Shown in pieces: positions 1-64,000 of a stretch of 64,000 nucleotides of DNA. This DNA is from Euglena gracilis. Taxonomy: Eukaryota. The notes below the pieces were generated by a model that saw nothing but the letters and a program-made list of their open reading frames with translations, searched no databases and was not told the origin of the DNA. How positions within the stretch are numbered: the first letter of the stretch is position 1; each line of letters begins with the position of its first letter. A program made the translations under genes and the position numbers. The stretch is taken from the NCBI GenBank assembly GCA_039621445.1, contig CP154954.1:38773816-38837815 (forward strand), in the 5' to 3' direction.

Positions 1-1410
1 GTCAGCAGGTACCAGGCTTTTTTTTTACCGACCGGGGGGGCACACCCCCGAGGGGGGGGGGGGGGGCAGCCCCGGGGTGCCCGTGGCCGGCTGAGTCCTT
101 GCCAAAAGGGAAAAGAAAATAAAATGAAAATTTTTTTGAGGAAACGGGTCACTGGATACAAGGGCAGGAGAAGGTCCCCCTACCCCCCCCCCCTTGTCCA
201 ACGACCACTGATGTTCGTCTCTGACGGGGGGGGGGGGGGGTCGCTAAAATGGCCAATGTTGGTCTCCGACCAGGGGGTGATGGTGGTCGTTAGACAAGCG
301 GGGTGGACCCCAAGTCAGAGGAAAATTTACCATAGATGGGGGTATATGGCCTTTTTTGGGCTGTTTTTGGCCATTTATGCTATTTCTTGACTACGGTTGG
401 CCACTTTTGGCCAGTTTTGGACATTTTTGGGACACTTTTGGGAATTTTTAGGCATTTTTGACCGCTTTTTGCCATGTTTGGTCGCTTTTGCCACTTTTGG
501 CAACGGTTGGCCACACTTTGGCCCCCTTTGCCCATTTTTGCCAGAGACAAAACAAAAAAACTTTGCATGCGGTCCCTTCACTCCTGGGAGGTTTCCAACC
601 AGGGTTTTTTTTTAAGACCAGGGGGGGTCCCCTCACCCACCCACCCCCTGGGGGAGGGAGAGGTCCCGGGTGACCCACTAAATTTCCCTCCAAAATGGCC
701 AAAAAATCGCGAAAAATGTTAAAAATAGCACCTTTTCAAAATTTTTGATGTCTTCGGCGCCGAAAAATATACCCCACTCCCCGCTGGGGGGACCCCGGGT
801 GGGGACTTGGCCGGACCCCCCCTCCTCGACAGGTGCCAAAAATAGCAGAAAATTTTCTTCCGGCGCACAGCGCCGGAAAAGAGCAATAACACCCCTTTTG
901 CTGACTTTTTGTATGCCAGATGACATGGAAAAAGGGTGATTTTTCAAAATTTTGAGGCAACGAGGATTTTGCAAAAAAGTCCGGAAAAAATTGGCAGGAT
1001 TTCTGTACGCCCCCCCCAGTTTTTTTTTTGGAATTTCCTGTACGGCCAATTTTTTCCCAATCAATTTTTTCGGCTCCAATCACGGGGAGGGGGGGTGGGT
1101 CGGACCCCCCCCCCTACCTCGAAACTGAGGGGGGCCAAAGATTTTTCGATTTCATGGACGGGCAAAGGGCTGGAAATTGGGTCGAAATCGGTCAAAAATC
1201 CCTGATTTTTCTTTGAAAATCGATCCAAAAATGCTCAGTTTTGAATTTTTTTGAACCCTCCTCCCAACGTCTAAGGGGGGTCCGGGCCCCCCCCCCCCGA
1301 CCACCTCACCCCCCTAGGGAGGGACCCCCCCCACCACCTACCTCAATACCGAAGGGCTTCCCATCCATCCCTGGACCCCCCACCCTCCCCCCACACCCGG
1401 GGGTCCAAGA

Positions 1411-1776
1411 CTAAAGAAACCCCCAGATTCCAACCTTAACAACCTCCCTCTCCCAAAACTGTACAGCCTTTGTATGAGCAAAAAAAGGCCTCGGTGGGAC
1501 CGGGGACGCTGACGGGGGGCGTCGGTGGTGGCAGTCGGAGGCGTTGTTGGAGCAGGGGCGCTGACCAACGGATGGTTGCCACGGGGTGGCGATGGCGGTG
1601 GTGGCAGCGGCGGTGGGGCGGAGGGCGAGGGCGTGGCAGCTCCCATCACCCGGGCTGGCCAGCAGGTGCGCCAGGGGCCAGCACCACTTGGTGCCCATGG
1701 CCCTGGTGGTGGGGGTGGGGGTGGTGGGGGTGGTCAGTGGGTGAGGGATGGGGGTCTCCCGTGCGGGGCTGGTTGG
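1411..1776 (-). CDS. Exon [20 protein letters not shown]...PVPPRP; 3' boundary unresolved (stop at 1411 if unspliced)
   Basis: CACAG acceptor; GC3-rich down to about 1490. Confidence 0.6.
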   Translation of the reverse strand, partial: PTSPARETPIPHPLTTPTTPTPTTRAMGTKWCWPLAHLLASPGDGSCHALALRPTAAATTAIATPWQPSVGQRPCSNNASDCHHRRPPSASPVPPRPFFAHTKAVQFWEREVVKVGIWGFL

Positions 1777-4700
1777 CTGTGATGCGATGCACCCCAACTC
1801 ATATCGGTTGGGCTCTCCTCCGGTCCAGCCCCCCCCCCCCCTAAACAACGCCGGGGTCAGGCTTCTTTTTAAGGCCCTGGGGGGTCCCCCAACCCAGCCT
1901 GGTGCAGGGGGGGGACCCCTCCCCCCAATAAAATCGGGCTGTTTGAGGCCATTTCCCTTCGCGCTGAAACCCATACCCAGGTTTCTGCTGACTTGAAAAG
2001 AAGCCAGGGTCCAGGTGATCCATTTTTGTCCAGCGCAAAGCACCAGCCGGAAAACGTTGCCCCCCCACCAAAGCGGCCAGAATGTCATTTTTGGGCACTT
2101 GGGGGGAAATTTTGCCAAAAATGCCAAAATTTTGGCACAAAGGGGGGGTCCCCAGTGCTTTTTTTCCAGGCAGTGAAAAGTCTTCGAATCTGGGTTTGAT
2201 TTGCTTCCTTTGCTGGGATGGGCCTTGACCCCTCCCTCTCGGGGCGAGGGGTGCCATTGCATCACAGTCAGCCTGTGGCACGGCCAGGCCAGAATGGGAA
2301 ACACGAGGATTAGGGAGGTCGGCACCAACCCACCCATTCCTTGGGGGTGGCCACCAACGGCTCAAAGGGTTCCTCTTGTCGCGGTCAAATTTGGGGGGGG
2401 GGGTCAAAAAAATGTCCCAAAAATCGGTACTTTGGGTAGACCTTCCAGGGGTGCAGATTTGCCCCCCTCCCGATCCGTCCATGCCCCCCCCACCTGCCGC
2501 CATCCTTTGGGGGAAAAAACCTTTGTGAGGGACTAATTCCATAGGGGGTCATTTTTGGAGGCTGAAACTCATTGTGCCAAAAATAGAGGAAAAGGGGGGT
2601 TTGACCCTTGAAACCCTTGAAAGTTGCATGCAACCCTCCAAAACAAAACGTTCAGGCCATTTCCATTTTGGCCTGGGAGGGGGGAGGGGGGGGTGGGGGG
2701 CTGGCTGGGCAATCCTACGAGGGATGAGTTTGCTTCCGGTTGTGGATGCAGAAAGCGGGGGGGGGGGAAACCAGACCCTCTCCTCTGCCTTCCCTCAAGA
2801 GCTAACCCCAAATTCTCACCCAGAACGTTTGCTGGGAAATCTCAAACCCAATGCCGCTATTGGGCGCTGAAGGTGCCTTTTTTTGTTTGCAACTCAAAAA
2901 AAGGCCCGATTGTTGAAAAAAAAATAAAAAAACACCAGACAAAAACTCAACCCTCCAAGGAGTGCCCAGCCAAGGCTTCCAACCCGCCCTCTGTGGGTTT
3001 GCCCTCCCCAGAGGGATGGCACACCCCAGTCTCCAGGGAATCCCTTGAGCGTCCCCCCCACCGGAGGGGGTCAGCTCAAGAAATTCCCTGCCCCAGGCCC
3101 ATGGGCACCGGGCGCCAGCCCCGGGCTTGGGCTTGGGCTTTGGCTGGCGCCAAGGATCCTAAAAAAAAACAACAAAGAAGAATAAAATTGACCCAGTAAT
3201 ATTTCATACAAACACATGCATGTGCACATCTTGGTACATACAACATATTATCCGGATAAAATGGCAGGAAACAAGAATGACGCAATGACTGAGGGAAAAC
3301 TGAATTAAAAATTCCAAGTTTGGGAAAATTGATGATTCATCAATCTGCAGGTGGCGAGGGACTGATAACAAGTTAAAGCCCCCCCCCTGCCCCAACTCCT
3401 CTCAGCACCCCCCAATTGGCAACCCTGGGCCTTCCCTTCCCAGTCATTGAACATCCAAAAAGAGATTGCTCCGTTTGAAACGAAACTTTGAAAATCTGGC
3501 CTGGCCAAACAAAGATGGGGCGCAATCTCATGTTGTGTGAACATGCACCACCAATGCACATAGACACCATTTACCATCCTTGGGCATCAATTGATGGCGA
3601 TGTCCTCTGTTCACCGCAGCTTGGTCTTCAACTTCCTCCACGCCCGGCGCAGGGCGTTTGGTCGTGTGCAGGGCGCAGCACTGGGGCTGTGCGGCACAGG
3701 GGGGGGGGCATTGAGAAGGATACCCCATCCCAAAGGTAGCCACGCCTGTCTGATTTCAGGACATACTCCCACCAAACAATCAATTTAACTGGAAAAAATA
3801 ACAACAGACTGCTCCAAAAAAGAACAGAAAATTCATTTTTTTTGCGTTTCTTCCCCCCCAAAACCTCTTATTTAATGCATTTTATGCCGTTTTTGTGCAT
3901 ATTGCAAAATCGCATTTTGGAGATTTACTCAACAAATTGGCAAAAAGAGGCCAAAAGAAGCACAAAACACCAGGGAAGGGTTTTTTCTGGGTTTCAGGGG
4001 TCCCCAGCAGGGGTTTTTTTTTTAAGACCAGGGGGTGGGAGCCCCCCCCCAGGGGAGATCCGGGGGACCAATCAATTTCCCCAAAGAATGACCAAAAATC
4101 GTGAAAATGCAAAAAACAGCACCTTGTTCAAAAATTTCCGGCGCCTTCGGCGTCGAAAAGTGCATCCCACCACCCCCTGGGGGGACCCCCCCAGGGGGAG
4201 GGGGGGCTCGGTGTTCAAAAAAAAGCAAAAAGAAGGAAAAAAACAAAGAGAAAGAAGAGAAAAGAAGAATGAAAAAGCAGAAAGATAAAAAAAAAAGAAA
4301 GTAATAAAGAACAGAAAGCACAAAAGAATCAAAAAAAGAAAAAAAAAAAAAAAAAAAAACTAAAAAAAAAACCTATTGCCCAGACCCCCCTGCTCAAAAC
4401 TAACGCTCACTTCCTGCCATGAGGGTCCTGGTTGGTCACACCTTCCCCTGGGGGGGACCGGGGGGGGGGCAGGATTTGATAAGGATTTGATAAGGACAGG
4501 TGGGGGGGTGGTCCGAACCCCCCTGCAGGCCAGGAGGGGGGGGTGGGGGGACAACCCCCGATTTAAACCGCCCTCCTTATATCAAACCCTGGGGGGGTGC
4601 CCGGGGGGGGCGACCGTCATTTTGGAATTTTGGGGTCCAAAAAAAAAAACTCGCACCAAAAACAAAAGCAAATCTGGCAGGACACCGGCGGCCCCGGGGA

Positions 4701-7700
4701 GGAGGTTCGTCCCCCCCACCCCGGACAACGAAACTTTTAAAAAAACGTCTGAATTCACGAACCCTGGGCACTGAACCCTGGCTGGACTGGTTCCTGCGCC
4801 GCAGCATCGGCCGGCGGCGCAGCGGGCTCCGGCGGCGGCGCTCCAGGCTGCGCCGGCGGTGCGGCAGGCGGTGCGGCGGCAAGCCATTGCCTTTGATGGG
4901 AGGGACGGGGTGGCCCGGGTGTCCCATCCCCCCAGCTTCAGCTGAACACAAACCCTGAGTTCCTTCGAAGCCACCCCAGCGCTGGAGGAGGGTCCACCGC
5001 TGAAGGAGGGTTGGCCTGGCTGTTCTGCCGCGAAGTGCAGGAAAGGGGGCTGAGGGGTGGGGGGTTAGGCAACGGCCTGTACGGCAGGGGGGTTGCCGAG
5101 CCCGAGGGCTTCGCGAAACCAGGCGATCACGCCAGGCGGTGGGGGCGGTTGTCGGTCCCGCCAGCACTGGAGGGGGCTGCGGGTGTTGATGAAGGGGGCG
5201 GGGGCTTGGCGGCAGGCTTTTTCCCGTTTGAAACTGCACATGTGCCTTGTGCCTCGGGGGGGGGGGGGAGGGAGGATTCAGAGTGTGGCGGAGGTGGGTG
5301 GGTGGAGCACTGAATGTGGCTTTCGGGCAGGCATTTTGGTGCCAGGCAAAAAGGGCCTGGGCGCTCGGCCTGTTTCCTTTCAGCGCCGGAAACCCAGAAA
5401 AGGGCCGTTTTCGGACAAATTTTAGCCAACGGCCAGGCATCCACCAGTCCACCCAGGCACACCCGGCACAGGGCAGCACTGCGCAAAAAAGAAATGTTTT
5501 GGCAAGGCAATGAATGAATAATTTTACTGAAAGTTCGGCGTGGGACAAGGCGTGTGTGACTTGGCTTAAGGCTTGTAGACAATATGACAAGGGGCGGACC
5601 CCACCCTGCCCAGGATGGGGGTGAGGGTGGTCAGGGATTCCCTTCCACCTCCTGAAGGGTTTTTTTGGGGGTTTCGGGGATTCTTTTCAGCCGTTCCATG
5701 TGCCCCGGGGTGGTGTCAGTGTAGTTTGGAATGGCTGGGAAACCACAAGAACAATTTGGGAGGAGGGAGGGTCACGGCACACCCTGCCCCCCCCCCAAAG
5801 AAGGGGCAAAAGAAGGAAAAGAAGGAAATAAGAAAGGAAGCCTGGGTGCAGGACTAGGGCGTGTAGGCCCAGGTCCCCCAGGCCGCCGGCCGCGATGGCG
5901 ATGAGGTGGGCCACCCGCACGCCGTAGTAGGCGGCGTTGTGCCGCCACGCCTGGTCTCACTGGCGGGGGGGGGGGAGGGGAGGGGAGGGGAGGAAGGGGC
6001 CACGCTCAGGCTTCGTTTAACAAACCCCAAGGGCGGTGCCTTGTGCTGTGGGGTGCCTGCCCACAGCAGGCACCCTGGGGGGGTTCGGCCCCTGGTGCCT
6101 TACAACCCAGCCATTTTCCCTTGCAAATGGCCATTTTCAGGTCCTCCCGACACCGGATGTGCTGTAGCACTGCCCAACTCCAAAACTTGACCCCACCACC
6201 CAGGTGGGGATCAAACATACCCCCCCCCCAACCTGCCCACACCACCCACCCTGAGGGGGGGGGGGTGCGGTGCAGGCTTTTGCTAAGGACCGGGGGGGGG
6301 GTACTGGTTAGCCAATCGGCTAGACACTGGAAAAAGTGGACAAGCTAGACCCCCCTCCCGGCCGGGGGGGGGGGGGTTCGGGGGTCCCCCGGACTGGAAA
6401 TTTTCTTTACTCCGGCGCTGTGCGCCGGAGGAAAAATGAGGATTTTAACAGGTTTTGGGCTGATTTTTGTTCCAAAAAATCCCAAAAAATGGCCAAAAAC
6501 GGGCATTTTTGGCCATTTTTGGGGGTCCCAAAAAAATTGGCTATCCCTGGCTATCACTGGCTATCCCTGCTAGCAGACCCCCAGGGGGGTCTGCTAGAAA
6601 TCCCGCTAGCCAAATTTGGACCAGCTGCAGTCCAGCCCCCAGGGGGGGGGGGTACTGCAATCCCTCAAGCAAAAGCCTGGTGCGGTGCGACTTTCCTCAA
6701 AAAGAAGTCTGGCCACGCTGTCAAATGAAAAGCAAATCAAAACACATTTCCAGCCAGGGGGGGGTGGGGGGATTCTGAGGCAGGGCGTGGCCCACCGTAG
6801 CCGTTGCCTTCGACGAGGGGGCGGAGGCGGGCAGCGGTAGCGTGGACGAGGGCGGCGGCGGCTAGCGGCGGGGGGCCCCTTGTGAGGGGGGAACGATGCA
6901 GCCTTTCCATTTCATTTCATTTAAACAGATGCTGAGAGTCTCGGAAACTGTGAGAAAATGAACTGAGGGGTGGAACTTCCCCCCCCCCCTCCGTTTCCAC
7001 TCTCATCTGGGTCCGAAAAATTGAATGTTCCCTTGAAAACTGACAATCAATCACTCAAGTGCAGGTGACCCCCCCAGGAAGGAATACATCAAACAAAACC
7101 AAATGAAAATTTGGCTGCCGCTGAGACATACCCCAGGGAAACTGATGGACAGACAGCGTAAACTTAAATGGACAGGTGCAAGACAGCGCCAAATCTGAAT
7201 CATGTCCAAAGGGGGGGGGCAAGTGGGAATGCCAACGAGATGGGGTGAGGGCAGGATGCGATATGAAGGCAGGTGGGGGGACGACACCCCCCAGGTGTCA
7301 TCCCAGGTGGAGAGAAAGACCCCCAAGGACCCCTGCCCCATGAAAGCAATGGATCAGGTGAGTGGCTTCGGGGGTGGACCCCGGCACCCCCCCCACCCGA
7401 GTGGGTCCGGGGGGACGACCCCCCCCCCCGTTCTATCGAACTCTGGTTGAGAGACAGTTTGACCAACCCACAGAGACACCCCGATCGCGCTGCATGGGTA
7501 GCGGCGGGGCACCCACAGCAGCCGTGGGCGGAGGTAATCCACCCACAGCCAGCCGTAGGTGCCAGCCACCACTGCCCACGCCAACGCATTGGCCAGGTGG
7601 CTGTCGATGGGCGAGATCCGCGACAGGGGCGCGCCGTTCCTCGGTGGACACTTCTGGCCAGGGGTTTTTTTAAAGACCTGGGGGGGGGGGTTCCCAGGGG

Positions 7701-8543
7701 ATCCACTCACTTTTCCCAAAAATGGCCAAAAATCGCAAAAATGCTGAAAACAGCACCTTTTCAAAAATTGGGGGCAGGGGTTTTATTAAGACCGGGGGGG
7801 AGGGGGTCCCCCCACCCACCCACCCCCTGGGGGGGGGGCCGGGGGGGTCCCGGGGGACCCACAAAAAAATGGCCAAAAAATCGCGAAAAGTGCTAAAAAT
7901 AGCATCTTTTCGGCGCCTGCGGCGCCGAAAAGCATATCCCACCCCCCTCTGGGGGGACCCCCCGGGGGGGGGGGCTCGGCCGGACCCACCCCCCCTCCCC
8001 CCCCCTCCCCCCGGGGGTCCACGACTAAAAAAAACCCCTGGTTGGGGGCTTCGCCGGACCCACCCACCTATCCTCCGGGGGTCCAAGACTGAAAAAAAAC
8101 CCCTGCTTCTGGCCAAACCCCCAAAATGGGTCTGTTAGGGATCTGCAACAACCTGTCAGGGAGGAAAATCACTGCAGAGAAGATTTGCCGCTTTGCACTG
8201 AGAAATACGTTTGGGTGTTCACCAACCAGGGTTGGGGGGGTTCTGTTGTGAAAAAATCCTCATCACCCAGTTTGGGGGGTGCTTTCCAAAAAGGAAATCT
8301 GCCTGGCCACCCAGCGCCGCCCTGCGCATCGAGCTGGCGGCGCCGATGGCGGTGAGGAGGGGCACCAGCCACCAGCAGCAGCCACGGAACTGTGAGACGG
8401 GGGGGAAGGGGAATGCAAGAGCACGTTGGGATAATGCCGGAAAGAAGGGAAGAGTTCATTGTTTTAAAGAGGGAGGGGGGCACCCACCCCCCAAAAAGAA
8501 AGGAAGAGGAGGTCCGGGGGGGGGGGGCCGTGCGTTTATGGGC

Positions 8544-8605
<62 letters not shown>

Positions 8606-11600
8606 CTAATAAAAATAATAATGATAGTCGTCGTCATCATCATAATCACCCCCCCTGATTTTCACAAAAGCGTTCAAGTCGGCAAAAATTGGCAAAATGG
8701 CAGAAAATTTGAACATAAAAATTTGGCTTTGGAGCCAGGGTTCTTTTTTTTTGAGACTGGGGGGGAGGGGGTCGGCATCCACCCACCCACCCCTTGGGGC
8801 GCCCCTCCCCCGGGGGTCCCGGGTTTGCCCGAAAATGGCAAAAATGCTGAAAATTGCACCTTTTCGGTGCCTTTGGCGCTGAAAAAGATATGCCCACCAG
8901 CACCTGCACCCACCAACCCCCCCCCCCCGCCCCTGGGGGGAGGGGATCCAAGGGACCCACCCACCCTACCCCCCGGGGGGGGGGGAGGGGGGGCCAAGAC
9001 AAAAAAAACCCCTGAGTGGAGCTTCCATGACAGGATACCGCCCAAACAACAGATTTCCCTCCAATATGTTTTTTGTTGACTCAAGCAAAGAACTGCTTTC
9101 TCTGATCCGTGCGGGAAGTGCCAGGCTGGCTGGAAACATGATAAATACCCAAAAAAACATTTGGCACCAATTTGCGTTTGCACCACCACGACTCCCAGCT
9201 GGAAGAAAGGTGCTGGCTTCCACCTATTGGCACTTTCCACTTGGAGCACATGGGATGGGGGCACATTGAGGAGGCATCACACACCGTGCGGGTCGGTGGC
9301 CTGTTGTGGCGGGTGGCGTTCTGGGCGGCTTCGCGGGCGGCCACAGCTGGTGCCCACTGTGAAGGGAAAGGGGATGTAAGCTTCAAAATCAGAATCGTTG
9401 GCAGGTGCAGATGCATCTGGAGAAGAATGTTTCCCCAAACCCCAAAGAATGCCCAAGGTTCAAGTGAGGATTTTCTTGGGACCGCAGCAGAATTGGAAAA
9501 GGGATTTTGAATTACGCGTAAATTGGACACCAGATGAATGAAACTTGCAAAAATATTACACCTGGCGGGGTTTTTTTTTTAAGACCGGGGGAGGGGGGTC
9601 CCCCCCACCCACCCACCCCCTGGGGGGGGGGCCCCGGGGGGGGGGCCCGGGGGACCCACACAAAAAATGGCCGAAAAATTGCGAAAAGTGCTAAAAATAG
9701 AATTTTTTCGGCGCCTGGGGCGCTGAGAAGTATATCCCACCACCCTCCGGGGGGACCCCCCCCGGGGGGGGGGGCTCGGCCAGACCCACCCATCCAGTCG
9801 TGGACCCCCCCCCCGGGGTCCACGACTAAAAAAACCCCTGACCTGGCTCCCAAAGTTTTTTCACGCCTGGCAAAATATTTGCCTCAACGTGTCAGAATTT
9901 TTCCCCACAGCCAAAGCCCCCCCCAAATCGGGGCATTTAAGGGCATTTTTTTGAAAAAATTTTGGTGTTTCGCACCAGGTCCCCTTGGGTGGTCAAAAAT
10001 CTTCGGCACTTGTCGGGAGGGGCAGCAGACTCACCAAACCCCCCCGCCCCAAACTTAAAAAATCTCTGGTCAGCATCCACTCACTCCCAGGGTTGCAGGT
10101 GGGCACTTTGGGGGTAAATCAGGGTTCGATATAAGGACAGGTGGGGGGGGGGGTCCGGACCCCCCCCTGCGGGCCAGGAGGGGGGGGGGGGGGGGGGGGC
10201 ACCCCCCCCCCCTAAACAGGTGCGCGGTCAGGGTGGCCGAATTTTCGGCCCGGCGCGAAGCGCCGGGCCGAAAATTTTTGACCCCCCAAAACGACCCAAA
10301 GTGCCATTTTGGGCACTTTTTGGGCAAAAATGTGCCAAAAATGCAAAAAATTTTCGGCGCGAAGCGCCGGAGGAAAAAATTGACCCTTTTTGGGGGGGGT
10401 CAATTTTTGCCCCCGAGGGTCGGTCCGGACCCCCCTTGCAGGTGGGGGGGGGTGGTCCGGACCCCCCCCTGCGGGCCAGGAGGGGGGGGGGGGGGGGGGG
10501 ACACCCCCCCCCACCTAAACCATGTACGCCCTCCTTATATCGAACCCTGGGGTAAATATGGAAGCCTATAAATTTTTCGTCACTTTGCGAAAGCAAGGGA
10601 GCAAGCACGCGTCATTTCTGGCAACTCATGGCCACCCCCCCCCCCCGCATGGTGAGGGGCACAGCCACCCCCCCCCCATGCACCAACCTCACCCCATTGA
10701 AAGACAAAATGAACACACCGGTGCATAGAGGCACCATGGGCACAATGGCACCATGGTGCCATTCACATCCGTCTCCTTCAGTCCAAAGCGATGGTGGTGT
10801 GGCCACGCGCTTAATTTCTCATTTTATTTTTTAATTTTCTCAATTTCTTTTACGTTTGAAGACTTCAGACGCGCCCGGCATCAAACTTCATTTCATAATT
10901 TCCTGTGTTAATGAAGCCCTCAATGTTTTTCACAACGTGTTTCCAATTAAAAGAAAAACTTTTTTTTAAAAAAATAGGGATGGACCAGGGGCTGCTGGGC
11001 CCCAACCCAGAAAACCCCACAGCTGCAGGGCTTGGGTTCTTCCCAGGTCAAAAGAACCCAAACTGTAGAGTGGTGTGCAACACAGGCTGGGGGGATGAAT
11101 GAGCTTGGGGTGGAGATAACCGGGGGGGGGGGGTGGGGGGCCTGGGCAACGGTGATTCACAGCCAACCCATTAGTTGGATTCCATTGAACAAAGCAAATA
11201 AGCGCGTGGGTGGCAGCGGGCGCAGAGGGTGGGGTCGGCCACCGCGTGCAGCGCCTGGAGGCGCTTCGCGGTGGCCTCCTCCGCCGTCTCCACGATCCAC
11301 CAATACTCGCCGGCAGGCTGAGTATTGGTGGAAGGCTGCGATGAAGAGTTTCTTTTTTTTTTTAACTCAAAGAGGGTCTCAAACAGGGACAGCAACAGAG
11401 GTGTCCCCTGAAGCTTTTATGGATTCGGAAGGCACCCAAGGTGGAAAAACTCCACCATATGAAACCCCTCACGCTCACCATTGTTCATCGTCTTCGACCC
11501 TTTCTTCAAACCCCCAAAGTTGTGTCAAATCAAACAACACCCGGCCTGCTCGAGGAGCTGGCGGATGCCGCGGTAGGGGGCGATGACGGGGTTGAAGAGC

Positions 11601-14600
11601 CGCTCAATCCAGGTGGGGGCAGGGTGCAGCTGGCGGTGCCCCCAGGCCCCATTGGAGCGGAGGGGGTTGGGGTTCAGACTGGGGGGGGGCACAAAGCACC
11701 AGGCTGAAAATGTTGCCCCTCCCCCAGAATCGGCCGAAAGAGTTACTTTGGGCACTTTTGGGGCAAAACTTGTCAAAAAAAAGTCCAAAATTGCCTAAAG
11801 AAACCCACAGAAGTGGAAAATTTTGACTTTTGGGTTCTTGGTCAGGACCCCCCACCAGGGTTTGGTATAAGGACAGGTGGGGATGGGGTGGTCTGGATCC
11901 CCCCCTGCGGGCCAGGAGGGGATGGGGGGGGACACCCCCCCACCTTAACAGTGGCGCGGTCTGGGTCACCGAAAAACTTTGACCCCCCCAAAACGACCAA
12001 AAGTGCCATTTTGGGCACTTTTTGGGCAAAGTGTTGCCAAAAAATGCAAAAAATTTTCGGCGCGAAGTGCCATAGGAAAAAATTGACCTTTTTGGGGGGG
12101 TCCCGGGTTCCCCCCCAGCGTTGGTCCGGACCCCCCTGGCACGTGGGGGGGGGGGTGGTCCAGACCCCCGTGCGGGCCGGGGGGACACCCCCCACCTAAA
12201 CCATGTACGCCCTCCTTATATCAAACCCTGCCCCCCCCCTACCACACCACCTCAACAAAAACCGAAGGGCGTCCCATTTCTCCTGGGTACCATGCTTGTG
12301 CTTACCGACCGGGGGGGGGTGGGTGCTATAGGGTGCTTGCCCCTAGCAGGCACACCGGGGGGATAGGGGTCCGGGCCGGACCCAGAAAATTTTCATTGAA
12401 AATGGCCTTTTTTGGGCCCCCGGCGCCTTTGGCGCCAGGGTCGGAGGGGGGTGCCTGCTAGGGGCAGGCACCCCCCAAAACCCTACCCCCCCCCCGAGGG
12501 AGGGGTCGGATTGGGTGCTATGGGGTGCCTGCCCCTAGCACCCACCCCACCCCCCGTGGGGTAGGCACCCGACTAAGCACAAGCCTGCTGGGGACCCTGG
12601 ATGAGGTAAAAATCCCATTGAAAAGGTTTCAAACCCCCTTTTCATAATTTTATACGCTTTTGAGAAAAAATCAGGGGTTTGGGGCTCAAATTCTATCAAA
12701 GAAAAAACTCCTCCAAACCCCATTTTTTGTTTCAATTTGGACCATTTTATTTGTTCTCGCACCAGAAAAATTTTACTCTTCCTCCCCCCTGAGTTTCATT
12801 TCCTCGAAGATTCTAGAGATGGGTCACAAAGTCTGTTGCCCATAAATAGCCACCATCCGCTCGGATCATACATCTCTTTAAGGACCCCGGGGGGGGGGGT
12901 ACTGGGCTAGGGCTAGAAATTTGGGCTGGCTAGAAATTTGGGCTGGCTAGCCCCCCCCCCCGGGGGGGGCTAGGCCCCGGCTGGACCCGAACCGGGGCGA
13001 GCTGGACTGAAATCGGAAAAATGCCCAAAAATGACCTGCAGAACACAGCTTTGAAAAAATGATGCATCTGAAACCCCCCAAAAATGCCCCAAACGCCCCC
13101 CAAACCCCATTTTTGGCCACTTTTGAACACAATTTTTCAAAAAATTTCGGCGCAAAGCGCCGAAAAATTTTGTGCTGGACCCCCCAAAAAAGGGGCTGGC
13201 TAGCTGGGCTAGCAGCACCCCCCCCCCGGGGGGGTGCTGCTGCGGCTGGGCTGGGCCCAAATCGGGGGTGGCTGCAGCCGCCCCCCCGGGGGGGGGGGGG
13301 TCGCAAAACCTTAGAGAGATGTATGGCTCGGATCATCAGCTCAGGGCTCAAAGGCATCATTGTCCACTGACCCTGTCCCTTGCACATCACCCTGGCCACT
13401 CAGGCCAACTGAACAACTGCTTTTTGAGCATATTTTCTCCACTTTCCAGAATTCTGAAATCCCCTTCGGCCATTTCCGGAGGACCTGGGGGGGGCAAAAC
13501 CAAAAAAAACACCCCAATGGGGTCTGTGTGCCGGACCCGCTCCTGCTGCGCGGCGTCGTCGTCCGCTTGCTGGAGGCGCTTGGCGGTGACGACGTTGGCG
13601 GCACGCGGGGTCTGTGGAAGGACAAAAGGGAACAAAGCATAAACGTGGCATAGACGCCACATTTATGGGGGGGAGGTAGCGTGGGTGGGTCCGGCCGAGC
13701 CCCCCCGGGGGGATATGTTTTTCGGTGCCAATTTTTTTTGAAAAGGTGCTATTTTTTGAGCATTTTTTCGCGATTTTGGGGGGATAACTGAGTGGTTCCC
13801 CCAGAGTCCCCCTGGGGGCCTTGCATAAACCCACCCAAATGACTTGGCGGGGCTTCCTCCTGGCAGTGGCCGAATAACTTGGCGGGGGGGGGGAGGGGCA
13901 AATAAAATGGTTCCAATGACTTAGCACCCCCTTTTTAAGGCAAAGTTCCTTCACGATGCTGAAAAAGGTGCCCGAATAACCTGGCAAGGGGGCAGGGCCA
14001 AAAGTTGTTTCCAAAAACCTGGCACCCCGCCAGATTGTCTGGGGGGGGGTTATGCCGGAAAACAGTTTTGAGCAGTTTTTGGGTTGGGGGCCTCGCTGAA
14101 ACAGCACACCAAGCGAGAAAAGAAATGGGGAACCTGGGACTGCCCCACCCAGCCAGGCACCCCCCCCCCACCAGGGGAGATTTTTTCACTTTACATAAAA
14201 ATGCGCTTTTTAATAAAAAAATGCAAAAAAATGGTCAAAAAAAAGACAAAATTTTTGGTTTTGGGGGGAAATCGAGGGCAAGAAAGAAGCTTTCATGATC
14301 AAAAAAAATTCCAGTGAATCCAAAAGAACACCAGGGGAAAAAACCAGGGCTCTCAGGGCTCATGAACAGACTCCACAACCCCCCAAATTGGCAAATTTAA
14401 ACAAAATTTGTCAAAAAATGGCATTTCTTGATGATGGTTGCATGCTTGTGCTTACCAACCGGGGGGGGGGAGGGGGGTGGCTGGGTGCTATAAGGTGCCT
14501 GCCCCTAGCAGGCACACCCCGGGGGGTGGGGCCCAGGGGGGGACCCAGAAATTTTTCATTGCTTGGGGCAGGCACCCCCCCAAAACCCTCCCCCCCCCCC

Positions 14601-17600
14601 TCTGGGGGGGTCAGATCGGGTGCTATGGGGTCAGGCTTTTCCTTCAGGACCCCGGGGGGGGGTACTGGCTGCCAATTGGCTAGACACTGGAAAAAGTGGA
14701 CTAGCCAGACCCCCCTCCCCCCGGGGGGGGGGTCCGGGGCATGCTTGTGCTTACCAACCAGGGGGGGGGGGGGGGTGCTATAGGGTGCCTGCCCCTAGCA
14801 GGCACACCCCCCCCCGGGGGGGGATAGGGGTCCGGGCCGGACCCAGAAAATTTTCATTGAAAATGGCCTTTTCCGGGCCCCTGGCGCCAGGGTCGGAGGG
14901 GGGTGCCTGCTAGGGGCAGGCACCCCCCAAAACCCTACCCCCCCCCCCCCCCAGGGAGGGGGCGTGCCGGGTGCTATGGGGTGCCTGGCCCTAGCCCCCT
15001 TCCCCCCCCCCCCCGTGGGGTAGGCACCCGACTAAGCGCAAGCCTGGTCCGGGGGTCCCCCGGACTGAAAAAAAATTTTCCTCCGGCGCAGCGTCGGAGG
15101 AAAAATGAGTTTTTTAACAGGTTTTGGGCTGATTTTGTTCCAAAAATTCCCAATAATGGCCAAAAACGGGCATTTTTGGCCATTTGGGGGGGTCCCAAAA
15201 AAATTTTGGCGCTTCGCGCCGGTCACTGGAAAAAATTTTCACTAGCTAGCCCTGCTAGCAGACCCCCCCCCCCGGGGCCCACTAGCCAAATTTGGACCAG
15301 CTGCAATCCAGCCCCCTCCCCCGGGGGGTACTGCAATCCCTTAAGCAAAAGCCTGTATGGGGTGCCTGCCCCTAGCACGCACCCCCCCCCCCCCGTGGGG
15401 TAGGCACCTGACTGAGCACAAGCCTGGATGGTTGACGCCAGATATCAGTTTTTGTGTGTGTGTGGCCGAAAAAGTCGTCCCCAATGTCCTTCATTTTTCT
15501 TTCTGGAGGAAAAAGCCAAAATTTGGTTGGTTGGCCTGAGAGGGAGATTTATAAATGGGGGGGGGGGTAAAAGTGGGAGTGGGAGTGGGAGTTAAAAGCA
15601 GTGGACCATTTTCCGCCATGCGCAAAACCTCCAATCAACAACCATTTTGGCAGTTTTCAGCAAAAAATTGTCGAACATCGTCAAAAGCTTTTGAATGATG
15701 GGTTTTTTAGGACCTGGTCCAGACCTGCCGACCCCCTGGGGGGCCAGGAGACCCACCAACCGTTGGGCTAATTTTGGGGACCCAAAATTTTTCGGCGTGC
15801 CAAAAAATGGAGAAAAATGTCTCCTTTCGGGCTTCCCACTCGGACCAACCACCCAAAATCCAGCTAAAATGGGCCGAATGAAAATATCTATATATATAAT
15901 ATCTATGTAAACCCCCCAAATATAACCCCCCCCCCAAATACAAACCCCCCCCAAATATAAAACCCCCCCTGAGGACCTTGAAATCCCGCCCAAATATAAA
16001 ACCCCCCCTCCGGCGCGAAGCGCCGGAAGGAAATTTTTTCGACAATTCTCTCCAGAAATTGTGATTTTTTGGCAGATTTGGGAACACTTTTTACCAAAAA
16101 CATGTCAAAATTGCTCCTTCGCCCGAAAAATGAAGTTTTTGGACCCCCAAGGGTGGGCGTATTTGTGATTTTGGACCAAAAAAATGACTACCGGAGCCCG
16201 CCGGGAAGTTGATTTTTCCGACCAAATATAAACCCCCCCAAATATAAAACCCCCCCTCGGGGTCTTGAAAGTTCCGCCCAAATATAAAACCGGGGGGTTT
16301 TATATTTGGGGGGGGGGGTTATAAAACTCGGACCACCCACCCATACCACCACACCACCCAAAATCCAGCTAAAATGGGCCGAATGAAAATATTTTCCAGA
16401 TAAAAAAAAACCAGCGCAAAGCACCAGAAAATTTTTTGAGGGACTTCACAAAATGAAATTGTATTTTCAGGCAACTTTTTTTTTTCACCAAAAGACGATA
16501 AAAACAGAAATTTGCCAGCGCAAAGTGCCGGGAAAAATTTTTGGGTCCCTGGACCACCCTTCGGCCCTCGGCAGTGATCTTGACGATAAGGAAACCAGGG
16601 GGAAAACAGAAACCAGGGGGTTCAGACTGCTTTGAATTTTCAACCAAATGCACAAAACAGATTGCAAAAGCAAAAGCGCAACACAAGAGGCAAACCTGGC
16701 GGGCGAGGAGGAGGACAACGGCGGCAGCAATGGTGGCCACGGCCCGCGCTGCCCAGCTGCGGAGGGTGGGGCGCGGAGGCTGTGGGGCTGGTCGGCGGTG
16801 CTGGAGGCGTTCCGCTGGAGCTGTGGGGGCGGTGACGGTGAGCTGCGGGCTGGGGTGGACGCTGTCGGCGGTGATGTTGGCGATGATGGCGGCGTAGGGG
16901 GTGGCGTTGGTGGGCTGGAAACGGACGGGGATAAAGCTGCTTGGAATCAGAGGTTTGAGGACCCGGAGGGTCTGGACCATATCATTGCTTGTCGACCCGA
17001 GGGGGGGGGTCATTCTCCACTTTCAAAAAACTAGTCAGTCACTTTCAAAAAACTAGTCAGTCACTTCTTAAAAACCAGTCACCCTTCCTACCCCCCGCAC
17101 GGGGAGGGGGGTCGGTTGCTTTGGCCACTCACCTGAAAAGGCCCCTCCAGCCACTGGGCCAAAAAAAATGGCCAAAAAAACAAAGGATTTTTGGTCAAAA
17201 ATCCAAAAAAAAATTGTGAATGTATATGGGGGCCGTGTACCCCCTCATCCCCCCAGGGGTTTCTTTTTAAGACCGAGGGGGGAGGGGGACACTTTTCCCC
17301 TGAAAAGGCCAAAAAAATCACGAAAAATGCATGTTCAAAAAAAAAGCACATCCCTCCCCCCTCTGGGCGCCCCCCCCGGGGGGGGCTCAGCCGGACCCAC
17401 CCACCCTTCTCCACCCCCTGAAGGTCCAAAACTAAAAAAAAACCCCTGGTCCCCCCCCCGCGTCCTGAACCGCCCCACTACTGTACTGTCCATGCTTGTG
17501 CTTACCAACCGGGGGGGGGGGAGGGGGTGGGTGGGTGCTATAGGGTGCCTGCCCCTAGCAGGCACACCCCCCCGGGGGGGGGGGGATGGGGTCCGGGCCG

Positions 17601-20600
17601 GACCCAGAAAATTTTCATTGAAAATGGCCTTTTCCGGGCCCCCGGCGCCGGGGTCGGAGGGGGGTGCCTGCTAGGGGCAGGCACCCCCCAAAACCCTACC
17701 CCCCCCCCGGGGGGGTCGGATCGGGTGCTATGGGGTGCCTGCCCCTAGCACCCCCCCCCCGTGGGGTAGGCACCCGACTAAGCACAAGCCTGGTACTGTC
17801 ATTTCACTTTTGCTCAATAAAAAAAACCCTTACATTCGACAATGGAAAAATATCCATGCCAGTCGAAGTTTCAAAGGGCAACTGTGCAGCCAAATGCAAA
17901 ATTTTCCGAACGGAGGCAAATACTTTGGGGATAAAATGCAAACATTTTTGAGATAAAATGCAAACAAATTGGTGGGGGAAGTGCAAAAATACATGGTCTG
18001 AAATGCGAAAAATTCAGTTGTTGTCTTCCAAAAAAACAAAAACTGACACCGCTTAAAGCAGCCTCAGGAGGGGGCAGTGGAAGTGGAAAAGTAGCGGGGG
18101 GTGCGGAAGGCCATTCGAGGCTCACTGAGGGGCTCTGGCAGGGGCTCATCGAAAGGCTCTGGCTCGGGCTCGTCGAGGGGCTCTGGCTCGGGCTTGTCGA
18201 GGGGCTCTGGCTCGGGCTCGTCGAGGGGCTCTGGCTCGGGCTTGTCGAGGGGCTCTGGCTCGGGCTCGTCGAGGGGCTCTCGCTCGGGCTCGTCGAGGGG
18301 CTCTGGCTCGGGCTCGAGGGGCTCTGGCTCGGGCTCGTCGAGGAGCTCTGGCTCGGGCTCGTCGAGGGGTTCTGGCTCGGGTTCATTGAGGGGCTCTGGT
18401 TCAGGCTCATCAAGGGGCTCTGGTTCGGGCTCATCAAGGGGCTCTGGCTCAGCTTCGGCCTCATCGAGGGACGGTGGCTCAGCCTCATCAAGGGGCTGTG
18501 GCTTGGCCTCGTCGAGGGCCTGGGGCTCCGGCTCAGCAAGAGACTCTAACTCCTGCTCCTGGAGGGACTCTGGCTCAGGCTGGGTCTCATCGAGGCGTTC
18601 AGGTTCGGCCTCGTCGAGGGGCTCTGGCTTGGCCTCAGCAAGGGGCTGGGCCTCCAGCTCAGCAGGAGGCTCTGGCTCCGGCTCATCGAGGTGCTCAGGG
18701 TCCAGGAGGGCTGCAAGGGGCTGCGGGGCCGGGAGGGCCAGCCGGGCTGGGGGGGCCGGGAGGGCCAGGTGGACTGGGGGGGCCGGGAGGGCCGGCCGGG
18801 CTGGGGGGGCCGGGAGGGCCGGCCGGGCTGGGGGGGCCGGGAGGGCTGGCCGGGCTGCGGGGGCCGGGAGGGCCAGGCGGGCTGGGGGGGCCGGGAGGGC
18901 CGGCCGGGCTGGGGGGGCCGGGAGGGCCGGCCGGGCTGGGGGGGCCGGGAGGGCCAGGTGGACTGGGGGGGCTGGGAGGGCCAGGGAGGCTGGGGGGGCC
19001 GGGAGGGCCAGGCGGGCTGGGGGGGCCGGGAGGGCCGGCCAGGCTGGGGGGGCCGGGAGGGCCAGGCGGGCTGGGGGGGCCGGGAGGGCCGGCCAGGCTG
19101 GGGGGGCCGGGAGGGCCAGGCGGGCTGGGGGGGCCGGGAGGGCCAGGCGGGCTGAGGGGGCCGGGAGGGCCGGCCAGGCTGAGGGGGCCGGCCAGGCTGA
19201 GGGGGCTGGGGGGGCCAGGGAGGCTGCGGGGGCCGGGAGGGCCGGCCGGGCTGGGGGGGCCGGGAGGGAGGGCCGGCCGGGCTGGGGGGGCCGGGAGGGC
19301 CGGCCAGGCTGAGGGGGCCGGCCAGGCTGAGGGGGCTGGGGGGGCCAGGGAGGCTGCGGGGGCCGGGAGGGCCGGCCGGGCTGGGGGGGCCGGGAGGGCC
19401 AGGCGGGCTGAGGGGGCCGGGAGGGCCGGCCGGGCTGGGGGGGCCGGGAGGGCCAGGCGGGCTGAGGGGGCCGGCCAGGCTGAGGGGGCCGGGCAGGCTG
19501 AGGGGGCTGGGGGGGCCAGGGAGGCTGCGGGGGCCGGGAGGGCCGGCCGGGCTGGGGGGGCCGGGAGGGCCGGCCAGGCTGAGGGGGCCGGGAGGGCCGG
19601 CCAGGCTGAGGGGGCCGGCCAGGCTGAGGGGGCTGGGGGGGCCAGGGAGGCTGCGGGGGCCGGGAGGGCCGGCCGGGCCGGGGGGGCCGGGAGGGCCGGC
19701 CGGGCGGAGGGGGCCGGGAGGGCCGGCGGGCTGGGGGGGCGGGGAGGGCCGGCCGGGCTGAGGGGGCCGGGAGGGCCGGCCGGGCTGAGGGGGCCGGGAG
19801 GGCCGGCCGGGCTGAGGGGGCCGGGAGGGCCGGCCGGGCTGGGGGGGCCGGGAGGGCCAGGCGGGCTGAGGGGGCCGGCCGGGCTGGGGGGGCCGGCAGG
19901 GGGGGCCATGGGGCCGGAAGGGCCGGCAGGGGCCGCTGTGGGGCTGGTGGGGCTGGGAGGGCCAGCTGTGGGACGTGGATAAGGCTGCTTCATGCAAACA
20001 TGCTTTTGCTTACTGACCGGGGGGAGGGGGGTGGGTGGGTGCTATAGGGTGCGGGGTGCCTGCCCCTGGCAGGCACACCCCCCAGGGGGGGGGTAAACCC
20101 CCCCAAAATAAGACCGGGGGTCCATTTCATGGGTCGGTTGCTGGAGAGCCCGAGGGGGGGGGGGTCTTGTTCATGGGCAGGGTCCATTTTATGGATTTTT
20201 GCTGGAAATTTTTTCGACACCCCAAAATGTCCAAAAATGCCTCTCCAAATACCAATTTTCGAAAAACTTGGCACTCGCGCCAGACAAATAGGAGAAAATA
20301 TGGTGAATTGTGTGAAAACAGTCCCAAAATGGCAGATTTGCCCCCCCAAATGTCCCATTTTTCAAAAATCCAGCGCTTCGCACCGGCAGGGGGGGTCTTA
20401 TTTATGGGGGGGTCCATTTCATGGATTTTTGCTCGGACTGACCGGGGGGGGGGGTGGTCTTATTTTGGGGGGTCTATTTTATTGGGGGGGGAATTACCAT
20501 GCCCCCCCCCCCCCCTAGTTAGTCACCCCCCCCTATTAGTCACCCTTGGGCCCCAGGCAAAAAAATTTTTTTCGAAGGGAAATATTTTTCTTTAAAAAAC

Positions 20601-22044
20601 GCCGAATTTGGCCATCGGATTTTTTTTGATGGTTGCCATCCATGAAAAGTGCCCTGGAATGCCCAAAAACAACCTTGAAACCCCCAAGAATTGGGGCAGG
20701 GGGGGCAAAATTTGGGTCTAAATTGACCCCCCCCCCCCCGAGTTAGTCCCCCCCCTATTAGTCACCCTTGGCCAAATTCCCCTCCCAAGGGGGTGACTAA
20801 CTAGGGGGGGGGGGCACGGAATTTTGGGGGGGGTTAGGGGTCCGGGGGGATTTTTCATTGAAAAAATGGGCTTGTCCGGACCCGCGGCGCCTTCGGCACC
20901 AGGGTCGGAGGGGGTTCCTGCTATGGGCAGGCACCCCCAAAACCCTGCCCCCCTGGGGGGGGGGCGGATCGGGTGCTGTGGGGTGGGCACCCGACAAAGC
21001 ACAAGCCTGCATGCAAATGTTGCCTTCAGAAAGACCCCCTCTGATTTGGCAGGGCCTGGGACCCCTGAAAGAAGCAGTTCTTTTGGTTTAAAAAAAGACA
21101 GCAAGAAAACTTCGGGGGGGGGCATGGCTTTGGCTGCCAGAAAGGTGGCCAAATGCATGGTTGGTGGGACCATGATGACAACAAACATGCACACCACACG
21201 GTTCGATTTCTGGCTCATTTGCAAAAAAAAGATAACCTGAATTGTGGATATTGTCTGAGAGCTCGTGGTTGTGTGGAATTACTGAGGCAGCCCTGGGCGG
21301 GGCAGGGGAGAAGGGCGAAGGGGAGAGGGGCGGGGAGAGCGGAGGGGAGGGTGAATTTTGGAGGGGGTGGGGGGAGGAGGGATTGCTGCCACCATGCAAT
21401 CGCTCCACAAGTCGGACAGAACTCATTAGAATGGCAAAACCGGCATCCTGGCGAGGAATGTGTGCAAATACACCCGGTTTTATCACCAAAAGTGTGCCCA
21501 AATCGCCCTTGTGGTTGTGTCATGGATTGCGCACATCATGGACATTTTCTCTGGTGGAGGTCTTTACAATTTGCATTGATTTACATCACAATCTGTGAGA
21601 TCCACCCAGGAGCAATTGTGTGGCTTGGGGCCGGCGGTCACCGGAGTGGGAGGGCGGGGAAGGGCGGCGCCGCCGGTGATCACCAGGTGATGCACCGGGG
21701 CGGCGGGGAGGGCGAATTTTGGAGGGGGGAGGAGGGATGGCTGCCGGCATGCAATTGCTCCAAAAGTAAGACAGAAACTCATTAAAATGAGGAATGGAAA
21801 TATCAGGTACACAATACACAACACCAGGTTCACAATGGTACACCAGGTTTTATCGCCAGAAAGTGTACCCAAATCCCTTGGTGGTTTTGTCATGGATTGC
21901 TCACAATATGGATATTTTCCCTGCTGGAGGTCTTCCAGTGAGAGATCCACCCCAGGAGCAATTGTATGGCTTGGCGGTCACCAGGTGATCGCCAGGCACT
22001 GGAGCACTGGGGCGCTGGGGGGGACTGTGCCACTGTACCGGTAG
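1411..22044 (-). CDS. Multi-exon gene (at least 19 exons, about 1,300 aa, N-terminus not found): Pro-rich and EPLDEPEP repeat region followed by about 5 hydrophobic segments; unknown function, probable membrane or surface protein
   Basis: Hand-joined exons: 22044-21972, 21742-21626, 21387-21299, 19974-18070, 16926-16696, 13611-13530, 11637-11552, 11308-11243, 9356-9285, 8389-8309, 7653-7496, 6893-6793, 5940-5848, 5207-5083, 4874-4770, 3691-3615, 3158-3094, 2279-2230, 1776-(1411). All 18 junctions stay in frame using GT-AG or the paired-end 3+5 rule. Exons are GC3-rich and mostly lack the long homopolymers of the introns. The 18070/16926 link and the last three exons are less certain. Confidence 0.75.
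2230..2279 (-). CDS. Probable exon [16 protein letters not shown]
   Basis: CTG-GCCGT acceptor; GGG|GTCAAG donor; phases fit. Confidence 0.5.
3094..3158 (-). CDS. Probable exon [21 protein letters not shown]
   Basis: Poly-T AG acceptor; GGG-CAG donor; phases fit both neighbours. Confidence 0.5.
3611..3691 (-). CDS. Exon [26 protein letters not shown]; ends at TGA 3613-3611 or splices at CG|GTGAAC (3615)
   Basis: CTG-TGCCG acceptor; high GC3. Confidence 0.75.
   Translation of the reverse strand, partial: HSPSAAPCTRPNALRRAWRKLKTKLR
4770..4874 (-). CDS. Exon [35 protein letters not shown]
   Basis: In frame; exact donor ambiguous among three phase-0 RNN-CAG sites. Confidence 0.7.
5083..5207 (-). 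CDS. Exon [41 protein letters not shown]
   Basis: Donor GTA-CAGGCCGTTGCC pairs over 12 bp (2 G-U) with GGCAATGGCTTG-CCGCC; splicing avoids an in-frame TAA. Confidence 0.85.
5848..5940 (-). CDS. Exon [30 protein letters not shown](Q)
   Basis: Very strong GC3 bias; donor ACC-CAG-GCTT pairs with AAGC-CTG-CCGCC. Confidence 0.85.
6273..6679. mobile_element. hAT-like MITE family F1 (TIR CAGGCTTTTGCT)
   Basis: Exact 8-bp TSD GTGCGGTG at 6265-6272 and 6680-6687. Confidence 0.9.
6793..6893 (-). CDS. Exon [33 protein letters not shown](D)
   Basis: In frame by the 3+5 rule; donor GGC-CAC-GCCCTG pairs with CAGGC-GTG-GCGGC. Confidence 0.8.
7496..7653 (-). CDS. Exon [52 protein letters not shown](P)
   Basis: Acceptor CTG-GCCAG supplied by a MITE end plus TSD; donor ATGCAGC pairs perfectly with GCTGCAT at 6902-6896. 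Confidence 0.85.
7659..8105. mobile_element. hAT-like MITE family F4 (TIR CAGGGGTTTTTTT) at an intron/exon junction
   Basis: Exact TSD CTTCTGGC at 7651-7658 and 8106-8113; related copies near 600, 4008, 8736, 9565, 17255 and 58070. Confidence 0.9.
8309..8389 (-). CDS. Exon [27 protein letters not shown]
   Basis: CACAG acceptor; GGC-CAG donor; hydrophobic segment. Confidence 0.8.
8545..8621. repeat. (TAA)n microsatellite
   Basis: Seen directly. Confidence 0.95.
9285..9356 (-). CDS. Exon [24 protein letters not shown]
   Basis: CACAG acceptor and GTGTGT donor, phase 0/0. Confidence 0.8.
10120..10549. mobile_element. hAT-like MITE family F3 (TIR CAGGGTTCGATATAAGG)
   Basis: Exact TSD GGGTAAAT; related copies at about 11856-12230 and 4470-4591. 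Confidence 0.9.
11243..11308 (-). CDS. Exon [22 protein letters not shown]
   Basis: GAG-CAG-GC / GC-CTG-CCGGC intron upstream; GCG|GTGGCC donor. Confidence 0.85.
11552..11637 (-). CDS. Exon [28 protein letters not shown]
   Basis: Non-canonical introns on both sides, in frame; high GC3. Confidence 0.85.
12291..12587. mobile_element. MITE family F2 (CATGCTTGTGCTTA...TAAGCACAAGCCTG)
   Basis: TSD CTGGGTAC / CTGGGGAC (7/8). Confidence 0.85.
13530..13611 (-). CDS. Exon [27 protein letters not shown](H)
   Basis: CACAG acceptor; donor ACA-CAG-ACCCCATTGG pairs with CCAATGGGGC-CTG-GGGGC. Confidence 0.85.
14441..15426. mobile_element. Three-level nest: F2 (14441-15426) containing F1 (14632-15355) containing F2 (14740-15046)
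   Basis: Three exact 8-bp TSDs: GATGGTTG, TATGGGGT, GTCCGGGG. Confidence 0.92.
16696..16926 (-). CDS. Exon [15 protein letters not shown]...[17 protein letters not shown] (hydrophobic segment)
   Basis: Strong GC3 bias; CAG|GTTTGC donor. The start could instead be the AG acceptor at 16914 or the ATG at 16980. Confidence 0.8.
17491..17792. mobile_element. MITE family F2
   Basis: Exact TSD GTACTGTC. Confidence 0.9.
18070..19974 (-). CDS. Giant repeat exon: (ALPAPPARP)n then (EPLDEPEP)n
   Basis: Stop-free frame absent from the ORF track for most of its length (no start codon). Reads VPQLALPAP...[22 protein letters not shown]...[22 protein letters not shown]. In-frame TGA at 18066-18064 if unspliced. 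Confidence 0.8.
19999..21009. mobile_element. F2 MITE carrying further nested elements
   Basis: Exact TSD CATGCAAA; internal AAATAAGACC and TTAGTCACC repeat elements. Confidence 0.85.
21299..21387 (-). CDS. Exon [29 protein letters not shown]
   Basis: Paralogous to the previous exon; donor GCC-CAG-GGCTGC pairs with GCAGCC-TTA-TCCAC. Confidence 0.7.
21626..21742 (-). CDS. Exon [38 protein letters not shown](K)
   Basis: In frame on both sides under the 3+5 rule; part of a duplicated exon-intron module. Confidence 0.7.
21972..22044 (-). CDS. Exon [24 protein letters not shown](K)
   Basis: Pyrimidine tract + CACAG acceptor; donor AGC-CAT-ACAATTGCTCC pairs with GGAGCAATTGC-ATG-CCGGC at the next acceptor. 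Confidence 0.65.
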
Positions 22045-22173
22045 CTGTGACAGAGAGGAGGAAGGGGAAACTCCCCAACGCGCCCTCCCGGCACTCCTCG
22101 CACCATGAAATTACCCAAATTGGGTGAAAATGGCCAAGAAATTCCGAATTTTGCCAATTAATGCAGCCTCCTC

Positions 22174-22305
22174 CAGGCTTTTGCTTACCAACCATGGGGG
22201 GGGGGGGTGCTACAGGTTGCCTGCCCCCAGCAGGCACACCCCTCGTCGTGCCTGCCCCTAGCCCCCCCCCCCCGTGGGGTGGGTTTCCGACTAAGCAAAA
22301 GTCTG
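22174..22305. mobile_element. Short, internally deleted F2-like MITE
   Basis: CAGGCTTTTGCTTA...TAAGCAAAAGTCTG; TSD GCCTCCTC / GCCTTCAC (6/8). Confidence 0.7.
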
Positions 22306-23210
22306 GCCTTCACGACCTTGAAGGAGAGAAGAATTTGATGGCACTGAATTGATGTGACCAACACTTAAACTTTTGACGCAAAAAAATGACCTATTTTCAG
22401 CCATTTTTTGGTCCGTTTTGATGCCATTTTCTGCCATTTTGCCCTTTTTTGCCCCCACGGACAATGATGGGGGGCAGATTGGTTCCTTGGGCAGCCTCGG
22501 CCCACATGGCCAATCTGGGGACAATCTGGCATCATTTTTGAACCAAAATGGCCAAATGTGGGAGTGGAAAAAATTTTCCTGGGGCAGAATGCCAAATTGG
22601 GGGAAAATGCAAAAACGGCCATTTTGGCAATTTGGCCTCACCACCCCCGGAATTGGTCGCCATTGCCCCCCCCCCCCGAGCAATAGCTCACTGTCACAGC
22701 ACTTTTTTTATGAGGACTTCCCAAAAAAGTGCTACAAAATCGCCGTTTTTGGGACGTTTTCAAAATCACTTTTTGGCAAATGTGCTTAAAATTGACCATT
22801 TTTTTGCGAACATCCAGAAAAAGTTGCTAAAAAAGACCCCTTTTGGGTTGCCCGAGGTCCGGGTATGGGAACAGCTCGGGGGGCACCAGGTCCCCCCCCC
22901 CCGAGCTGATCCCCCCCAGGCTTCTGCTTAAGGACCCCTGGGGGGGATACTGGCTGCCCAATCGACTTGACACTGGAAAAAATGGACTAGCTAGACCACC
23001 CCGGGGGAGGGGGGTCCGGGGGGTCCCCCAACTGGAAAAAAAATTTCCTCCGGCGCTGCGCGCCGAGGTGGAAATGAGGTTTTTAAAGGTTTTTGGCTGA
23101 TTTTGTTTCAAAAATTCCCAAATATGGCCAAAAACAGGCATTTTTGGCCGTTTATGGGGGTCCCAAAGAAATTTCGCCGGTCACTGAAAAAAAAAAATTC
23201 CACGAGCTAG

Positions 23211-23436
23211 AAGGAGCCGCCACCCCAAATTTTTCTAAGTCGGAATTTTTAGGGTTATTGAAGGATTAGGGTTAGGTGCGCACATGGCCATTTTGCGCTA
23301 CATGGCCATGTTGCGCAACATGGCCATGTGGCGCAACATGGCCATGTAGCGCAAAATGGCCATGTGCGCACCTAACCCTACTCCTTCAATAACCCTAAAA
23401 ATTCCGACTTAGAAAAATTTGGGGTGGCGGCTCCTT
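23211..23436. repeat. Near-perfect 226-bp palindrome (foldback element)
   Basis: Symmetry centre at 23323/23324; internal 18-bp CATGGCCATG..GCGC units; shorter relative at about 24390-24490. Confidence 0.9.
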
Positions 23437-23756
23437 AGCGAACAAGTACCAGAAATTTCGCCGGTCACCGAAGCCCCGTGGCCAATTCCTCCCCGACCCC
23501 CCCCCATTGGCCAATGGACGTCCTTTGGGACCCCCAATTAGCCAGTTGGGGGGGCAATTGGGGGGGTGAGGGTAATTGGCAGGTACAAAAACCTCCAAAA
23601 GCGTCCGTTTTTTGAACTTCGCCGGATGAGAAAAAGTCATGAACAATCCAACTGTGCACAAAAAATCAACCATTTTTGCATGGGTGAAAAATTAGGGGTC
23701 CTCAAGCCCCCCCCTTTTGGCTAATTGGCCAACAAATTCGCAACTCGACCACCACC

Positions 23757-23793
23757 CAACCCTAACCCTGACCCTGACCCTGACCCTAACCCT
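23757..23793. repeat. Short interstitial telomere-like (CCCTAA/CCCTGA)n
   Basis: About 6 hexamers. Confidence 0.7.
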
Positions 23794-23812
23794 GGCCCAA
23801 CCCTGTTCCTTC

Positions 23813-24117
23813 GGTACTTGTCTGTTAGTCGATCCACGGCAAAACGACTCGATCCACACCCTTTCTTCCCCTATGCTTTGATGACGTCAAATATGCAGCT
23901 GATTTGGACCTTATGACGTCATCCCTGGGTCACACACTCAAGTATGACGTCATACGGTCATCATTTTGCTTGTGTATGACGTCACATGGTCAAATTATGA
24001 CGTCACACATCCTGTTTTGCACTGAAAGTGGTCATTCCTATTGAATAGGGTTGAATAGGGTGTGGATCGACTAACAGACTTGATGCACTGCCGTGGATCG
24101 ACTAACAGACAAGTACC
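23813..24117. mobile_element. MITE with 29-bp TIR GGTACTTGTCTGTTAGTCGATCCACGGCA, Merlin-like
   Basis: Exact 8-bp TSD GTTCCTTC; GG termini with 8-9 bp TSD are typical of Merlin; internal TGACGTCA repeats. Confidence 0.8.
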
Positions 24118-26239
24118 GTTCCTTCAAGAGTCGTTTGGGGGGGTGAAGGTCGAGGAGCGAACAAGAACCCCAGTATTTTGTGTTGTTTGAGGTGGAGGGG
24201 GGGAGGGGACAACCCCCCCCCCTGTGAGGAGGCTGTGGGCCGACTAAGTTCACATTCAAACACTTCACCCAACTTGACACCATTATTTGCACAGAAAACA
24301 GCCCGAATTGAGGCCTGGGTGGTGGCGGAGGGGGGGGTTTCTGGGTCTCCTTCGTCAAAAGACCGCCACCGAAATTTTTCTGTGTCGGATTTTATTGAAG
24401 GAGTAGGGTCAGGTGTGCAAATGGTTAGGTCGCGCAAAATGGCCATGGCCATTTGCGCACCTAACCCTACTCCTTCAATAACCCTAAAAATTGTGGCGGT
24501 CGTATAATGGAGGAGACGTTTTCTGGCCCTAATACACAGAACATATTCTTCGTTTGTAAAGGACTTGCATGCAATCCTTGTCAATCAGTGGTGACCCTGG
24601 GGGGGTCCTCCAAACATTGAGTGGAAAATGCCAAGTTTACACACCAAATTTGGCATTTTCCACTCAATGCTTGGAGGGATGCCTCCCAGGGTCCAGGGGG
24701 GTGCCAGGACTTGGCGGGTACCCCGAAAACAGGGGGGGAAAAGCCAAAATCCAGCCGGGATGGCATTTCTTTTCAGCTTTTCTTTTGTGGTGATGAAAAC
24801 GAACCAAAAATGCAATTTTGGCCTTTTCTGAGCCACTGGGCACCAGCACGGCTTCCCAAATTACTCCAGACTTTGTCCACCGAAAGGTCAGCTGGGTTTT
24901 TTTTTGAAGCAGCATGATTTCTGAAAAGCACAAAACCTACCATCAACTGTGCACCCGATGCAGCTCACAGAACGTTTGGAACTGGGCGAAGTGCAGGTTT
25001 CCGCTCAACTGTTTGCTGATTGCCACTGAGCCAATCGACGCCTCACTTCGACCACCTTTGCTGCATTGCCACTGATTTCTCCACACTGCCACTGCCTGCA
25101 CTGCACTGCTGGGCCAAGTGCAATTGTCGTCAAGTGAACAAGTCCACTTTATGCTTCCCTCTGTCACTCAAAACTTCCAGTGGCCACCAAAGTCACTGCG
25201 GTCTTTGACATATCCTCATATAAAACAAACCATGAACAATGAATTGCAAGGGGGATTTCCTCGGCCTTGACTCACTTCAGGACAATTGCAAGCCCTGGCA
25301 GTGAAATGCAAGCAGTGGCAGTGGAAGTTGGCTGTGCAGTGCAATGAAGGCATTCTTGCCATCAAGTGAGGCAAGTCCCATGTGCACCTCATCAAACAAG
25401 CCAATGGTGAAACTGGTGGTCTGCTGCTGAAACCCAATCACCAAAGTGCAAGTGCCATGATGCAACTGGCAGCTGGCAGCAGAGTCAACCGCCATTGACT
25501 CTCTGACAGCAGTGCAGTGCAGTGCAGTGCAGTGCACCTCTTCAATCAAGCAAATGGCGAAACTTCTGAGGTCTGCTGCTGAAACAGAATCGCCAAGTGC
25601 CAAATGATGCAAATGATCCAATTGTCAGCTGTCAGCAGAGTCAACTGCCGTTGACTCTCTGACAGCTCAATCGAGACGTTTTTTGGGAAACCTGCATTCA
25701 ACCTTCAGTGGCCAAACGTTCCATGATCTGGAGCCCAATGCAGGATGATCAGGAACCTGGATTTATGACGAGGTTTAAGAAGAACAAGCATCATAAAACC
25801 TTACAGCGGGAGAAAATTTTCGTGTTGATCACAAAACATGTGGAAAATGAACTCGGAAAAACAGGCGAACTTCTGCATCAGTGCACACCAGCAGTGATCC
25901 CGAAATCCACAGCAAACCAATAATGATAACTGTTTTTGAATTCATTGCTTGAATTCTGTTCGCGCAGGCAAACGTGGGGAGCCAGGGCAGCCAGGGCAGC
26001 AAGACAAGGGATTCCCCCCCCCCCCCGGTCAGCCGACCTCCTCGCCACGGCATGCCGAACCATACCAACGAATTTCTTGCGAAATTCCTTGCGAAATTCC
26101 AGCTTCACGGGGGTGGACCCCCCTGGGGAACTGACCCCCTCGGCACGGCAAAATGGGCACCCCCCCTCCTGGTGGCCGGGGGTCCTCGTCAGACGTCAGG
26201 CGCGGCGAACCTCCCTCGACGACAAAAAGAACCACCTAC

Positions 26240-28320
26240 CTACTACCGACTGGTCGGCCGACAAGTCGGCTGACCAATTGGTGGGGGGTGGGGGGTCGTG
26301 GGTAGTCGGCCGACTTGTCGGCCGACTCTCCACTCTAATGTACTAACGGGTCAAAAACCGCCGACTCTTAAGCCCCCCTGGAAAATTTTTTGTCCAAATC
26401 ATCTCAACACCAGTCAAAACCCTCCCAAATGGCTCCAAAACCCCCCAATCAGGGGGTGAATATGCAAAAAATTGGGGGAAATATCCATTTTGGGCCACTT
26501 TTGGCAAAATAACACCTCTCCCCATTGGATTTTCAATAAAGCAAAATTTGCACAAAAAGGACTTATCCCTCCAACTATATTGCTAAAATAGAAGGGATTT
26601 TGTTATTTGAGGGGGGGGGTGCGGGGGGAGCCAAAAAACGACTTAGCCCCCGAGTACGTTGCCAACATAGAAGGAGAGAGCCACAAAAACGACTTTGCCC
26701 CCGAGTGTGTTGCCAACGCAGAAGGGATTTTGTTATTTGAGGCTCGGATGGGGGTGAGGGGGAGTTTTCTGCCTCTCGTGATGCAGAATGCTTGCATTTC
26801 TAATGGATTTTCATGTAATCCCTGTTTCATCATTGGTTTTTTTACCCCTCCAGATCCCCATCAAGGGCCCACCGACCTCCACCGACCAAAGATTTCCATC
26901 TGGGGGTGTTTATTTGGGGGGTGATTTGGGCCGGCCACAGACCATTTTTATGACCACCGATTAGCCACCGATTGGTTTGCATCTCCACTGCCAACCCCCA
27001 CTCAAAAATCGGCCAAAAACTGGCCGATTTTCGGCTCGGGTGGGGGTGGATGGGGGGAGTTTTCTGCCTCTCGTGATGCAGAATGCTTGCATTTCTAAAG
27101 GATTTTCATGTAATCCCTGTTTCATCATTGGTTTTTTACCCCTCCGGACCCCCATCAAGGGCCCACCGACCCCCACCCCAAAGATTTCCGTCTGGGGGTG
27201 TTTAACGTGACCCCCCCCCCCCCGGAGCGTTTTGACCCCCCTGGCGTCAATTAGGGTGGGGGTGACAATGAGGGGGGGGTTACTCAATTCATAGTGGGCA
27301 CGCCTGTTTTTTTTTACGTTGTTTTTTTTGTTTTTTTTATTTCTAACAATGTTTTTTTTAAAAAAAAACAAAAAAAACGCCCACTAGCTTTCTCAAAGCC
27401 AAATTTTCGACCCCCCCCCTTATTTGACCCCCCCTTTATTTGAGCATTTGGGGGGTCCTCAAGCCCCTGGGTGTGCTCAAATAAGGGGAGGGGGGGGGTG
27501 GTAAGTGTCTTACCCCTAAATAACGTGACCCCCCCCTATTTGTCACCCCCCCCTAATAGTCGCCCCCCCCATTGGGGGGGGGCGACAATTAGGGGGGGGG
27601 TTACCCATGGACCCATGTACATGTGGGGTAAATTGAGTCATAGTGGGCATTTTTTTTGTTTTTTTTAAAAAAAACAAAACAACGTGTTTTTTTTAAAAAA
27701 ACACTAAAAAAAACAAAAGGGACATTTCATTGAGAAAACTCGTTATGAAACACCCAAACCATACTTTGAATCCTACTCAGTTCAAAAAAGTGCCAAAAAT
27801 GGTCGAAAACATCCAAAAAAGCAGAAAAAATGCAATTTTATTACTTTTTCCATTTTTTTATGGGAGATAGTTTTTGACAAGACTGACCCAGAAGTTGCAA
27901 AAATGACCGAAAATACGCATTCAAAAATTTTTCTTTGCAAAACCTAGGACAAAAAAATTTTGTCGCCTTCGGTGCCTGGAAAAAAAATTTTCCCCAGACC
28001 CAAATGCTCAATTAAGGGGGGGGTCAAATAAGGGGAGGGGGGGTGGTATTTGGACCCATCCGGACCATTTCCGGGTGATTTGGGCACGGACCATTTTTAT
28101 GACCACCGACTAGCCACAGACTAGTTTGCATTGGATTTTCTTCAGGGGGAGGGGGCTTAAAAGTCGGCGGTTTGGACCAGTTAGCACATTAGAGTTGGTA
28201 GTCGGCCGACCAGTCGGCCGACTGCCCACTTGGTCGGCCGACTAGGCCTGGTCGGTAACCAGTCGGAGAGGGGGTGGGGGGGGGGGGGAGTTGGGTAGTC
28301 GGCCGACTTGTCGGCTGACC
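26240..28320. mobile_element. Foldback/TIR element with GTCGGCCGAC palindromic terminal units and nested insertions
   Basis: Inverted ends CTCTAATGTACTAACGGGTC (about 26333) and GACCAGTTAGCACATTAGAG (about 28175); second copy at 32.2-33.6 kb; boundaries approximate. Confidence 0.7.
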
Positions 28321-30639
28321 ACCCCCTCCCAGCCTACCGTTTGGCACCGCTGCACAAGGCCTCCCGTTCTTTGGACAAATAAGGTGTTCACCAACTCTAC
28401 GTGTGCAACATGGTACAATCAACGTTTGAATTTTTCATCGGCTGCCAAAGATGCTCCAACCTTCAACAAAGCAAACAAACAAAGCCCCAACCTTCGGCCA
28501 AAGGACACTCCCAGCATCAATCTCCGACCACTGATCTCCAATGTCACGCCACTTTGCATTTCATCAAATTCCGGCGATCGCGAGGGAATTTCTGGCTGTG
28601 TCAATTGTGCAAGTATAAAATCACCCCTCGATCGAAAGCTCTTTGCATCAGACGACTGGCGATCACCACCAATTTCAGCCACGTCGCCTGGAGCTCTTAT
28701 TTTCTGTCACTGGGGAACCCCCCCAAGGCCCTCAAGTCGTTGATTCGAAGAGGAAAAACGTTTCTGTAGGGTTTATGCAGCATCTTAAACCAAAAATCAC
28801 TGAAAATTGCGACAAATTTCGACTCAGATTCTGGCCGATCCAACCAGCGCGAGCGTCTCTCGGGCTGCGTGCAACGTTAGGGTACCAAGTTACCCCTCGA
28901 TCGAAAGCTCTTTCAAGCTCTTTCTCTTTTCAACAGACGACCAGCGGTGCTCAGATCTTTCCACGCTGCACGGTACTCTATTTCCAAATCTGGGCCAATT
29001 TTCACCAAATTTGGATATCCACCCTAGTGGTCCCCAGCAACGCCGTTCCAGCCTCATGCATCCTCCGCCCCCAGGGGAGGAGGTCCAACGGAATTCCCCC
29101 CCCGCAACTGCCAAATATTTTGATGGTAGCTCCAATCACCTTGTCCAAAAGTTTCAATTACCTTGTCCAAAAGCTTCAAATAACTTTGTCCAAAAGTTTT
29201 AATTTCTTTGTCCAGAAGTTTCAACAATTTTGTCCAAAAGTTTCAATTATTTGTCCGAAAGTTTCAACATCTCTGGGTCCCGGCTGTAAAACGCCGGTTT
29301 AAGAAAAGGGGTGGTGGACAACGGGTTCACGGCAGAACCGGTGTCCGCCACCCCTTTTCTGATATATTGGAGGTATTTGAAGCGGATTGGTCCAAAAAGT
29401 CCGAAATTTGACCCAGGCCAAAAAACCTCCAAGATTGCCAAAAAAAATGACCAGAAAATGGTTTTCCATGTCCATGTGTTAAGCCGGCGTTTGAGACGCC
29501 GGGCTCAGGACAGAACCCGCGTCCCTGGAGACAAGGCACAGGGGGGGGAGGCGGGGACCGAGGGGGGGGGTTGGAAGCGGTACAGGGGGGGGGAGGGGGG
29601 GTCCCCAGAAAATCACAACTGTACTGCCTACCCCCGAGACAGTTGCGACATTTTTCGTCCAATTGAGGTTGGCAATGATGGATTTTGCGAAATTCAGATT
29701 CATTTTGCAAAACATTTGTGTCTTGTAAAAAGAGTGGTAGCCAGTATTTTCACTTTAAACACTTAACGTGACCCCCCCTTATTTGTCCCCCCCCCCCCTA
29801 ATTGGCCAGAGCCCAGGTGGCCAATTAGGGGGGGGGTCTCATTTCAAGGCTTATTCGGGTGTTTTTCGGGGGTTCGCGATTATGAAGGACGGGGTCCAGA
29901 TGGCCAATTGGGGGGGGGGTTAGGGGTAACCCTCCCCCTAATTGTCCCCCCCCCCTAATTGGCCAGAAGGGGGGTCCGGGCCGCCCGGAGGGCGGCCAAA
30001 TAGGGGGGGAGGGGTTGGTAGTAGAAACGCAGGAAGCAGCTTCAATCACTCCCCCTTGGCACACCATGCGGAATTGAGCCAGGGTTGACGTTTTTTTGTT
30101 TTTCAACAAAAAAACGAGTGTATGAGTCGGGGGGGGGGGGTCGCGGGGGGAACGTGGAAGTTTTGACGGGTCTCACGTCAGGGTTGGTTGTTTTAAAACG
30201 GGTCGTTTTAAACAGGTCGTTTAATTCAGTAAAAAACAGTCGAGCCCCTGCGCCGTATAAAACCGCCGGCATTCGTCTTGAATGACACGCATTCAAATTG
30301 CAGAATGGTAGGCTTTGATGCACGAGAAGGAACGTGTCTTTGGCCCTTGCGACGTCCACGCTGCACAGCCAACCGTCAAAAATTATCACACGAACTGTAT
30401 GGACCAAAACTGAAATCCCCGGTTCACTCGGAGGAACTGGACATTTTTTTTTTAGTATGAGGTCTTTCTTTTTCAGGCGTTAATTTCCTGTCGAAATTAT
30501 TGCCTTGCGCAGTTTTTCTGTACAGCCCCCGGGATCCCAAAAAGACAAAAAGTGGAAATTCTCTTTTGAAAAACGGGTTGGCGTAGCACATGATGGTTGC
30601 AAAACATTTCATCTGTTCCAGCAGTGTTCATGACACTCG

Positions 30640-30990
30640 GGAAAGTCACTGGGACAAAATGCTGCAACAGGACCAAAAGGTGTCACAGGGGGGCCTTTGC
30701 AGGCCCAGGGCCTTTGCAGGCCACTGGAGCAAAATGGTGTTGGAGGGGGGCCTTTGCAGGACCAGGGCCTTTGCAGGCCACTGGGGCAAAATGATGCAAC
30801 AGATCGAAATGGTGTCACAGGGGGGCCTTTGCAGGCCCAGTGACTTTGCAGGACACTGGGGTAAAACGGTGTAACTGAGAGGTTGGGGTGGCAAAATGTT
30901 TTTCAATGTCAAGTCAAAACTGCTGCAAAAAGTGTCACTGAGGGGTTGGGGTTGCAAAATGTTTTTCAATGTCAAGTCAAAAATGCTGCA
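30640..30990. repeat. Degenerate tandem repeats (GGGGGCCTTTGCAGG units, then two ~63-bp units)
   Basis: Seen directly. Confidence 0.75.
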
Positions 30991-31261
30991 AAATGTGTCA
31001 CAGCTTTTGGTGAAACATGTGCTGTGAAAACTGGGGATTTGCCACTTCAATTGATCAGAGGTTTGGGATGCAATGCAGAACACAGAAAAGAAGACCTTGG
31101 AGCTGAAAGTAGCACTTAATGGTTGGCAGATGGGGGGCCTTTGCAGGCCCAATACAGCCCACAGCAGCATGGTGAAGTTCTGCAGCAGCAAGACCAAAGG
31201 GCTGAGAAGCCCAAGAACTTGAGTTCTTCTTTGTCTTGTCTTCAGCTTGTACTTTTGCTTG

Positions 31262-31340
31262 ACTTCTGCTTCTGCCTGCACCAGCAGGACTTCTTCTGCC
31301 TGCACCAGCAGGACTTCTTCTGCCTGCACCAGCAGGACTT
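31262..31340. repeat. 24-bp tandem repeat, about 3 copies (CTTCTTCTGCCTGCACCAGCAGGA)
   Basis: Seen directly. Confidence 0.85.
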
Positions 31341-32160
31341 GTGAGTAACTTTCGGTGGTAGTTGTACTCTTGACTTGGATATTTGTCCCCACCAGGGGCT
31401 TTCAATTGTCCGCCATGTATTATGCGGAAAAAAATAGACACCCAGGACAGAAGTTAGGAATCAGGCTGTCTTCGCGACCTGAATTGTTGGAAACTGTTTG
31501 GAACATGTTTAAAACAGTTTTTTTGTATTTTACTCCTCCCAGGTGTTTTAATTCCAACCCTGTCTCACGTGACAAGTGTGACCTCTCATACAACGTCACA
31601 TGGGACCTATTTTTAGAACTTTTGGGTCCAATAGCTCCAATTAGGAATTTGTCACACATTTTAGGCATTTTTGATTCCTAATTTGGGTGCAAATTCCTAA
31701 TTAGGTGCCCTTTTTTGGCTCCTACTGGGATTCGGAAACCCTCCATGTGTGGGGGGGGGGGGTCGCGGGGGGGTCGCGGGGGGGGGTGGCGGGGGGGGGG
31801 GTCGCGGGGGATACACCCCCAACAAAAAAATATGTTTTTTTTCCAAAAAAAAACACACAAAAACATGTTTTCTTTTTTAGAAAAAGCAAAATTTGACCCT
31901 TTTCCTTGCGAAATGCCCATTTTTTGAGGAAAAGGTTTTAAGGTTATTTTTTTGGTCATCAAAAGTGACGTATTTTTAGTTTTTCCGGCACCTTTAATGG
32001 ACTACGAAGCTGCAGAGATGAAAAAAAGTAAAAAAAAAGTTTAAAAAATTCCCCCAAACCCCCATGAGGTTTTTTTTGTTTTTTTTAAAAAAAAACATAT
32101 TTTTTCTTAGGGGGTACTACCCCCATTCCCCCCCCCCCCCTGGGGGGGGGGGGGGGGGGG

Positions 32161-33620
32161 GTAGTGGGTAGTCGGCCGACTAGTCGGCCGACTACCCAAT
32201 TGGTCCACCGACTAGTCGGCCGACTAATTGGTCGGTGGCTAGTCGGCGGGGGGGTAGTGGGTAGTCGGCCGACTAGTCGGCCGACTACCCACTCTAATGT
32301 ACTAACGGGTCAAAACCGCCGACTTTTAAGCCCCCCCCCTGGTAAAAAAAAAATGTCTAAATCACCTCAACGCCGGTCAAAACCGACCCAAATGGCTCCA
32401 GAACCCCCCAATCGGGGGTGAATATGCAAAAAAATTGGGGGAAAATGTCCATTTTGGGCCACTTTTGACAAAAGTACACCTCTCCCCATTGAATTTTCAG
32501 TATAAGGCAAAATTCACACAAAAAAGGTTTCTAATCCCCCAACTCTATAGCCAACATAGAGGGTATTTGGTTATTTGAGGGGGGGGGTGCGGGGGGGGCG
32601 GAACCCCCCCCGCCTATGCCAAAGTAAGCCACAAAAACGACTTAGCCCCCGAGTATGTTGCCAACACAGAAGGGATTTTGTTATTTGAGGGGGGGGGTGC
32701 GGGGGGGGCGGAGCCCCCCCCGCCTATGCCAAAGTGAGCCACAAAAACGACTTACCCCCCGAATATGTTGCCAACAGAGAAGGGATTTTGTTATTTGAGG
32801 GGGGGGGTGCGGGGGGGGCGGAGCCCCCCCCGCCTATGCCAAAGTGAGCCACAAAAACGACTTAGCCCCCGAGTATGTTGCCAACAGAGAAGGGATTTTG
32901 TTATTTGAGGGGGGGGGTGCGGGGGGGGGGGCGGCGGAGCCCCCCCCGCCTATGCCAAAGTGAGCCACAAAAACGACTTAGCCCCCGAGTATGTTGCCAA
33001 CACAGAAGGGATTTTGTTATTTGGGGGGGGGGGGGTGCGGGGGGGGGAGCACCCCCCGCCTATGCCAAAGTGAGCCACAAAAACGACTTAGCCCCCGAGT
33101 ACGTTGCCAACACAGAAGGGATTTTGTTATTTGAGTCTCGGATTGGGGTGGAGGGGGGAGTTTTCTGCCTCTCGTGATGCAAAACGCAGATTGCAGATTG
33201 CATTTCTAAAGGATTTTAATGTAATCCCTGTTTCATCATTGGTTTTTTACCCCTCCGGACCCCCACCAAGGGCCCACCGACCCCCCACTGACCAAAGATT
33301 TCCATCTGGGGGTGTTTATTTAGGCGTAAGACACTTATTTGGACCCATCCGGACCATTTCCGGGTGATTTGGGCCCGCCACAGACCATTTTTATGACCGC
33401 CGACTAGCCACCGACTAGATTGCATTGGATTTTGTTCATGGGGGGGGGGCTTAAAAGTCGGCGGTTTTGACCCGTTAGTACATTAGAGTGGGTAGTCGGC
33501 CGACTAGTTGGCCGACTACCCACTACCCCCCCCCCCTGTCTCGCCGACTAGCTACCGACTAGGACTAGTCGGTGGACCAATTGGGTAGTCGGCCGACTAG
33601 TCGGCCGACTACCCACTCCC
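32161..33620. mobile_element. Second copy of the GTCGGCCGAC foldback element, with about five ~110-bp internal tandem repeats (about 32570-33135)
   Basis: Long inverted ends; ACAAAAACGA recurs ending at 32640, 32750, 32860, 32976 and 33086. Confidence 0.85.
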
Positions 33621-36600
33621 CCCCCCCCCCAGTCTACCGCCTTGCGCCCCCCCCCCCCAGTTACACCCCCGTGACCCCCCCGTGACCTGAGAATCGATCC
33701 TTCGCCATTCTTTTTTTTCAGCATTTTTTTAAAAAAAAACAATGAACTTTCATGCATCCTTCTCCGCCCAATGCGCCTTCACACCCAAAAATTGGGGGTC
33801 AGGGGGGAAATATGACACTTTGCAGGTAGCCGGGAGGCAACATGCATGACGTGGCATCGCGATAAAATTGGTCATTTTTTGAAAAGGTAATTTTGTTAGG
33901 ATTTTCTTGACCAACACGTTTTTGGGATGAAGTTTGGGCCATTTTTGACAAAATTCCGTTTTGGGTGGGGAAATGCACCAGTTTTTGGCACTTCTTTCAG
34001 GGGAAAAGATTTTTGGCCCCCGCCCCGTGACCCCCCCCCCCATGACCCCCCCGCGACCCGCACCACCCCCTTGAAAAACGGCTTGTTTTTTTGTTTCAAA
34101 AAAACAAGCCGTTTTTTTAAAAAAATTTCATCTGTCTCGGGGGGGGTTGGAAGTGGGGGGGAGGGGGGGGGTCCCGGGAGGGGGGGGGGTTGGAACTGTA
34201 CGGGGGGGGGGAGGGGGGGGGTCCCAAGGTTTGACCAACTGTGCTGCCTTGTCCCCCCCCCACGGGCTTCCGGACGCCGGTTCTGTCCTAAAGCCCGGCG
34301 TTAGGAACGCCGGCTTTGTCCAAAGCCCGGCGTCCGATTTTCATTCCTAAAAATGTCACCAAAAGTGCCCAAAAGTGGCCCTAAGGTGCTGGTATGAGTG
34401 TTTCAACCATCAAGGACAATGAATTTTGCCATCTGAGCAGGCTGGGAGGGACATGCGGATTTTGTTTGTCCACCAGCTGGGATTTCTGAGTCATGGCCAG
34501 CCCCCCCCCCCAGGACCAAGGAGCGTTCTGGGGGGTGGAACTGGCCATGGGGTCGTCACCAGAGGGTGGAGGGGTCCCCCGGGGCTTCCTCCGCTCCGCA
34601 GTTTTTTCAAATGAAGGAAAAAGTGGCACATTTCTTCAAGGAAATGCTTACTTTGACTTCGAACAAGAGCAAACTTGAGCGGTTTTGTTCTTGATGAGAT
34701 TTTTGTTTGGTTCCCCTGAATCTGCCCGCGTTTTCAGGGTTGCCTACATTTGGATTTTGACCTTGTACCGGCGGTTGTTTAATGTGACCCCCCACCCCCA
34801 AATCTCTGACACCAGCCGTGCATGGGACAAGTACCACCCCCCCCACCCATAATTGACACCCCCGACACCCTCCAAACCCCCCAGGTAGTGTCAATTATGG
34901 GGGGGTGTCAATTATGGGGGGGTCCGAACGGACAAGGCAAAATACAAGGGACTCCTGACAAACCCCGGCGGAAAAGACGCGAGCGGCTGAAAAAATTTTC
35001 GGTCGGGGGGGGGGGTGTCAATTATGGGGGGGTGTCAATTAGGGGTGGGGGGGGTGGTAAGGTTGGACGATTAATCTTAATCGACGGCACCGAACAATTA
35101 ATGCCGATTAATCGGGGGGTGGCGAAGGCCCGCCTGTGCAATTTTGGGAGGGGGTTGCTTTGCAGTGCCGATTTGGCCAACGTTGCAATTGCAATTTTCA
35201 GCCTTGGTGTTTCAGAAGCTTGTTTTGAGCACAATTTTTCTCACCAGAGTCTCCTGCATAGCGACTTGCGCGCTAAGCTGGATGACTCTTCCATCCGTGG
35301 TCTGATGTCTGTGCGTATGAATCTATCCCGTTTGTTTCCGAACAGGTCTCCCCCAAAAGAAAGCAACACACAGTGACATTTCTGTGAGACAGAGCCTCCA
35401 AAATGATCACTCCCAAGTGTTTTCCTGCCCTGCTTTCTCAATGGTTTCCTTGGGAAGACCGATTATTTCGATTAATCACCCCCTGGCAGAATCAAGGGGT
35501 GGCGAACGATTAATCAAAAGAATCGATTAATCGAAACAACCTTAGGACAAGGTCGACAAGATCGGGGGGGGGGGGGTCAACAAATTTCTTTTGGCAGACC
35601 CTGGCCCAGAATTTTGGCCGGGCGGGAGGGGGGACAAGATCGGGGGGGGGGGGGGAGGGTCCAAACTCACCATTGCTTGTCCCGTTTGCAAATGTAAAAT
35701 TGATGGGTTCTGAGAGGGCATTGGTTTTTCCCCCTTTGTCGGCGGTTGCTTGTTGGAAGTGCGGTTATTTTTTTTAAAAAATTTGGAGAAGGAATGGTGT
35801 GATTGTCGTCAAAATTGGACAGTATGAATTGTTTCTTCTGATGAACCAAACTGACCAAGCGTCAAACAAAGCGAAGCGTGAAGGCGTGGGGTTACACTTT
35901 GAACGCAATACAAGATTTGAGGACTGCCTCAATTCATGTGCTTATTATTTTTTTCTAAGTTTCAATTACCATGTCCAAAAGTTTAATAACTTTGTCCAAA
36001 AGTTTCAGTAGTTTTGTCCAAAAGTTTCAATAATTTGTCCAATTTGGTCCAAATAGTGTCAATAACCCTGTCCACTCACTGTAGGCGCCGGGTTCATGAC
36101 AGAACCGGCTTCCCCAACCTTCGGTCAAAGGACACTCCCAGGACCCCCCTGGCGATAATGGGGGGGGTTACTCAATTTATCCTGGGTCCATGGGTAACCC
36201 CCCCTAAATTGTCGCCCCCCAAGGGGGGGGGGGGACTATAAGGGGGGGTGACAAAGAGGGGGGTCACGTTTTGTGCTTCGATATAGGTGCAGATATAAAC
36301 ATAGATGTAAATATAGACATGGATATAGACATAGACATAGATATACGGCCAATTAGGGGGGGGGGTTAGGGGTACCCCTCCTAATTGTCCCCCACCCCTA
36401 ATTGGCCAGAAGGGAGGTCCGGGCCGCCCAGAGGGCGGCCAAATAGAGGGAGGGTCACGTTGGGGGTGTCTCCCCCGCGTCCCCCCCGCGTCCCCCCCCC
36501 GCGTCCCCCCCGCGTCCCACTTTGGACCCAAAATTTTGTTCTCGAGACAGCCAAATTCAGGAGGCTGATTCCTAATTTCAGGCAAATTTGAGGTTGGTGA

Positions 36601-36837
36601 TTCCTAATTTGGTGTGGGTGATTCCTAATTTGCGGTGGGTGATTCCTAATTTGGGGTGGGTTAGTCCTAATTTGTTGTGGTAGGATCCTAATTTGGCTAA
36701 ATGTTTCTCGCGGCAAATTCCTAATTTCGCTGTCCCAAAAATGGCGTCTCCCCCGCGTCCCCCCCCCCGCGTCCCCCCCCCGCGTCCCCCCCGCGTCCCA
36801 GACACCCCCGTTAGATAGATAGATAGGAGGCTAGGCA

Positions 36838-37313
36838 TAAGGTTGTGCTAATTAATCGTTTCGGGCTGGCGAACGATTAACCGCGATTAATCGGGGTGTC
36901 TCGGACGATTAACGATTAATTGGTCCCTTCCAATTTTTGATGATGAAATCTGTCTGAGAAATTCTAATATCGAACCTAGACCATTTCTTTGTGTGCCCGG
37001 TGACGAATTTTTGTTTCATTCTCTGTCGACATGGCAGAACAAAGCTTATTAGGAACTGCTGTATCTAAATCAGAATCGCGCGATGTTTCACGGGCACGTT
37101 CGCTGACCACTTTTAACAACCGTTTTCATGGTGTACTAGCAAGTAGTGTGCTATTTGACTGACTACCCCACGAATTTTTGTTGATTTCAACAAAAATTGT
37201 GCCTATTGTGGTTTACATCCACAATGAACGATTAATCACCATGGGCCGAACGATTCGATTAATCGGCGATGACGAACGATTAATCGATTAATCGATTAAT
37301 CGAAACAGCCCTA
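36838..37313. mobile_element. TIR element with CGATTAATCG subterminal repeats and a 7-bp TSD
   Basis: CTAGGCA at 36831-36837 and 37314-37320; related element at about 35058-35544. Confidence 0.75.
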
Positions 37314-37982
37314 CTAGGCACCTTGGGGGGGGGGGGCTGGGGGGGGGGCGAGCGGCCGCGGGGGGGGGGGGGGGGGAGGGGGGTCCGAGGGCAGCCGCGC
37401 GGGCGGAACGCACCCTAGAATTCATGATTTTCGGGTCCAAAAAGTGGTCATTTTTTGCCATTTTGGGCGATTTTTGACCAAAAAAGTGCTTTTTTGGCCG
37501 CGCGCAGAGTGCGCGGCCCCCAAATTTGCCATTTTGTGTTCGAAAATGATCATTTTTGGTCATTTTTGGGCCTCAAAAAATTGCGATTTTTCACCGAAAA
37601 TTTTTTTCTTGGCTATGCACAGTGGGGGGAGGGGGGGTCCGGGGGGGGGGGGGGGGGCGAGCGGCCGCGCGGGCGGCCGCGCAGGGGCCGCGCAGGGGGG
37701 GGGAGGGGGGGTCCCGGACCCCCCCCCCCGAGCGGTGCGCCTAGCCTCCATAGATAGACAGATAGATGGATGGATGGATGGATAGACAGATAGACAGATA
37801 GGTGGATAGGTAGAAGGGTAGATGGTTAGATGGATAGATAGATAGATAGTCAGACAAGGCAAAATTCCTTTATGATGCTGAAAAAAGGGCCCAAATAACC
37901 TGGCAGGGGGGGGAGGGCCAAAAGTTGGTTTAATTTTGGATTGCCTTATGCTTCCTCACCCTTCAGCCATTTTCCAGCCGGG

Positions 37983-38349
<367 letters not shown>

Positions 38350-41300
38350 ACGTGACCCCTCCTGTTTGTCACCCCCCCCCAATAGTCCACAATTAGGGGG
38401 GGGTTACCCCCCACAATTAGGGGGGGGGTTTGAATAGTGCTGAGCTCTTTATAAGCGCACACCCACCCCTTCATTGACCCCTCCATACATACCGGCCCAC
38501 TCCATGGAGCTCTTTTGCCTGAAATCCATGGGATTTGTGCCAGAAACAGGGCGCCGGTGGGTCGAAAAACACTCATTTTCGGCTCGAAAACAGTTTTTCC
38601 GGGTCCGGGAGGCCCAAAAACATTGTTTTGGTCCAAAAAAAATGTTTCGATTTTTTTCGACTTTTTTGACCGGGTTTGACTCAAAGTCAATGGGTCGGCG
38701 GCCCAAAACGGGGCGCTAGCGGGCCGAAAACCGCTCGTTTCTGGCTCAAAAACAGTTTTTCCGGGTCTGGGAGGCCAAAAAACATCGTTTCGGGCAAAAT
38801 TTTTTTCGATTTTTCGACTTTTTTTGACCCGGTTTGGACCCAAAGTCAATGTGACGGCGGTCCAAAACGGGGCGCCGGCGGGTCGAATAACGCTCGTTTT
38901 CGGCTCAAAAACAGTTTTTCTGGGTCCGGGAGGCCAAAAAACATCGTTTCGGGCAAAAAAATTTTTTCGGTTTTTTTCGACTTTTTTGACCCGGTTTTGA
39001 CCCAAAGTCAATGAGTCGGCGGCCCAAAACGGGGCGCTGGCGGGTCGAAAAACGCTCATTTTCGGCTCAAAAACAGTTTTTCTGGGTCCGGGAGGCCAAT
39101 AAACATCGTTTCGGGCAATTTTTTTTCGATTTTTTTTCGACTTTTTTGGCCAAAAATGGCCAAGTGGAACAGAGGGAAAAGTGTACAAAATGGCCTGAAA
39201 CGGCCCAAATTGGCCAAAAAACGCCCGTATCTCGGGCTGGGCAGGGAGTTGCGGGGAAACCAAAATCCCAGTAGATAGAGCGTTCCAAGGGCTTCAATTT
39301 AGGTCTGTGGACCTTTCCTTTGATTTTGCATCATTTTCGAGAAATTTTGAAAACCTTGATTTTTTGACCCCCCACCCCCCGAAAACGGCAAAGTCGGACA
39401 ATGGGAAAAGTGTGCAAAACGGTCATCCGGGTCGAAAACGGCCGTATCTCGGGCTAGGGGGGAGTTGCGGGGGAAATCAAAATACTGGTAGATGGGGCGT
39501 TCCAAGGGCTTCAAATTAGGTCTCCGGACATTTCTTTTGATTTGGCTTCATTTTGGAGATATTTTGAAAATTGACATTTTTTGGCCGAAATGGCAGAGTC
39601 CAAAGGGGGGGGAGGCTTATCCACGGGGGGGCCGGGCCGATCCTACCCAGTTTGGGCCCCTTCGCGCGTGAATAACTCGGGTCTGGCGGGGAGTTGGGGG
39701 TCAAACCCAGGTGATTCGGAAACTAGAAATCCAGTCGCATCTGAAAAAAAATTCCGGGAACTGGGCCGGGGTCATGGTGATAATCCGCGGTTTTCACGGT
39801 CTACCCAGAGGGGGGGGGGGCGGGGGGAGGGGGGGGGGGCGGGTCCGACCCCCCACTTTTCCCTGGTGGTGAGCTTCGCTATTACTCTAAAGAGATAAGA
39901 GCTCAGCGACCAGGGTGTGACGTAGAGCTGAGCTCTTTGGGAGACCACCCCAGCCCTGCCCGGCGGCCCGGCCCGGCCGGCGGCCCAGCGGCCCGGCGGC
40001 CCGGCCCGGCCGGCGGCCCGGCTGGCGGGTCGAAAAACGCTCATTTTCGGCTCAAAAACAGGTTTTACGGGTCCTGGAGGCCAAAAAACATTGTTCTGGG
40101 CAAAAAAATTTTTTTCGATTTTTTCGACTTTTTTGGCCCGGTTTTGACCCAAAGTCAATGTTGGTGGCCCAAAACGGGGCGGTGGAGGGTCGAAAAACGC
40201 TCATTTTTGGGTCGAAAACACTTTTTTCGGGTCCGGGAGGTCAAAAATCATGGTTTTGGGCAAAAAAAAATTTTTCGATTTTTTTCGACTTTTTGACCCA
40301 AAAATGGCCAAGTCCACCGGCCAGGGGGGGGGGGGGGCGGGCCGGCCCCACCCAGGGGGGACAGGGGGGGGGGGTCCGGGTCGGAAAATTTTTTTTCGCC
40401 CAAAAACACTTTTTTTGATGTTCTGAAGTGAAAAAAAGTGTTTTTGAGCGAAAAAAAATTTTTCAAAATTTTGGGTCCCGACCTGCCACCCGACCCTCCT
40501 CGCCCAGGACCCCAGTAGGAGTCCCCGAATACCCAAAACTGGCCCAAAATCGCACAACCAGACCCCGGGAACCCCATAAAACGGTCAACACCCCCCCCCT
40601 AAACCTAATGATTGACCCCCTGGTTTGGGTCCCAACTCCCCGTCTAGCCCGACATATGGCCAATTTACGGTTTCGGGCCCCGAATGGGCCCGAAATGGCC
40701 AAAACTGGCCAAACTGGCCCAAAACCCCAAAACGGGCGTATCTCGGGCAAGGAGTTGGCCCAAACCGCGCATACCGATCGATCGGGCGTCCCAAAGTTGT
40801 GGAATGACGTCCTCTTTACTTTTTTTCAACTCCGCAGCGTTTTCGAGGTATTTTGAAATTTTCGATTTTTTGACCCCAAAATCACCCTGCAATTTTCCCG
40901 GAAAAAAAACGGTAGACAACTTTTTTGCTCGGGCCATATCTCCGGACTGGCGGGGAGTTGCGGGTAACCGAAAGGCTCTGGAGAAACTAGGGATCCTCCC
41001 CTAACCTATAGGCTATTCACTTTGAGGGCCCGGAAATCCAATCACATCGATAATCCTCGGGTGCCCGGACCTACCCAGGGGGGCGGGGGGGCGGGGGGCG
41101 GGGGGGGGGGCCGACCCCCCCGTCGCCGGGGTGGTAAGCTTCGCTCTTACTCTAAAGAGATAAGAGCTCAGCGACCCCCCCCCCCTAATATTCGGGGACC
41201 CCTGTTGGGGTTCGAGGGCCGCCGGGCTGGGGGTCCAAAAATCGAAAAATTTCAAAATATCTCGAAAACGCTGCGGAGTTGAGGAAAAGTGATGGCGACC

Positions 41301-43173
41301 TTATTTGACGACCTTGGAACCCCCGATCGATCGGTATGCGCGATTTGGCACATCTCCTTGCCTAGCCCGAGATACGGCCATTTTGGGGGTTTTGGGCCAG
41401 TTTTGGCCATTTCGGGCCAGTTTGGGCCCGAAACCGTAAATTGGCCATATGTCGGGCTAGACGGGGAGTTGGGACCCAAATTGGGGGTCAAACATTACGT
41501 TTAGGGGGGGGGGTTGACCGTTTTTTGGGGTTCCCGGGGTCTGGTTGTGCGATTTTGGCCAGTTTTGGGTATTCAGGGACCCCATCGCGCGCCGTCAGGG
41601 CGGCTGGGTGAGGGGGGGTCGGGTGGCAGGTCGGGACCCAAAATTTTGAAAAATTTTTTTTCGCTCAAAAACACTTTTTTTCACTTCAGAACATCAAAAA
41701 AAGTGTTTTTGAGCGAAAAAAATTTCCGACCCGGACCCCCCACCCCCCCCCCCCTGGCTAGGCCCCGCCCCCCCCTGGCCGGTGGACTTAGCCATTTTTG
41801 GGTCAAAAAGTCCGAAAAATTGAAAAAAAAATTTTTCGCCCAAAACCATGTTTTTTGACCTCCCGGACCCGAAAAAAGTGTTTTCGAGCCAAAAATGAGC
41901 GTTTTTCGACCCGCCGGCGCCCCGTTTTGGGCCGCCGATCCATTGACTTTGGGTCAAAACCGGGTCAAAAAAGTCGAAAAAAATCGAAAAAATTTTTTGC
42001 CCAAAACCATGTTTTTTGACCCCCCGGACCCGAAAGAACTGTTTTCCAGCCAAAAATGAGCGCTTTTTGACCCGCCAGCGCCCCGTTTTGGGCCGCCAAC
42101 CCATTCACTTTAGGTGAAAACCGGGTCAAAAAAGTCGAAAAAAATCGAAAAAAATTTTTTTGCCCGGAACAATGTTTTTTGGCCTCCAGGACCCGTAAAA
42201 CCTGTTTTTGAGTCGAAAATGAGCGCTTTTTGACCCGCCAGCGCCCCGTTTTGGGCCGCCAACCCATTGATTTTGGCTCAAAACTGGATCAAAAAAGTCG
42301 AAAAAATTTGAAATTTTTTTGCCCAAAACGATGTTTTTTGCCTTCCCAGACCCGGAAAAAGCGATTTTGAGCCGAAAATGAGTGTTTTTCCGGGGCCGGG
42401 GTGGTCTCCCAAAGAGCTCAGCTCTACGTCACACCCAAAACTGGCCCAAAATGGCACAACCAGACCCTGGGAACCGCAAAAAACGGTCAAACCCCCCCCC
42501 TAAACCTAATGATTGACCCCCTGGTTTGGGCTCTAACTCCCCGTCTAGCCCGAGATACGGTCAATTTACGGTTTCGGGCCCCGAACGGGCCCGAAATGGC
42601 CAAAACTGGCAAAACTGGCCCAAAACCCCAAAACGGGCGTATCTCGGGCTGGCGGGGAGTTGGCCCAAACCGCGCATACCGATCGATCGGGCGTCCCGAA
42701 GTTGTGGAATGACGTCCTCTTCACTTTTTCTCAACTCTCCGGCGTTTTCGAGATATTTTGAAATTTTCGATTTTTTGACCCCAAAATGGCCCTGCAATTT
42801 CCCCCGAAAAAAAAACGGTAGACAACTTTTTTGCTCGGGCCGTATCTCCGGACTGGCGGGGAGTTGCGGGTAACCGAAGGGCTCTGGAGGTACTAGGGAC
42901 CGTCCCCTAACCTATAGGCCATTCACTTTGGGGGCCACGAAATCCAGCCACATCGATAATCCCGGGGTTTCCGGACCTACCCAGGGGGGCGGGGGGGGGG
43001 GGGGCGGGGGGGGGGGGGGGGGGGTCCGACCCCCCTGTCGCCGGGGTGGTAAGCTTCGCTCTTACTCTAAAGAGATAAGAGCTCAGCGACCCCCCCCCTA
43101 ATTGTCACCCCCCCCAAATGTCGCCGGGGGGGCCAAAACGCTCCGGGGGGGTGCCATATAGGGGGGGTCACGT
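38350..43173. mobile_element. TA-TSD element (TIR ACGTGACCCC, Tc1/mariner-like) inserted in the TAGA array and containing satellite-bearing GCTGAGCTC elements
   Basis: TA|ACGTGACCCC at 38348 and GGGGTCACGT|TA at 43173; the same terminus recurs near 27205, 27522, 29766, 36269, 36460 and 52885. Confidence 0.75.
38540..39150 (+). repeat. ~162-bp satellite inside a GCTGAGCTC-ended element (about 38437-39910)
   Basis: About 4 units; same unit at 40020-40300, inverted at 41800-42390, and at 62250-63190. Confidence 0.9.
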
Positions 43174-43242
<69 letters not shown>

Positions 43243-44064
43243 GGATGGATGGATAGATAGATAGACAGATTGAAAGATAGATAGACAGATGCCATGCCCC
43301 CCGAGCTATTCCCATAGGGGGGACAGGAATAGCTCGCTGTCATAGCACTTTTTACAAAGGACTTCCCAAAATAGAGCTCAAAAACCGAAGTTTTTGAGAC
43401 GTTTTCAAAATTTGCTTTTTGGCAAATGTGCTTAAAATTGACCATTTTTTGCGAACATCCAAAAAATTGCCAAAAATGAAAATGACACCTTTTGGGTTGC
43501 CCGAGGGTCGGGTATGGGAACAGCTCGGGGGGGAGGGGGGCAAAAAATCATGCCCCCCCACCCCCACGCCGAATTATACTGAAAAATTGCCAAAACTTCG
43601 CTATTGCGGGGTGTTTTACCAGCAGTGGTTCTGGTGGCAATGGGGTTTTTGGGGGCGGGGAACCCAGCCGACCTGGTCCCGGGGACTGGTAACACTTTTT
43701 GGCACCCCCAATTTCCTGGCATTGAGGCAATCTGGCCCCAAAAAATCACGCCCCCCCCCCACCCTCACGCCGAATAACACCTATTGCGGGCAAGACTGGG
43801 CATTCAATTCGCTCGTGAAAATTTTCCATCGTGAAATTTATGGCCGGCCGTTGAAAATTTCACGCATTTTTTCAAAAATTTCACTCGTCCTTAGTATGGA
43901 AGACGTATTTCCTTCGTTGTCCCTATTGCACGAAATGAAGTTTTGTGTTCCTCTCCTGCATGCGACGATATTAACTTTTACTAATTTTCCCGGAAGGACT
44001 CGGGACTCGTCAACGTATTTGGAAAAAGAACTGGAGACCCCCTGCGCTTGCCGCCCCCCCACCA

Positions 44065-44405
44065 AAGCTGGCCATCACTCGTGGCCCAAAATTGGCAAGC
44101 ACCTATGGCCCAAAGCTGGCCAGCACCCGTGGCCCAAAACTGGCCAGCACCTGTGGCCAAAACTGGCCAGCGGCTGTGGCCCAAAACTGGCCAGCACCTG
44201 TGGCCCAAAACTGGCCTGCACCCGTGGCCAAAAACTGGCCAGCACTTGTGGCCAAAGACTGGCAAGCACCTGTGGCCCAAAACTGGCCAGCACTTGTGGC
44301 AAAAACTGGCCAGCACCTGTGGCCAAAGACTGGCCACCACCATCTGTGGCCCAAATCTGGCCAGCACCTGTGCTGGCCACCACCTGTGGCCCAAAATTGG
44401 CCACC
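44065..44405. repeat. ~23-bp minisatellite GGCCCAAAACTGGCCAGCACCTG(T)
   Basis: About 14 degenerate units; explains the 414-aa ORF. Confidence 0.9.
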
Positions 44406-45653
44406 AAAACAACAAATAAGAATGCACCAGATTACCATTTTGAAAACAAAACGGACAGACAAACAAAAACCTTCAAGATCCTAGTCACGGCAATCACAGC
44501 AGAATCAGAAAATACACACATTGTCTCTGATGGCTGCAATAAAAACAAAATGGAGCAGTTTTGCAGGCACATGCTCAGGTCCAGATTATTAATGCTTCCA
44601 ATGGCTCATCATCATGTGCTTCCAATGACCTCATTACCCAAGCATATATTTCAACAACTGTGAGATCTGTAGCAGAGAAAAATGAAAATTCACTGACAGA
44701 ATTGTTTGGCAAACCTTTGTCATGGGGAGCTTGGCAATATAAATCCAACACACAGTTTTCACCAGTATCTCACCAGTATCCACTTTCTTTAGCATCTGCA
44801 GCAGGCTCTCCACAATGTCCAAAGTGATGTAGCCAATGGCTTTCCCAAAACGTCAGATAACACAACGTCGAACTGTTTATGAAGTTGAACTCCACTGCCA
44901 CTCTTTCAATCCTCCAGATGCCTTCTGCATATCATCCCAGTGAACAATAATTGCAACAAATATTTGTGACGACAATTGAATTGAAACTCCGTCTCCTTGA
45001 GGATCTGCAATGTGCGTTTCCCGGCCACCCGACCGCTTGTCCGAAATGTTCATGAGAGAAAAATGGACGCTCAGAAGGAACGGCCGCTTGGGTATTTCCT
45101 AGTAGGATTCGTCTATTTTTTCAGTGAAAATATTGAAAATTTTGAAATTTTGAAATTTTCTGAAAAAAATAAAAAATCGTGAAATTTGCCCAGTCTTGAT
45201 TGCGGGGTGTTTTGCCAGCAGTGGTTCTGGTGGCAATGGGGTTTTTGGGGGCGGGGAACCCAGCCGACCTGGTCCCGGGGGCTGGTTGCACTTTTTGGCA
45301 CCTCCCAATTTCCGGGCATTGAGGCAATCTGGCCCCAAAAAAAATCACGCCCCCCCCCCCCCGAGCTGTTCCCCCCCCCTCGTACTGTTCCCATTGGGCT
45401 GTAAAGGGTCCCGGGGACGGGAATAGCTCTAGGGGGGGGGACATGGTAGATAGATGATAGAGATGGGTAAATATACTATACATCGATGGCGAGCCCGCCA
45501 AATGCCTGCCCTGAAATTTGTGGTCATGATTCACGCAAGGAGTCAAAAATGCGAAAATGTGAAATTCGGACCCAAAAAACGGCGCCCTGATGGAAAACGT
45601 GCCTGACCACAGATGCCTTAATGGAAAACGTGCCATTGCCACAGATGCCTTGA

Positions 45654-47387
45654 TGGAAAACGTGTCACCCCCCCTTTTTTCCCGCAGCCCTCCCACCCAC
45701 TTTGCCGTGGCTAAACGCACGGCAAACTTTGTGAATGGCCTTTTGCCACCTCCCCCTAGGACGGAACTGTTCCTGGCTGCTCTCGCGGTACACCAGCAAG
45801 ATGCCAAGAAGCCGAAGGCCTTCATGGCACCTTGCTGGCACAGGGCAACACAAAGAAAAAGTCTGGCTACGGCGCGGAACGTTGCATGGCGGTCAACCGC
45901 CCCGCCAAGTGAGGAACACTCGGTCGAAAATCAGGACCTGACCGATGTTCCGTCTGTGTTTCCCGCCGAGCAACGTTCCGCTCCTGCGGTCAGCAGCTTC
46001 GTAGCGCCTCCCTCCCCTGACCAACCCCGTGTGCCTCGTGCTGTGCAAGGTTGGGTTTTGTTTTTGTATTTTTGGGGGGGTCCCAAAAACAACCCAAAAA
46101 TTTTGGGTACCCCCCCCAAAAACAAATTTTTGGGTCTGTACAAAAGCTGTTGAGCGGACTTAGAAGAATCCTCCTCTCAACAGCAGCCAGCCTCGACAAA
46201 TGTTTTGTGTTTGAGGTATCACAGGTGGGCACCTGTGGTGTTTGCATTGGTGGGCACCACCAATGCAAAAAAGGACATAAATTTTTGTATTTCTCTCTGA
46301 CTTTTTTGCAGGGACCCCAGTAAATTTGCTTAAACGCCAGGAATGCTGCAACTCCCAAAGCATACACCAGAAAGGCTAGGAATTGTTGTGCCTCCTTATC
46401 TGTTCCCCGCCGATTTCTTTGTAATGATGTGTGTTAATTTTCTGCAAAACTTTTCATTGGGGGTGGTGCGGGTCACGGGGGGGGGTCACGGGGGGTCACG
46501 GGGGAAGTATGTCACTTTGCAGGTAGGGTTGATCGTTTTGCGGGAAATTTTTTATTTATTTAATGGAAAAATTTGAGGGAAAATGCGGAAAATTGGAAAT
46601 ATTTCGATATTTCTCCATTCAACAAAAAAATGTCCTGTGAAAAATGGGTCCAAATTACGCCTGCAAAAAAACCACAACGAAATGGGAAATTGGGGAAAAT
46701 GGGGAAAATATTTTCCCACAATTTTCCAACCAGAAGAACAAATTTTGTTGTTGAAAATTCTCCGCGCAATTCTTCAGCAATCCTATTTGGAGGTAGTCGG
46801 GAGGCAGCAATGATCCCGAAAGGAAAGGTTGAAGAGATGAAGGTCATTGAAGGTTCGATTCTCGGGTCACGGGGGGGTCACGGTTTTATAATGAGTTCAT
46901 TATACACATTTAATTTGCATAGGTATGTGCTGTTTAGGGTTAATCGGCAATGGAGGAGCTTGGTGTGACAATTGGCTCCTAACCAATTGCGGTCCACAGC
47001 CTTGTAAAATTTCTTGAATGCTGCATGAAGGATGAAAAGGTCTGCAAAAGTGGACTAAAATAAGGGGGGGGTCCCAAAAACCAAAAATTTGGGCTTTTTT
47101 TGGGTACCCCCCCAAAAAACAAATTTTTGGGGGGGGGGTACCCAAAACCCAAAACCCAACCTTGTGCTGTGTCCCGACTGCCTATAAAACAGGAGAAATG
47201 TGGTTTTTGTGGTGTTGCTATTCCCAAAAATCTAAATTGTGTGGAGCTGAACAAAGTTGTGTGTGACGCCTGCGGTTTGGCATATCATTTTCATGCTCCA
47301 AGGCAACATCTAGCCTTCTGTTGTGTTGTAGAGTGCCCCCGACCCGCCTCACTCGCTGACCACCTCGGCCTCTCAACCGCTCGCTGA
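45654..47387 (+). pseudogene. Cargo ORF split by an insertion; C-terminal PHD-like Cys/His cluster
   Basis: 45654-46045 + 47172-47387 join in frame (PRVPRAV|SRLPIKQEKCGFC...CDACGLAYH) after removing the insert and one TSD. Confidence 0.55.
46046..47164. mobile_element. TIR element CAAGGTTGGGTTTTG with 7-bp TSD
   Basis: TGCTGTG at 46039-46045 and 47165-47171. Confidence 0.85.
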
Positions 47388-50300
47388 TTTTTCATGACAG
47401 CGATTTTTGCTTCTTGCTCGAGGTTGCCACAGATGCCTTAATGGAAAACGTGCCTGACCACAGATGTCCGAATGGAAAACGTGTCATTGCCACAGATGCC
47501 TTAATGGAAAACGTGCCTGACCACAGATGCCTTAATGGAAAACGTGTCATTGCCACAAATGCCCTCATGGAAAACGTGTTCATGAATTTCAGGGCAGGCA
47601 TTTGGCGGGCTGAACACTTTTTTAATTCATGCCAAACAGGCTCAAAATGGCATTTTTGTGAGGAAAAAGGTACCCTGTGAAGGCAAACTGACGTTTGTCT
47701 ACTTTTCTTCACAAAAGCAAGTGCCGTAGGAAGAAATTTAGTGCTGAAAAATGATAGACGGTCCCGTCGGTCATTTGTGCCGTAGGTGGCCGCGTAGGTT
47801 GAGAACAGCTTTTGATCGATGGGCAACATGGCAGGTGCACAGTGGAATTTTGAATTTTCAAACAGGGTCGGAACATGCGATTGCTGATTTTCAGAGTGTT
47901 GTGCACTGTGGCTGAGTTCTGAAGGTTCCAAGCGAAAGTTCTTGGGGAGAGCTTTCCGTTGATATGTAATATGTGACCTGAACTGTGGGATTTGACAAAT
48001 GAATATGTCATACACGATCACTGAAAACAAGGGCTGCGTGCATTATGGCCGAATTCTGTGGCCGTCTTTCGAAAGCCCTTCAGAAGAGCTTTCGATTGGT
48101 GGGCATCATGGCATCAGAAGTGTGGAATCTACCAATGTCGATTGGCCCAAAACTGTCCCAAACATGGGTATTTGGGGCAAATTTGACCGAGATTCCTCAG
48201 ACGCTGGTTCATGCGTGAACCCGGAGCCCCCAAGAAACGGTTTCAAAAACTTTGTCCCAGGCGTCGGTTGGGCGTGAACCCGGTGCCTGGGACACAGTTC
48301 TCGATATAGAAACCGGATGAAGGGGCCCCGGCAGTAGTGCCACAACCGTGGCGATAACACAAGGGTTAGGCACAGCGGGGGGGGGGGGCGACTGAAGGGG
48401 GCGGCGGCCACGCAGGGGGGGGGAGTCCAAGGGGGGGTCGGCACCCCCCCCCCCCCCCCCCACCGACCCCCTCGCCACGCCATTTTACCCCCCCTCCCCG
48501 CCCTTTTCAGACCCCCTCGCCACGCCATGTCAGCCGCGCCAAAGAAAATTTTCTTGGAAAACCCCCGCGCACCCCCCCCCATCTGGCACCCCCTCGCCAC
48601 GCCAAAAACCCCCCTCCCCCCCCCCTAGTCGGACGGCTCGCCACGGCGTGCCGACCCCCCGAGGGTGACCGCGCACGCTGTGCGCGACCTAAAATCGGTG
48701 ATTTTGGTTCCAAAAAAGTGTCATTTTTTGGCCATTTTTGGCTATTTTTAATCAAAAAAATGCTTTTTTTTGGGCTGTGTGCTGAACATGTAGCACCCAA
48801 ATTTGCCATTTTATGTCCGAAAATGGTCATTCTTTGCCATTTTTGGGCCTCAGAAATGGCGCGATTTTTTGGGAGTTTTTTTTTTCCTTGGGGAAGTTGG
48901 GGGGGTTGAGTGGGGGGCGGCCGCGTGAGGGGGGGGGGCAGACCTGGCCAAATGCGCGCAATTAGCTAGTAGCAATTAGACCGGCTTTGCCGGGCAGTGT
49001 TTTGGGGTTTTTTTGAAAGAACCATTTTTTATTTATTTTTGAAAAGAAACGGCCAAAGAAACATCAAGAAAACAAAGAAAAAAATACACAACACAGCAAA
49101 TCCCCTTTAATCACAAGGGTGAACTGAAATGAGTCAAATTTCTTCAAAAGCACAGAATTTTGGGTCAAATTCGAAAGTAATGTGCAAAATCAATGTCAAA
49201 GTCTGGGTCCCATACCCCGATTTGGGCGCATGCCCGAACCGGGGTATAGATATAGTTCTTGAGGCCCTGGCTTCATGTCCGTCCCTGGCGTTCTGAACAC
49301 ACGGGTTGGTCTTTCCCACCTTGACTTTCAAAATGCATTGATATGTGCCCTTTGCTACAAAAAAGAGGTGGCGGACGCCGGTTCTGTCCAAAGCCCGGCG
49401 TTCTGGACGCCGGTTCCGTCCGGGCTTTGGACAAAACCGGCGTTCCTAACGCCGGGCTTTGGGACAGAACCGGCGTCCGGAAAACCCGTGGGGGGGGGGA
49501 CGCCGGTTCTGTCCTGAACCCGGCGTCTCAAACGCCGGTTTAATTGCAAAACGGGACCAAAAATCGGCACAAAAAATTTAATTGCTAAAAATTGCTAAAA
49601 ATGGCCATTTTGGGATTTTCTATGTCTGCGCTTCAAAAATTTAGTTGAAAAATGTCCCAGCAGGATTTGGGCTGGTTTTCCCGTTTTTGGGTCCTAGCTG
49701 GGTCCAGCTCGGCAGCTGGGTTCAAACCACCTCCCTAGACCCCCCCCCAAGGTTGTTTGCCATTTGAAGTGTGGTTAATCACTTGTAGTCGCTCTTTTTG
49801 CGGGGGGGGGGGATCGATTAATCGCAATTAATCGACGTTTGGTTATGGATTGCCAAGAAAGCCAAATTTTGGTGGTGATTCCTGATTTTTCTGAAATTTG
49901 AGGCAGGTGATTCCTTGTTTGGTGTGTGTGTGTGTGTGTGATTCTTCATTCATGTTGAGCAATTCCTAATTTGTGTGCTTGGATCCTAATTTGGCCAAAA
50001 TTTTCACACAGCGAATTCCTAATTTCACCACCCAAAAATGCCATGTCTGCCGTTCCCCCCCTTGGCGTTTTGACATTACAACCCAAGGCTTTTCCGACCA
50101 GGAAATGCTGTTCATCAATAACATCGTTTTTCTTTGAAAAGTTTAGCTCATCAATCCGGGACACCCAGTTGATCGCGGTTAATCGCTTGGTCCCCGCTTT
50201 GGCGGTTAATTGATTATTCCTGCCACCCCCCGGTAGGACCCCTTTCCCAGTTGGTTTCCAATTTCGGTTCAAATCCAAATTTCAGGTGTGGGTATTCCTA

Positions 50301-50789
50301 ATTTATGGAAAAAAATTCCATATTTTGGGTTCGGTGAATTTGGCAACCGAAAATGCAGTGTTCCCCCCCCCCCGTGAGCCCCCCATGCATGCGACGCGCC
50401 TTCCACACCTTCCGCAGATTCATTGCAAGGAATGATGTATTGAGATTGAGCAATTACCATTCTTTGGATGGAACCTGATTTTGAAACAATTGAATACTTG
50501 GAAGACGATGACGAAGATTTGGATGATGATTGTTATGAAGGTGATGTCTCTCACGAGGTCAAGAATGACAATATTGAGTGCTTTTAAACCGGCGTTTGGG
50601 CCGCCGGGTTCATGACCTCACTGGTTTTCGGACGCCGGTTGTTCATAATCCGGCGTCGCTAACGCCGGTTCTGTCATCACAAAAAGTAGTATTGAAAGTG
50701 CCCCAAAACGGCCGAAATTGGTCATAGAGGTCCTGATTTGACGGTTTTAGCGATGTACTGTATTGTAATTTGCAATTTGGGGACCACTG

Positions 50790-51750
50790 GGGTGGGTATC
50801 TATATCGAGAACTGTGTCCCAGACGCCGGTTCGGGCGGGAAACCTGTGCCTGGGACGCCGGTTCGGGCGGTAGCCCGAACCGGCGTCCCAGGCACAGGTT
50901 TCCCGCCCGAACCGGCGTCTGGGACACAGTTTTTGAAACCGTGGCTAGGGGGCTCCGTTTTCATGCCCGAACCGGCGGCTGAGGAATCACGGCCAATTTC
51001 GCCCAAAATACCCATGTTTGGGGCAGTTTTGGGCTACTTTGGCCCAAATGGGCCGCCGGTCAAAAATGGCAGATTCCACACTTATGAAGCCATGTTACCC
51101 ATTAATCGAAAGCTCTTCTCAAGGGCTTTCGACAGATGCCCACAGGATTCGGCCATAATGCACGCAGCGCTTATTTTCAGCGATCGTGTATTCCAAAATT
51201 TGACATCCTAATTTGTCAAATCCCACAGTTCAGGTTGCATATTGCATATGAAACGGAAGGTCTCGACGACACCTTTCGCTTGGTACCCGCAGAACTCAGC
51301 CAGATTGCAAAGCGACCTCAAAATCAGCGATCGCACTTTTCCGCATTTTTCGGACCCCATTTGCATATCTGAAATTCCACTTTTAAGCTGCCATGTTACC
51401 CATCGATCGAAAGCTCTTCTCAAGGGCTTTCAGCAGATGGCCTTAGATTTCAGCCATGCTGCGTGGTATTCTATTTCAGAAATTCTCCAAAATAGGCCAA
51501 AAGGAAACTTTTCCTCAAAACCCCCCAATTTTTGGCCCAAGACCACCCAAAAACTGCTCAAATGTGATTACCACATGTCTACAAACCCTTTTGGACACTT
51601 TTTGGCACTTTTTATTTTGGGTCCCCCAGACGCCGGTTTCACGCCCGAACCGGCGTCTGGGACGCCGGTTCGGCGCAGAAATTTCCCGCCCGAACCGGCG
51701 TCCCAGACGCCGGTTCGGGCATGAAAACGGAGCCCCCAGACACGGTTTCA
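50790..51750. mobile_element. Dispersed element with GACGCCGGTT units and a perfect 59-bp-stem hairpin (50810-50931)
   Basis: Degenerate inverted copies at about 47790-48310 and 54375-55030; boundaries approximate. Confidence 0.7.
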
Positions 51751-54700
51751 GGCAATTGCTTAAGCACTGTCCCCCCCCCGGGGGGGGGGGTGGGTGACTG
51801 GTTTTTTCAAAGTGACTGACTGGTTTTGGGCCCGGACCCCCTCCCCCCTGGGGGGGGGGTCGGCCAGGAGTGGGCAAAAGTGGCTTGAGTGACCCCGGCA
51901 CCGAAGGCGCCGGAAATTTTTTTGGGCCTAAAATGGCCTAAAGTGACTGGAAAGTGGCCGTTTTTCTGAGTGGCCGACCCCCCCCCCTCTGGGGGGGGGA
52001 GTGACTGGCTGGTTTTTTGAAAATGAGTGACTGACTGGTTTTTAAAAAAAGTGGGGTGCCCCCCCCCCCCCCCGGGGGTAGGTAAGCAATTGTATGGTGG
52101 GTGTCCAATTTTGGTGAAAGCTGGTGCTGTTTTGGAATTAGAGCACCGTGACCATCGCTGGCCGTCTGTTGAAAGGAGTTTTTTTTTAATTGAGGTGTCA
52201 ATTGGTACCCCAACGTTGCACACATCCAGAGATACACTCGCGATCATCGGATCGGCCAGAATTTGTGGTGATTTTTTGGTCCTCCCTGCAGAAGTGATTT
52301 TTTTGTTTAAGTTGATGACCTGAGGGTTCTGACAAATATAAAAATTAATAAATTCGGATTTTCCTGGGATCCCCCCCCCCGTCCCCTTGGGGGTCCAGCC
52401 AGCAGCTCGTTTCCAGCCAGCAGCCTTTTTCCAGCCGGAGGCTGAACCCCCCCCCCCAGGGGTCCTTAAGAAATCCCCTGACGGAAAGCATGAGGTTTGT
52501 CGAAATTGAAAATCACTTTGAATAGTAAATTTTGCTTTAAATGTTTTTTTGAACCTATTTTTTTGCCAACCAACAGGAACCAAACTCTTGTAAAATGTGA
52601 CACAAAGCATCTGAGAAGGTGTGGGTGGCTGACCCCAAACATTGGAGTGGGGCACTGGAAAGTCGAACGAAGGGTGTGGTCAAAGGGGGGGTAAGCTCTT
52701 ACCCAGGGATAAGAGCTCAGCGACCTCCTTAATTCTCCCCCAATTGTGATTGGGGGGCAATTGGACAACCCCGCGAGGCTGTAAGGGCGTTGCTAAAGCT
52801 GGTGTTTGTGCCGCCAGGTTCACGACAGAACGCCGGCTCTGTTGTGAACCCGGCGGCCGCCACCACACAAAGGCGAGGATGGTAACGTGACCCCCCCCTC
52901 TATTTGGCCACCCTTTGGGCGGCCCCCCTTCTGGCCAATTTGGGTGGGGGACAATTAGGGGGATGCCCCCCCCAACCCAGCGTCACCCCGATGAATTTCC
53001 CTCTTGGGCAGCCAAAATTCCTGAAATTTGGGGGGGGAATACACAGTGGTTTTTTGGGTCGCTTGCAGATTTTGGCCTCTGTAAAGAGGATTGCTTTTTA
53101 AATTGTAAACATGCCACAGAAAGCTCCAAAGTGGACGTGTTGCTGGATTCCTCACAGGAACCTCCAATGTTAGCACAGCCGCTTGTCATCGAAACCGGTG
53201 TCCAGAACAACAGTTCGAGTGTGATACCAGCATGCAAGGGTCTCAGCTGAAAAGAGTCAAAAAAAAAAGTGACCAAAATGGTCATAGAATGTGGTTATTG
53301 TACCTTTTGCACCTTTGGGGGTGTTTTGGCCTGCAATTATCGATCTGGCTTCACGGTCCGAACTGGCATTCAAAGAATCATGGCCAATTTCACCCCAAAT
53401 ACGGCACTACTTTGATTGAGGAGGATTTTGGGTCACCCCAAACAAAAGGTTATTTTCGGCCGTTTCTGACAATTTTTTGGCGGTGGCCAAAAACGTCCCA
53501 AAGTGCGCCTGTGCGCACAATATTTCATTCGGTATTTTCGGAAATTTTGGTCCTTTTTTGGGCAGAAATTGCATAACATTTTTATTGCAGCAAGAAGGTC
53601 CTGCATGATGTGGGTAAAATGAAGCGGTAAAGGGTCGGCGGGGAGGGGGTCTGGGGGGGGTGCAGCGACAAAATTGAGGTACAAATCATTTCACCGCCCA
53701 AAAGGTGCTGAGGCGGTGTCCACTTTTCAAGTTTCAAATGAAATGGTCCAAAGCTGAACTCTTACCAATTTGTAACCCCCCCCCCAAAATAAGACCCCCC
53801 CAAAAAATAAGACCCCCCCCAAAAAATAAGACCCCCCCCTGGGCCGATTGAGCAAAAATCCAAAAATAAGACCCCCCCATAAATAAGACCCCCCCTGACG
53901 GCGCGAAGCGCCGGGGACGGTGAAAAGTTTCCCTGAGAAATTGCCAAAAACCCAAATTTTACACACAAAAAAGATGAAATTTCAAAAAATTTCAGATTCT
54001 TGAAGTTCAAAAAACATGCTAAATGTCAACTTACACAAATTTACACATGGCGCGAAGCGCCGAAGGAAAATTTTTGGTGTTTTTGGGAACCTGAAAAATG
54101 ATGTTTTTTTCGGGCCCGGGTCGGTCAAGAAAAATCCAAAAATAAGACCCCCCCCAAAATAAGACCCCCCCTGGAGGTTTCCAGTAACGGACCCAAAAAT
54201 AAGACCCGGGTCTTATTTTTGGGGGGGGGTTTATACCATTTTATGAAATTTTGCAGGCAGAACACACCAAAAACAGCATTACACAAACAATTTCTTGCCA
54301 CTGCTCTCAAAATGGGGACAAAAACATCATGAATTGTGAATGGGCTGAAAATAAATTGAGACGGTGTCTGTCTAGTTCACGCCTGAACCAGCGTCTGGAG
54401 GACCCAAAATAAAAAGTGCCAAAAAGTGTCCAAAATGCTTTGGCAACATGCCTGAGCAGTGTTTGGGGTTTTCGACCAGAAATTAGGTTTGTTTGTGAAT
54501 TCCCTTGTGCAAAATTTTGGGGAATTTCTGTAACAAGAATGCCATGCAGAATGGCTGAAATTTGGAGTTATGTGCTGAAAGCCCTTGAGAAGAGCTTTCA
54601 ATTGAGGGGCAACTTGGCAGGTGAAAAGTAGAATTTGGAATTTGCGAACAGGGTCAAAAAATGCGACCTGCGATTTTCAGAGCGCTGGTGGAAGTGTGGC

Positions 54701-57700
54701 TGAGTTCTGTGGTATCAAGCGAAAGGTCTTGTGGAGAGCTTTCAATTGACATGCAATATAGCACCGGAGCCAATACAGCACTTAAAAAGCTGTGGGATTT
54801 GGCAATGGATAATGTGGCATCATGGTTGTGAAATCCACCAATTTCGATTGGCGACTGATTTGGACCAAAGTCGCCCAAACGTGTCCCAAACATGGACATT
54901 TGGAGCCAAATTGGCCGTAATTCCTCAGACACCGGTTCGGACGTGAAGCCGGAGCCCCCTAGAAACGGTTTCAAGGACTGTATCCCAGACGCTGGTTCTT
55001 AACAAACTATGCCGGTGCCTGGGACATAATGCTCGGTGTAAATTTCCACAGATGCTGGAAATTATTTGTTTTTTTGAGATGCAGCCTCATTTTTTAGTGA
55101 CCAAGAATTTTGCTTTCCAAACCCGGACATGCCCCCCAAACCACCGGATCCAGTGGCTAGAGACATCGGTTCGGGCGGAAGCTTTCCAATCAAACGCAAA
55201 CCGGTGCCTTGTTGAGTGCAACTAACTGTTGGAACGACGGATTTCATGTGGCACCAAATTGAAATACATTGGAAAAAAGTGCTGGCTGGGGGGAAGAGTG
55301 CTGGATGGAGTCCCCCCCCCATGGTGGTTCGGGGGCCGGTCTCACCGACTGCCGGGCTGGACCCAGGCTGGTTAGAAGATGACAGAAACAAGCCAAAATA
55401 CCATCCGAGTTGAAATTCAGCCAAGAAAATTTAAAAAATTTGGGTGAAATGTTTCATCAAACAGTCAAAAATAGCATTATTCACCATTCCCAACCAGAGG
55501 TCTTTTTAGTCGTGGACCCGGGGGGGGGGGGCCTCGTTTTTCAGGAGTTTCTTTCGTCACCATACTGAAGTGCGAGTTTGGCCTATTTTTTTTGCTGCAC
55601 AGTTCGATTTTCTGAACACATGGGATTCAGGCTGTTTCCTGCCCTGTATTTGTTATTTGTGGCTTTTCTTAGGAAGTTGGTCTTTTCTTCCCTCCTGTCT
55701 GAATTCATTGTTGATTTTGGTGTTTTGTTCACCTGTCGCAGACCCTTCCCCAAGTGTGGTGGAGCAGGCTTTTGAGATCCTCACCCCCAAGTTGCTGCTG
55801 GAGCGACAGCAGAAAGAAGTCAATCGGGTGAACCTTTCTGATTTTGCTTATCTATTCATCCAGAGTGTTGTCTGTTTTAAAACTTCAAGCCAAAGTTTTC
55901 TTTGAAAAAAAAACAGAGAAAACTGTATTTTTTTTGCAAATTTCATGAGCCAAGGATCATTAAAATGCGGATCAAAAGCATTTCATCATAAAAGGGACGA
56001 CACTGGTTCTCACCTGAATCTGGCAAATTTAACGACAGTTCTGCCAAAGCGGGCAGAATCAGCGGCAAGCTAGCCAGCTTCAGGACAGATTGGCGTCACG
56101 AGCTTTTCATCAAAGGTGTGAATGGAAACATCGGGCAGACATGCGGAATAAACATTGTGATCTGGAAAAAGTTATAAAGGATTGCTCTGAATCTGAATAT
56201 TGTTTTGAGGCCCTCATTTCCCAAGACCAGACACAGGGGAGGGGGGGAACAATGAGAAATTCCTTGAAAGGGTTTTTTTTACCCCCCCATGTCCAACGAC
56301 CCCCCTACGTCCAATGACCCCCCGGTCAGAGGACACCTTTTCGGAGGTTTGATGTTTATTTGCAGGTGTGTGAAAACCGGAGGTTTGCCAGCCCTGAAAA
56401 GCTTTTCTTCCGCCCTTGTCCTCTTCCCCGCAGCCCATCGTCCATTAAAATGTTCCCTCCGGGGAGTTTTGTGCATTATGAGCGCTCCACCGGGGAGATA
56501 GTGCTTGCGGTTGTTGAAGGAGCTTCACCACACTCCCAACATTCCACCATGACATTTTCGGGTGTTTGCTAGGTTGTATGATGCAGTGAAGATGGTTGAT
56601 GGAATGCAAGGATTGTCGACTGGGCATCTTTATTTTTTTTGAAATCCCGCGGCGTGAAGGTATGTTTTGGGTGCTGTTTGAGGAAATATTTGTTGACAGG
56701 GGAGCGAAGCGCCGGAAGGAAAATTTTGACCTGTTTGGGGGGGTTTCGGCAAGCTTTTTTTCCCCGACCCCGTGTCCAACGACCCCCCCCCCCCCAGTCA
56801 GAGGACACCTTTTTGGTCACTACCCTATGTCCAATGACTGCCCCCCCCCCGGTCAGAGGACAGAGGTTACCGGTCGTTGGACATAGGGGGGGGGGAGGGC
56901 AGCCTTAAACCCCAGGGGGGAGGGGGGATAGGGTTTGGCGCCGGGTCACTTTTGTGGTTTTTGGCCGACCCTCCCGGGGGGGGGGGGGTCCGGGCCAAAA
57001 ACCCGTCAGTCACTCTGAAAAAACCAATCACCCCGGGGGGTGCAGTGACTAAGTGATTATATGGTCCGGACCCCCCCCTCCAGCTTGCAGGGAGGGACCC
57101 CCTCCCACCTGAACAATGGCGCGGTCCTGGTGACTGGTTTTCAGGCCGCACAAAGATTCAGGCCGAAAAATTTTGACCCTCAAAAATGACCAAAAGCGCC
57201 ATTTTGGGCACATTTTGGGAAAACAATGCCAAAAATGCAAAAAAGACTCGGTGCAAAGCGTCGGAAGGGAAAATTTGACTTTGAGGGGGGGGGACACCCC
57301 CCACCCACACCCCGTATGCCCTCCTTATATCGAACCCTGACGGCCCCCCCCCTTGGCACCTCACCCAAAATCGGCTGATTTTCTGGCCCGGACTTCCATA
57401 CCATACCGGAATGACGCGTGCCCCCCCCCCCCGTGGGGTGCCAGCGGTCCTAACCCACCCACCCATAAAAAAAAAGCCAATCCACCACACAAGTGTTAAA
57501 TGAACCTGTGGGTGGGACAACCCCCCCCCGGGGGTCGAGTAAAATAAAATTGGGTCCAGCCCGGCCGGAGGCCGGGCCAGCCGGCCGCAGGCTGGCCAGC
57601 CAACTGAGCTGACCATCTCACCCATCCCTGCCTTTTTTTACCATCATCGCAACTTCCTCCATCACAACCCCCCAGCCTTGATCTAGGTCCATCCATCAAA

Positions 57701-59739
57701 ATGTCTAGAAGGCAAAAATGTTTTGGAAAACTTTTGTTTTTCATCGACCCAGCCCAGCCCAGCCCCCTCCAGCACCGGCCCCCCCATACCCCCAGGGGGG
57801 TCCAGCCAGCAGCTCATTTCCAACCAGCAGCCTTTTTGCCAGGACCCCTCGGGGGGTCCTTAAGAAATCCCCTGGTTGGGGTGCCTCCGGCCAAAGCAAC
57901 GCCCTTACGCAGAACCACTCCAAATAATGTAGTTGGCTGGCAGCGTGGTGATGCAGGCCAAGCTTCATGTGGCTTTGCAACGATGCATTTGGTTGGGGGG
58001 ATGGCTTTGGGACCGGTGCCGCTGGAGGAATCTCTCAATGAATTTGATTGGGGGTGATGGCTTTGGGACCAGGGGTTTTTTTAAGACCGGGGGGAGGGGG
58101 TCCCACCCACCCACCCACCCCCTGGGGGGGGGGCCGGGGCCCCCGGGGGGCCCCCGGGGGACCCAACCCACTTTTCTCCGAAAGGGCCTGAAATTGCGAA
58201 AAAAAATGCTAAAAAATCGCACTTTTTTCAAAGATTTTCGGCGCCAAAAAAATATATCCTGCACCCCGGGGGGGGGGGGGGCTTGGCCAGACCCACCCAC
58301 CAAGGCACCGGAAAATTTTTTGGCCTTTTTTTCACGGTTTTGGGTCAAATTCTTTTGGATTCCAGAGTGGCCGACCCCCCCGGGGGGTAGTGACTGACTG
58401 GCTTCCCGAAAAAAGTGACTGACTGGTTTTTGTGACCCCCCTCCCCCCGGGGGTCGGTAAAAAATTGTATGGTCCGGACCATCCCCCACCTGCACTTATA
58501 TTGAACCCTGGGGGTCGTGCTTGTGTGGGTTTTTGGAAAAAGTGGGTGTCACCAAGTGAATACATGGTCCCACCAAGATGTGCCTAGCAAGACCTGTGAA
58601 ATGACTGGGCATGACTGGGTGTGACCAGCATCAAGTGAGCAGTCGTTTTTGTGGAAGGGGGGGTCCGACCCCTTTGGAGGGAGGGGGTCCAGACCATCCC
58701 CCTCCCCCTTTCAGACTGAGGGGGGAGGGGTCCGGGAACAAAAAAATTCCGGCATCATTCTTGGTGTAAGTTTTTCCGTTGTTTTTTTTTTCAAAACGTG
58801 TGTGAAAACATGATTTTGGGGGCCATTCGAGGCCAAAAAAATTTTCAGCACTTGGCGGTGGAAAACCTCTGCACAAGGGAAAGGTTCCACCCACAGGAAC
58901 CATACCAACCACCCACGGTGAGTTCATATCCCTACTGCGCTGGAATTACACCACATTTGCTCACCCGGCCAGGGGGAGCAACACACGAGCACTGGTGTAA
59001 GGGGTCCTGGCCACTCACCACACAACAAACTGGGCCAGAAGCAAGTTTAGCACCGGTCATAAACAGGCTAGAAGCCTTGGTGCTACTAAGGGAAGGTTCT
59101 GGCCAATACCCCCCCCCTGCTCATTTGATACCTGGGTGTTAATAGGATTCCGTGACTGGGTGTGTCAGACCTCCCTTTAGTATGTATCACCAAAAAATTT
59201 TTTCCGTATCACACGTATCACAGCATAAAAATTAATGTATCAAACATGTATCACCAAATTTTTTTTAATATATCACATATGATCACCAAGCAAATTTTAA
59301 TGTATCACACATGTATCACCAATTTTTTTTAGAGATTTCCACGTTTTTACATCAAAATGTTTTTTCCCCCTTCTGTTCCGCTTTTCATCCTTGTTTCCTT
59401 GCGTGGGACAGGTGTTGAGCAATGGTATGCCTCCAAAGCATTATCAATTCCATTTGTCTGCAGCGACCACCAGTCTTTTGTTTGTCAGCCACCCCACATA
59501 AGCGCATTCAAGAATGGCCGACCCCCCGGGGGGGGGTGCAGTGATTAACTGGCTTTTTCATAGTGGAAAGTGACCCCCCTCTCCCCCGGGGGTTGCTAAG
59601 CAATGTTTGGAGGGAAGCTACGCGGAGCTGCGCAAGGTGGAGGACGAGGGCATCCCTGATTCGCCTGCTGGAGAGGGTTCTTCATCAGAATCTGCCCCGC
59701 CCCCCAGAAAATAAACTGAAAGTGACACTACCCACCCAA

Positions 59740-60185
59740 AAAAGGATATTGCCACCAGTTCTGTATGGAATGGAAGAATGACCGAGATTGGTTGCGTTTT
59801 GAAGCATCCCATGGCGTGTGGTGTGTTATTTGCCATCAATTTGTCAAAATCCAAAAGTGATCCGGAAGTGATGGAGATGGATGGGTCAGAAAAGGAATTC
59901 TCTTGCAATGCCAACAAAAGTGTACACTTTCTGCAACATCAAATCACACAGTGAGGGAAAGTATCATCTTGCTGCAAAGGCCATGTTGAATCGACCACAA
60001 ACAGGTCTGAGCCAATCCCTTATTCACCTTCCGTCCGCTTTGATACCACATGCAAAGATGTTGTTTAAAACCGCTTTGTGGATGGTGAAGCATGGAATTG
60101 CCTACCGAAAGCTTTGTTCATTGTTAGAATTGCAGCATTTGAATGAGGCGGAGTATGATTTGTGTTATGCGTCCAGCTACACACC
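59740..60185 (+). pseudogene. Decayed hAT transposase N-terminus (TTF-type Zn finger, ZNF862-like)
   Basis: One frame gives FCMEWKNDRDWLRFEASHGVWCVICHQF then a stop. After a frameshift: IKSHSEGKYH...LFKTALWMVKHGIAYRKLCSLLELQHLN. Recognised by motif only. Confidence 0.6.
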
Positions 60186-60550
60186 TGGAAGAAGAAGCCA
60201 TGGGAACCTGAGTTCCTCAAGCCCGGGTGAGCGCCCTCTTATGTTCGTCTGTAAATTCTTCATCTTACAAATTTGTGCTTCACAACTTTTATTATATGTT
60301 TCACCAAGGAAAATTTGTGTATCACACATGTATCACCAATTTTTTTCAATGTATCACATATGTATCACCAAAAATGAATTCTTGTATCACAGTTACGTTG
60401 TGATATGCACTAAATTGCGGTCTGGGGTGTGTCTGGGCGACTGGTCATTCTTGGCCACTTTTGCCCACTTTTGCCCCTGTTAGCTATTTTTGGCCATTTT
60501 GCCACTTTTGGTTGCTTTTACCTTTGTATGGTCATTTTTATTGTCTCAAC

Positions 60551-60934
60551 CAGGCTTTTGCTTAAGGGATTGCAGTACCCCCCCCGGGGGGGACTGGACT
60601 GCTAGCAGGGCTAGCTAGTGGAAATTTTTTTTCCAGTGACCGGCGCGAAGCGCCGGAAATTTTTTTGGGACCCCCAAAAATGGCCAAAAATGCCCGTTTT
60701 TGGCCATTTTTTGGGAATTTTTGGAACAAAATCAGCCAAAAACCTGTTAAAAACCTCATTTTTCCTCCGGCGCACAGCGCCGGAGGAAAATTTTTTTCCC
60801 AGTCCGGGGGACGGACCCCCGGACCCCCCCCCCCCCCGGGGGGGGGGGGGCTAGCTAGTCCACTTTTTCCAGTGTCTAGCCGTTTGGCTAGCCAGTACCC
60901 CCCCCCCCCCCGGGGGTCCTTAAGCAAAAGCCTG
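60551..60934. mobile_element. F1 MITE, opposite orientation to the 6273 copy
   Basis: TIR CAGGCTTTTGCTTAAGG; exact TSD GTCTCAAC. Confidence 0.92.
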
Positions 60935-62132
60935 GTCTCAACCAGTTTTTTATGGCAACCGTTTTATGTGGTAACGTTTGGTCATTTTTGGCATTTTTGC
61001 CGGTGGCAGCTTTCAGCCAATTTTGGCTGCCTCTTTGCTGTTTTTGGCTCTTTTGCCACTTTCAACCACTTTTTGCTGCTTCGGGCCTATTTTCGATCAA
61101 ATTTCGACACTCCAGCACCCGCTTCCCCACATCTGCTCCAGTAGCTGCATCCTCACGGCAACTCCGGTAGCGAGATCCCCGCATCCTCGCATCCCCACAT
61201 CCGCTCCAACAGCCGCATCCTCGCATTTCTGCATCCGCCCAAGAGCTGCATCCCCACATCCGCTCCAGTGGCCACACACCCACATCCCCGCTTCCGCACC
61301 AATACCCGCACCCGCATCTGCTCCAGCACCCGCAGCTTGAGGACCTGCGTCCTCTCGAGTGCAGCAGCTAGATCCCCACGTCTGCTCCAGTGGCCGCATG
61401 CACACAGGCCTGCATGTAGGCTTAGAACTGGTGGCAGAGGTTGATTTCCGGAGGAAGGGGAGTGTGGCCGGTTCTGGGACTCTGGACAGCCGCAGGTGCT
61501 TGGTGCCAAGCTCAATTCCTTCTCAGATTTGCGAAGTCCTGAATTTGAGCCCTGCTGTTGCCTCCATCCTGTTGAGGTGTGTTTCCTTCGGGTTTTGTCA
61601 GTGCTGATAATAAGGAGCCATGCATTTATGCATATGAACCAGCATATGACACAACAATGCACATGACACAACTCTGTCGTGATTGGAGGGCCCACTGGGC
61701 CTCTACACAAGAAGGCCCACTGCCTCCTCTTCCGGGGGGCAGGGGGGGGGGCTGAATTGGTTAAGTCGAAAGAATCCCCCCCCCTAAACTTGCAATTCTC
61801 GTGGGTCGCAGCTGAGCTCCAGGCTGGAAAAGTCCAGCATTTGAACCTAATGGCCCCCTCATTCCCAATCAGTGGACAGTTTTTTTGGATTAAAACCCAA
61901 ACCGAATTTTTCTGACAATCGTGAAAACTGCATTTTTGATATTGAATTTTTTTTAACAAATAGGGAATAGGGAATTTGGGGGTCGGGGTTTATTTTATTT
62001 TGGGTCGGATTTGACCCTCCCCTCTCCGAAGAGTCCCCCTTCCACCAATCAAAACAGGTCTTATGGCCCCAGGAGTTTGCAAGTGTGTGATCATTGCGCT
62101 CAGTGAACCCCACCCCCATTTATAACCAGGTT

Positions 62133-63195
62133 TTGAATAGTGCTGAGCTCTTAATAAGCGCGCACCCACCCCTTCATTGACCCCTCCATACATACCGGCC
62201 CACTCCATGGAGCTCTTTTGCCTGAAATCCATGGGTTTTGTGCCAGAAACAGGGCGCCGGTGGGTCGAAAAACGCTCATTTTCGGCTCGAAAACAGTTTT
62301 TCCGGGTCCGGGAGGCCCAAAAGCATCGTTTGGTCAAAAAATTTTTTTTTGATTTTTTTCGACTTTTTCGACCCGGTTTTGACCCAAAGTCAATGGTCGG
62401 CGTCCCAAAACGGGGCGCTGGCGGGTCGAAAAACGCTCGTTTTCGGCTCAAAAACAGTTTTTCCGGGTCCGGGAGGTCAAAAAACATCGTTTCGGGCAAA
62501 AAAAATCTTTTCGATTTTTTTCGACTTTTTTGACCCGGGTTTGACCCAAAGTCAACGGGTCGGCGGTCCAAAACGGGGCGCCGGCGGGTCGAAAAACGCT
62601 CGTTTTCGGCTCAAAAACAGTTTTTCCGGGTCCGGGAGGCCAAAGAACATCGTTTCGGGCAAAAAAAATTTTTTCGATTTTTTTCGATTTTTTTGACCCG
62701 GATTTGACCCAAAGTCAATGGGTCGGCGGCCCAAAACGGGGCGCCGGCGGGTCGAAAAACGCTCGTTTTCGGCTCAAAAACAGTTTTTCCGGGTCCGGGA
62801 GGCCAAAAAACATCGTTTTGGGCCAAAAAAATTTTTTCGATTTTTTTCGACTTTTTTGACCCGGATTTGACCGAAAGTCAATGGGTTGGCGGCCCAAAAC
62901 GGGGCGCTGGCGGGTCGAAAAACGCTCGTTTTCGGCTCGAAAACAGTTTTTCCGGGTCCGGGAGGCCAAAAAACATCGTTTCGGGCAAAATTTTTTTTTG
63001 ATTTTTTTCGACTTTTTTGACCCGGTTTTGACCCAAAGTCAATGGGTCGGCGGCCCAAAACGGGGCGCTGGCGGGTCGAAAAACGCTCGTTTTCGGCTCA
63101 AAAACAGTTTTTCCGGGTCCGGGAGGCCAAAAAACATCGTTTTGGGCCAAAAAAAATTTTTCGATTTTTTTCGACTTTTTCGACCCGGGTTTGAT
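62133..63195 (+). repeat. Truncated GCTGAGCTC element with about six ~162-bp satellite units
   Basis: First ~120 bp match 38430-38550; units start near 62251, 62411, 62574, 62737, 62900 and 63061. Confidence 0.9.
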
Positions 63196-63524
63196 AATTT
63201 TCCCACAACGCTCCAGTTTTACACCCATTTTTGGCCATAATGGGTCAATTTTTGCTAATTTGGGGGCTATTTATCACTGATTTGGCAAATATTGGGCTAC
63301 TTGGGGCCTTTTTGAGCAGATTGTATGGCATTTTTGGCCGTTTTGCGCCTTTTTGGTGATTTTGGGTCATTTTTTCACAATCTTTTGTAGACATTGTTGG
63401 CGTTTTTGGGGCAATTTTTAGTTATTTTGGTTGCTTTTGGGGGCTTTTTGTGGGCAATTTTGGGCTTTTTGTGGCCATTTTTGGGGCTTTTGTAGTTATT
63501 TTGGCTTGATCAGGAGCCAACGGA

Positions 63525-63870
63525 TGAATACTGGACAGATGATGGACAAGATGAAGATGCTACAAGATGCCGATGCTGGACAAGATGCAAATGCTGGACA
63601 CGATGCAGATACTGGACAAGATGCCAATGCTGGACAAGATGAACTGGATGGTTGCTGGACAAGATGCCGATGCTGGACAAAATGCAGATGCTAGACAAGA
63701 TGCAGATACTGGACAAGATGCCGATGCTGGACAAGATGAACTGGATGCAGACACTGGACAAGATGCAGATTCAGTTGTTGGACAAGATGCTGATGCTGGA
63801 CAAGATGCAGATGCTAAACAAAATCAGATACTGGACAAGATGCCGATGCTGGACAAGATGAATTGGATGC
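63525..63870. repeat. 18-bp minisatellite GATGCTGGACAAGATGC(A/C)
   Basis: Seen directly. Confidence 0.9.
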
Positions 63871-64000
63871 AGGCAAGGACAGCCACCGGATCCCACCGGA
63901 TCCCACCGGATCCCACCATCTCCACCATCTTTGGTTGCTTTTTGACCACTTTGACCACTTTTGGCTGCTTTTTGCCCACATTGACCACTTTTGACTGCTT

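Follow-up and report, generated by a model that had tools for sequence, protein, structure and literature searches.

MITEs with 8-bp duplications in Euglena gracilis and a possible match to the 3/5 excision register of nonconventional introns

The window, by which we mean the whole 64,000-nt stretch of E. gracilis DNA analysed here, holds MITEs with CAG...CTG or CAT...CTG ends that are flanked by 8-bp TSDs. The best explanation overall, to which we give a probability of roughly 0.6, is that these insertions and their duplications are matched by a 3/5 excision at the level of RNA, and that nonconventional introns are old MITE insertions. The link between the 8-bp TSD and the 3 + 5 trimming of introns is attractive but not proven. 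The origin of nonconventional introns, and the mechanism by which they are removed, have been in question since the 1990s, and recent papers still call both unknown.

MITE families and their duplications

Curation of the window yielded 21 short TIR elements, 17 of them within 2280-21971, with 8-bp flank repeats that are exact in 13, 7/8 in four, 6/8 in three and 5/8 in one. Their termini read CAG...CTG in 13 cases, CAT...CTG in five, and CAT...ATG, CAA...TTG and GGT...ACC in one each; TIR identity is 10-14/14 in 20/21 elements (the remaining one stands outside this count), and 12-14/14 among the young MITEs. Fa is present in three copies, Fb and Fc in four each and Fd in five, at 122-459 bp once nested inserts are subtracted. 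TIRs, a TSD of fixed length, small and apparently non-coding elements in multiple copies, and evidence of insertion, the hallmarks of MITEs, are all found here.

Controls of register, length and shuffling bear out the earlier note, which had described MITEs with CAG/CAT...CTG ends and mostly exact 8-bp TSDs. In a control set of 209 CA[G/T]...[C/A]TG pairs with TIR identity of at least 12/14, the flanks match at 7/8 or better in 12 pairs in the true register, and in 0-3 when the register is moved by 1-4 nt. Exact flank repeats in the same set number nine at a length of 8, none at 9-12 and 0-4 at 4-7, and 20 block shuffles, at ~13 pairs per shuffle, gave one match overall. Exact 8-bp flanks occur in 5/97 CAG...CTG pairs, against ~0.002 expected at a per-base match probability of 0.25. 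The enrichment is thus confined to repeat length 8 and to the true register, and the MITE/TSD half of the observation is real. A looser, motif-free TIR+TSD scan (6,404 pairs) was uninformative, its signal not separable from that of shifted controls and drowned out by palindromic flanks and runs of G or C.

Insertion itself is proven by a paralogous empty site with a single TSD copy. In a three-level nest, an outer Fd host (14441..15426, TSD GATGGTTG, 8/8) contains an Fa copy (14632-15355, TSD TATGGGGT, 8/8), which in turn contains a further Fd (14740-15046, TSD GTCCGGGG, 8/8); the intact Fd at 17491-17792 (TSD GTACTGTC, 8/8) is the empty site for the nested Fa, with one copy of TATGGGGT. When 3 nt, the element and 5 nt are subtracted from the nested Fa copy, the resulting junction 30-mer is identical, at the DNA level, to that of the intact paralogue.

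Other insertions are distributed along the same region. A 705-bp TIR element beginning CAGGCTTCG (6007..6711, TSD GCCACGCT, 8/8), which lies inside the predicted intron S8-S9, is host to an Fa copy (CAGGCTTTTGCT...AGCAAAAGCCTG; 6273..6679, TSD GTGCGGTG, 8/8), and an Fb copy adjoining predicted exon S7 (CAGGGGTTTTTT...AAAAAACCCCTG; 7659..8105, TSD CTTCTGGC, 8/8) encloses a second Fb (7775-8040, TSD 7/8). Read on the minus strand, the downstream TSD copy of the enclosing Fb would span a possible acceptor, with 5 nt in the intron and 3 nt in the exon. Fc occurs at 10120..10549 (CAGGGTTCGATATAAGGA..., TIR 14/14, TSD GGGTAAAT, 8/8) and 11856..12230 (TSD 7/8), with a short Fc-like element of 122 bp at 4470..4591 (flanks 7/8, in a G run); Fd occurs at 12291..12587 (CATGCTTGTGCTTA...TAAGCACAAGCCTG, TSD 7/8), and Fe, with CAT...ATG ends, at 12867..13325 (TSD GCTCGGAT, 8/8). 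Decayed further copies lie at 7252-7445 (6/8), 8736-9014 (6/8), 17254-17448 (5/8) and 22174-22305 (6/8). Beyond 2280-21971 we found an Fa copy in inverted orientation (60551..60934, TSD GTCTCAAC, 8/8) and two 8-bp-TSD elements with other ends, CAA...TTG at 43791-45198 and GGT...ACC, beginning GGTACTTG, at 23813-24117 (TSD 8/8). An Fd-like element with nested inserts (19999..21009, TSD CATGCAAA, 8/8) lies directly upstream, on the minus strand, of a proline-rich repeat ORF.

With hAT-superfamily MITEs these elements share the 8-bp TSD, short TIRs starting with CAG, and an excess of T at TSD base 2 (9/17 elements, p = 0.007). The hAT target consensus is nTnnnnAn and the TIR start YARNG; the window elements differ in that A is not enriched at base 7 (5/17, p = 0.40), and while CAGGG ends fit YARNG, CAGGC and CATGC ends do not. 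A Pfam search of ten ORFs, a by-eye selection among the 62 of 130 aa or longer at 22000-64000, found no hAT transposase or autonomous partner (a sub-threshold match to DUF7791, E = 0.061, was dismissed), and Rfam returned 0 matches. Since these ORFs yielded no transposase, hAT membership of the CAG/CAT families is unproven, and 8-bp TSDs are also made by P, Merlin and some other superfamilies. The sections of PMC8101967 on Merlin define it by a TSD of 8-9 bp and terminal 5'-GG, and report members with GG ends and an 8-bp TSD in E. gracilis; we rejected this identity for the CAG/CAT-ended families, whose ends lack 5'-GG, and only the element at 23813-24117 starts with GG.

The splicing code and the excision register

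The code of euglenid nonconventional introns has been given as 5'-N3CDG-/-CH'GN5-6|R (Nomura et al. 2025, PMC12501133; Milanowski et al. 2014, 2016). In the knock-in results of PMC12501133 the donor spacer admits no length other than 3 nt, and the acceptor spacer is 5 nt, with 6 tolerated; synthetic 50-bp introns are spliced when they consist of CAG, a 12-bp stem and CTG, and cease to be spliced once the pairing is lost. The same paper gives junction direct repeats in 84.4% of introns and counts 87,843 annotated E. agilis nonconventional introns without a junction repeat; the signature is missing from 38.8% of the nonconventional introns annotated in that species. A Y/R preference is common to both junctions (PMC6221363), and the first exon base is preferentially a purine. 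In E. agilis gapC, a strain-specific, recently gained nonconventional intron bears eight-nucleotide direct repeats, which the authors, in the passage concerned, read as double-strand-break repair (PMC4770533).

A MITE origin of nonconventional introns, together with "TSD-like" repeats, is already published as a hypothesis, in line with the earlier note, which mentioned a general proposal of this kind. The equality of 3+5 with the TSD is a new version of that idea: our literature search found no paper equating 3+5 with the 8-bp duplication or describing these MITE families, and the body text of PMC12501133 describes no actual MITE families, 8-bp TSD or such an equality. The nonconventional-intron papers also differ from the present approach in excluding repeat-flanked ('slidable') introns from motif work.

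How might the two registers come to agree? The window is crowded with non-autonomous cut-and-paste MITEs of several related families, with inverted ends that begin with CAG and end with CTG; under the mechanism we propose, their transposase, encoded outside the window, would make an 8-bp staggered cut. A transcribed element would fold such that its end helix is closed by CAG/CUG, the structure required by the nonconventional splicing code, and the machinery would cut on one side 3 nt before CAG and on the other 5 nt, occasionally 6, beyond CTG. Considering that 3 nt, the element and 5 nt together amount to the element plus one 8-nt TSD copy, their removal would restore the pre-insertion message, and both cuts would fall between TSD bases 5 and 6. 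Folded as RNA, the Fc element at 10120..10549 forms a terminal helix that begins at the element ends (z = -9.5; 0/100 shuffles equally stable), and 14/17 elements carry a purine at TSD base 6 (p = 0.009), a bias that matches the purine preference at the first exon base. Because MITE ends and the 8-bp TSD fit the excision code, nonconventional introns would most likely be old MITE insertions whose duplications have decayed.

The features that the code shares with the model are CAG at +4..+6, CTG at -8..-6, a terminal helix, an exon-start purine and junction direct repeats, and the TIRs of Fa, Fb and Fc carry all of its cis features. These three families would satisfy the code in either orientation and would probably be spliced out on landing in exons; Fd (CAT...CTG) would not satisfy it, as the required triplet pairing is broken. 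The earlier note had gone further, holding that splicing erases the element and one TSD at any site. The arithmetic and the DNA-level empty site agree with this, but the preference for a purine as first exon base makes "at any site" too strong a claim. On balance, we lean towards nonconventional splicing as a precise, RNA-level excision whose 3/5 stagger corresponds to the 8 bp by which a transposase staggers its DNA cuts, and which would erase fitting insertions in either orientation and in any codon phase. A bolder extension is that the excision nuclease may share end recognition with the transposase and may descend from it.

Known systems offer partial parallels. Maize Ds is said to have been described as a de novo intron by Giroux et al. 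in 1994; it too is a hAT-type non-autonomous exonic insertion removed from the transcript, although it uses cryptic spliceosomal sites, imprecisely, and has no message-restoring register. In bulge-helix-bulge introns, the tRNA-splicing endonuclease cuts and a ligase joins, cleavage is set by helix distance and the excised intron is circular; we know of no tRNA-splicing-type enzyme linked to Euglena nonconventional introns, and the comparison serves only as an analogy for the way in which a 3/5 stagger might be gauged. Introner elements are reportedly the subject of work by Huff et al. from 2016. In Micromonas, Aureococcus and dinoflagellates, introners are likewise TIR/TSD DNA transposons that become introns, and their removal takes the element and part or all of one TSD (PMC11282704). 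They differ in being spliceosomal, with one splice site borne by the element and the other co-opted from the TSD or target (PMC11282704), whereas the cuts modelled here would be measured from an RNA helix, independently of GT-AG and in either orientation, with a product that is reportedly circular.

Candidate introns in a predicted orphan gene

The local gene is a predicted orphan on the minus strand (5869..16932). Its GC3-rich exon segments lie, approximately, at 16932-16696, 13611-13530, 11637-11552, 11308-11204, 9356-9285 (doubtful), 8389-8328, 7618-7478, 6878-6796 and 5955-5869. No homologue was found: a Pfam search with seven exon translations gave no family, and a word-index search of transcript-derived proteins with exon S7 gave none matching. 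Two matches from a full HMMER scan, both to long, internally repetitive proteins, were dismissed as spurious because their scores add up over 12-17 repeats.

Only three candidate nonconventional introns, all on the minus strand, pair at 9/12 or better at their ends, obey the 3/5 rule and also bring GC3-rich frames together in phase. The first, S2-S3 (11638..13529, ACA-CAGACCCCATTG...CAATGGGGCCTG-GGGGC|A), has 11/12 end pairing, rule-register 8-mers CCGGCACA/GGGGCACC identical at 5/8, and three later MITE insertions within it. S3-S4 (11309..11551, GAG-CAGGCCGGGTGT...ATACTCAGCCTG-CCGGC|G) pairs at 9/12, with 8-mers TCCTCGAG/CCGGCGAG identical at 5/8 and a fold z of -2.3, and S6-S7 (7619..8327, GCG-CAGGGCGGCGCT...GGCGCGCCCCTG-TCGCG|G), which encloses the MITE at 7659-8105, pairs at 9/12 with an 8-mer identity of 4/8. 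As predicted introns, all three fit the published code in N3-CDG, CH'G-N5, terminal pairing and the purine at the exon start. The local null for rule-register 8-mer identity (13,103 pairs) has a mean of 2.1, with P(>=5) = 0.047 and P(>=4) = 0.145; residual 8-mer identity is present in these three, but in a fourth stem-defined candidate (7555..6859) it is just 1/8. We infer that the three arose from MITE insertions; against this, their ends cannot be recognised as copies of the young MITE families.

The claim of 13 frame-restoring nonconventional introns was not reproduced; our own count stands at these three candidates. A predicted intron at 13612..16695 (minus strand, CAG|GTTTGC ... C/T-rich tract CACAG|, phase 0/0), and similar GT-AG predictions at 8390-9284, 6879-7477 and 5956-6795 (minus strand), mean that at least four introns of this gene look conventional, and it is therefore no showcase of 13 nonconventional ones. 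Indeed, the gene may be mainly spliceosomal, with few or none of the proposed nonconventional junctions used; we consider this a serious possibility, albeit on the shorter side of even. The acceptors at 13612, 9357, 8390 and 5956 are a C-rich tract followed by CAG, like those of E. gracilis conventional introns, and the candidate at 11551..11309 can also be read in phase as GC-AG. An exhaustive listing shows that each exon junction has dozens of CDG/CHG pairs, whether in phase or not, and with a bare motif so common, frame restoration alone proves little. By contrast, the pair 13526/11643, with its 11/12 end pairing, joins in phase at positions that coincide with the borders of two GC3-rich segments, where there is no good in-phase GT donor.

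Modelling of the whole gene bears on the same question. A splice-aware model reaches a coding score of 57.9-61.8 at spacer sums of 2, 5, 8 and 11 versus 49.6-50.6 at other sums, a frame test that fixes the sum modulo 3 only and is based on two optimiser-chosen introns, and a model with conventional introns only attains 49.6/59.8 score units. The dynamic-programming model is crude, omitting the possible exon S5 and choosing a weak GT donor in place of the intron with 11/12 pairing, and we used its spacer grid alone. Stem-defined rows are in phase in 11/20 cases, which is not an independent count because the rows share ends, and a stem scan permitting G-U pairs gave 579 pairs on the plus strand alone, noise too high for use.

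Chance, survivorship and implications

Perhaps the agreement is a coincidence, in which MITEs are ordinary passengers, introns arise by break repair or from mutated conventional introns, and CAG/CTG and the number 8 agree by chance; we think this unlikely. None of the 13 exact-TSD elements is demonstrably exonic, each being placed in a predicted intron or in intergenic DNA, CDG/CHG triplets are very frequent in the window, and break repair is how the gapC repeat was explained by its authors. TSD lengths of DNA transposons span only ~2-11 bp, and therefore a chance match to 8 would be roughly one in ten. On the other hand, four independent features agree, namely the position of CAG/CTG, the need for a terminal helix, a spacer sum of 8 and a Y|R preference shared by the two junctions; that same gapC intron, the youngest known, bears an 8-nt repeat, and residual 8-mer identity is present at the three local candidates. 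Least probable, in our estimation, is a survivor effect, in which an older excision system let only transposon families with fitting ends and stagger multiply in genes and the register owed nothing to the stagger: the window's 8-bp-TSD elements with non-fitting ends (CAT...ATG, CAA...TTG, GGT...ACC and the CAT...CTG family), like the E. gracilis Merlin elements, indicate that an 8-bp stagger occurs without CAG ends too and so favour it, but the window cannot order events, and its predictions for present sequences are those of the excision of MITE insertions in the 3/5 register.

If MITE insertion followed by 3/5 excision is true, the question of origin would become a countable prediction, namely that a pair of 8-mers agrees in a single register and that repeat length shows an edge at 8, and the equality of 3+5 with the TSD is testable with the existing knock-in assay. 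It would guide annotators in placing 'slidable' junctions and would account for such repeats, for the same Y|R at both junctions and for the 8-nt repeat at the youngest known intron. It would also stand as a non-spliceosomal counterpart to introners, and would explain how the genome tolerates a massive invasion of its genes by transposons. One mechanism would then account for how most introns of Euglena arose, nonconventional ones making up about 70% of the total.

CAG...CTG elements and their duplications

The earlier note had described MITEs ending in CAG or CAT...CTG and flanked by 8-bp target-site duplications (TSDs), and this description is borne out. A scan of the window for CAG...CTG pairs with inverted-repeat identity of at least 12/14 returned 97 pairs, five with identical 8-bp flanks and two with flanks matching at 7/8, where about 0.002 exact flanks would be expected at a per-base match probability of 0.25. 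Our curated set, nested copies and by-eye finds included, holds 21 elements, 17 of them within 2280-21971; the TSD is exact in 13 and matches at 7/8 in four, 6/8 in three and 5/8 in one. Termini are CAG...CTG in 13 and CAT...CTG in five, with CAT...ATG, CAA...TTG and GGT...ACC once each. When repeat lengths of 2-12 were tried on the first 15 curated elements, length 8 gave zero mismatches in 11/15, the sole other exact match being a trivial one of 3 nt. The cleaner control comprised 209 CA[G/T]...[C/A]TG pairs: flanks matched at 7/8 or better in 12/209 in the true register versus 0-3 in registers shifted by 1-4 nt, length 8 gave nine exact repeats, lengths 4-7 gave 0-4 and lengths 9-12 gave none, and twenty block shuffles yielded about 13 pairs apiece with one match overall. 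Dropping the CA...TG requirement made the scan uninformative: palindromic flanks and homopolymers took over, and 30 exact cases in the true register stood against 19-25 after shifting. Two regions, 26260-28310 and 32180-33600, contain clustered long inverted repeats on the palindrome TCGGCCGA/GACTAGTC, which give rise to many false TIR and TSD calls.

Insertion itself is proven by a three-level nest, in which an element of the CAT...CTG family Fd (14441-15426) holds a CAG...CTG element of family Fa (14632-15355), which in turn holds a second Fd copy (14740-15046), with an exact 8-bp TSD at each level; excising 3 nt, Fa and 5 nt from the outer Fd creates a junction, and its 30-mer core occurs unchanged in the intact paralogue Fd 17491-17792. 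This nest implies repeated recent bursts, with a preference for landing inside other elements. As RNA, the CAG...CTG element Fc 10120-10549 has a predicted terminal helix beginning at the element ends, with unpaired flanks (z = -9.5).

We judged the superfamily of the CAG elements against traits typical of hAT: an 8-bp TSD, CAG ends, T at TSD base 2 and A at base 7. The hAT assignment made in the earlier note draws support from the first two and from T at base 2 (9/17 TSDs, p = 0.007; G stands at base 1 in 11/17), but base 7 shows no enrichment of A (5/17), and on these sequence traits membership is a reasonable guess. Among 10 ORFs chosen by eye out of 62 (at least 130 aa, 22000-64000), no Pfam family scored above threshold and no transposase was found. 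Merlin transposons of E. gracilis have 8-bp TSDs and GG ends (PMC8101967, cited in part); a 305-bp element at 23813-24117, with perfect 14-bp TIRs beginning GG and the exact 8-bp TSD GTTCCTTC, suits these published ends, unlike the CAG families.

Candidate nonconventional introns in a predicted gene

The window has a G+C of 45-60%, long G and C runs and no Rfam match anywhere; its predicted acceptors consist of a cytidine-rich tract followed by CAG. In E. gracilis, such tracts have been presented as a hallmark of conventional introns (PMC11170887, cited in part), and because of these acceptors, together with the element and intron features, we read the window as euglenid nuclear DNA. GC3 periodicity and open frames delimit about nine exon segments of a predicted orphan gene (5869..16932, minus strand), for which we found neither database proteins covering the exons nor Pfam families on them. 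Adjacent to one another, 21240-21600 and 21600-21970 resemble diverged tandem duplicates, with common blocks ...GGAGGGAT.GCTGCC..CATGCAAT.GCTCCA.AAGT.... A 641-codon open frame at 18064-19989 (minus strand, stop at 18064) is built of tandem repeats with periods of 24 and 27/54/81 nt, encodes Pro/Ala/Gly-rich units and a second unit type, has all three frames open across much of its length, and is probably a separate repetitive-protein gene.

Thirteen nonconventional introns had been claimed, and this claim is only partly supported: an independent search left three candidates combining rule and pairing. Several other introns of the gene look conventional, and the bare motif is very permissive. 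On the minus strand, 16695..13612 (CAG/GTTTGC...CACAG/, phase 0/0) and 9284..8390 (GT-AG) are conventional-looking, and 7477..6879 and 6795..5956 are GT-AG candidates; an ATA/AAT microsatellite of 28 copies (8544-8626) lies within a predicted intron. N3-CDG...CH'G-N5/6 alone finds many compatible pairs at every exon junction, in and out of phase. When pairs are kept only if at least 9/12 positions internal to the triplets form Watson-Crick pairs and a GC3-rich open frame flanks each end, 48 rows remain in the window, with a required spacer sum modulo 3 of 2 in 26, 1 in 12 and 0 in 10 (11, 5 and 4 of 20 rows on the minus strand of the gene region). As ends are shared between rows and the same pairs turn up on both strands, these counts are no more than suggestive.

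The three candidates, all minus strand and each joining neighbouring exon segments, are 13529..11638, with an end pairing of 11/12; 11551..11309 (9/12), where a GC-AG reading is also possible; and 8327..7619 (9/12), with a MITE (7659-8105) inside. A fourth row, 7555..6859 (minus strand), requires exon S8 to be read in a different frame, and its 8-mers match at 1/8. A splice-aware scoring model, crude in that it skips one possible exon, gave 57.9-61.8 for spacer sums of 2, 5, 8 and 11 with two or three nonconventional introns; no other sum raised the score (49.6-50.7, versus 49.6 with conventional introns only). These modelled scores agree with a spacer sum of 8, fixed only modulo 3. In the register of the 3/5 rule from the published code, the 8-mers of the three candidates are identical at 5/8, 5/8 and 4/8, length 8 being the best or joint-best register in each; the local null from 13,103 CAG/CTG pairs has a mean of 2.1, with P(>=5) = 0.047 and P(>=4) = 0.145. 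This residual identity is modest evidence of decayed duplications. On the minus strand, MITE 7659-8105 has the TSD GCCAGAAG (7651-7658 / 8106-8113). The downstream copy would give 5 nt, ending in AG, to the intron and its last 3 nt to the exon, where GC3-rich segment S7 begins; the site therefore suits an ordinary AG acceptor as well as nonconventional cutting.

Splicing register and duplication length

Knock-ins have established a donor spacer of obligatorily 3 nt, whereas at the acceptor 5 nt is standard, 6 nt is tolerated and spacers of 4, 7 or 8 nt do poorly; splicing depends on the CAG/CTG triplets together with roughly 12 bp of pairing, exons preferably start with a purine, and 50-bp synthetic introns made to these spacer, CAG-CTG and pairing rules are spliced (PMC12501133, cited in part). 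In the same source, nonconventional introns account for 71.8% of E. agilis introns, the 84.4% of introns that have junction direct repeats are set aside as 'slidable', and a MITE-like origin is raised in discussion as a suggestion only. Such an origin had been proposed when no euglenid transposon was known (PMC3935182, in part), and 'TSD-like' junction repeats, with TIRs at +4..6 and -8..-6, are described in PMC11282704 (in part).

A CAG...CTG MITE would supply all cis requirements of this code in either orientation, and if it is flanked by an 8-bp duplication, cutting 3 nt ahead of CAG and 5 nt beyond CTG would take out the element together with one copy of that duplication. Each cut would then lie between bases 5 and 6 of the duplication, which would account for the identical Y/R at the 5' and 3' junctions (PMC6221363, in part). 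Base 6 would thereby open the exon, at a position for which the code favours a purine; it is a purine in 14/17 duplications (p = 0.009; 12/17 in the opposite orientation, p = 0.09), which fits the proposed placement. The arithmetic of the earlier note, that 3+5 removes the element and one TSD, survives, but its extension to any site is too strong, given the purine preference and a C-intolerant case. In the CAT...CTG family the motif loses its third base pair.

In E. agilis, an intron of gapC that is confined to a single strain, and therefore recent, carries direct repeats of eight nucleotides; they exceed the repeats of other introns in length and were ascribed by the authors to double-strand-break repair (PMC4770533, in part). 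This young 8-nt repeat would be the expected look of a fresh insertion; in old introns selection would preserve the helix while the repeat decays, and the local candidates would have followed this course. We consider 3/5 cutting of CAG...CTG MITEs the most likely mechanism of origin and removal of nonconventional introns, and infer that exonic elements of these families would be spliced out; since exons make up about 2% of the window, the lack of exonic young MITEs says nothing for or against this.

A hypothetical MITE origin, TSD-like junction repeats and the 3/5-6 code have all been published before. In the literature searched (few subscription journals, without supplements), we found neither the spacer sum equated with an 8-bp TSD nor CAG...CTG MITE families described from any Euglena genome, and the authors of a 2024 review may hold the 3+5 = TSD idea implicitly. 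The finding would belong to the class of transposon-derived introns that are precisely removed, and is well worth a genome-wide look.

Follow-up and report, generated by a model that had tools for sequence, protein, structure and literature searches.

The element at 5082→4875 on the minus strand of the window (the whole 64,000-nt stretch of Euglena gracilis DNA analysed) is probably a euglenid-type nonconventional intron with MITE-like geometry and a worn target-site duplication (TSD). We give this reading, in which transcription, splicing and MITE descent are all inferred from the sequence, a probability of roughly 55%. The terminal helix would serve as the cis-element that joins both splice sites, with one cut 3 nt ahead of the CAG arm and the other 5 nt beyond the arm that pairs with it. 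As these spacers add up to eight (3 + 5 = 8), excision would take out exactly 8 nt more than the element enclosed by the helix, and would amount to an RNA-level reversal of a transposon insertion with an 8-bp TSD. MITEs with CA(G)…(C)TG ends and 8-bp TSDs are abundant beside the intron in the window. Given the removal geometry and these resident elements, the 6/8 match between the flanks of the intron is best read as a worn TSD, to which the C|R context of the cut (the bar marks the cut, R a purine) also contributes.

The putative intron (4875..5082, minus strand, 208 nt) starts with GTA+CAG and ends with TTG+CCGCC. Its arms, 5079–5067 and 4892–4880, are inverted repeats of 13 nt with Watson-Crick complementarity at 11/13 positions, and the other two positions are both G·U in the minus-strand RNA (A·C on the plus strand); the terminal stem described in the initial annotation is thus present as a 13-bp helix. 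The 5' arm (5067..5079) opens with CAG (+4 to +6 of the intron), and the 3' arm (4880..4892) has TTG as its last bases at -8 to -6, with a G·U pair where the C-G of CTG is usual. The minimum-free-energy fold of the intron contains this helix (z = -3.1), and none of 200 shuffles folded equally well. The left flanking 8-mer (5080..5087, minus strand) consists of five exon nucleotides and the first three of the intron, the right one (4872..4879, minus strand) of the last five intron nucleotides and three exon nucleotides. On recounting, the two agree at 6/8 positions, the figure originally given, and both mismatches are T/C. Because positions 3–6 of the 8-mer are the same on both flanks, five boundary placements yield one identical mRNA. 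The borders of the focal intron are GT at the start and CC at the end, which do not form a GT/C-AG pair. No related copy of the intron or of its arms was found within the 64-kb window.

Fit of the listed introns to the euglenid splicing code

Five further putative introns had been listed with the focal one, all on the minus strand, and their flank identities of 5, 5, 5, 5 and 4 of 8 were reproduced. Two of them, at 5208..5847 (4/8) and 11309..11551 (5/8), carry CAG…CTG. The intron at 11638..13529 (5/8) contains three nested MITEs, and its helix comprises 12 Watson-Crick pairs, one G·U pair and one mismatch over 14 positions, in agreement with the long one-mismatch stem attributed to it. The putative introns at 16927..18069 (5/8), where TGA…TTA replaces CAG…CTG, and at 19975..21298 (5/8), which has CAG…TTA and holds the MITE 19999–21009, are paralogous at both ends. 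In 18069→16927, bases 3–5 are an in-frame TGA, so that the upstream ORF could simply stop there.

With boundaries set by rule and not from cDNA, all six introns show one layout: three nucleotides, CAG (TGA in 18069→16927), helix, a CTG-like motif, five nucleotides and an exon that starts with a purine. Their lengths span 208–1892 nt. A pyrimidine closes the upstream exon and likewise the intron in 6/6 cases each, and the downstream exon opens on a purine in 6/6; the intron itself begins with a purine in 5/6. These junction bases agree with the published junction model of Milanowski et al., which has Y|R at both junctions (PMC3935182, PMC4770533). All six helices have 9–12 Watson-Crick pairs and one or two G·U pairs over 14 positions, and the three introns that were folded each show it in their minimum-free-energy structure. 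Pooled over the six helices, G·U positions number 10 vs 7 for A·C, an uninformative count with no clear strand asymmetry. GT-AG borders are absent from the other five introns.

The splicing code 5'-N3CDG…CH'GN5-6|R has been defined genetically in Euglena, according to PMC12501133. Exact pairing of CDG (+4 to +6) with CH'G (-8 to -6) occurs in three of the six introns (13529, 11551 and 5847); the departures are CAG/TTG with its G·U pair in the focal intron, CAG/TTA in 21298 and TGA/TTA in 18069. The focal intron, having TTG in place of CTG, misses the strict published code by one base and would belong to the 'CAG-nnn' class, which is reported there to make up 6.6% of E. agilis introns. As the six introns fit the published Euglena layout, their stem would correspond to the known splice-defining helix.

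A scan of both strands for the code combined with at least 12 of 13 helix pairs returned 74 candidates. Beyond the MITEs and three listed introns these are mostly G/T-run artefacts, for which reason they were excluded from the statistics. Pairing at 13/13 is found in only eight of the 74, including two intact MITEs and the focal element. An early scan for CAG/CTG with G·U permitted was overwhelmed by the Pro-rich array at 18.07–19.98 kb and was discarded.

Resident MITEs and the identity of the flanks

The window contains 1,530 CA…TG inverted-repeat pairs at complementarity of at least 10/12. Fifteen such pairs have 8/8 flanks, vs one or two in three offset controls, and 13 of the fifteen are credible. 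The duplications measure exactly 8 bp, with an identity of only 2.3/8 in the outer flanks, and the elements fall into multi-copy families. A 122-bp MITE at 4470..4591 (TSD 7/8, in a G run) lies past the putative stop codon. The MITE at 6007..6711 (CAG…CTG ends, TSD 8/8) has the MITE 6273–6679 (8/8) nested within it, and the one at 7659..8105 (8/8) likewise encloses 7775–8040 (7/8). The MITE at 10120..10549 has inverted ends matching at 14/14 and a TSD of 8/8. Several elements are located within large introns: 11856..12230 (same family as 10120–10549, TSD 7/8), 12291..12587 (CAT…CTG ends, 7/8) and 12867..13325 (CAT…ATG ends, 8/8) in intron 13529→11638, 17491..17792 (8/8) in 18069→16927, and 19999..21009 (8/8), which lies 24 nt from the 3' end of 21298→19975. 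A three-level nest, 14441..15426 enclosing 14632–15355 enclosing 14740–15046, has TSDs of 8/8 at each level. Farther away are a larger element of 1408 bp at 43791..45198 (CAA…TTG ends matching at 12/14, TSD 8/8) and a MITE at 60551..60934 (inverted ends 14/14, TSD 8/8) that belongs with 6273–6679 in one family.

Of the CAG…CTG MITEs whose TSD matches at 7/8 or better, nine of nine conform to the splicing code when read in one orientation or in both. We tentatively propose that the 3+5 splicing geometry exactly reverses the insertion of resident CAG…CTG MITEs, so that a MITE landing in an exon might be born removable if position 6 of its TSD is a purine; the source families would still lie beside and inside the introns, and the large introns would have grown by nested insertion. 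No fresh MITE in the window was found to interrupt an exon demonstrably, and no MITE breaks a strong periodicity island; comparison of fresh MITEs with ORF interruption is uninformative, since open frames cover nearly every site in this GC-rich sequence. Profile searches (nhmmer) with four MITE families gave no match in 4875–5082 and a single weak match (E = 0.035) in 5208–5847, and none of the listed old introns is homologous to the four modelled families. Arm-motif searches allowing up to two mismatches found no partners in the window. No transposase domain was detected in 284 of the 296 ORFs of at least 90 aa, the part of the set that was scanned; the other 12 ORFs lie past 61.4 kb.

The six introns were picked in the initial annotation, which itself noted a poor match in other introns, and the P values given here are therefore optimistic. 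Pairs of 8-mers drawn at random from this strand and region match at a mean of 2.05/8; against these, the observed sum of 30/48 has a P of about 1e-5, or about 5e-4 if the random pairs, too, must have C|R at the cut. In a stricter control, the left flank of one intron was paired with the right flank of another. Such cross-pairs average 3.8/8 vs 5.0/8 for matched pairs, and 15 of 720 permutations score at least as high as the real pairing (P = 0.021, n = 6). That mismatched pairs already stand at 3.8/8 is due to C|R at the cut and the C-rich flanks. The paralogous introns 21298→19975 and 18069→16927 are not independent, and dropping either of them gives P = 0.03–0.04. By position, the fifth base is C in 12/12 8-mers, the sixth is the same purine on both flanks in 5/6 introns (2.2 expected), and positions 3 and 8 agree between the flanks in 4/6 introns vs about two expected. 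With positions 5 and 6 left out, P becomes 0.10. A window-wide unbiased scan found 41 pairs with 5/8 flanks (43–50 in controls) and 15 with 6/8 flanks (6–16 in controls); the only excess is at 8/8.

Several of these figures favor the alternative that the introns are genuine nonconventional introns whose flanks resemble each other through a shared cut-site context (pyrimidine|purine, here C|R) and C-rich Pro/Ala coding sequence rather than through ancestry, past MITE status being left aside. The invariant C at position 5, the height of the cross-pair mean over the random local one, the rise of P without positions 5 and 6 and the lack of a 5–6/8 excess in the unbiased scan all point in this direction. 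A Y|R consensus for the two junctions is moreover in print (PMC4770533), and GT-AG introns of E. agilis have boundary repeats too, with 148,480 slidable vs 8,519 non-slidable introns in Dataset S7 of PMC12501133. Against it, the pair-specific excess persists at positions 6, 3 and 8 and in the overall P, and the resident MITEs show that 8-bp duplications around CAG…CTG ends are made in this very genome. We consider context as the whole explanation rather unlikely, and retain the worn TSD as the preferred reading of the focal flanks.

The proposal that old introns retain fossil TIRs and decayed TSDs holds up in part: the stems are real and their geometry is that of the resident MITEs, but the flank identity is mostly C|R and C-rich context, and the 'decayed TSD' part is weak. 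As to the suggested gradient from fresh MITE to old intron, the unbiased scan shows no excess at 5–6/8, and the old introns show no homology to the four MITE families modelled. The window fits the published idea that such introns may descend from transposons; the age series is not proven.

Reading frames and coding evidence

Under the nonconventional model, the putative upstream exon (5083..5207, minus strand) has an open frame with its GC2 minimum in the model-predicted frame, and the putative last exon (4758..4874, minus strand), which is Ala/Pro-rich, runs to a stop codon at 4757–4755, with a periodicity that does not support its frame. Reading frames remain open after intron removal, as do frames across junctions commonly throughout the window. 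The GC2 minimum falls in the predicted frame in 4/5 downstream exons and introns are flat; within the 4–22 kb interval, the strongest periodicity islands of the minus strand coincide with the proposed exons. Homology searches were negative. A word-index protein search with the upstream exon 5205→5083 gave 22 word-sharing candidates, none at E <= 0.01, and an exhaustive phmmer search with the 185-aa ORF 16926→16372 gave no match among 1.84 billion representatives. In the Pfam scan of 284 of the 296 ORFs of at least 90 aa, only a low-complexity collagen-repeat match reached the curated cut-off, tRNA and Rfam scans of the window were empty, and no marker gene came to light.

The frames also bear on whether the focal element might be a conventional or 'intermediate' GT…AG intron of 192 nt, 5082→4891, with an incidental helix. 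It opens with GT and closes at 4891 with AG behind a pyrimidine-rich tract, the resulting downstream frame is open to 4585, and the last exon of the nonconventional model draws no support from periodicity; the ambiguity is a known one, as 13 of 55 published nonconventional introns start with GT or GC (PMC4770533). However, such an intron would leave to chance a 13-bp helix in the exact +4/-6 register and the C|G cut context, and its downstream frame shows no coding-like periodicity and crosses an A/T-rich, non-coding-looking stretch into the MITE 4470–4591. We judge this alternative improbable. More improbable still is that there is no intron at all, only the relic of an old inverted repeat or MITE in a non-coding stretch, with frames open by chance in GC-rich low-complexity sequence: the searches run found no homologs or Pfam domains, junction-spanning open frames are common and stems are frequent when all CA…TG pairs are counted, but in the neighboring exons the full code goes together with the Y|R context, a continuous frame and a coding-like periodicity in GC, and few code-compliant candidates pair as completely as the focal element.

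Known systems and the origin of nonconventional introns

The preferred reading, a nonconventional intron of MITE-like geometry, places the element closest to the nonconventional introns of Euglena gracilis and E. agilis. These share with it the CAG at +4 to +6, the complementary arm at -8 to -6 and the end-joining helix, with spacers of 3 nt and 5 nt. In both, each cut follows a pyrimidine and precedes a purine, short direct repeats let the boundary slide along the junctions, and length varies. The differences are the focal TTG (G·U) for CTG and, among the listed introns, two that end in TTA and one that starts with TGA. The nonconventional introns of euglenids leave the transcript as circular RNA, as the putative introns described here would. 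A close parallel to the proposed series is intron 4 of gapC in E. agilis strain ACOI 323, a recently gained intron with an 8-nt direct repeat at its junctions, longer than in older introns, which is read in PMC4770533 as a possible trace of double-strand-break repair. It shows the same pattern of eight when fresh and fewer when old, and its age was fixed by strain comparison.

TSDs of 8 bp are made by the hAT and P superfamilies. The resident elements resemble MITEs with 8-bp TSDs in being short and non-coding (122–1408 bp), with TIRs and an exact TSD, multi-copy and nested. Two Merlin families with 8-bp TSDs are reported from E. gracilis, but Merlin ends are described as 5'-GG, in contrast to CAG, CAT or CAA in the window (PMC8101967). 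While MITEs as a class form multi-copy families, the focal intron stands without a related copy in the 64 kb. Introners and MITE-derived non-canonical introns of Amoebophrya, Polarella and Micromonas, as described in PMC11282704 (see also PMC7789003), likewise have inverted ends and TSD-like repeats, one copy of which is excised along with the element. Introners proper come as numerous near-identical copies with GT-AG splicing. All these introns are multi-copy and use different or spliceosomal machinery, whereas the old introns here are single-copy and non-GT-AG. TSDs in Amoebophrya are 3–5 nt long (PMC11282704).

Earlier publications already contain a MITE origin, TSD-like repeats and, for a recently gained intron, an 8-nt repeat; the proposed age series adds little to the last of these. 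In the literature consulted, mostly outside subscription journals, we found neither intact CAG…CTG MITE families with 8-bp TSDs in a euglenid nor the 3+5 = 8 link. The origin of nonconventional introns in Euglena was still termed unclear in 2025 (PMC12501133), and this window does not settle it. What it offers is a single locus that pairs introns of the published code with intact MITEs of the same ends and the same 8-bp-duplication geometry. The hypothesis of a MITE origin thereby becomes concrete: it can be tested genome-wide, and by knock-in with a natural MITE.

Architecture of the putative introns

The focal element, a putative nonconventional intron of 208 nt on the minus strand (5082→4875), is bounded by a 13-nt inverted repeat with arms at 5079–5067 and 4892–4880 (minus strand), in which 11 of 13 positions are Watson-Crick pairs and the other two are G·U in the minus-strand RNA but A·C on the opposite strand. 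This helix closes the minimum-free-energy fold of the element (z = -3.1), and none of 200 shuffles folds as well. The 8-mers just outside the arms are identical at 6/8 positions, both differences being T/C, confirming the terminal stem and flanks described for this intron in the initial annotation. Since positions 3–6 of the 8-mers are identical, five boundary placements yield the same mRNA. The flank matches claimed for five other putative minus-strand introns, 13529→11638, 11551→11309, 21298→19975, 18069→16927, and 5847→5208 (5, 5, 5, 5, and 4 of 8, respectively), were reproduced exactly, and each of their helices has 9–12 Watson-Crick and 1–2 G·U pairs over 14 positions.

All six introns share the same layout, namely 3 nt, a CAG-type triplet, the helix, a CTG-type triplet, 5 nt, and an exon starting with a purine. 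The 5' triplet is CAG in five introns and TGA in one; at the 3' side the focal intron has TTG, two others have TTA, and the rest have CTG. C precedes the cut in 12/12 cases, and five of the six introns begin with a purine. At the sequence level, euglenid nonconventional introns are built in this way, and it is on this ground that the window is called euglenid-like; a splicing code for such introns was defined genetically by Nomura et al. 2025 (5'-N3CDG…CH'GN5-6|R, PMC12501133) and pyrimidine|purine junctions were described by Milanowski et al. (PMC4770533). Given this architecture, the "fossil TIR" of these putative introns is first of all a predicted functional, splice-defining helix. Introns 21298→19975 and 18069→16927 have paralogous 5' starts and 3' ends, the latter extending over the first four exon bases, which suggests that an exon-intron unit was duplicated and that the two did not arise by separate insertions.

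As an alternative, the focal element may be spliced as a GT…AG intron (5082→4891), given that it starts with GT and that a pyrimidine-rich tract leads to an AG that lies 16 nt before the nonconventional 3' boundary. With these two candidate acceptor sites, it could be an "intermediate" intron. As a putative nonconventional intron, the focal element belongs to a known class and looks ordinary within it.

The case for the flanks being exons is indirect. Frames stay open after the proposed splicing in three small gene models, GC is lowest at codon position 2 of the predicted frame in four of five downstream exons and flat in introns, and the proposed exons coincide with the strongest minus-strand periodicity islands between 4 and 22 kb. 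The expected periodicity is absent from the last, Ala/Pro-rich exon, which follows the focal intron, and protein searches found no homolog of the exon upstream of this intron or of the 185-aa ORF 16926→16372. We also observe a minus-strand open frame of 641 codons (18067-19989, 79% GC), made of Pro-rich repeats and then acidic repeats (12 protein letters, not shown). Provided that intron 18069→16927 is real, it runs in frame into ORF 16926→16372, which has N-glycosylation-like sites and a hydrophobic stretch, and this would suggest a mucin-like surface protein; no homolog was found.

Resident MITEs and their 8-bp duplications

The window is eukaryotic sequence of ~45–60% GC with an extreme repeat content (489 repeat pairs by self-comparison, one Pro-rich array left out). 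tRNA and Rfam scans gave zero matches, and the Pfam scan, covering 284 of 296 stop-to-stop ORFs (90 aa or longer), those up to 61.4 kb, gave a single match at the cut-off, a low-complexity collagen repeat within the Pro-rich ORF. The window also includes a near-perfect palindrome of 226 bp (23211-23436, 98% self-complementarity), two shorter ones (50810-50931, 122 bp, 97%; 51633-51730, 98 bp, 90%), and a satellite with ~160-bp units in both orientations (62217-63194, 38426-39148, 40021-40299, 41800-42390). Mutually related short-period tandem arrays (38000-38350 and 43174-43290, 85–100% identity) occur as well, together with a large inverted duplication (40021-41183 vs 41230-43098) whose segments are 86% (40021–40877 vs 42079–41230) and 91% (40531–41183 vs 42433–43098) identical.

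Outside the Pro-rich array, we scanned for CA…TG-ended inverted repeats with complementarity of 10/12 or more and a spacing of 40–3000 bp, and compared the resulting 1,530 pairs with three offset controls. Flank identity of 8/8 was observed in 15 pairs (controls 1–2), 7/8 in seven (2–6), 6/8 in 15 (6–16), and 5/8 in 41 (43–50). Of the 15 pairs at 8/8, 13 qualify as credible MITEs (297–1408 bp); 26262–26317, a hairpin, and 56795–56840, a poly-C case, were discounted. The duplication spans 8 bp and no more, the adjacent outer 8 nt matching at only 2.3/8, and the MITEs group into multi-copy families. Runs of at least 8 G or C, common window-wide, are often MITE target sites (e.g. 4462–4469, 11848–11855). 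In a three-level nest (14441–15426 > 14632–15355 > 14740–15046), each level has a perfect 8-bp TSD, making the relative insertion order unambiguous. Other MITEs lie within introns 13529→11638 (11856–12230, 12291–12587, 12867–13325), 21298→19975 (19999–21009), and 18069→16927 (17491–17792), so that much of the length of these long introns comes from later insertions.

All nine CAG…CTG MITEs with a TSD of at least 7/8 conform to the published code in one orientation or the other, five of them in both, and the eight MITEs with CAT or CAA ends do not. With 3 nt on one side of the element and 5 nt on the other, the intron layout takes out 8 nt in addition to the element, the length of exactly one TSD, and this is the window's strongest argument for a transposon origin. 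In a literature search covering few subscription journals, we found neither a paper on intact MITE families of a euglenid genome that combine CAG…CTG ends with 8-bp TSDs nor the 3+5 = 8 link stated in print.

Flank identity as a proposed record of age

The six matched pairs, a set picked in the initial annotation, total 30/48 identities, giving P ~1e-5 against random same-strand, same-region 8-mer pairs (mean 2.05/8) and P ~5e-4 once C|R at the cut is required (mean 3.14/8). The flanks are C-rich, with C always at position 5, and left and right flanks taken from different introns already agree at 3.8/8. The observed sum is reached by 15/720 permutations (P = 0.021); P is 0.03–0.04 when one of the paralogous introns 21298/18069 is left out and 0.10 when positions 5 and 6 are removed. 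The pair-specific excess lies at positions 3, 6, and 8. The unbiased CA…TG scan shows no 5–6/8 flank population above background, the old introns show no detectable homology to the MITE families, and no fresh MITE in the window demonstrably splits an exon. Thus, the stems and flank counts behind the proposed age series of fossil TIRs and decayed TSDs hold, but a gradient from fresh MITE to domesticated intron is plausible and not demonstrated here.

Relation to the MITE-origin hypothesis

The MITE-origin hypothesis goes back to Milanowski et al. 2014 (PMC3935182) and was restated by Nomura et al. (PMC12501133), who found direct repeats at the boundaries of 84.4% of introns, a figure that counts conventional introns too. 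A 2024 review (PMC11282704) places TIRs at positions +4 to +6 and -8 to -6 and draws TSD-like repeats at the junctions. A gapC intron found in a single E. agilis strain has an 8-nt direct repeat, longer than those of older introns (Milanowski et al. 2016, PMC4770533), which is essentially the age argument made for this window. In E. gracilis, 8-bp TSDs are also reported for two Merlin families (PMC8101967), although Merlin ends are described as 5'-GG and those of the MITEs here are CAG, CAT, or CAA. The initial interpretation is partly supported and largely in print already. The most useful new point is that living MITEs with 8-bp TSDs and the same end geometry as the introns occur in their neighbourhood, which makes the old MITE-origin hypothesis directly testable.

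Follow-up and report, generated by a model that had tools for sequence, protein, structure and literature searches.

A nested pair of MITEs with the ends of a nonconventional intron, at a putative intron-exon border in Euglena gracilis

Can a transposon be a removable intron from the moment it inserts, and did one do so at the border of an older intron in the Euglena gracilis DNA studied here? The origin of the nonconventional introns of euglenids is still called unclear in the available text of the 2025 paper that defines their code (Nomura et al., PMC12501133). Descent from MITE-like elements is proposed there, in PMC4770533 (as far as its accessible part goes) and in PMC3935182, and has been a hypothesis since 2013, a time at which euglenid genomes had yielded no identified transposon (Milanowski et al., PMC3935182). 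We analysed a window of 64,000 nucleotides, meaning the whole stretch, in whose numbering all positions are given. The account proposed below joins transposon insertion, nesting, fit to the intron code, and the context of a gene with an older intron; taken as a whole, its chances fall slightly short of even.

On the minus strand, the locus reads ...GCGCTGGGT (to 8309), GGC-CAGGCAG... (from 8308) to GGGGGTTTG-GCCAG (to 8109), and continues with AAG-CAGGGGTTTTTTTT (from 8108) to AAAAAAACCCCTG-GCCAG (to 7654) and AAGTGTCC (from 7653). This direct reading confirms the letters given in the original prediction, and with them a perfect duplication of GCCAGAAG at 8113-8106 and 7658-7651. The features at this level are:

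7659 to 8105, minus strand: composite MITE of 447 bp with CAGGGG(T)n and (A)nCCCCTG ends, from direct reading and inverted ends
8106 to 8113, minus strand: target-site duplication, upstream copy GCCAGAAG, identical in 8/8 letters to 7651-7658
7651 to 7658, minus strand: target-site duplication, downstream copy GCCAGAAG, identical in 8/8 letters to 8106-8113

The inverted ends of the element between the GCCAGAAG copies span 23 nt and are 83% complementary (arms 7659-7681 and 8083-8105). Perfect 8-bp flanking repeats are found at 3 of the 458 CAGGG...CCCTG pairs that lie 40-1500 nt apart in the window; permutation of the flanks gives a mean of 0.41, and 2 of 500 permutations reach three. With at most one mismatch allowed, 7 pairs are flanked by repeats, against a mean of 2.42 and a maximum of 8 in 50 permutations. 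The word CAGGGGTTTTTT with at most one mismatch occurs 12 times where 4.19 occurrences are expected, a count that none of 100 shuffles attains. The insert is a copy of a transposon whose 8-bp target duplication is perfect, and this part of the explanation, taken alone, is close to certain.

The other perfect 8-bp flanks are at 10120-10549 and 30179-31562. Three families in the window have CAGGG...CCCTG ends and 8-bp duplications in common, and several copies of the present family, 173-447 bp long, lie within it. In the DNA set X1, word depth is 5.9e5-1.05e6 over the inner part of the insert (three bins, 7734-8087) and 1.7e4 over the outer A-part, compared with about 60-96 for the listed single-copy contigs. 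The elements thus have the hallmarks of MITEs: terminal inverted repeats, a duplication of fixed length, many copies, small size and no coding capacity. CAGGG...CCCTG ends and 8-bp duplications suggest a hAT-like family, the superfamily being read from duplication length and end letters only. Assignment to Merlin was considered and dropped: with the duplication placed symmetrically, the ends are CAGGG...CCCTG and lack the terminal 5'-GG-3'. In a metagenome scan for the MITE end, none of 23 loci extends past the 20-22 nt pattern itself.

Direct repeats of 8 nt are also present at a recently gained nonconventional intron of E. agilis gapC, for which the available part of PMC4770533 proposes double-strand-break repair, and the repeat at our locus could be a product of such repair and not a transposase footprint. 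Against this, the inserted DNA belongs to a multi-copy family with fixed inverted ends and a word depth thousands of times that of single-copy DNA, and the 8-bp flanks differ from site to site (7659-8105, 7775-8040, 10120-10549, 30179-31562), which is the signature of transposition. Break repair is a very improbable origin of this insert.

The original prediction spoke of one young MITE. Instead, there are two, a complete 266-bp copy (8040-7775) nested within a shorter outer copy (7659-7774 and 8041-8105). The inner copy has its own 8-bp duplication, with flanks ATTGGGGG and GTTGGGGG:

7775 to 8040, minus strand: inner complete MITE of 266 bp, 87% identical over 270 columns to the copy at 9574-9840
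7767 to 7774, no strand assigned: target duplication of the inner MITE, copy 1, ATTGGGGG on the plus strand, matching 8041-8048 in 7/8 letters
8041 to 8048, no strand assigned: target duplication of the inner MITE, copy 2, GTTGGGGG on the plus strand, matching 7767-7774 in 7/8 letters

Query positions 74-333 align with 9840-9574 at this identity. As RNA, the inner MITE folds with z = -3.43 when 3+5 flanking nt are included. The nested stack is real. We propose that GCCAGAAG was the target of a short, non-autonomous DNA transposon from a very abundant family, which duplicated it on insertion, so that the empty site would have read ...TTTGGCCAGAAGTGTCC..., and that another member of this family, a complete one, may have entered the first copy afterwards, or before the pair moved together. 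A contig of X1 (7524-7666) extends 8 nt into the element, and the insertion is therefore present in that set. A SNP bubble at 7636 suggests that both X1 alleles carry it, and no empty-site joint is found among the 15 of 191 joints listed in the read mapping.

How do these ends relate to splicing? The code reported for Euglena nonconventional introns in the available part of PMC12501133 is 5'-N3CDG-/-CH'GN5-6, followed by a purine (R) as the first exon base, with pairing required beyond the motif. Each single change tested there within CAG or CTG abolished splicing; 61.2% of annotated nonconventional introns of E. agilis are within the code, and by subtraction 38.8% are outside it. The candidate units at our locus are:

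7654 to 8108, minus strand: intron-like unit of 455 nt, AAG + MITE + GCCAG, then A, fitting N3-CAG...CTG-N5 before a purine
8109 to 8308, minus strand: putative older nonconventional intron of 200 nt, GGC-CAG...TTG-GCCAG
7654 to 8308, minus strand: alternative single intron of 655 nt, GGC-CAG...CTG-GCCAG before A, fully code-compliant

The MITE unit consists of 3 nt of one duplicate, the element, and 5 nt of the other, which yields the exact N3-CAG...CTG-N5-purine signature. The 5' motif N3-CDG is present in the MITE unit (AAG-CAG), in the older unit and the combined span (GGC-CAG), and in the inner copy (AAC-CAG). The 3' motif CH'G-N5-6 is present in the MITE unit and the combined span (CTG-GCCAG) and in the inner copy (CTG-CCCCC), but not in the older unit, which has TTG-GCCAG. 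The first downstream exon base would be a purine in either position (A at 7653, A at 8108). Terminal helices in register measure 13 bp in the MITE unit, 10 bp in the inner copy, 8 bp in the older unit and 7 bp in the combined span, and in the minimum free energy fold of each of these units, +4..+6 is paired with -6..-8. As controls we used the 24,509 CAG...YTG-N5-R pairs of 100-700 nt in the window, 41 of which have a helix of at least 12 bp. The end duplex of the MITE unit has -29.4 kcal/mol. The expectation that the MITE with its share of the duplication carries the signature of an N3-CAG...CTG-N5 intron is therefore borne out against the code as given in the available text of PMC12501133. 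Since the ends are CAG...CTG and the 8 nt of the duplication divide into 3 + 5, transcripts across the element would carry a ready-made nonconventional intron of Euglena type, and its removal up to the purine would restore the RNA exactly as it was before the insertion.

Beyond the anatomy, nesting, abundance and code fit seen directly, we infer a gene, its exons, the older intron and any splicing. The insertion lies between two short open segments of the minus strand, 8389-8309 and 7653-7468, both GC-rich at third positions. They probably represent exons of a gene that is either lineage-specific and poorly expressed or in decay. The candidates, none of them verified, are:

8309 to 8389, minus strand: putative exon of 27 codons, FRGCCWW...AALG, after a pyrimidine run and AG, from GC by codon position
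7468 to 7653, minus strand: putative exon of 62 codons, KCPPRNG...VSLW, then GT, from the GC3 signal and open frame
9285 to 9356, minus strand: tentative and speculative upstream exon of 24 codons, AG...GT, sharing its frame with 8389-8309
7051 to 7194, minus strand: tentative last coding exon directly after AG (7196-7195), at the end of the low-depth 'RNA?' contig 6938-7194, speculative

Together they form an in-frame chain bounded by AG and GT signals. An alternative in-frame model, with exon 2 running to 7447 and a nonconventional unit at 7446-7247 behind it, is equally easy to build, and model building is therefore weak at this locus. The putative peptide is Trp-rich, and its CTGTGGGT motif occurs three times at spacings of 45 and 30 nt; such repeats can mimic periodicity. 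Should the segments be exons, the target 8-mer would have lain across the 3' border of an older nonconventional intron of 200 nt, in 5+3 register. The geometry of the original prediction, a target made of the last 5 nt of an intron and the first 3 nt of an exon, stands on condition that GGT/AAG is the junction in the mRNA; the flanks would then be exons, at an RNA depth of zero in three RNA sets and with no true homologue. The exon/intron borders 8309/8308 and 8109/8108 are likewise putative, and none of the RNA reads, contigs or protein matches displays them.

For the older unit, the resemblance to the code is looser. Textbook status is not supported for this unit, whose end is TTG-N5 and not CTG-N5, outside the published CH'G rule. 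Its 8-bp in-register helix includes 2 G.U pairs, and helices of this length are found in 3.5% of controls (852/24,509); among 783 random CAG...YTG pairs, 14.6% match it in their end duplex, and its pairing signal is weak. In-register pairing in the minimum free energy fold is seen in 25 of 200 controls, and the fold of the whole unit is unremarkable (z = -1.05). Re-use of the same 8-bp target, suggested earlier, finds no support, as the would-be duplicates of the older unit, TGGGTGGC and GCCAGAAG, agree at 0/8 letters. A TGGCCAG repeat was rejected as a duplication flanking this unit; it is offset from the N3/N5 register and owes its presence to self-complementary GGCC pairing. A conventional GT-AG intron (8310 to 8109 or 7654) was also rejected, since exon 2 would leave its GC3 frame and the AG follows no pyrimidine tract.

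The context of a gene with an older intron is about an even matter. There may be no gene at all, only MITEs nested in non-coding, repeat-rich DNA, with 'exons' that are chance open stretches with a compositional rhythm, and with an older intron and a junction coincidence read into common CAG...YTG-N5 pairs. The sheer number of control pairs in the window speaks for this, as do the fact that the motif does not single out one junction (the frame is kept by 9 of 29 code-compatible pairs nearby) and, for the older unit, the unremarkable fold and the absent target duplication. Window-wide, 90-nt periodicity is close to shuffle level (4.1% vs 4.2% at 0.25; barely above it with 2.1% vs 1.4% at 0.3). 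Both putative exons have zero RNA depth in three RNA sets (bins 7498-7615, 8206-8323 and 8324-8441 in X17, X21 and X22). X17 was covered as a whole contig set; X21 and X22 were each sampled to about 5 in 100, 12.9 million records per run, and a weakly expressed gene would therefore be missed. Nearly all RNA reads found align with the stretch over only part of their length (208 of 209 in X21, 113 of 114 in X22) and come from other repeat copies. The small share of X17 stems from repeat parts and from a colinear patch of low depth at 6793-7194; the putative exons contribute nothing to it. The run search lists no RNA set covering the locus, only four 'RNA?' contig sets with small shares.

Homology is equally silent. 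A phmmer search of 1.84 billion representatives with the exon-2 translation (69 residues) as query returned two matches, both spurious hits to perfect tandem-repeat proteins, and no true homologue. The 383 window ORFs scanned yielded no Pfam family above its cut-off and no transposase domain; they were 112 of 190 ORFs of at least 70 aa in 1-22000 (G+P under 0.28; 78 G/P-rich ones dropped) and 271 of 401 of at least 60 aa from 21500 (G+P under 0.24; 130 dropped). Four sub-threshold matches (Rubi_NSP_C, DUF3671, Cornifin, DUF3432) were ignored. Rfam and tRNA scans gave 0 matches in the 64 kb. Against absence of a gene stands the segment 7468-7657, one of only 5 in 64 kb to pass a strict 186-nt GC3 test; at most 4 nt separate its start from the proposed junction, and a GT marks its end (GC3 of exon 2 is 53/62, Fisher p 3e-4). 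Exon 1 has GC of.59/.70/.93 by codon position and GC3 of 25/27 (Fisher p 0.005) in the very frame kept by the proposed junction. On the minus strand the frame stays open, while the matching plus frame has stops, and the helix of the older unit reaches its very ends. On balance, a locus devoid of any gene is doubtful, if a serious contender.

If the gene is real, the junction GGT/AAG could be reached by three routes: the MITE unit and then the older intron, the reverse order, or 8308-7654 at once. By its letters, the span 8308-7654 fits the code at least as well as two tandem introns. A single intron cut at 8308 and 7654 would pair the old 5' GGC-CAG with the CTG-GCCAG of the MITE, the old 3' site (TTG-GCCAG, 8109) being unused and decaying, or always weak. 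Such a unit is fully within the code where the older one has TTG, its fold pairs the required positions, and it gains weight from the loss of splicing upon every single change tested in CAG or CTG (PMC12501133, available part). Its helix (GGCCAGG/CCUGGCC) is 7 bp, all Watson-Crick, but has a base rate of 8% (1,959/24,509). The MITE ends pair far better (13 bp at -29.4 vs 7 bp at -17.7 kcal/mol) and would be rivals for the 3' CCCCUG that the single intron needs. Nor does a TTG have to be inactive, given the share of E. agilis introns outside the code, and the single cut, too, is a matter of sequence, at zero RNA depth on both flanks. A one-intron gene is unlikely overall. Our preference is for a MITE unit that is removed as an intron in its own right, since its terminal helix is by far the best; the one-step route follows closely, given the TTG of the old 3' motif and the CTG that the MITE supplies in the same register. 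Tandem introns at this locus are plausible but unproven.

The boldest reading would see here a three-generation stack of nonconventional introns in the making, namely old intron, outer MITE and inner MITE. The CAG...CTG and 8 = 3 + 5 geometry of a bursting hAT-like MITE family would itself be the splicing code, each insertion would be born precisely removable, stacked copies would be peeled off successively across zero-length exons, and the CTG of a new copy could capture the 3' site of an older intron that had slipped to TTG. Taken jointly, these propositions are improbable.

In the openly readable main texts of the literature, we found neither such a defined MITE family nor tandem nonconventional introns described; 'twintron' is present in the available part of PMC4770533 in the reference list alone. 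By rough estimate, chance alone would give a few junction-straddling insertions per genome (~1e4 copies, and the E. agilis figure of ~7e5 introns in 1.5 Gb, according to the accessible part of PMC12501133). The window offers concrete, abundant and recently active elements whose CAGGG...CCCTG ends and 8-bp duplication reproduce the N3 + N5 arithmetic of the code, and which make the hypothesis of a MITE origin directly testable. If transcription holds, and only then, nonconventional introns that abut or nest would have their first example in this locus.

In recursive splicing across zero-length exons, stacked introns are taken out stepwise. The putative stack resembles twintrons and stwintrons (PMC12403724 for the latter), as two introns would abut without exon letters between them. 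Those are group II/III or spliceosomal introns with stepwise removal, whereas the present stack is known from its letters. As in hAT MITEs of the Ac/Ds type, there are 8-bp duplications, short inverted ends starting with CAGGG, no coding capacity, a high copy number and nesting. The Ac end is CAGGGATGAAA, and Giroux et al. reportedly described in 1994 that Ds acts as an intron in maize. Unlike a full hAT case, the ORFs scanned in the window include no transposase. The Merlin transposons of E. gracilis share the 8-bp target duplications, but have a conserved terminal 5'-GG-3' and duplications of 8-9 bp (PMC8101967, as far as available), in contrast to the CAGGG ends of the three perfect-duplication copies here. 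Like introners, the family may be born as introns, with ends and duplication supplying the splice signals; introners are spliceosomal (accessible text of PMC11282704), whereas the signal here is of the euglenid non-spliceosomal type. With euglenid nonconventional introns the MITE unit shares N3-CAG, CTG-N5, the purine exon base and end pairing beyond the motif, the older unit with its TTG departing from the code (available part of PMC12501133), and 8-nt direct repeats are likewise found at a newly gained intron of this kind (PMC4770533, accessible part). In published cases the MITE origin was deduced from intron ends; here an identifiable multi-copy transposon with intact duplications is at hand, and its splicing is predicted.

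The minus-strand letters on which the original prediction was built are confirmed by direct reading. GCGCTGGGT, ending at 8309, is followed by GGC-CAGGCAG (from 8308), GGGGGTTTG-GCCAG, ending at 8109, by AAG-CAGGGGTTTTTTTT (from 8108), and AAAAAAACCCCTG-GCCAG, ending at 7654, by AAGTGTCC (from 7653). The perfect 8-bp target-site duplication claimed for the insert is likewise present: the 8-mer GCCAGAAG is found at 8113-8106 and again at 7658-7651, and brackets an element with inverted-repeat ends (23 nt, 83%). The features of the locus are the following.

8389-8309, minus: putative exon 1
8308-8109, minus: older unit, putative nonconventional intron, 200 nt
8108-7654, minus: MITE unit (AAG, composite MITE, GCCAG)
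8105-7659, minus: composite MITE
7775-8040: complete 266-bp inner copy
7659-7774 and 8041-8105: outer, shorter copy
8308-7654, minus: combined span, 655 nt
7653-7468, minus: putative exon 2

Among 458 CAGGG...CCCTG pairs in the window (40-1500 nt spacing), three have perfect 8-bp flanking repeats. Permuted 3' flanks give a mean of 0.41, and at least three were reached in 2 of 500 permutations. Matches to the end motif are over-represented (12 against 4.19 expected; 12 reached in none of 100 shuffles). The duplication-flanked element is thus real and non-random, and its transposition is established.

The insert is a MITE, as predicted, but not a single copy. Positions 74-333 of the element form a single unit that is 87% identical to the copy at 9840-9574 (blastn against the window, 270 aligned columns), and the target-site scan finds a complete copy at 7775-8040, hosted by the outer one. 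The inner copy has the ends CAGGGGTTTTATTAAGACC... and ...GACTAAAAAAAACCCCTG, with a separate pair of 8-bp flanks, ATTGGGGG and GTTGGGGG. The bins of the inner copy have a word depth of 5.9e5 to 1.05e6 in the DNA run X1, against 1.7e4 over the A-part of the outer copy and about 60-96 for the single-copy flank contigs listed; summed word depth does not equal copy number and serves for orders of magnitude only. These depths indicate that the inner copy is one of very many near-identical copies, and that the set of the outer copy is smaller. X1 carries the insertion: its contig 7524-7666 crosses the border of the element by 8 nt. As to order, the two copies may have moved together as a composite, or the inner copy may be the later arrival. 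The latter is favoured by how abundant near-identical copies of the inner type are; the flanks, which agree in 8/8 letters for the outer and 7/8 for the inner copy, are too short to decide. An (ATA)28 microsatellite lies at 8544-8626, between putative exon 1 and a MITE copy at 8738-9014.

The nonconventional intron signal has been genetically defined as 5'-N3CDG-/-CH'GN5-6, followed by R, with pairing beyond the motif likewise required (Nomura et al. 2025, PMC12501133). The textbook signal that had been predicted is found in the MITE unit: it reads AAG-CAG...CTG-GCCAG before A, a full code match, and its in-register helix is 13 bp long (end duplex -29.4 kcal/mol). Helices of 12 bp or more occur in only 41 of the window's 24,509 control pairs of the form CAG...YTG-N5-R. 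The inner copy, read as AAC-CAG...CTG-CCCCC before A, forms a helix of 10 bp and folds with a z-score of -3.43, and in the minimum free energy folds of all four units +4..+6 are paired with -6..-8. The MITE unit is made up of the MITE with 3 nt from one duplicate and 5 nt from its partner. As 3 + 5 = 8, excision of such a unit returns the RNA exactly to its state before the insertion, whatever the landing site, and the "5+3 register" is therefore general to the family rather than peculiar to this locus. The sole peculiarity here would be that an older intron has its 3' end at the same cut point.

The older unit does not follow the code in full. It reads GGC-CAG...TTG-GCCAG before A; TTG falls outside CH'G and meets the G of CAG in a G.U pair. 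Of 783 random CAG...YTG pairs, 14.6% equal its end duplex (-19.7 kcal/mol). Helices of 8 bp, the length of its own, have a base rate of 3.5%, in-register pairing occurs in 25 of 200 control folds, and the whole fold of the unit is ordinary (z = -1.05). The suggestion that this putative intron was born at the same 8-bp target finds no support and runs counter to the lack of any duplication, as the would-be duplicates TGGGTGGC and GCCAGAAG have 0/8 letters in common. TGGCCAG at both ends of the unit was considered as a duplication and rejected, being offset from the N3/N5 register; it is explained by the self-complementary GGCC pairing.

Splicing at the locus is what we infer from these signals. 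If the region is transcribed, the MITE unit could be removed first, regenerating the old 3' end, with the older unit next; or the older unit could go first, leaving the N3 (AAG) of the MITE unit intact, with the MITE unit next; or the combined span could be removed in one step. All three routes would converge on the mRNA junction GGT/AAG, since the duplication makes them equivalent, and the product alone cannot distinguish them. The MITE unit as an intron of its own is favoured by its helix, which far exceeds the others in strength. One-step removal is a serious rival: the MITE provides a proper CTG exactly in register of the old TTG, so that the combined span, GGC-CAG...CTG-GCCAG before A, fits the code in full, with a 7-bp helix of Watson-Crick pairs throughout (GGCCAGG/CCUGGCC).

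Whether there is a gene to be spliced is the weak point of this reading. The sequence itself offers indirect evidence for one, favourable though modest. GC by codon position is.59/.70/.93 in putative exon 1, third-position GC is.87-.90 in 90-nt windows across 7653-7466 (minus), and the signal is flat in the older unit and the MITE (Fisher tests: p = 0.005, 25/27, for putative exon 1; p = 3e-4, 53/62, for putative exon 2). A strict 186-nt test is passed by only five segments in the 64 kb, among them 7468-7657, of which one edge is within 4 nt of the proposed junction and the other falls on a GT. The GC-third-position frame is open on the minus strand, and the equivalent plus-strand frame is filled with stops. 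The proposed junction connects both frames; a GT-AG reading does not join them. Other observations weigh against a gene: window-wide, 90-nt periodicity scarcely exceeds that of shuffled sequence, 9 of 29 code-compatible pairs nearby keep the frame, and an alternative in-frame model is equally easy to construct. The putative peptide, moreover, is Trp-rich, with three CTGTGGGT motifs spaced 45 and 30 nt apart. A tentative in-frame chain is as follows.

9356-9285, minus: after AG, before GT
8389-8309, minus: after AG
7653-7468, minus: before GT
7194-7051, minus: after AG, ending in a stop

A low-depth contig (6938-7194) of X17, a contig set labelled "RNA?", ends precisely behind the minus-strand AG (7196-7195), which may be a cis- or spliced-leader acceptor. 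Two overlapping X17 contigs cover 6793-7194 at low depth (~4), colinear with the DNA. X1 has second letters at 7554 (C>T), 7636 (G>A) and 8224 (A>G), allelic or paralogous. Two of them lie in putative exon 2, where the proposed frame makes one synonymous and the other non-synonymous, and the third lies in the old unit.

The direct evidence speaks against a gene. X17 (whole), X1 contigs and, at about 5 in 100 of the reads of each, the raw RNA-seq runs X21 and X22 (12.9 million records each) were placed on 5020-8540. Bins 7498-7615, 8206-8323 and 8324-8441 have a depth of 0 in all three RNA sets. RNA reads are confined to MITE parts, and 208 of 209 (X21) and 113 of 114 (X22) lie only partly on the stretch, which places their origin in other copies. 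A search of 1.84 billion representative proteins with the translation of 7653-7447 gave two matches; each is a perfect tandem repeat, in which a weak match is multiplied. No Pfam domain is above cut-off among 383 ORFs across the window, nor does the 64 kb contain a tRNA or an Rfam family. The window is gene-poor or made of very short exons. It is dense in G-run/C-run MITEs. Tandem arrays rich in GC (0.79; periods 24, 27, 54, 81, 126) occupy almost 2 kb at 18127-19972, with strong 3-periodicity at 18094-18858. A strongly 3-periodic repeat at 63543-63934 (score up to 0.70), one frame of which reads ...LDKMQMLDKM... units, represents a coding repeat or else a satellite of 3n period. That the putative segments are exons of a real gene, weakly expressed or decaying, has about an even chance. 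The exons, the old intron and tandem splicing are putative, and the original prediction as a whole is partly supported.

The general idea of a MITE origin of nonconventional introns is already known: it has been a hypothesis since 2013, when, according to that paper, euglenid genomes were without any identified transposon (PMC3935182). A strain-specific new intron with 8-nt direct repeats, described in 2016, was interpreted as break repair (PMC4770533), a review of 2024 depicts the junction repeats as TSD-like and CAG/CTG as inverted ends (PMC11282704), and the 2025 code paper still terms the origin unclear (PMC12501133). In the main texts of the open literature we found neither a defined Euglena MITE family with CAGGG...CCCTG ends nor abutting or nested nonconventional introns. 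The concrete family and the stacked arrangement at a putative junction would be a new form of this known idea. The locus itself is a plausible curiosity, with RNA depth 0 on both putative exons; its MITE family makes the long-standing question of intron origin testable.

Three related families are present in the window, all with CAGGG...CCCTG ends and 8-bp duplications.

8105-7659: family A (T-run type), composite
601-1424: family A, nested; ends separated by about 820 bp that include foreign DNA, flanks TTTCCAAC and ATTCCAAC (7/8)
10120-10549: family B, perfect 8-bp duplication GGGTAAAT
11856-12230: family B, further copy
7443-7252, minus: family B, decayed copy directly after putative exon 2
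30179-31562: family C, 1384 bp, perfect 8-bp duplication TCTCACGT, ends CAGGGTTGG... and ...CCAACCCTG

The copy at 601-1424 is a second nested insertion within the window. Family B has the ends CAGGGTTCGATATAAGGA... and ...TCCTTATATCGAACCCTG, and its decayed copy also shows the N3-CAG...CTG-N5 outline before A. The 1384-bp element is probably a longer non-autonomous relative; its ORFs have no Pfam match, and no transposase was found within the 64-kb window. The hAT elements, Ac among them, combine an 8-bp duplication with CAG-type ends, and the window families resemble them in both respects. Merlin elements with 8-bp duplications are reported in E. gracilis (PMC8101967); they are alike in the duplication, but their ends are GG, which the window families lack.
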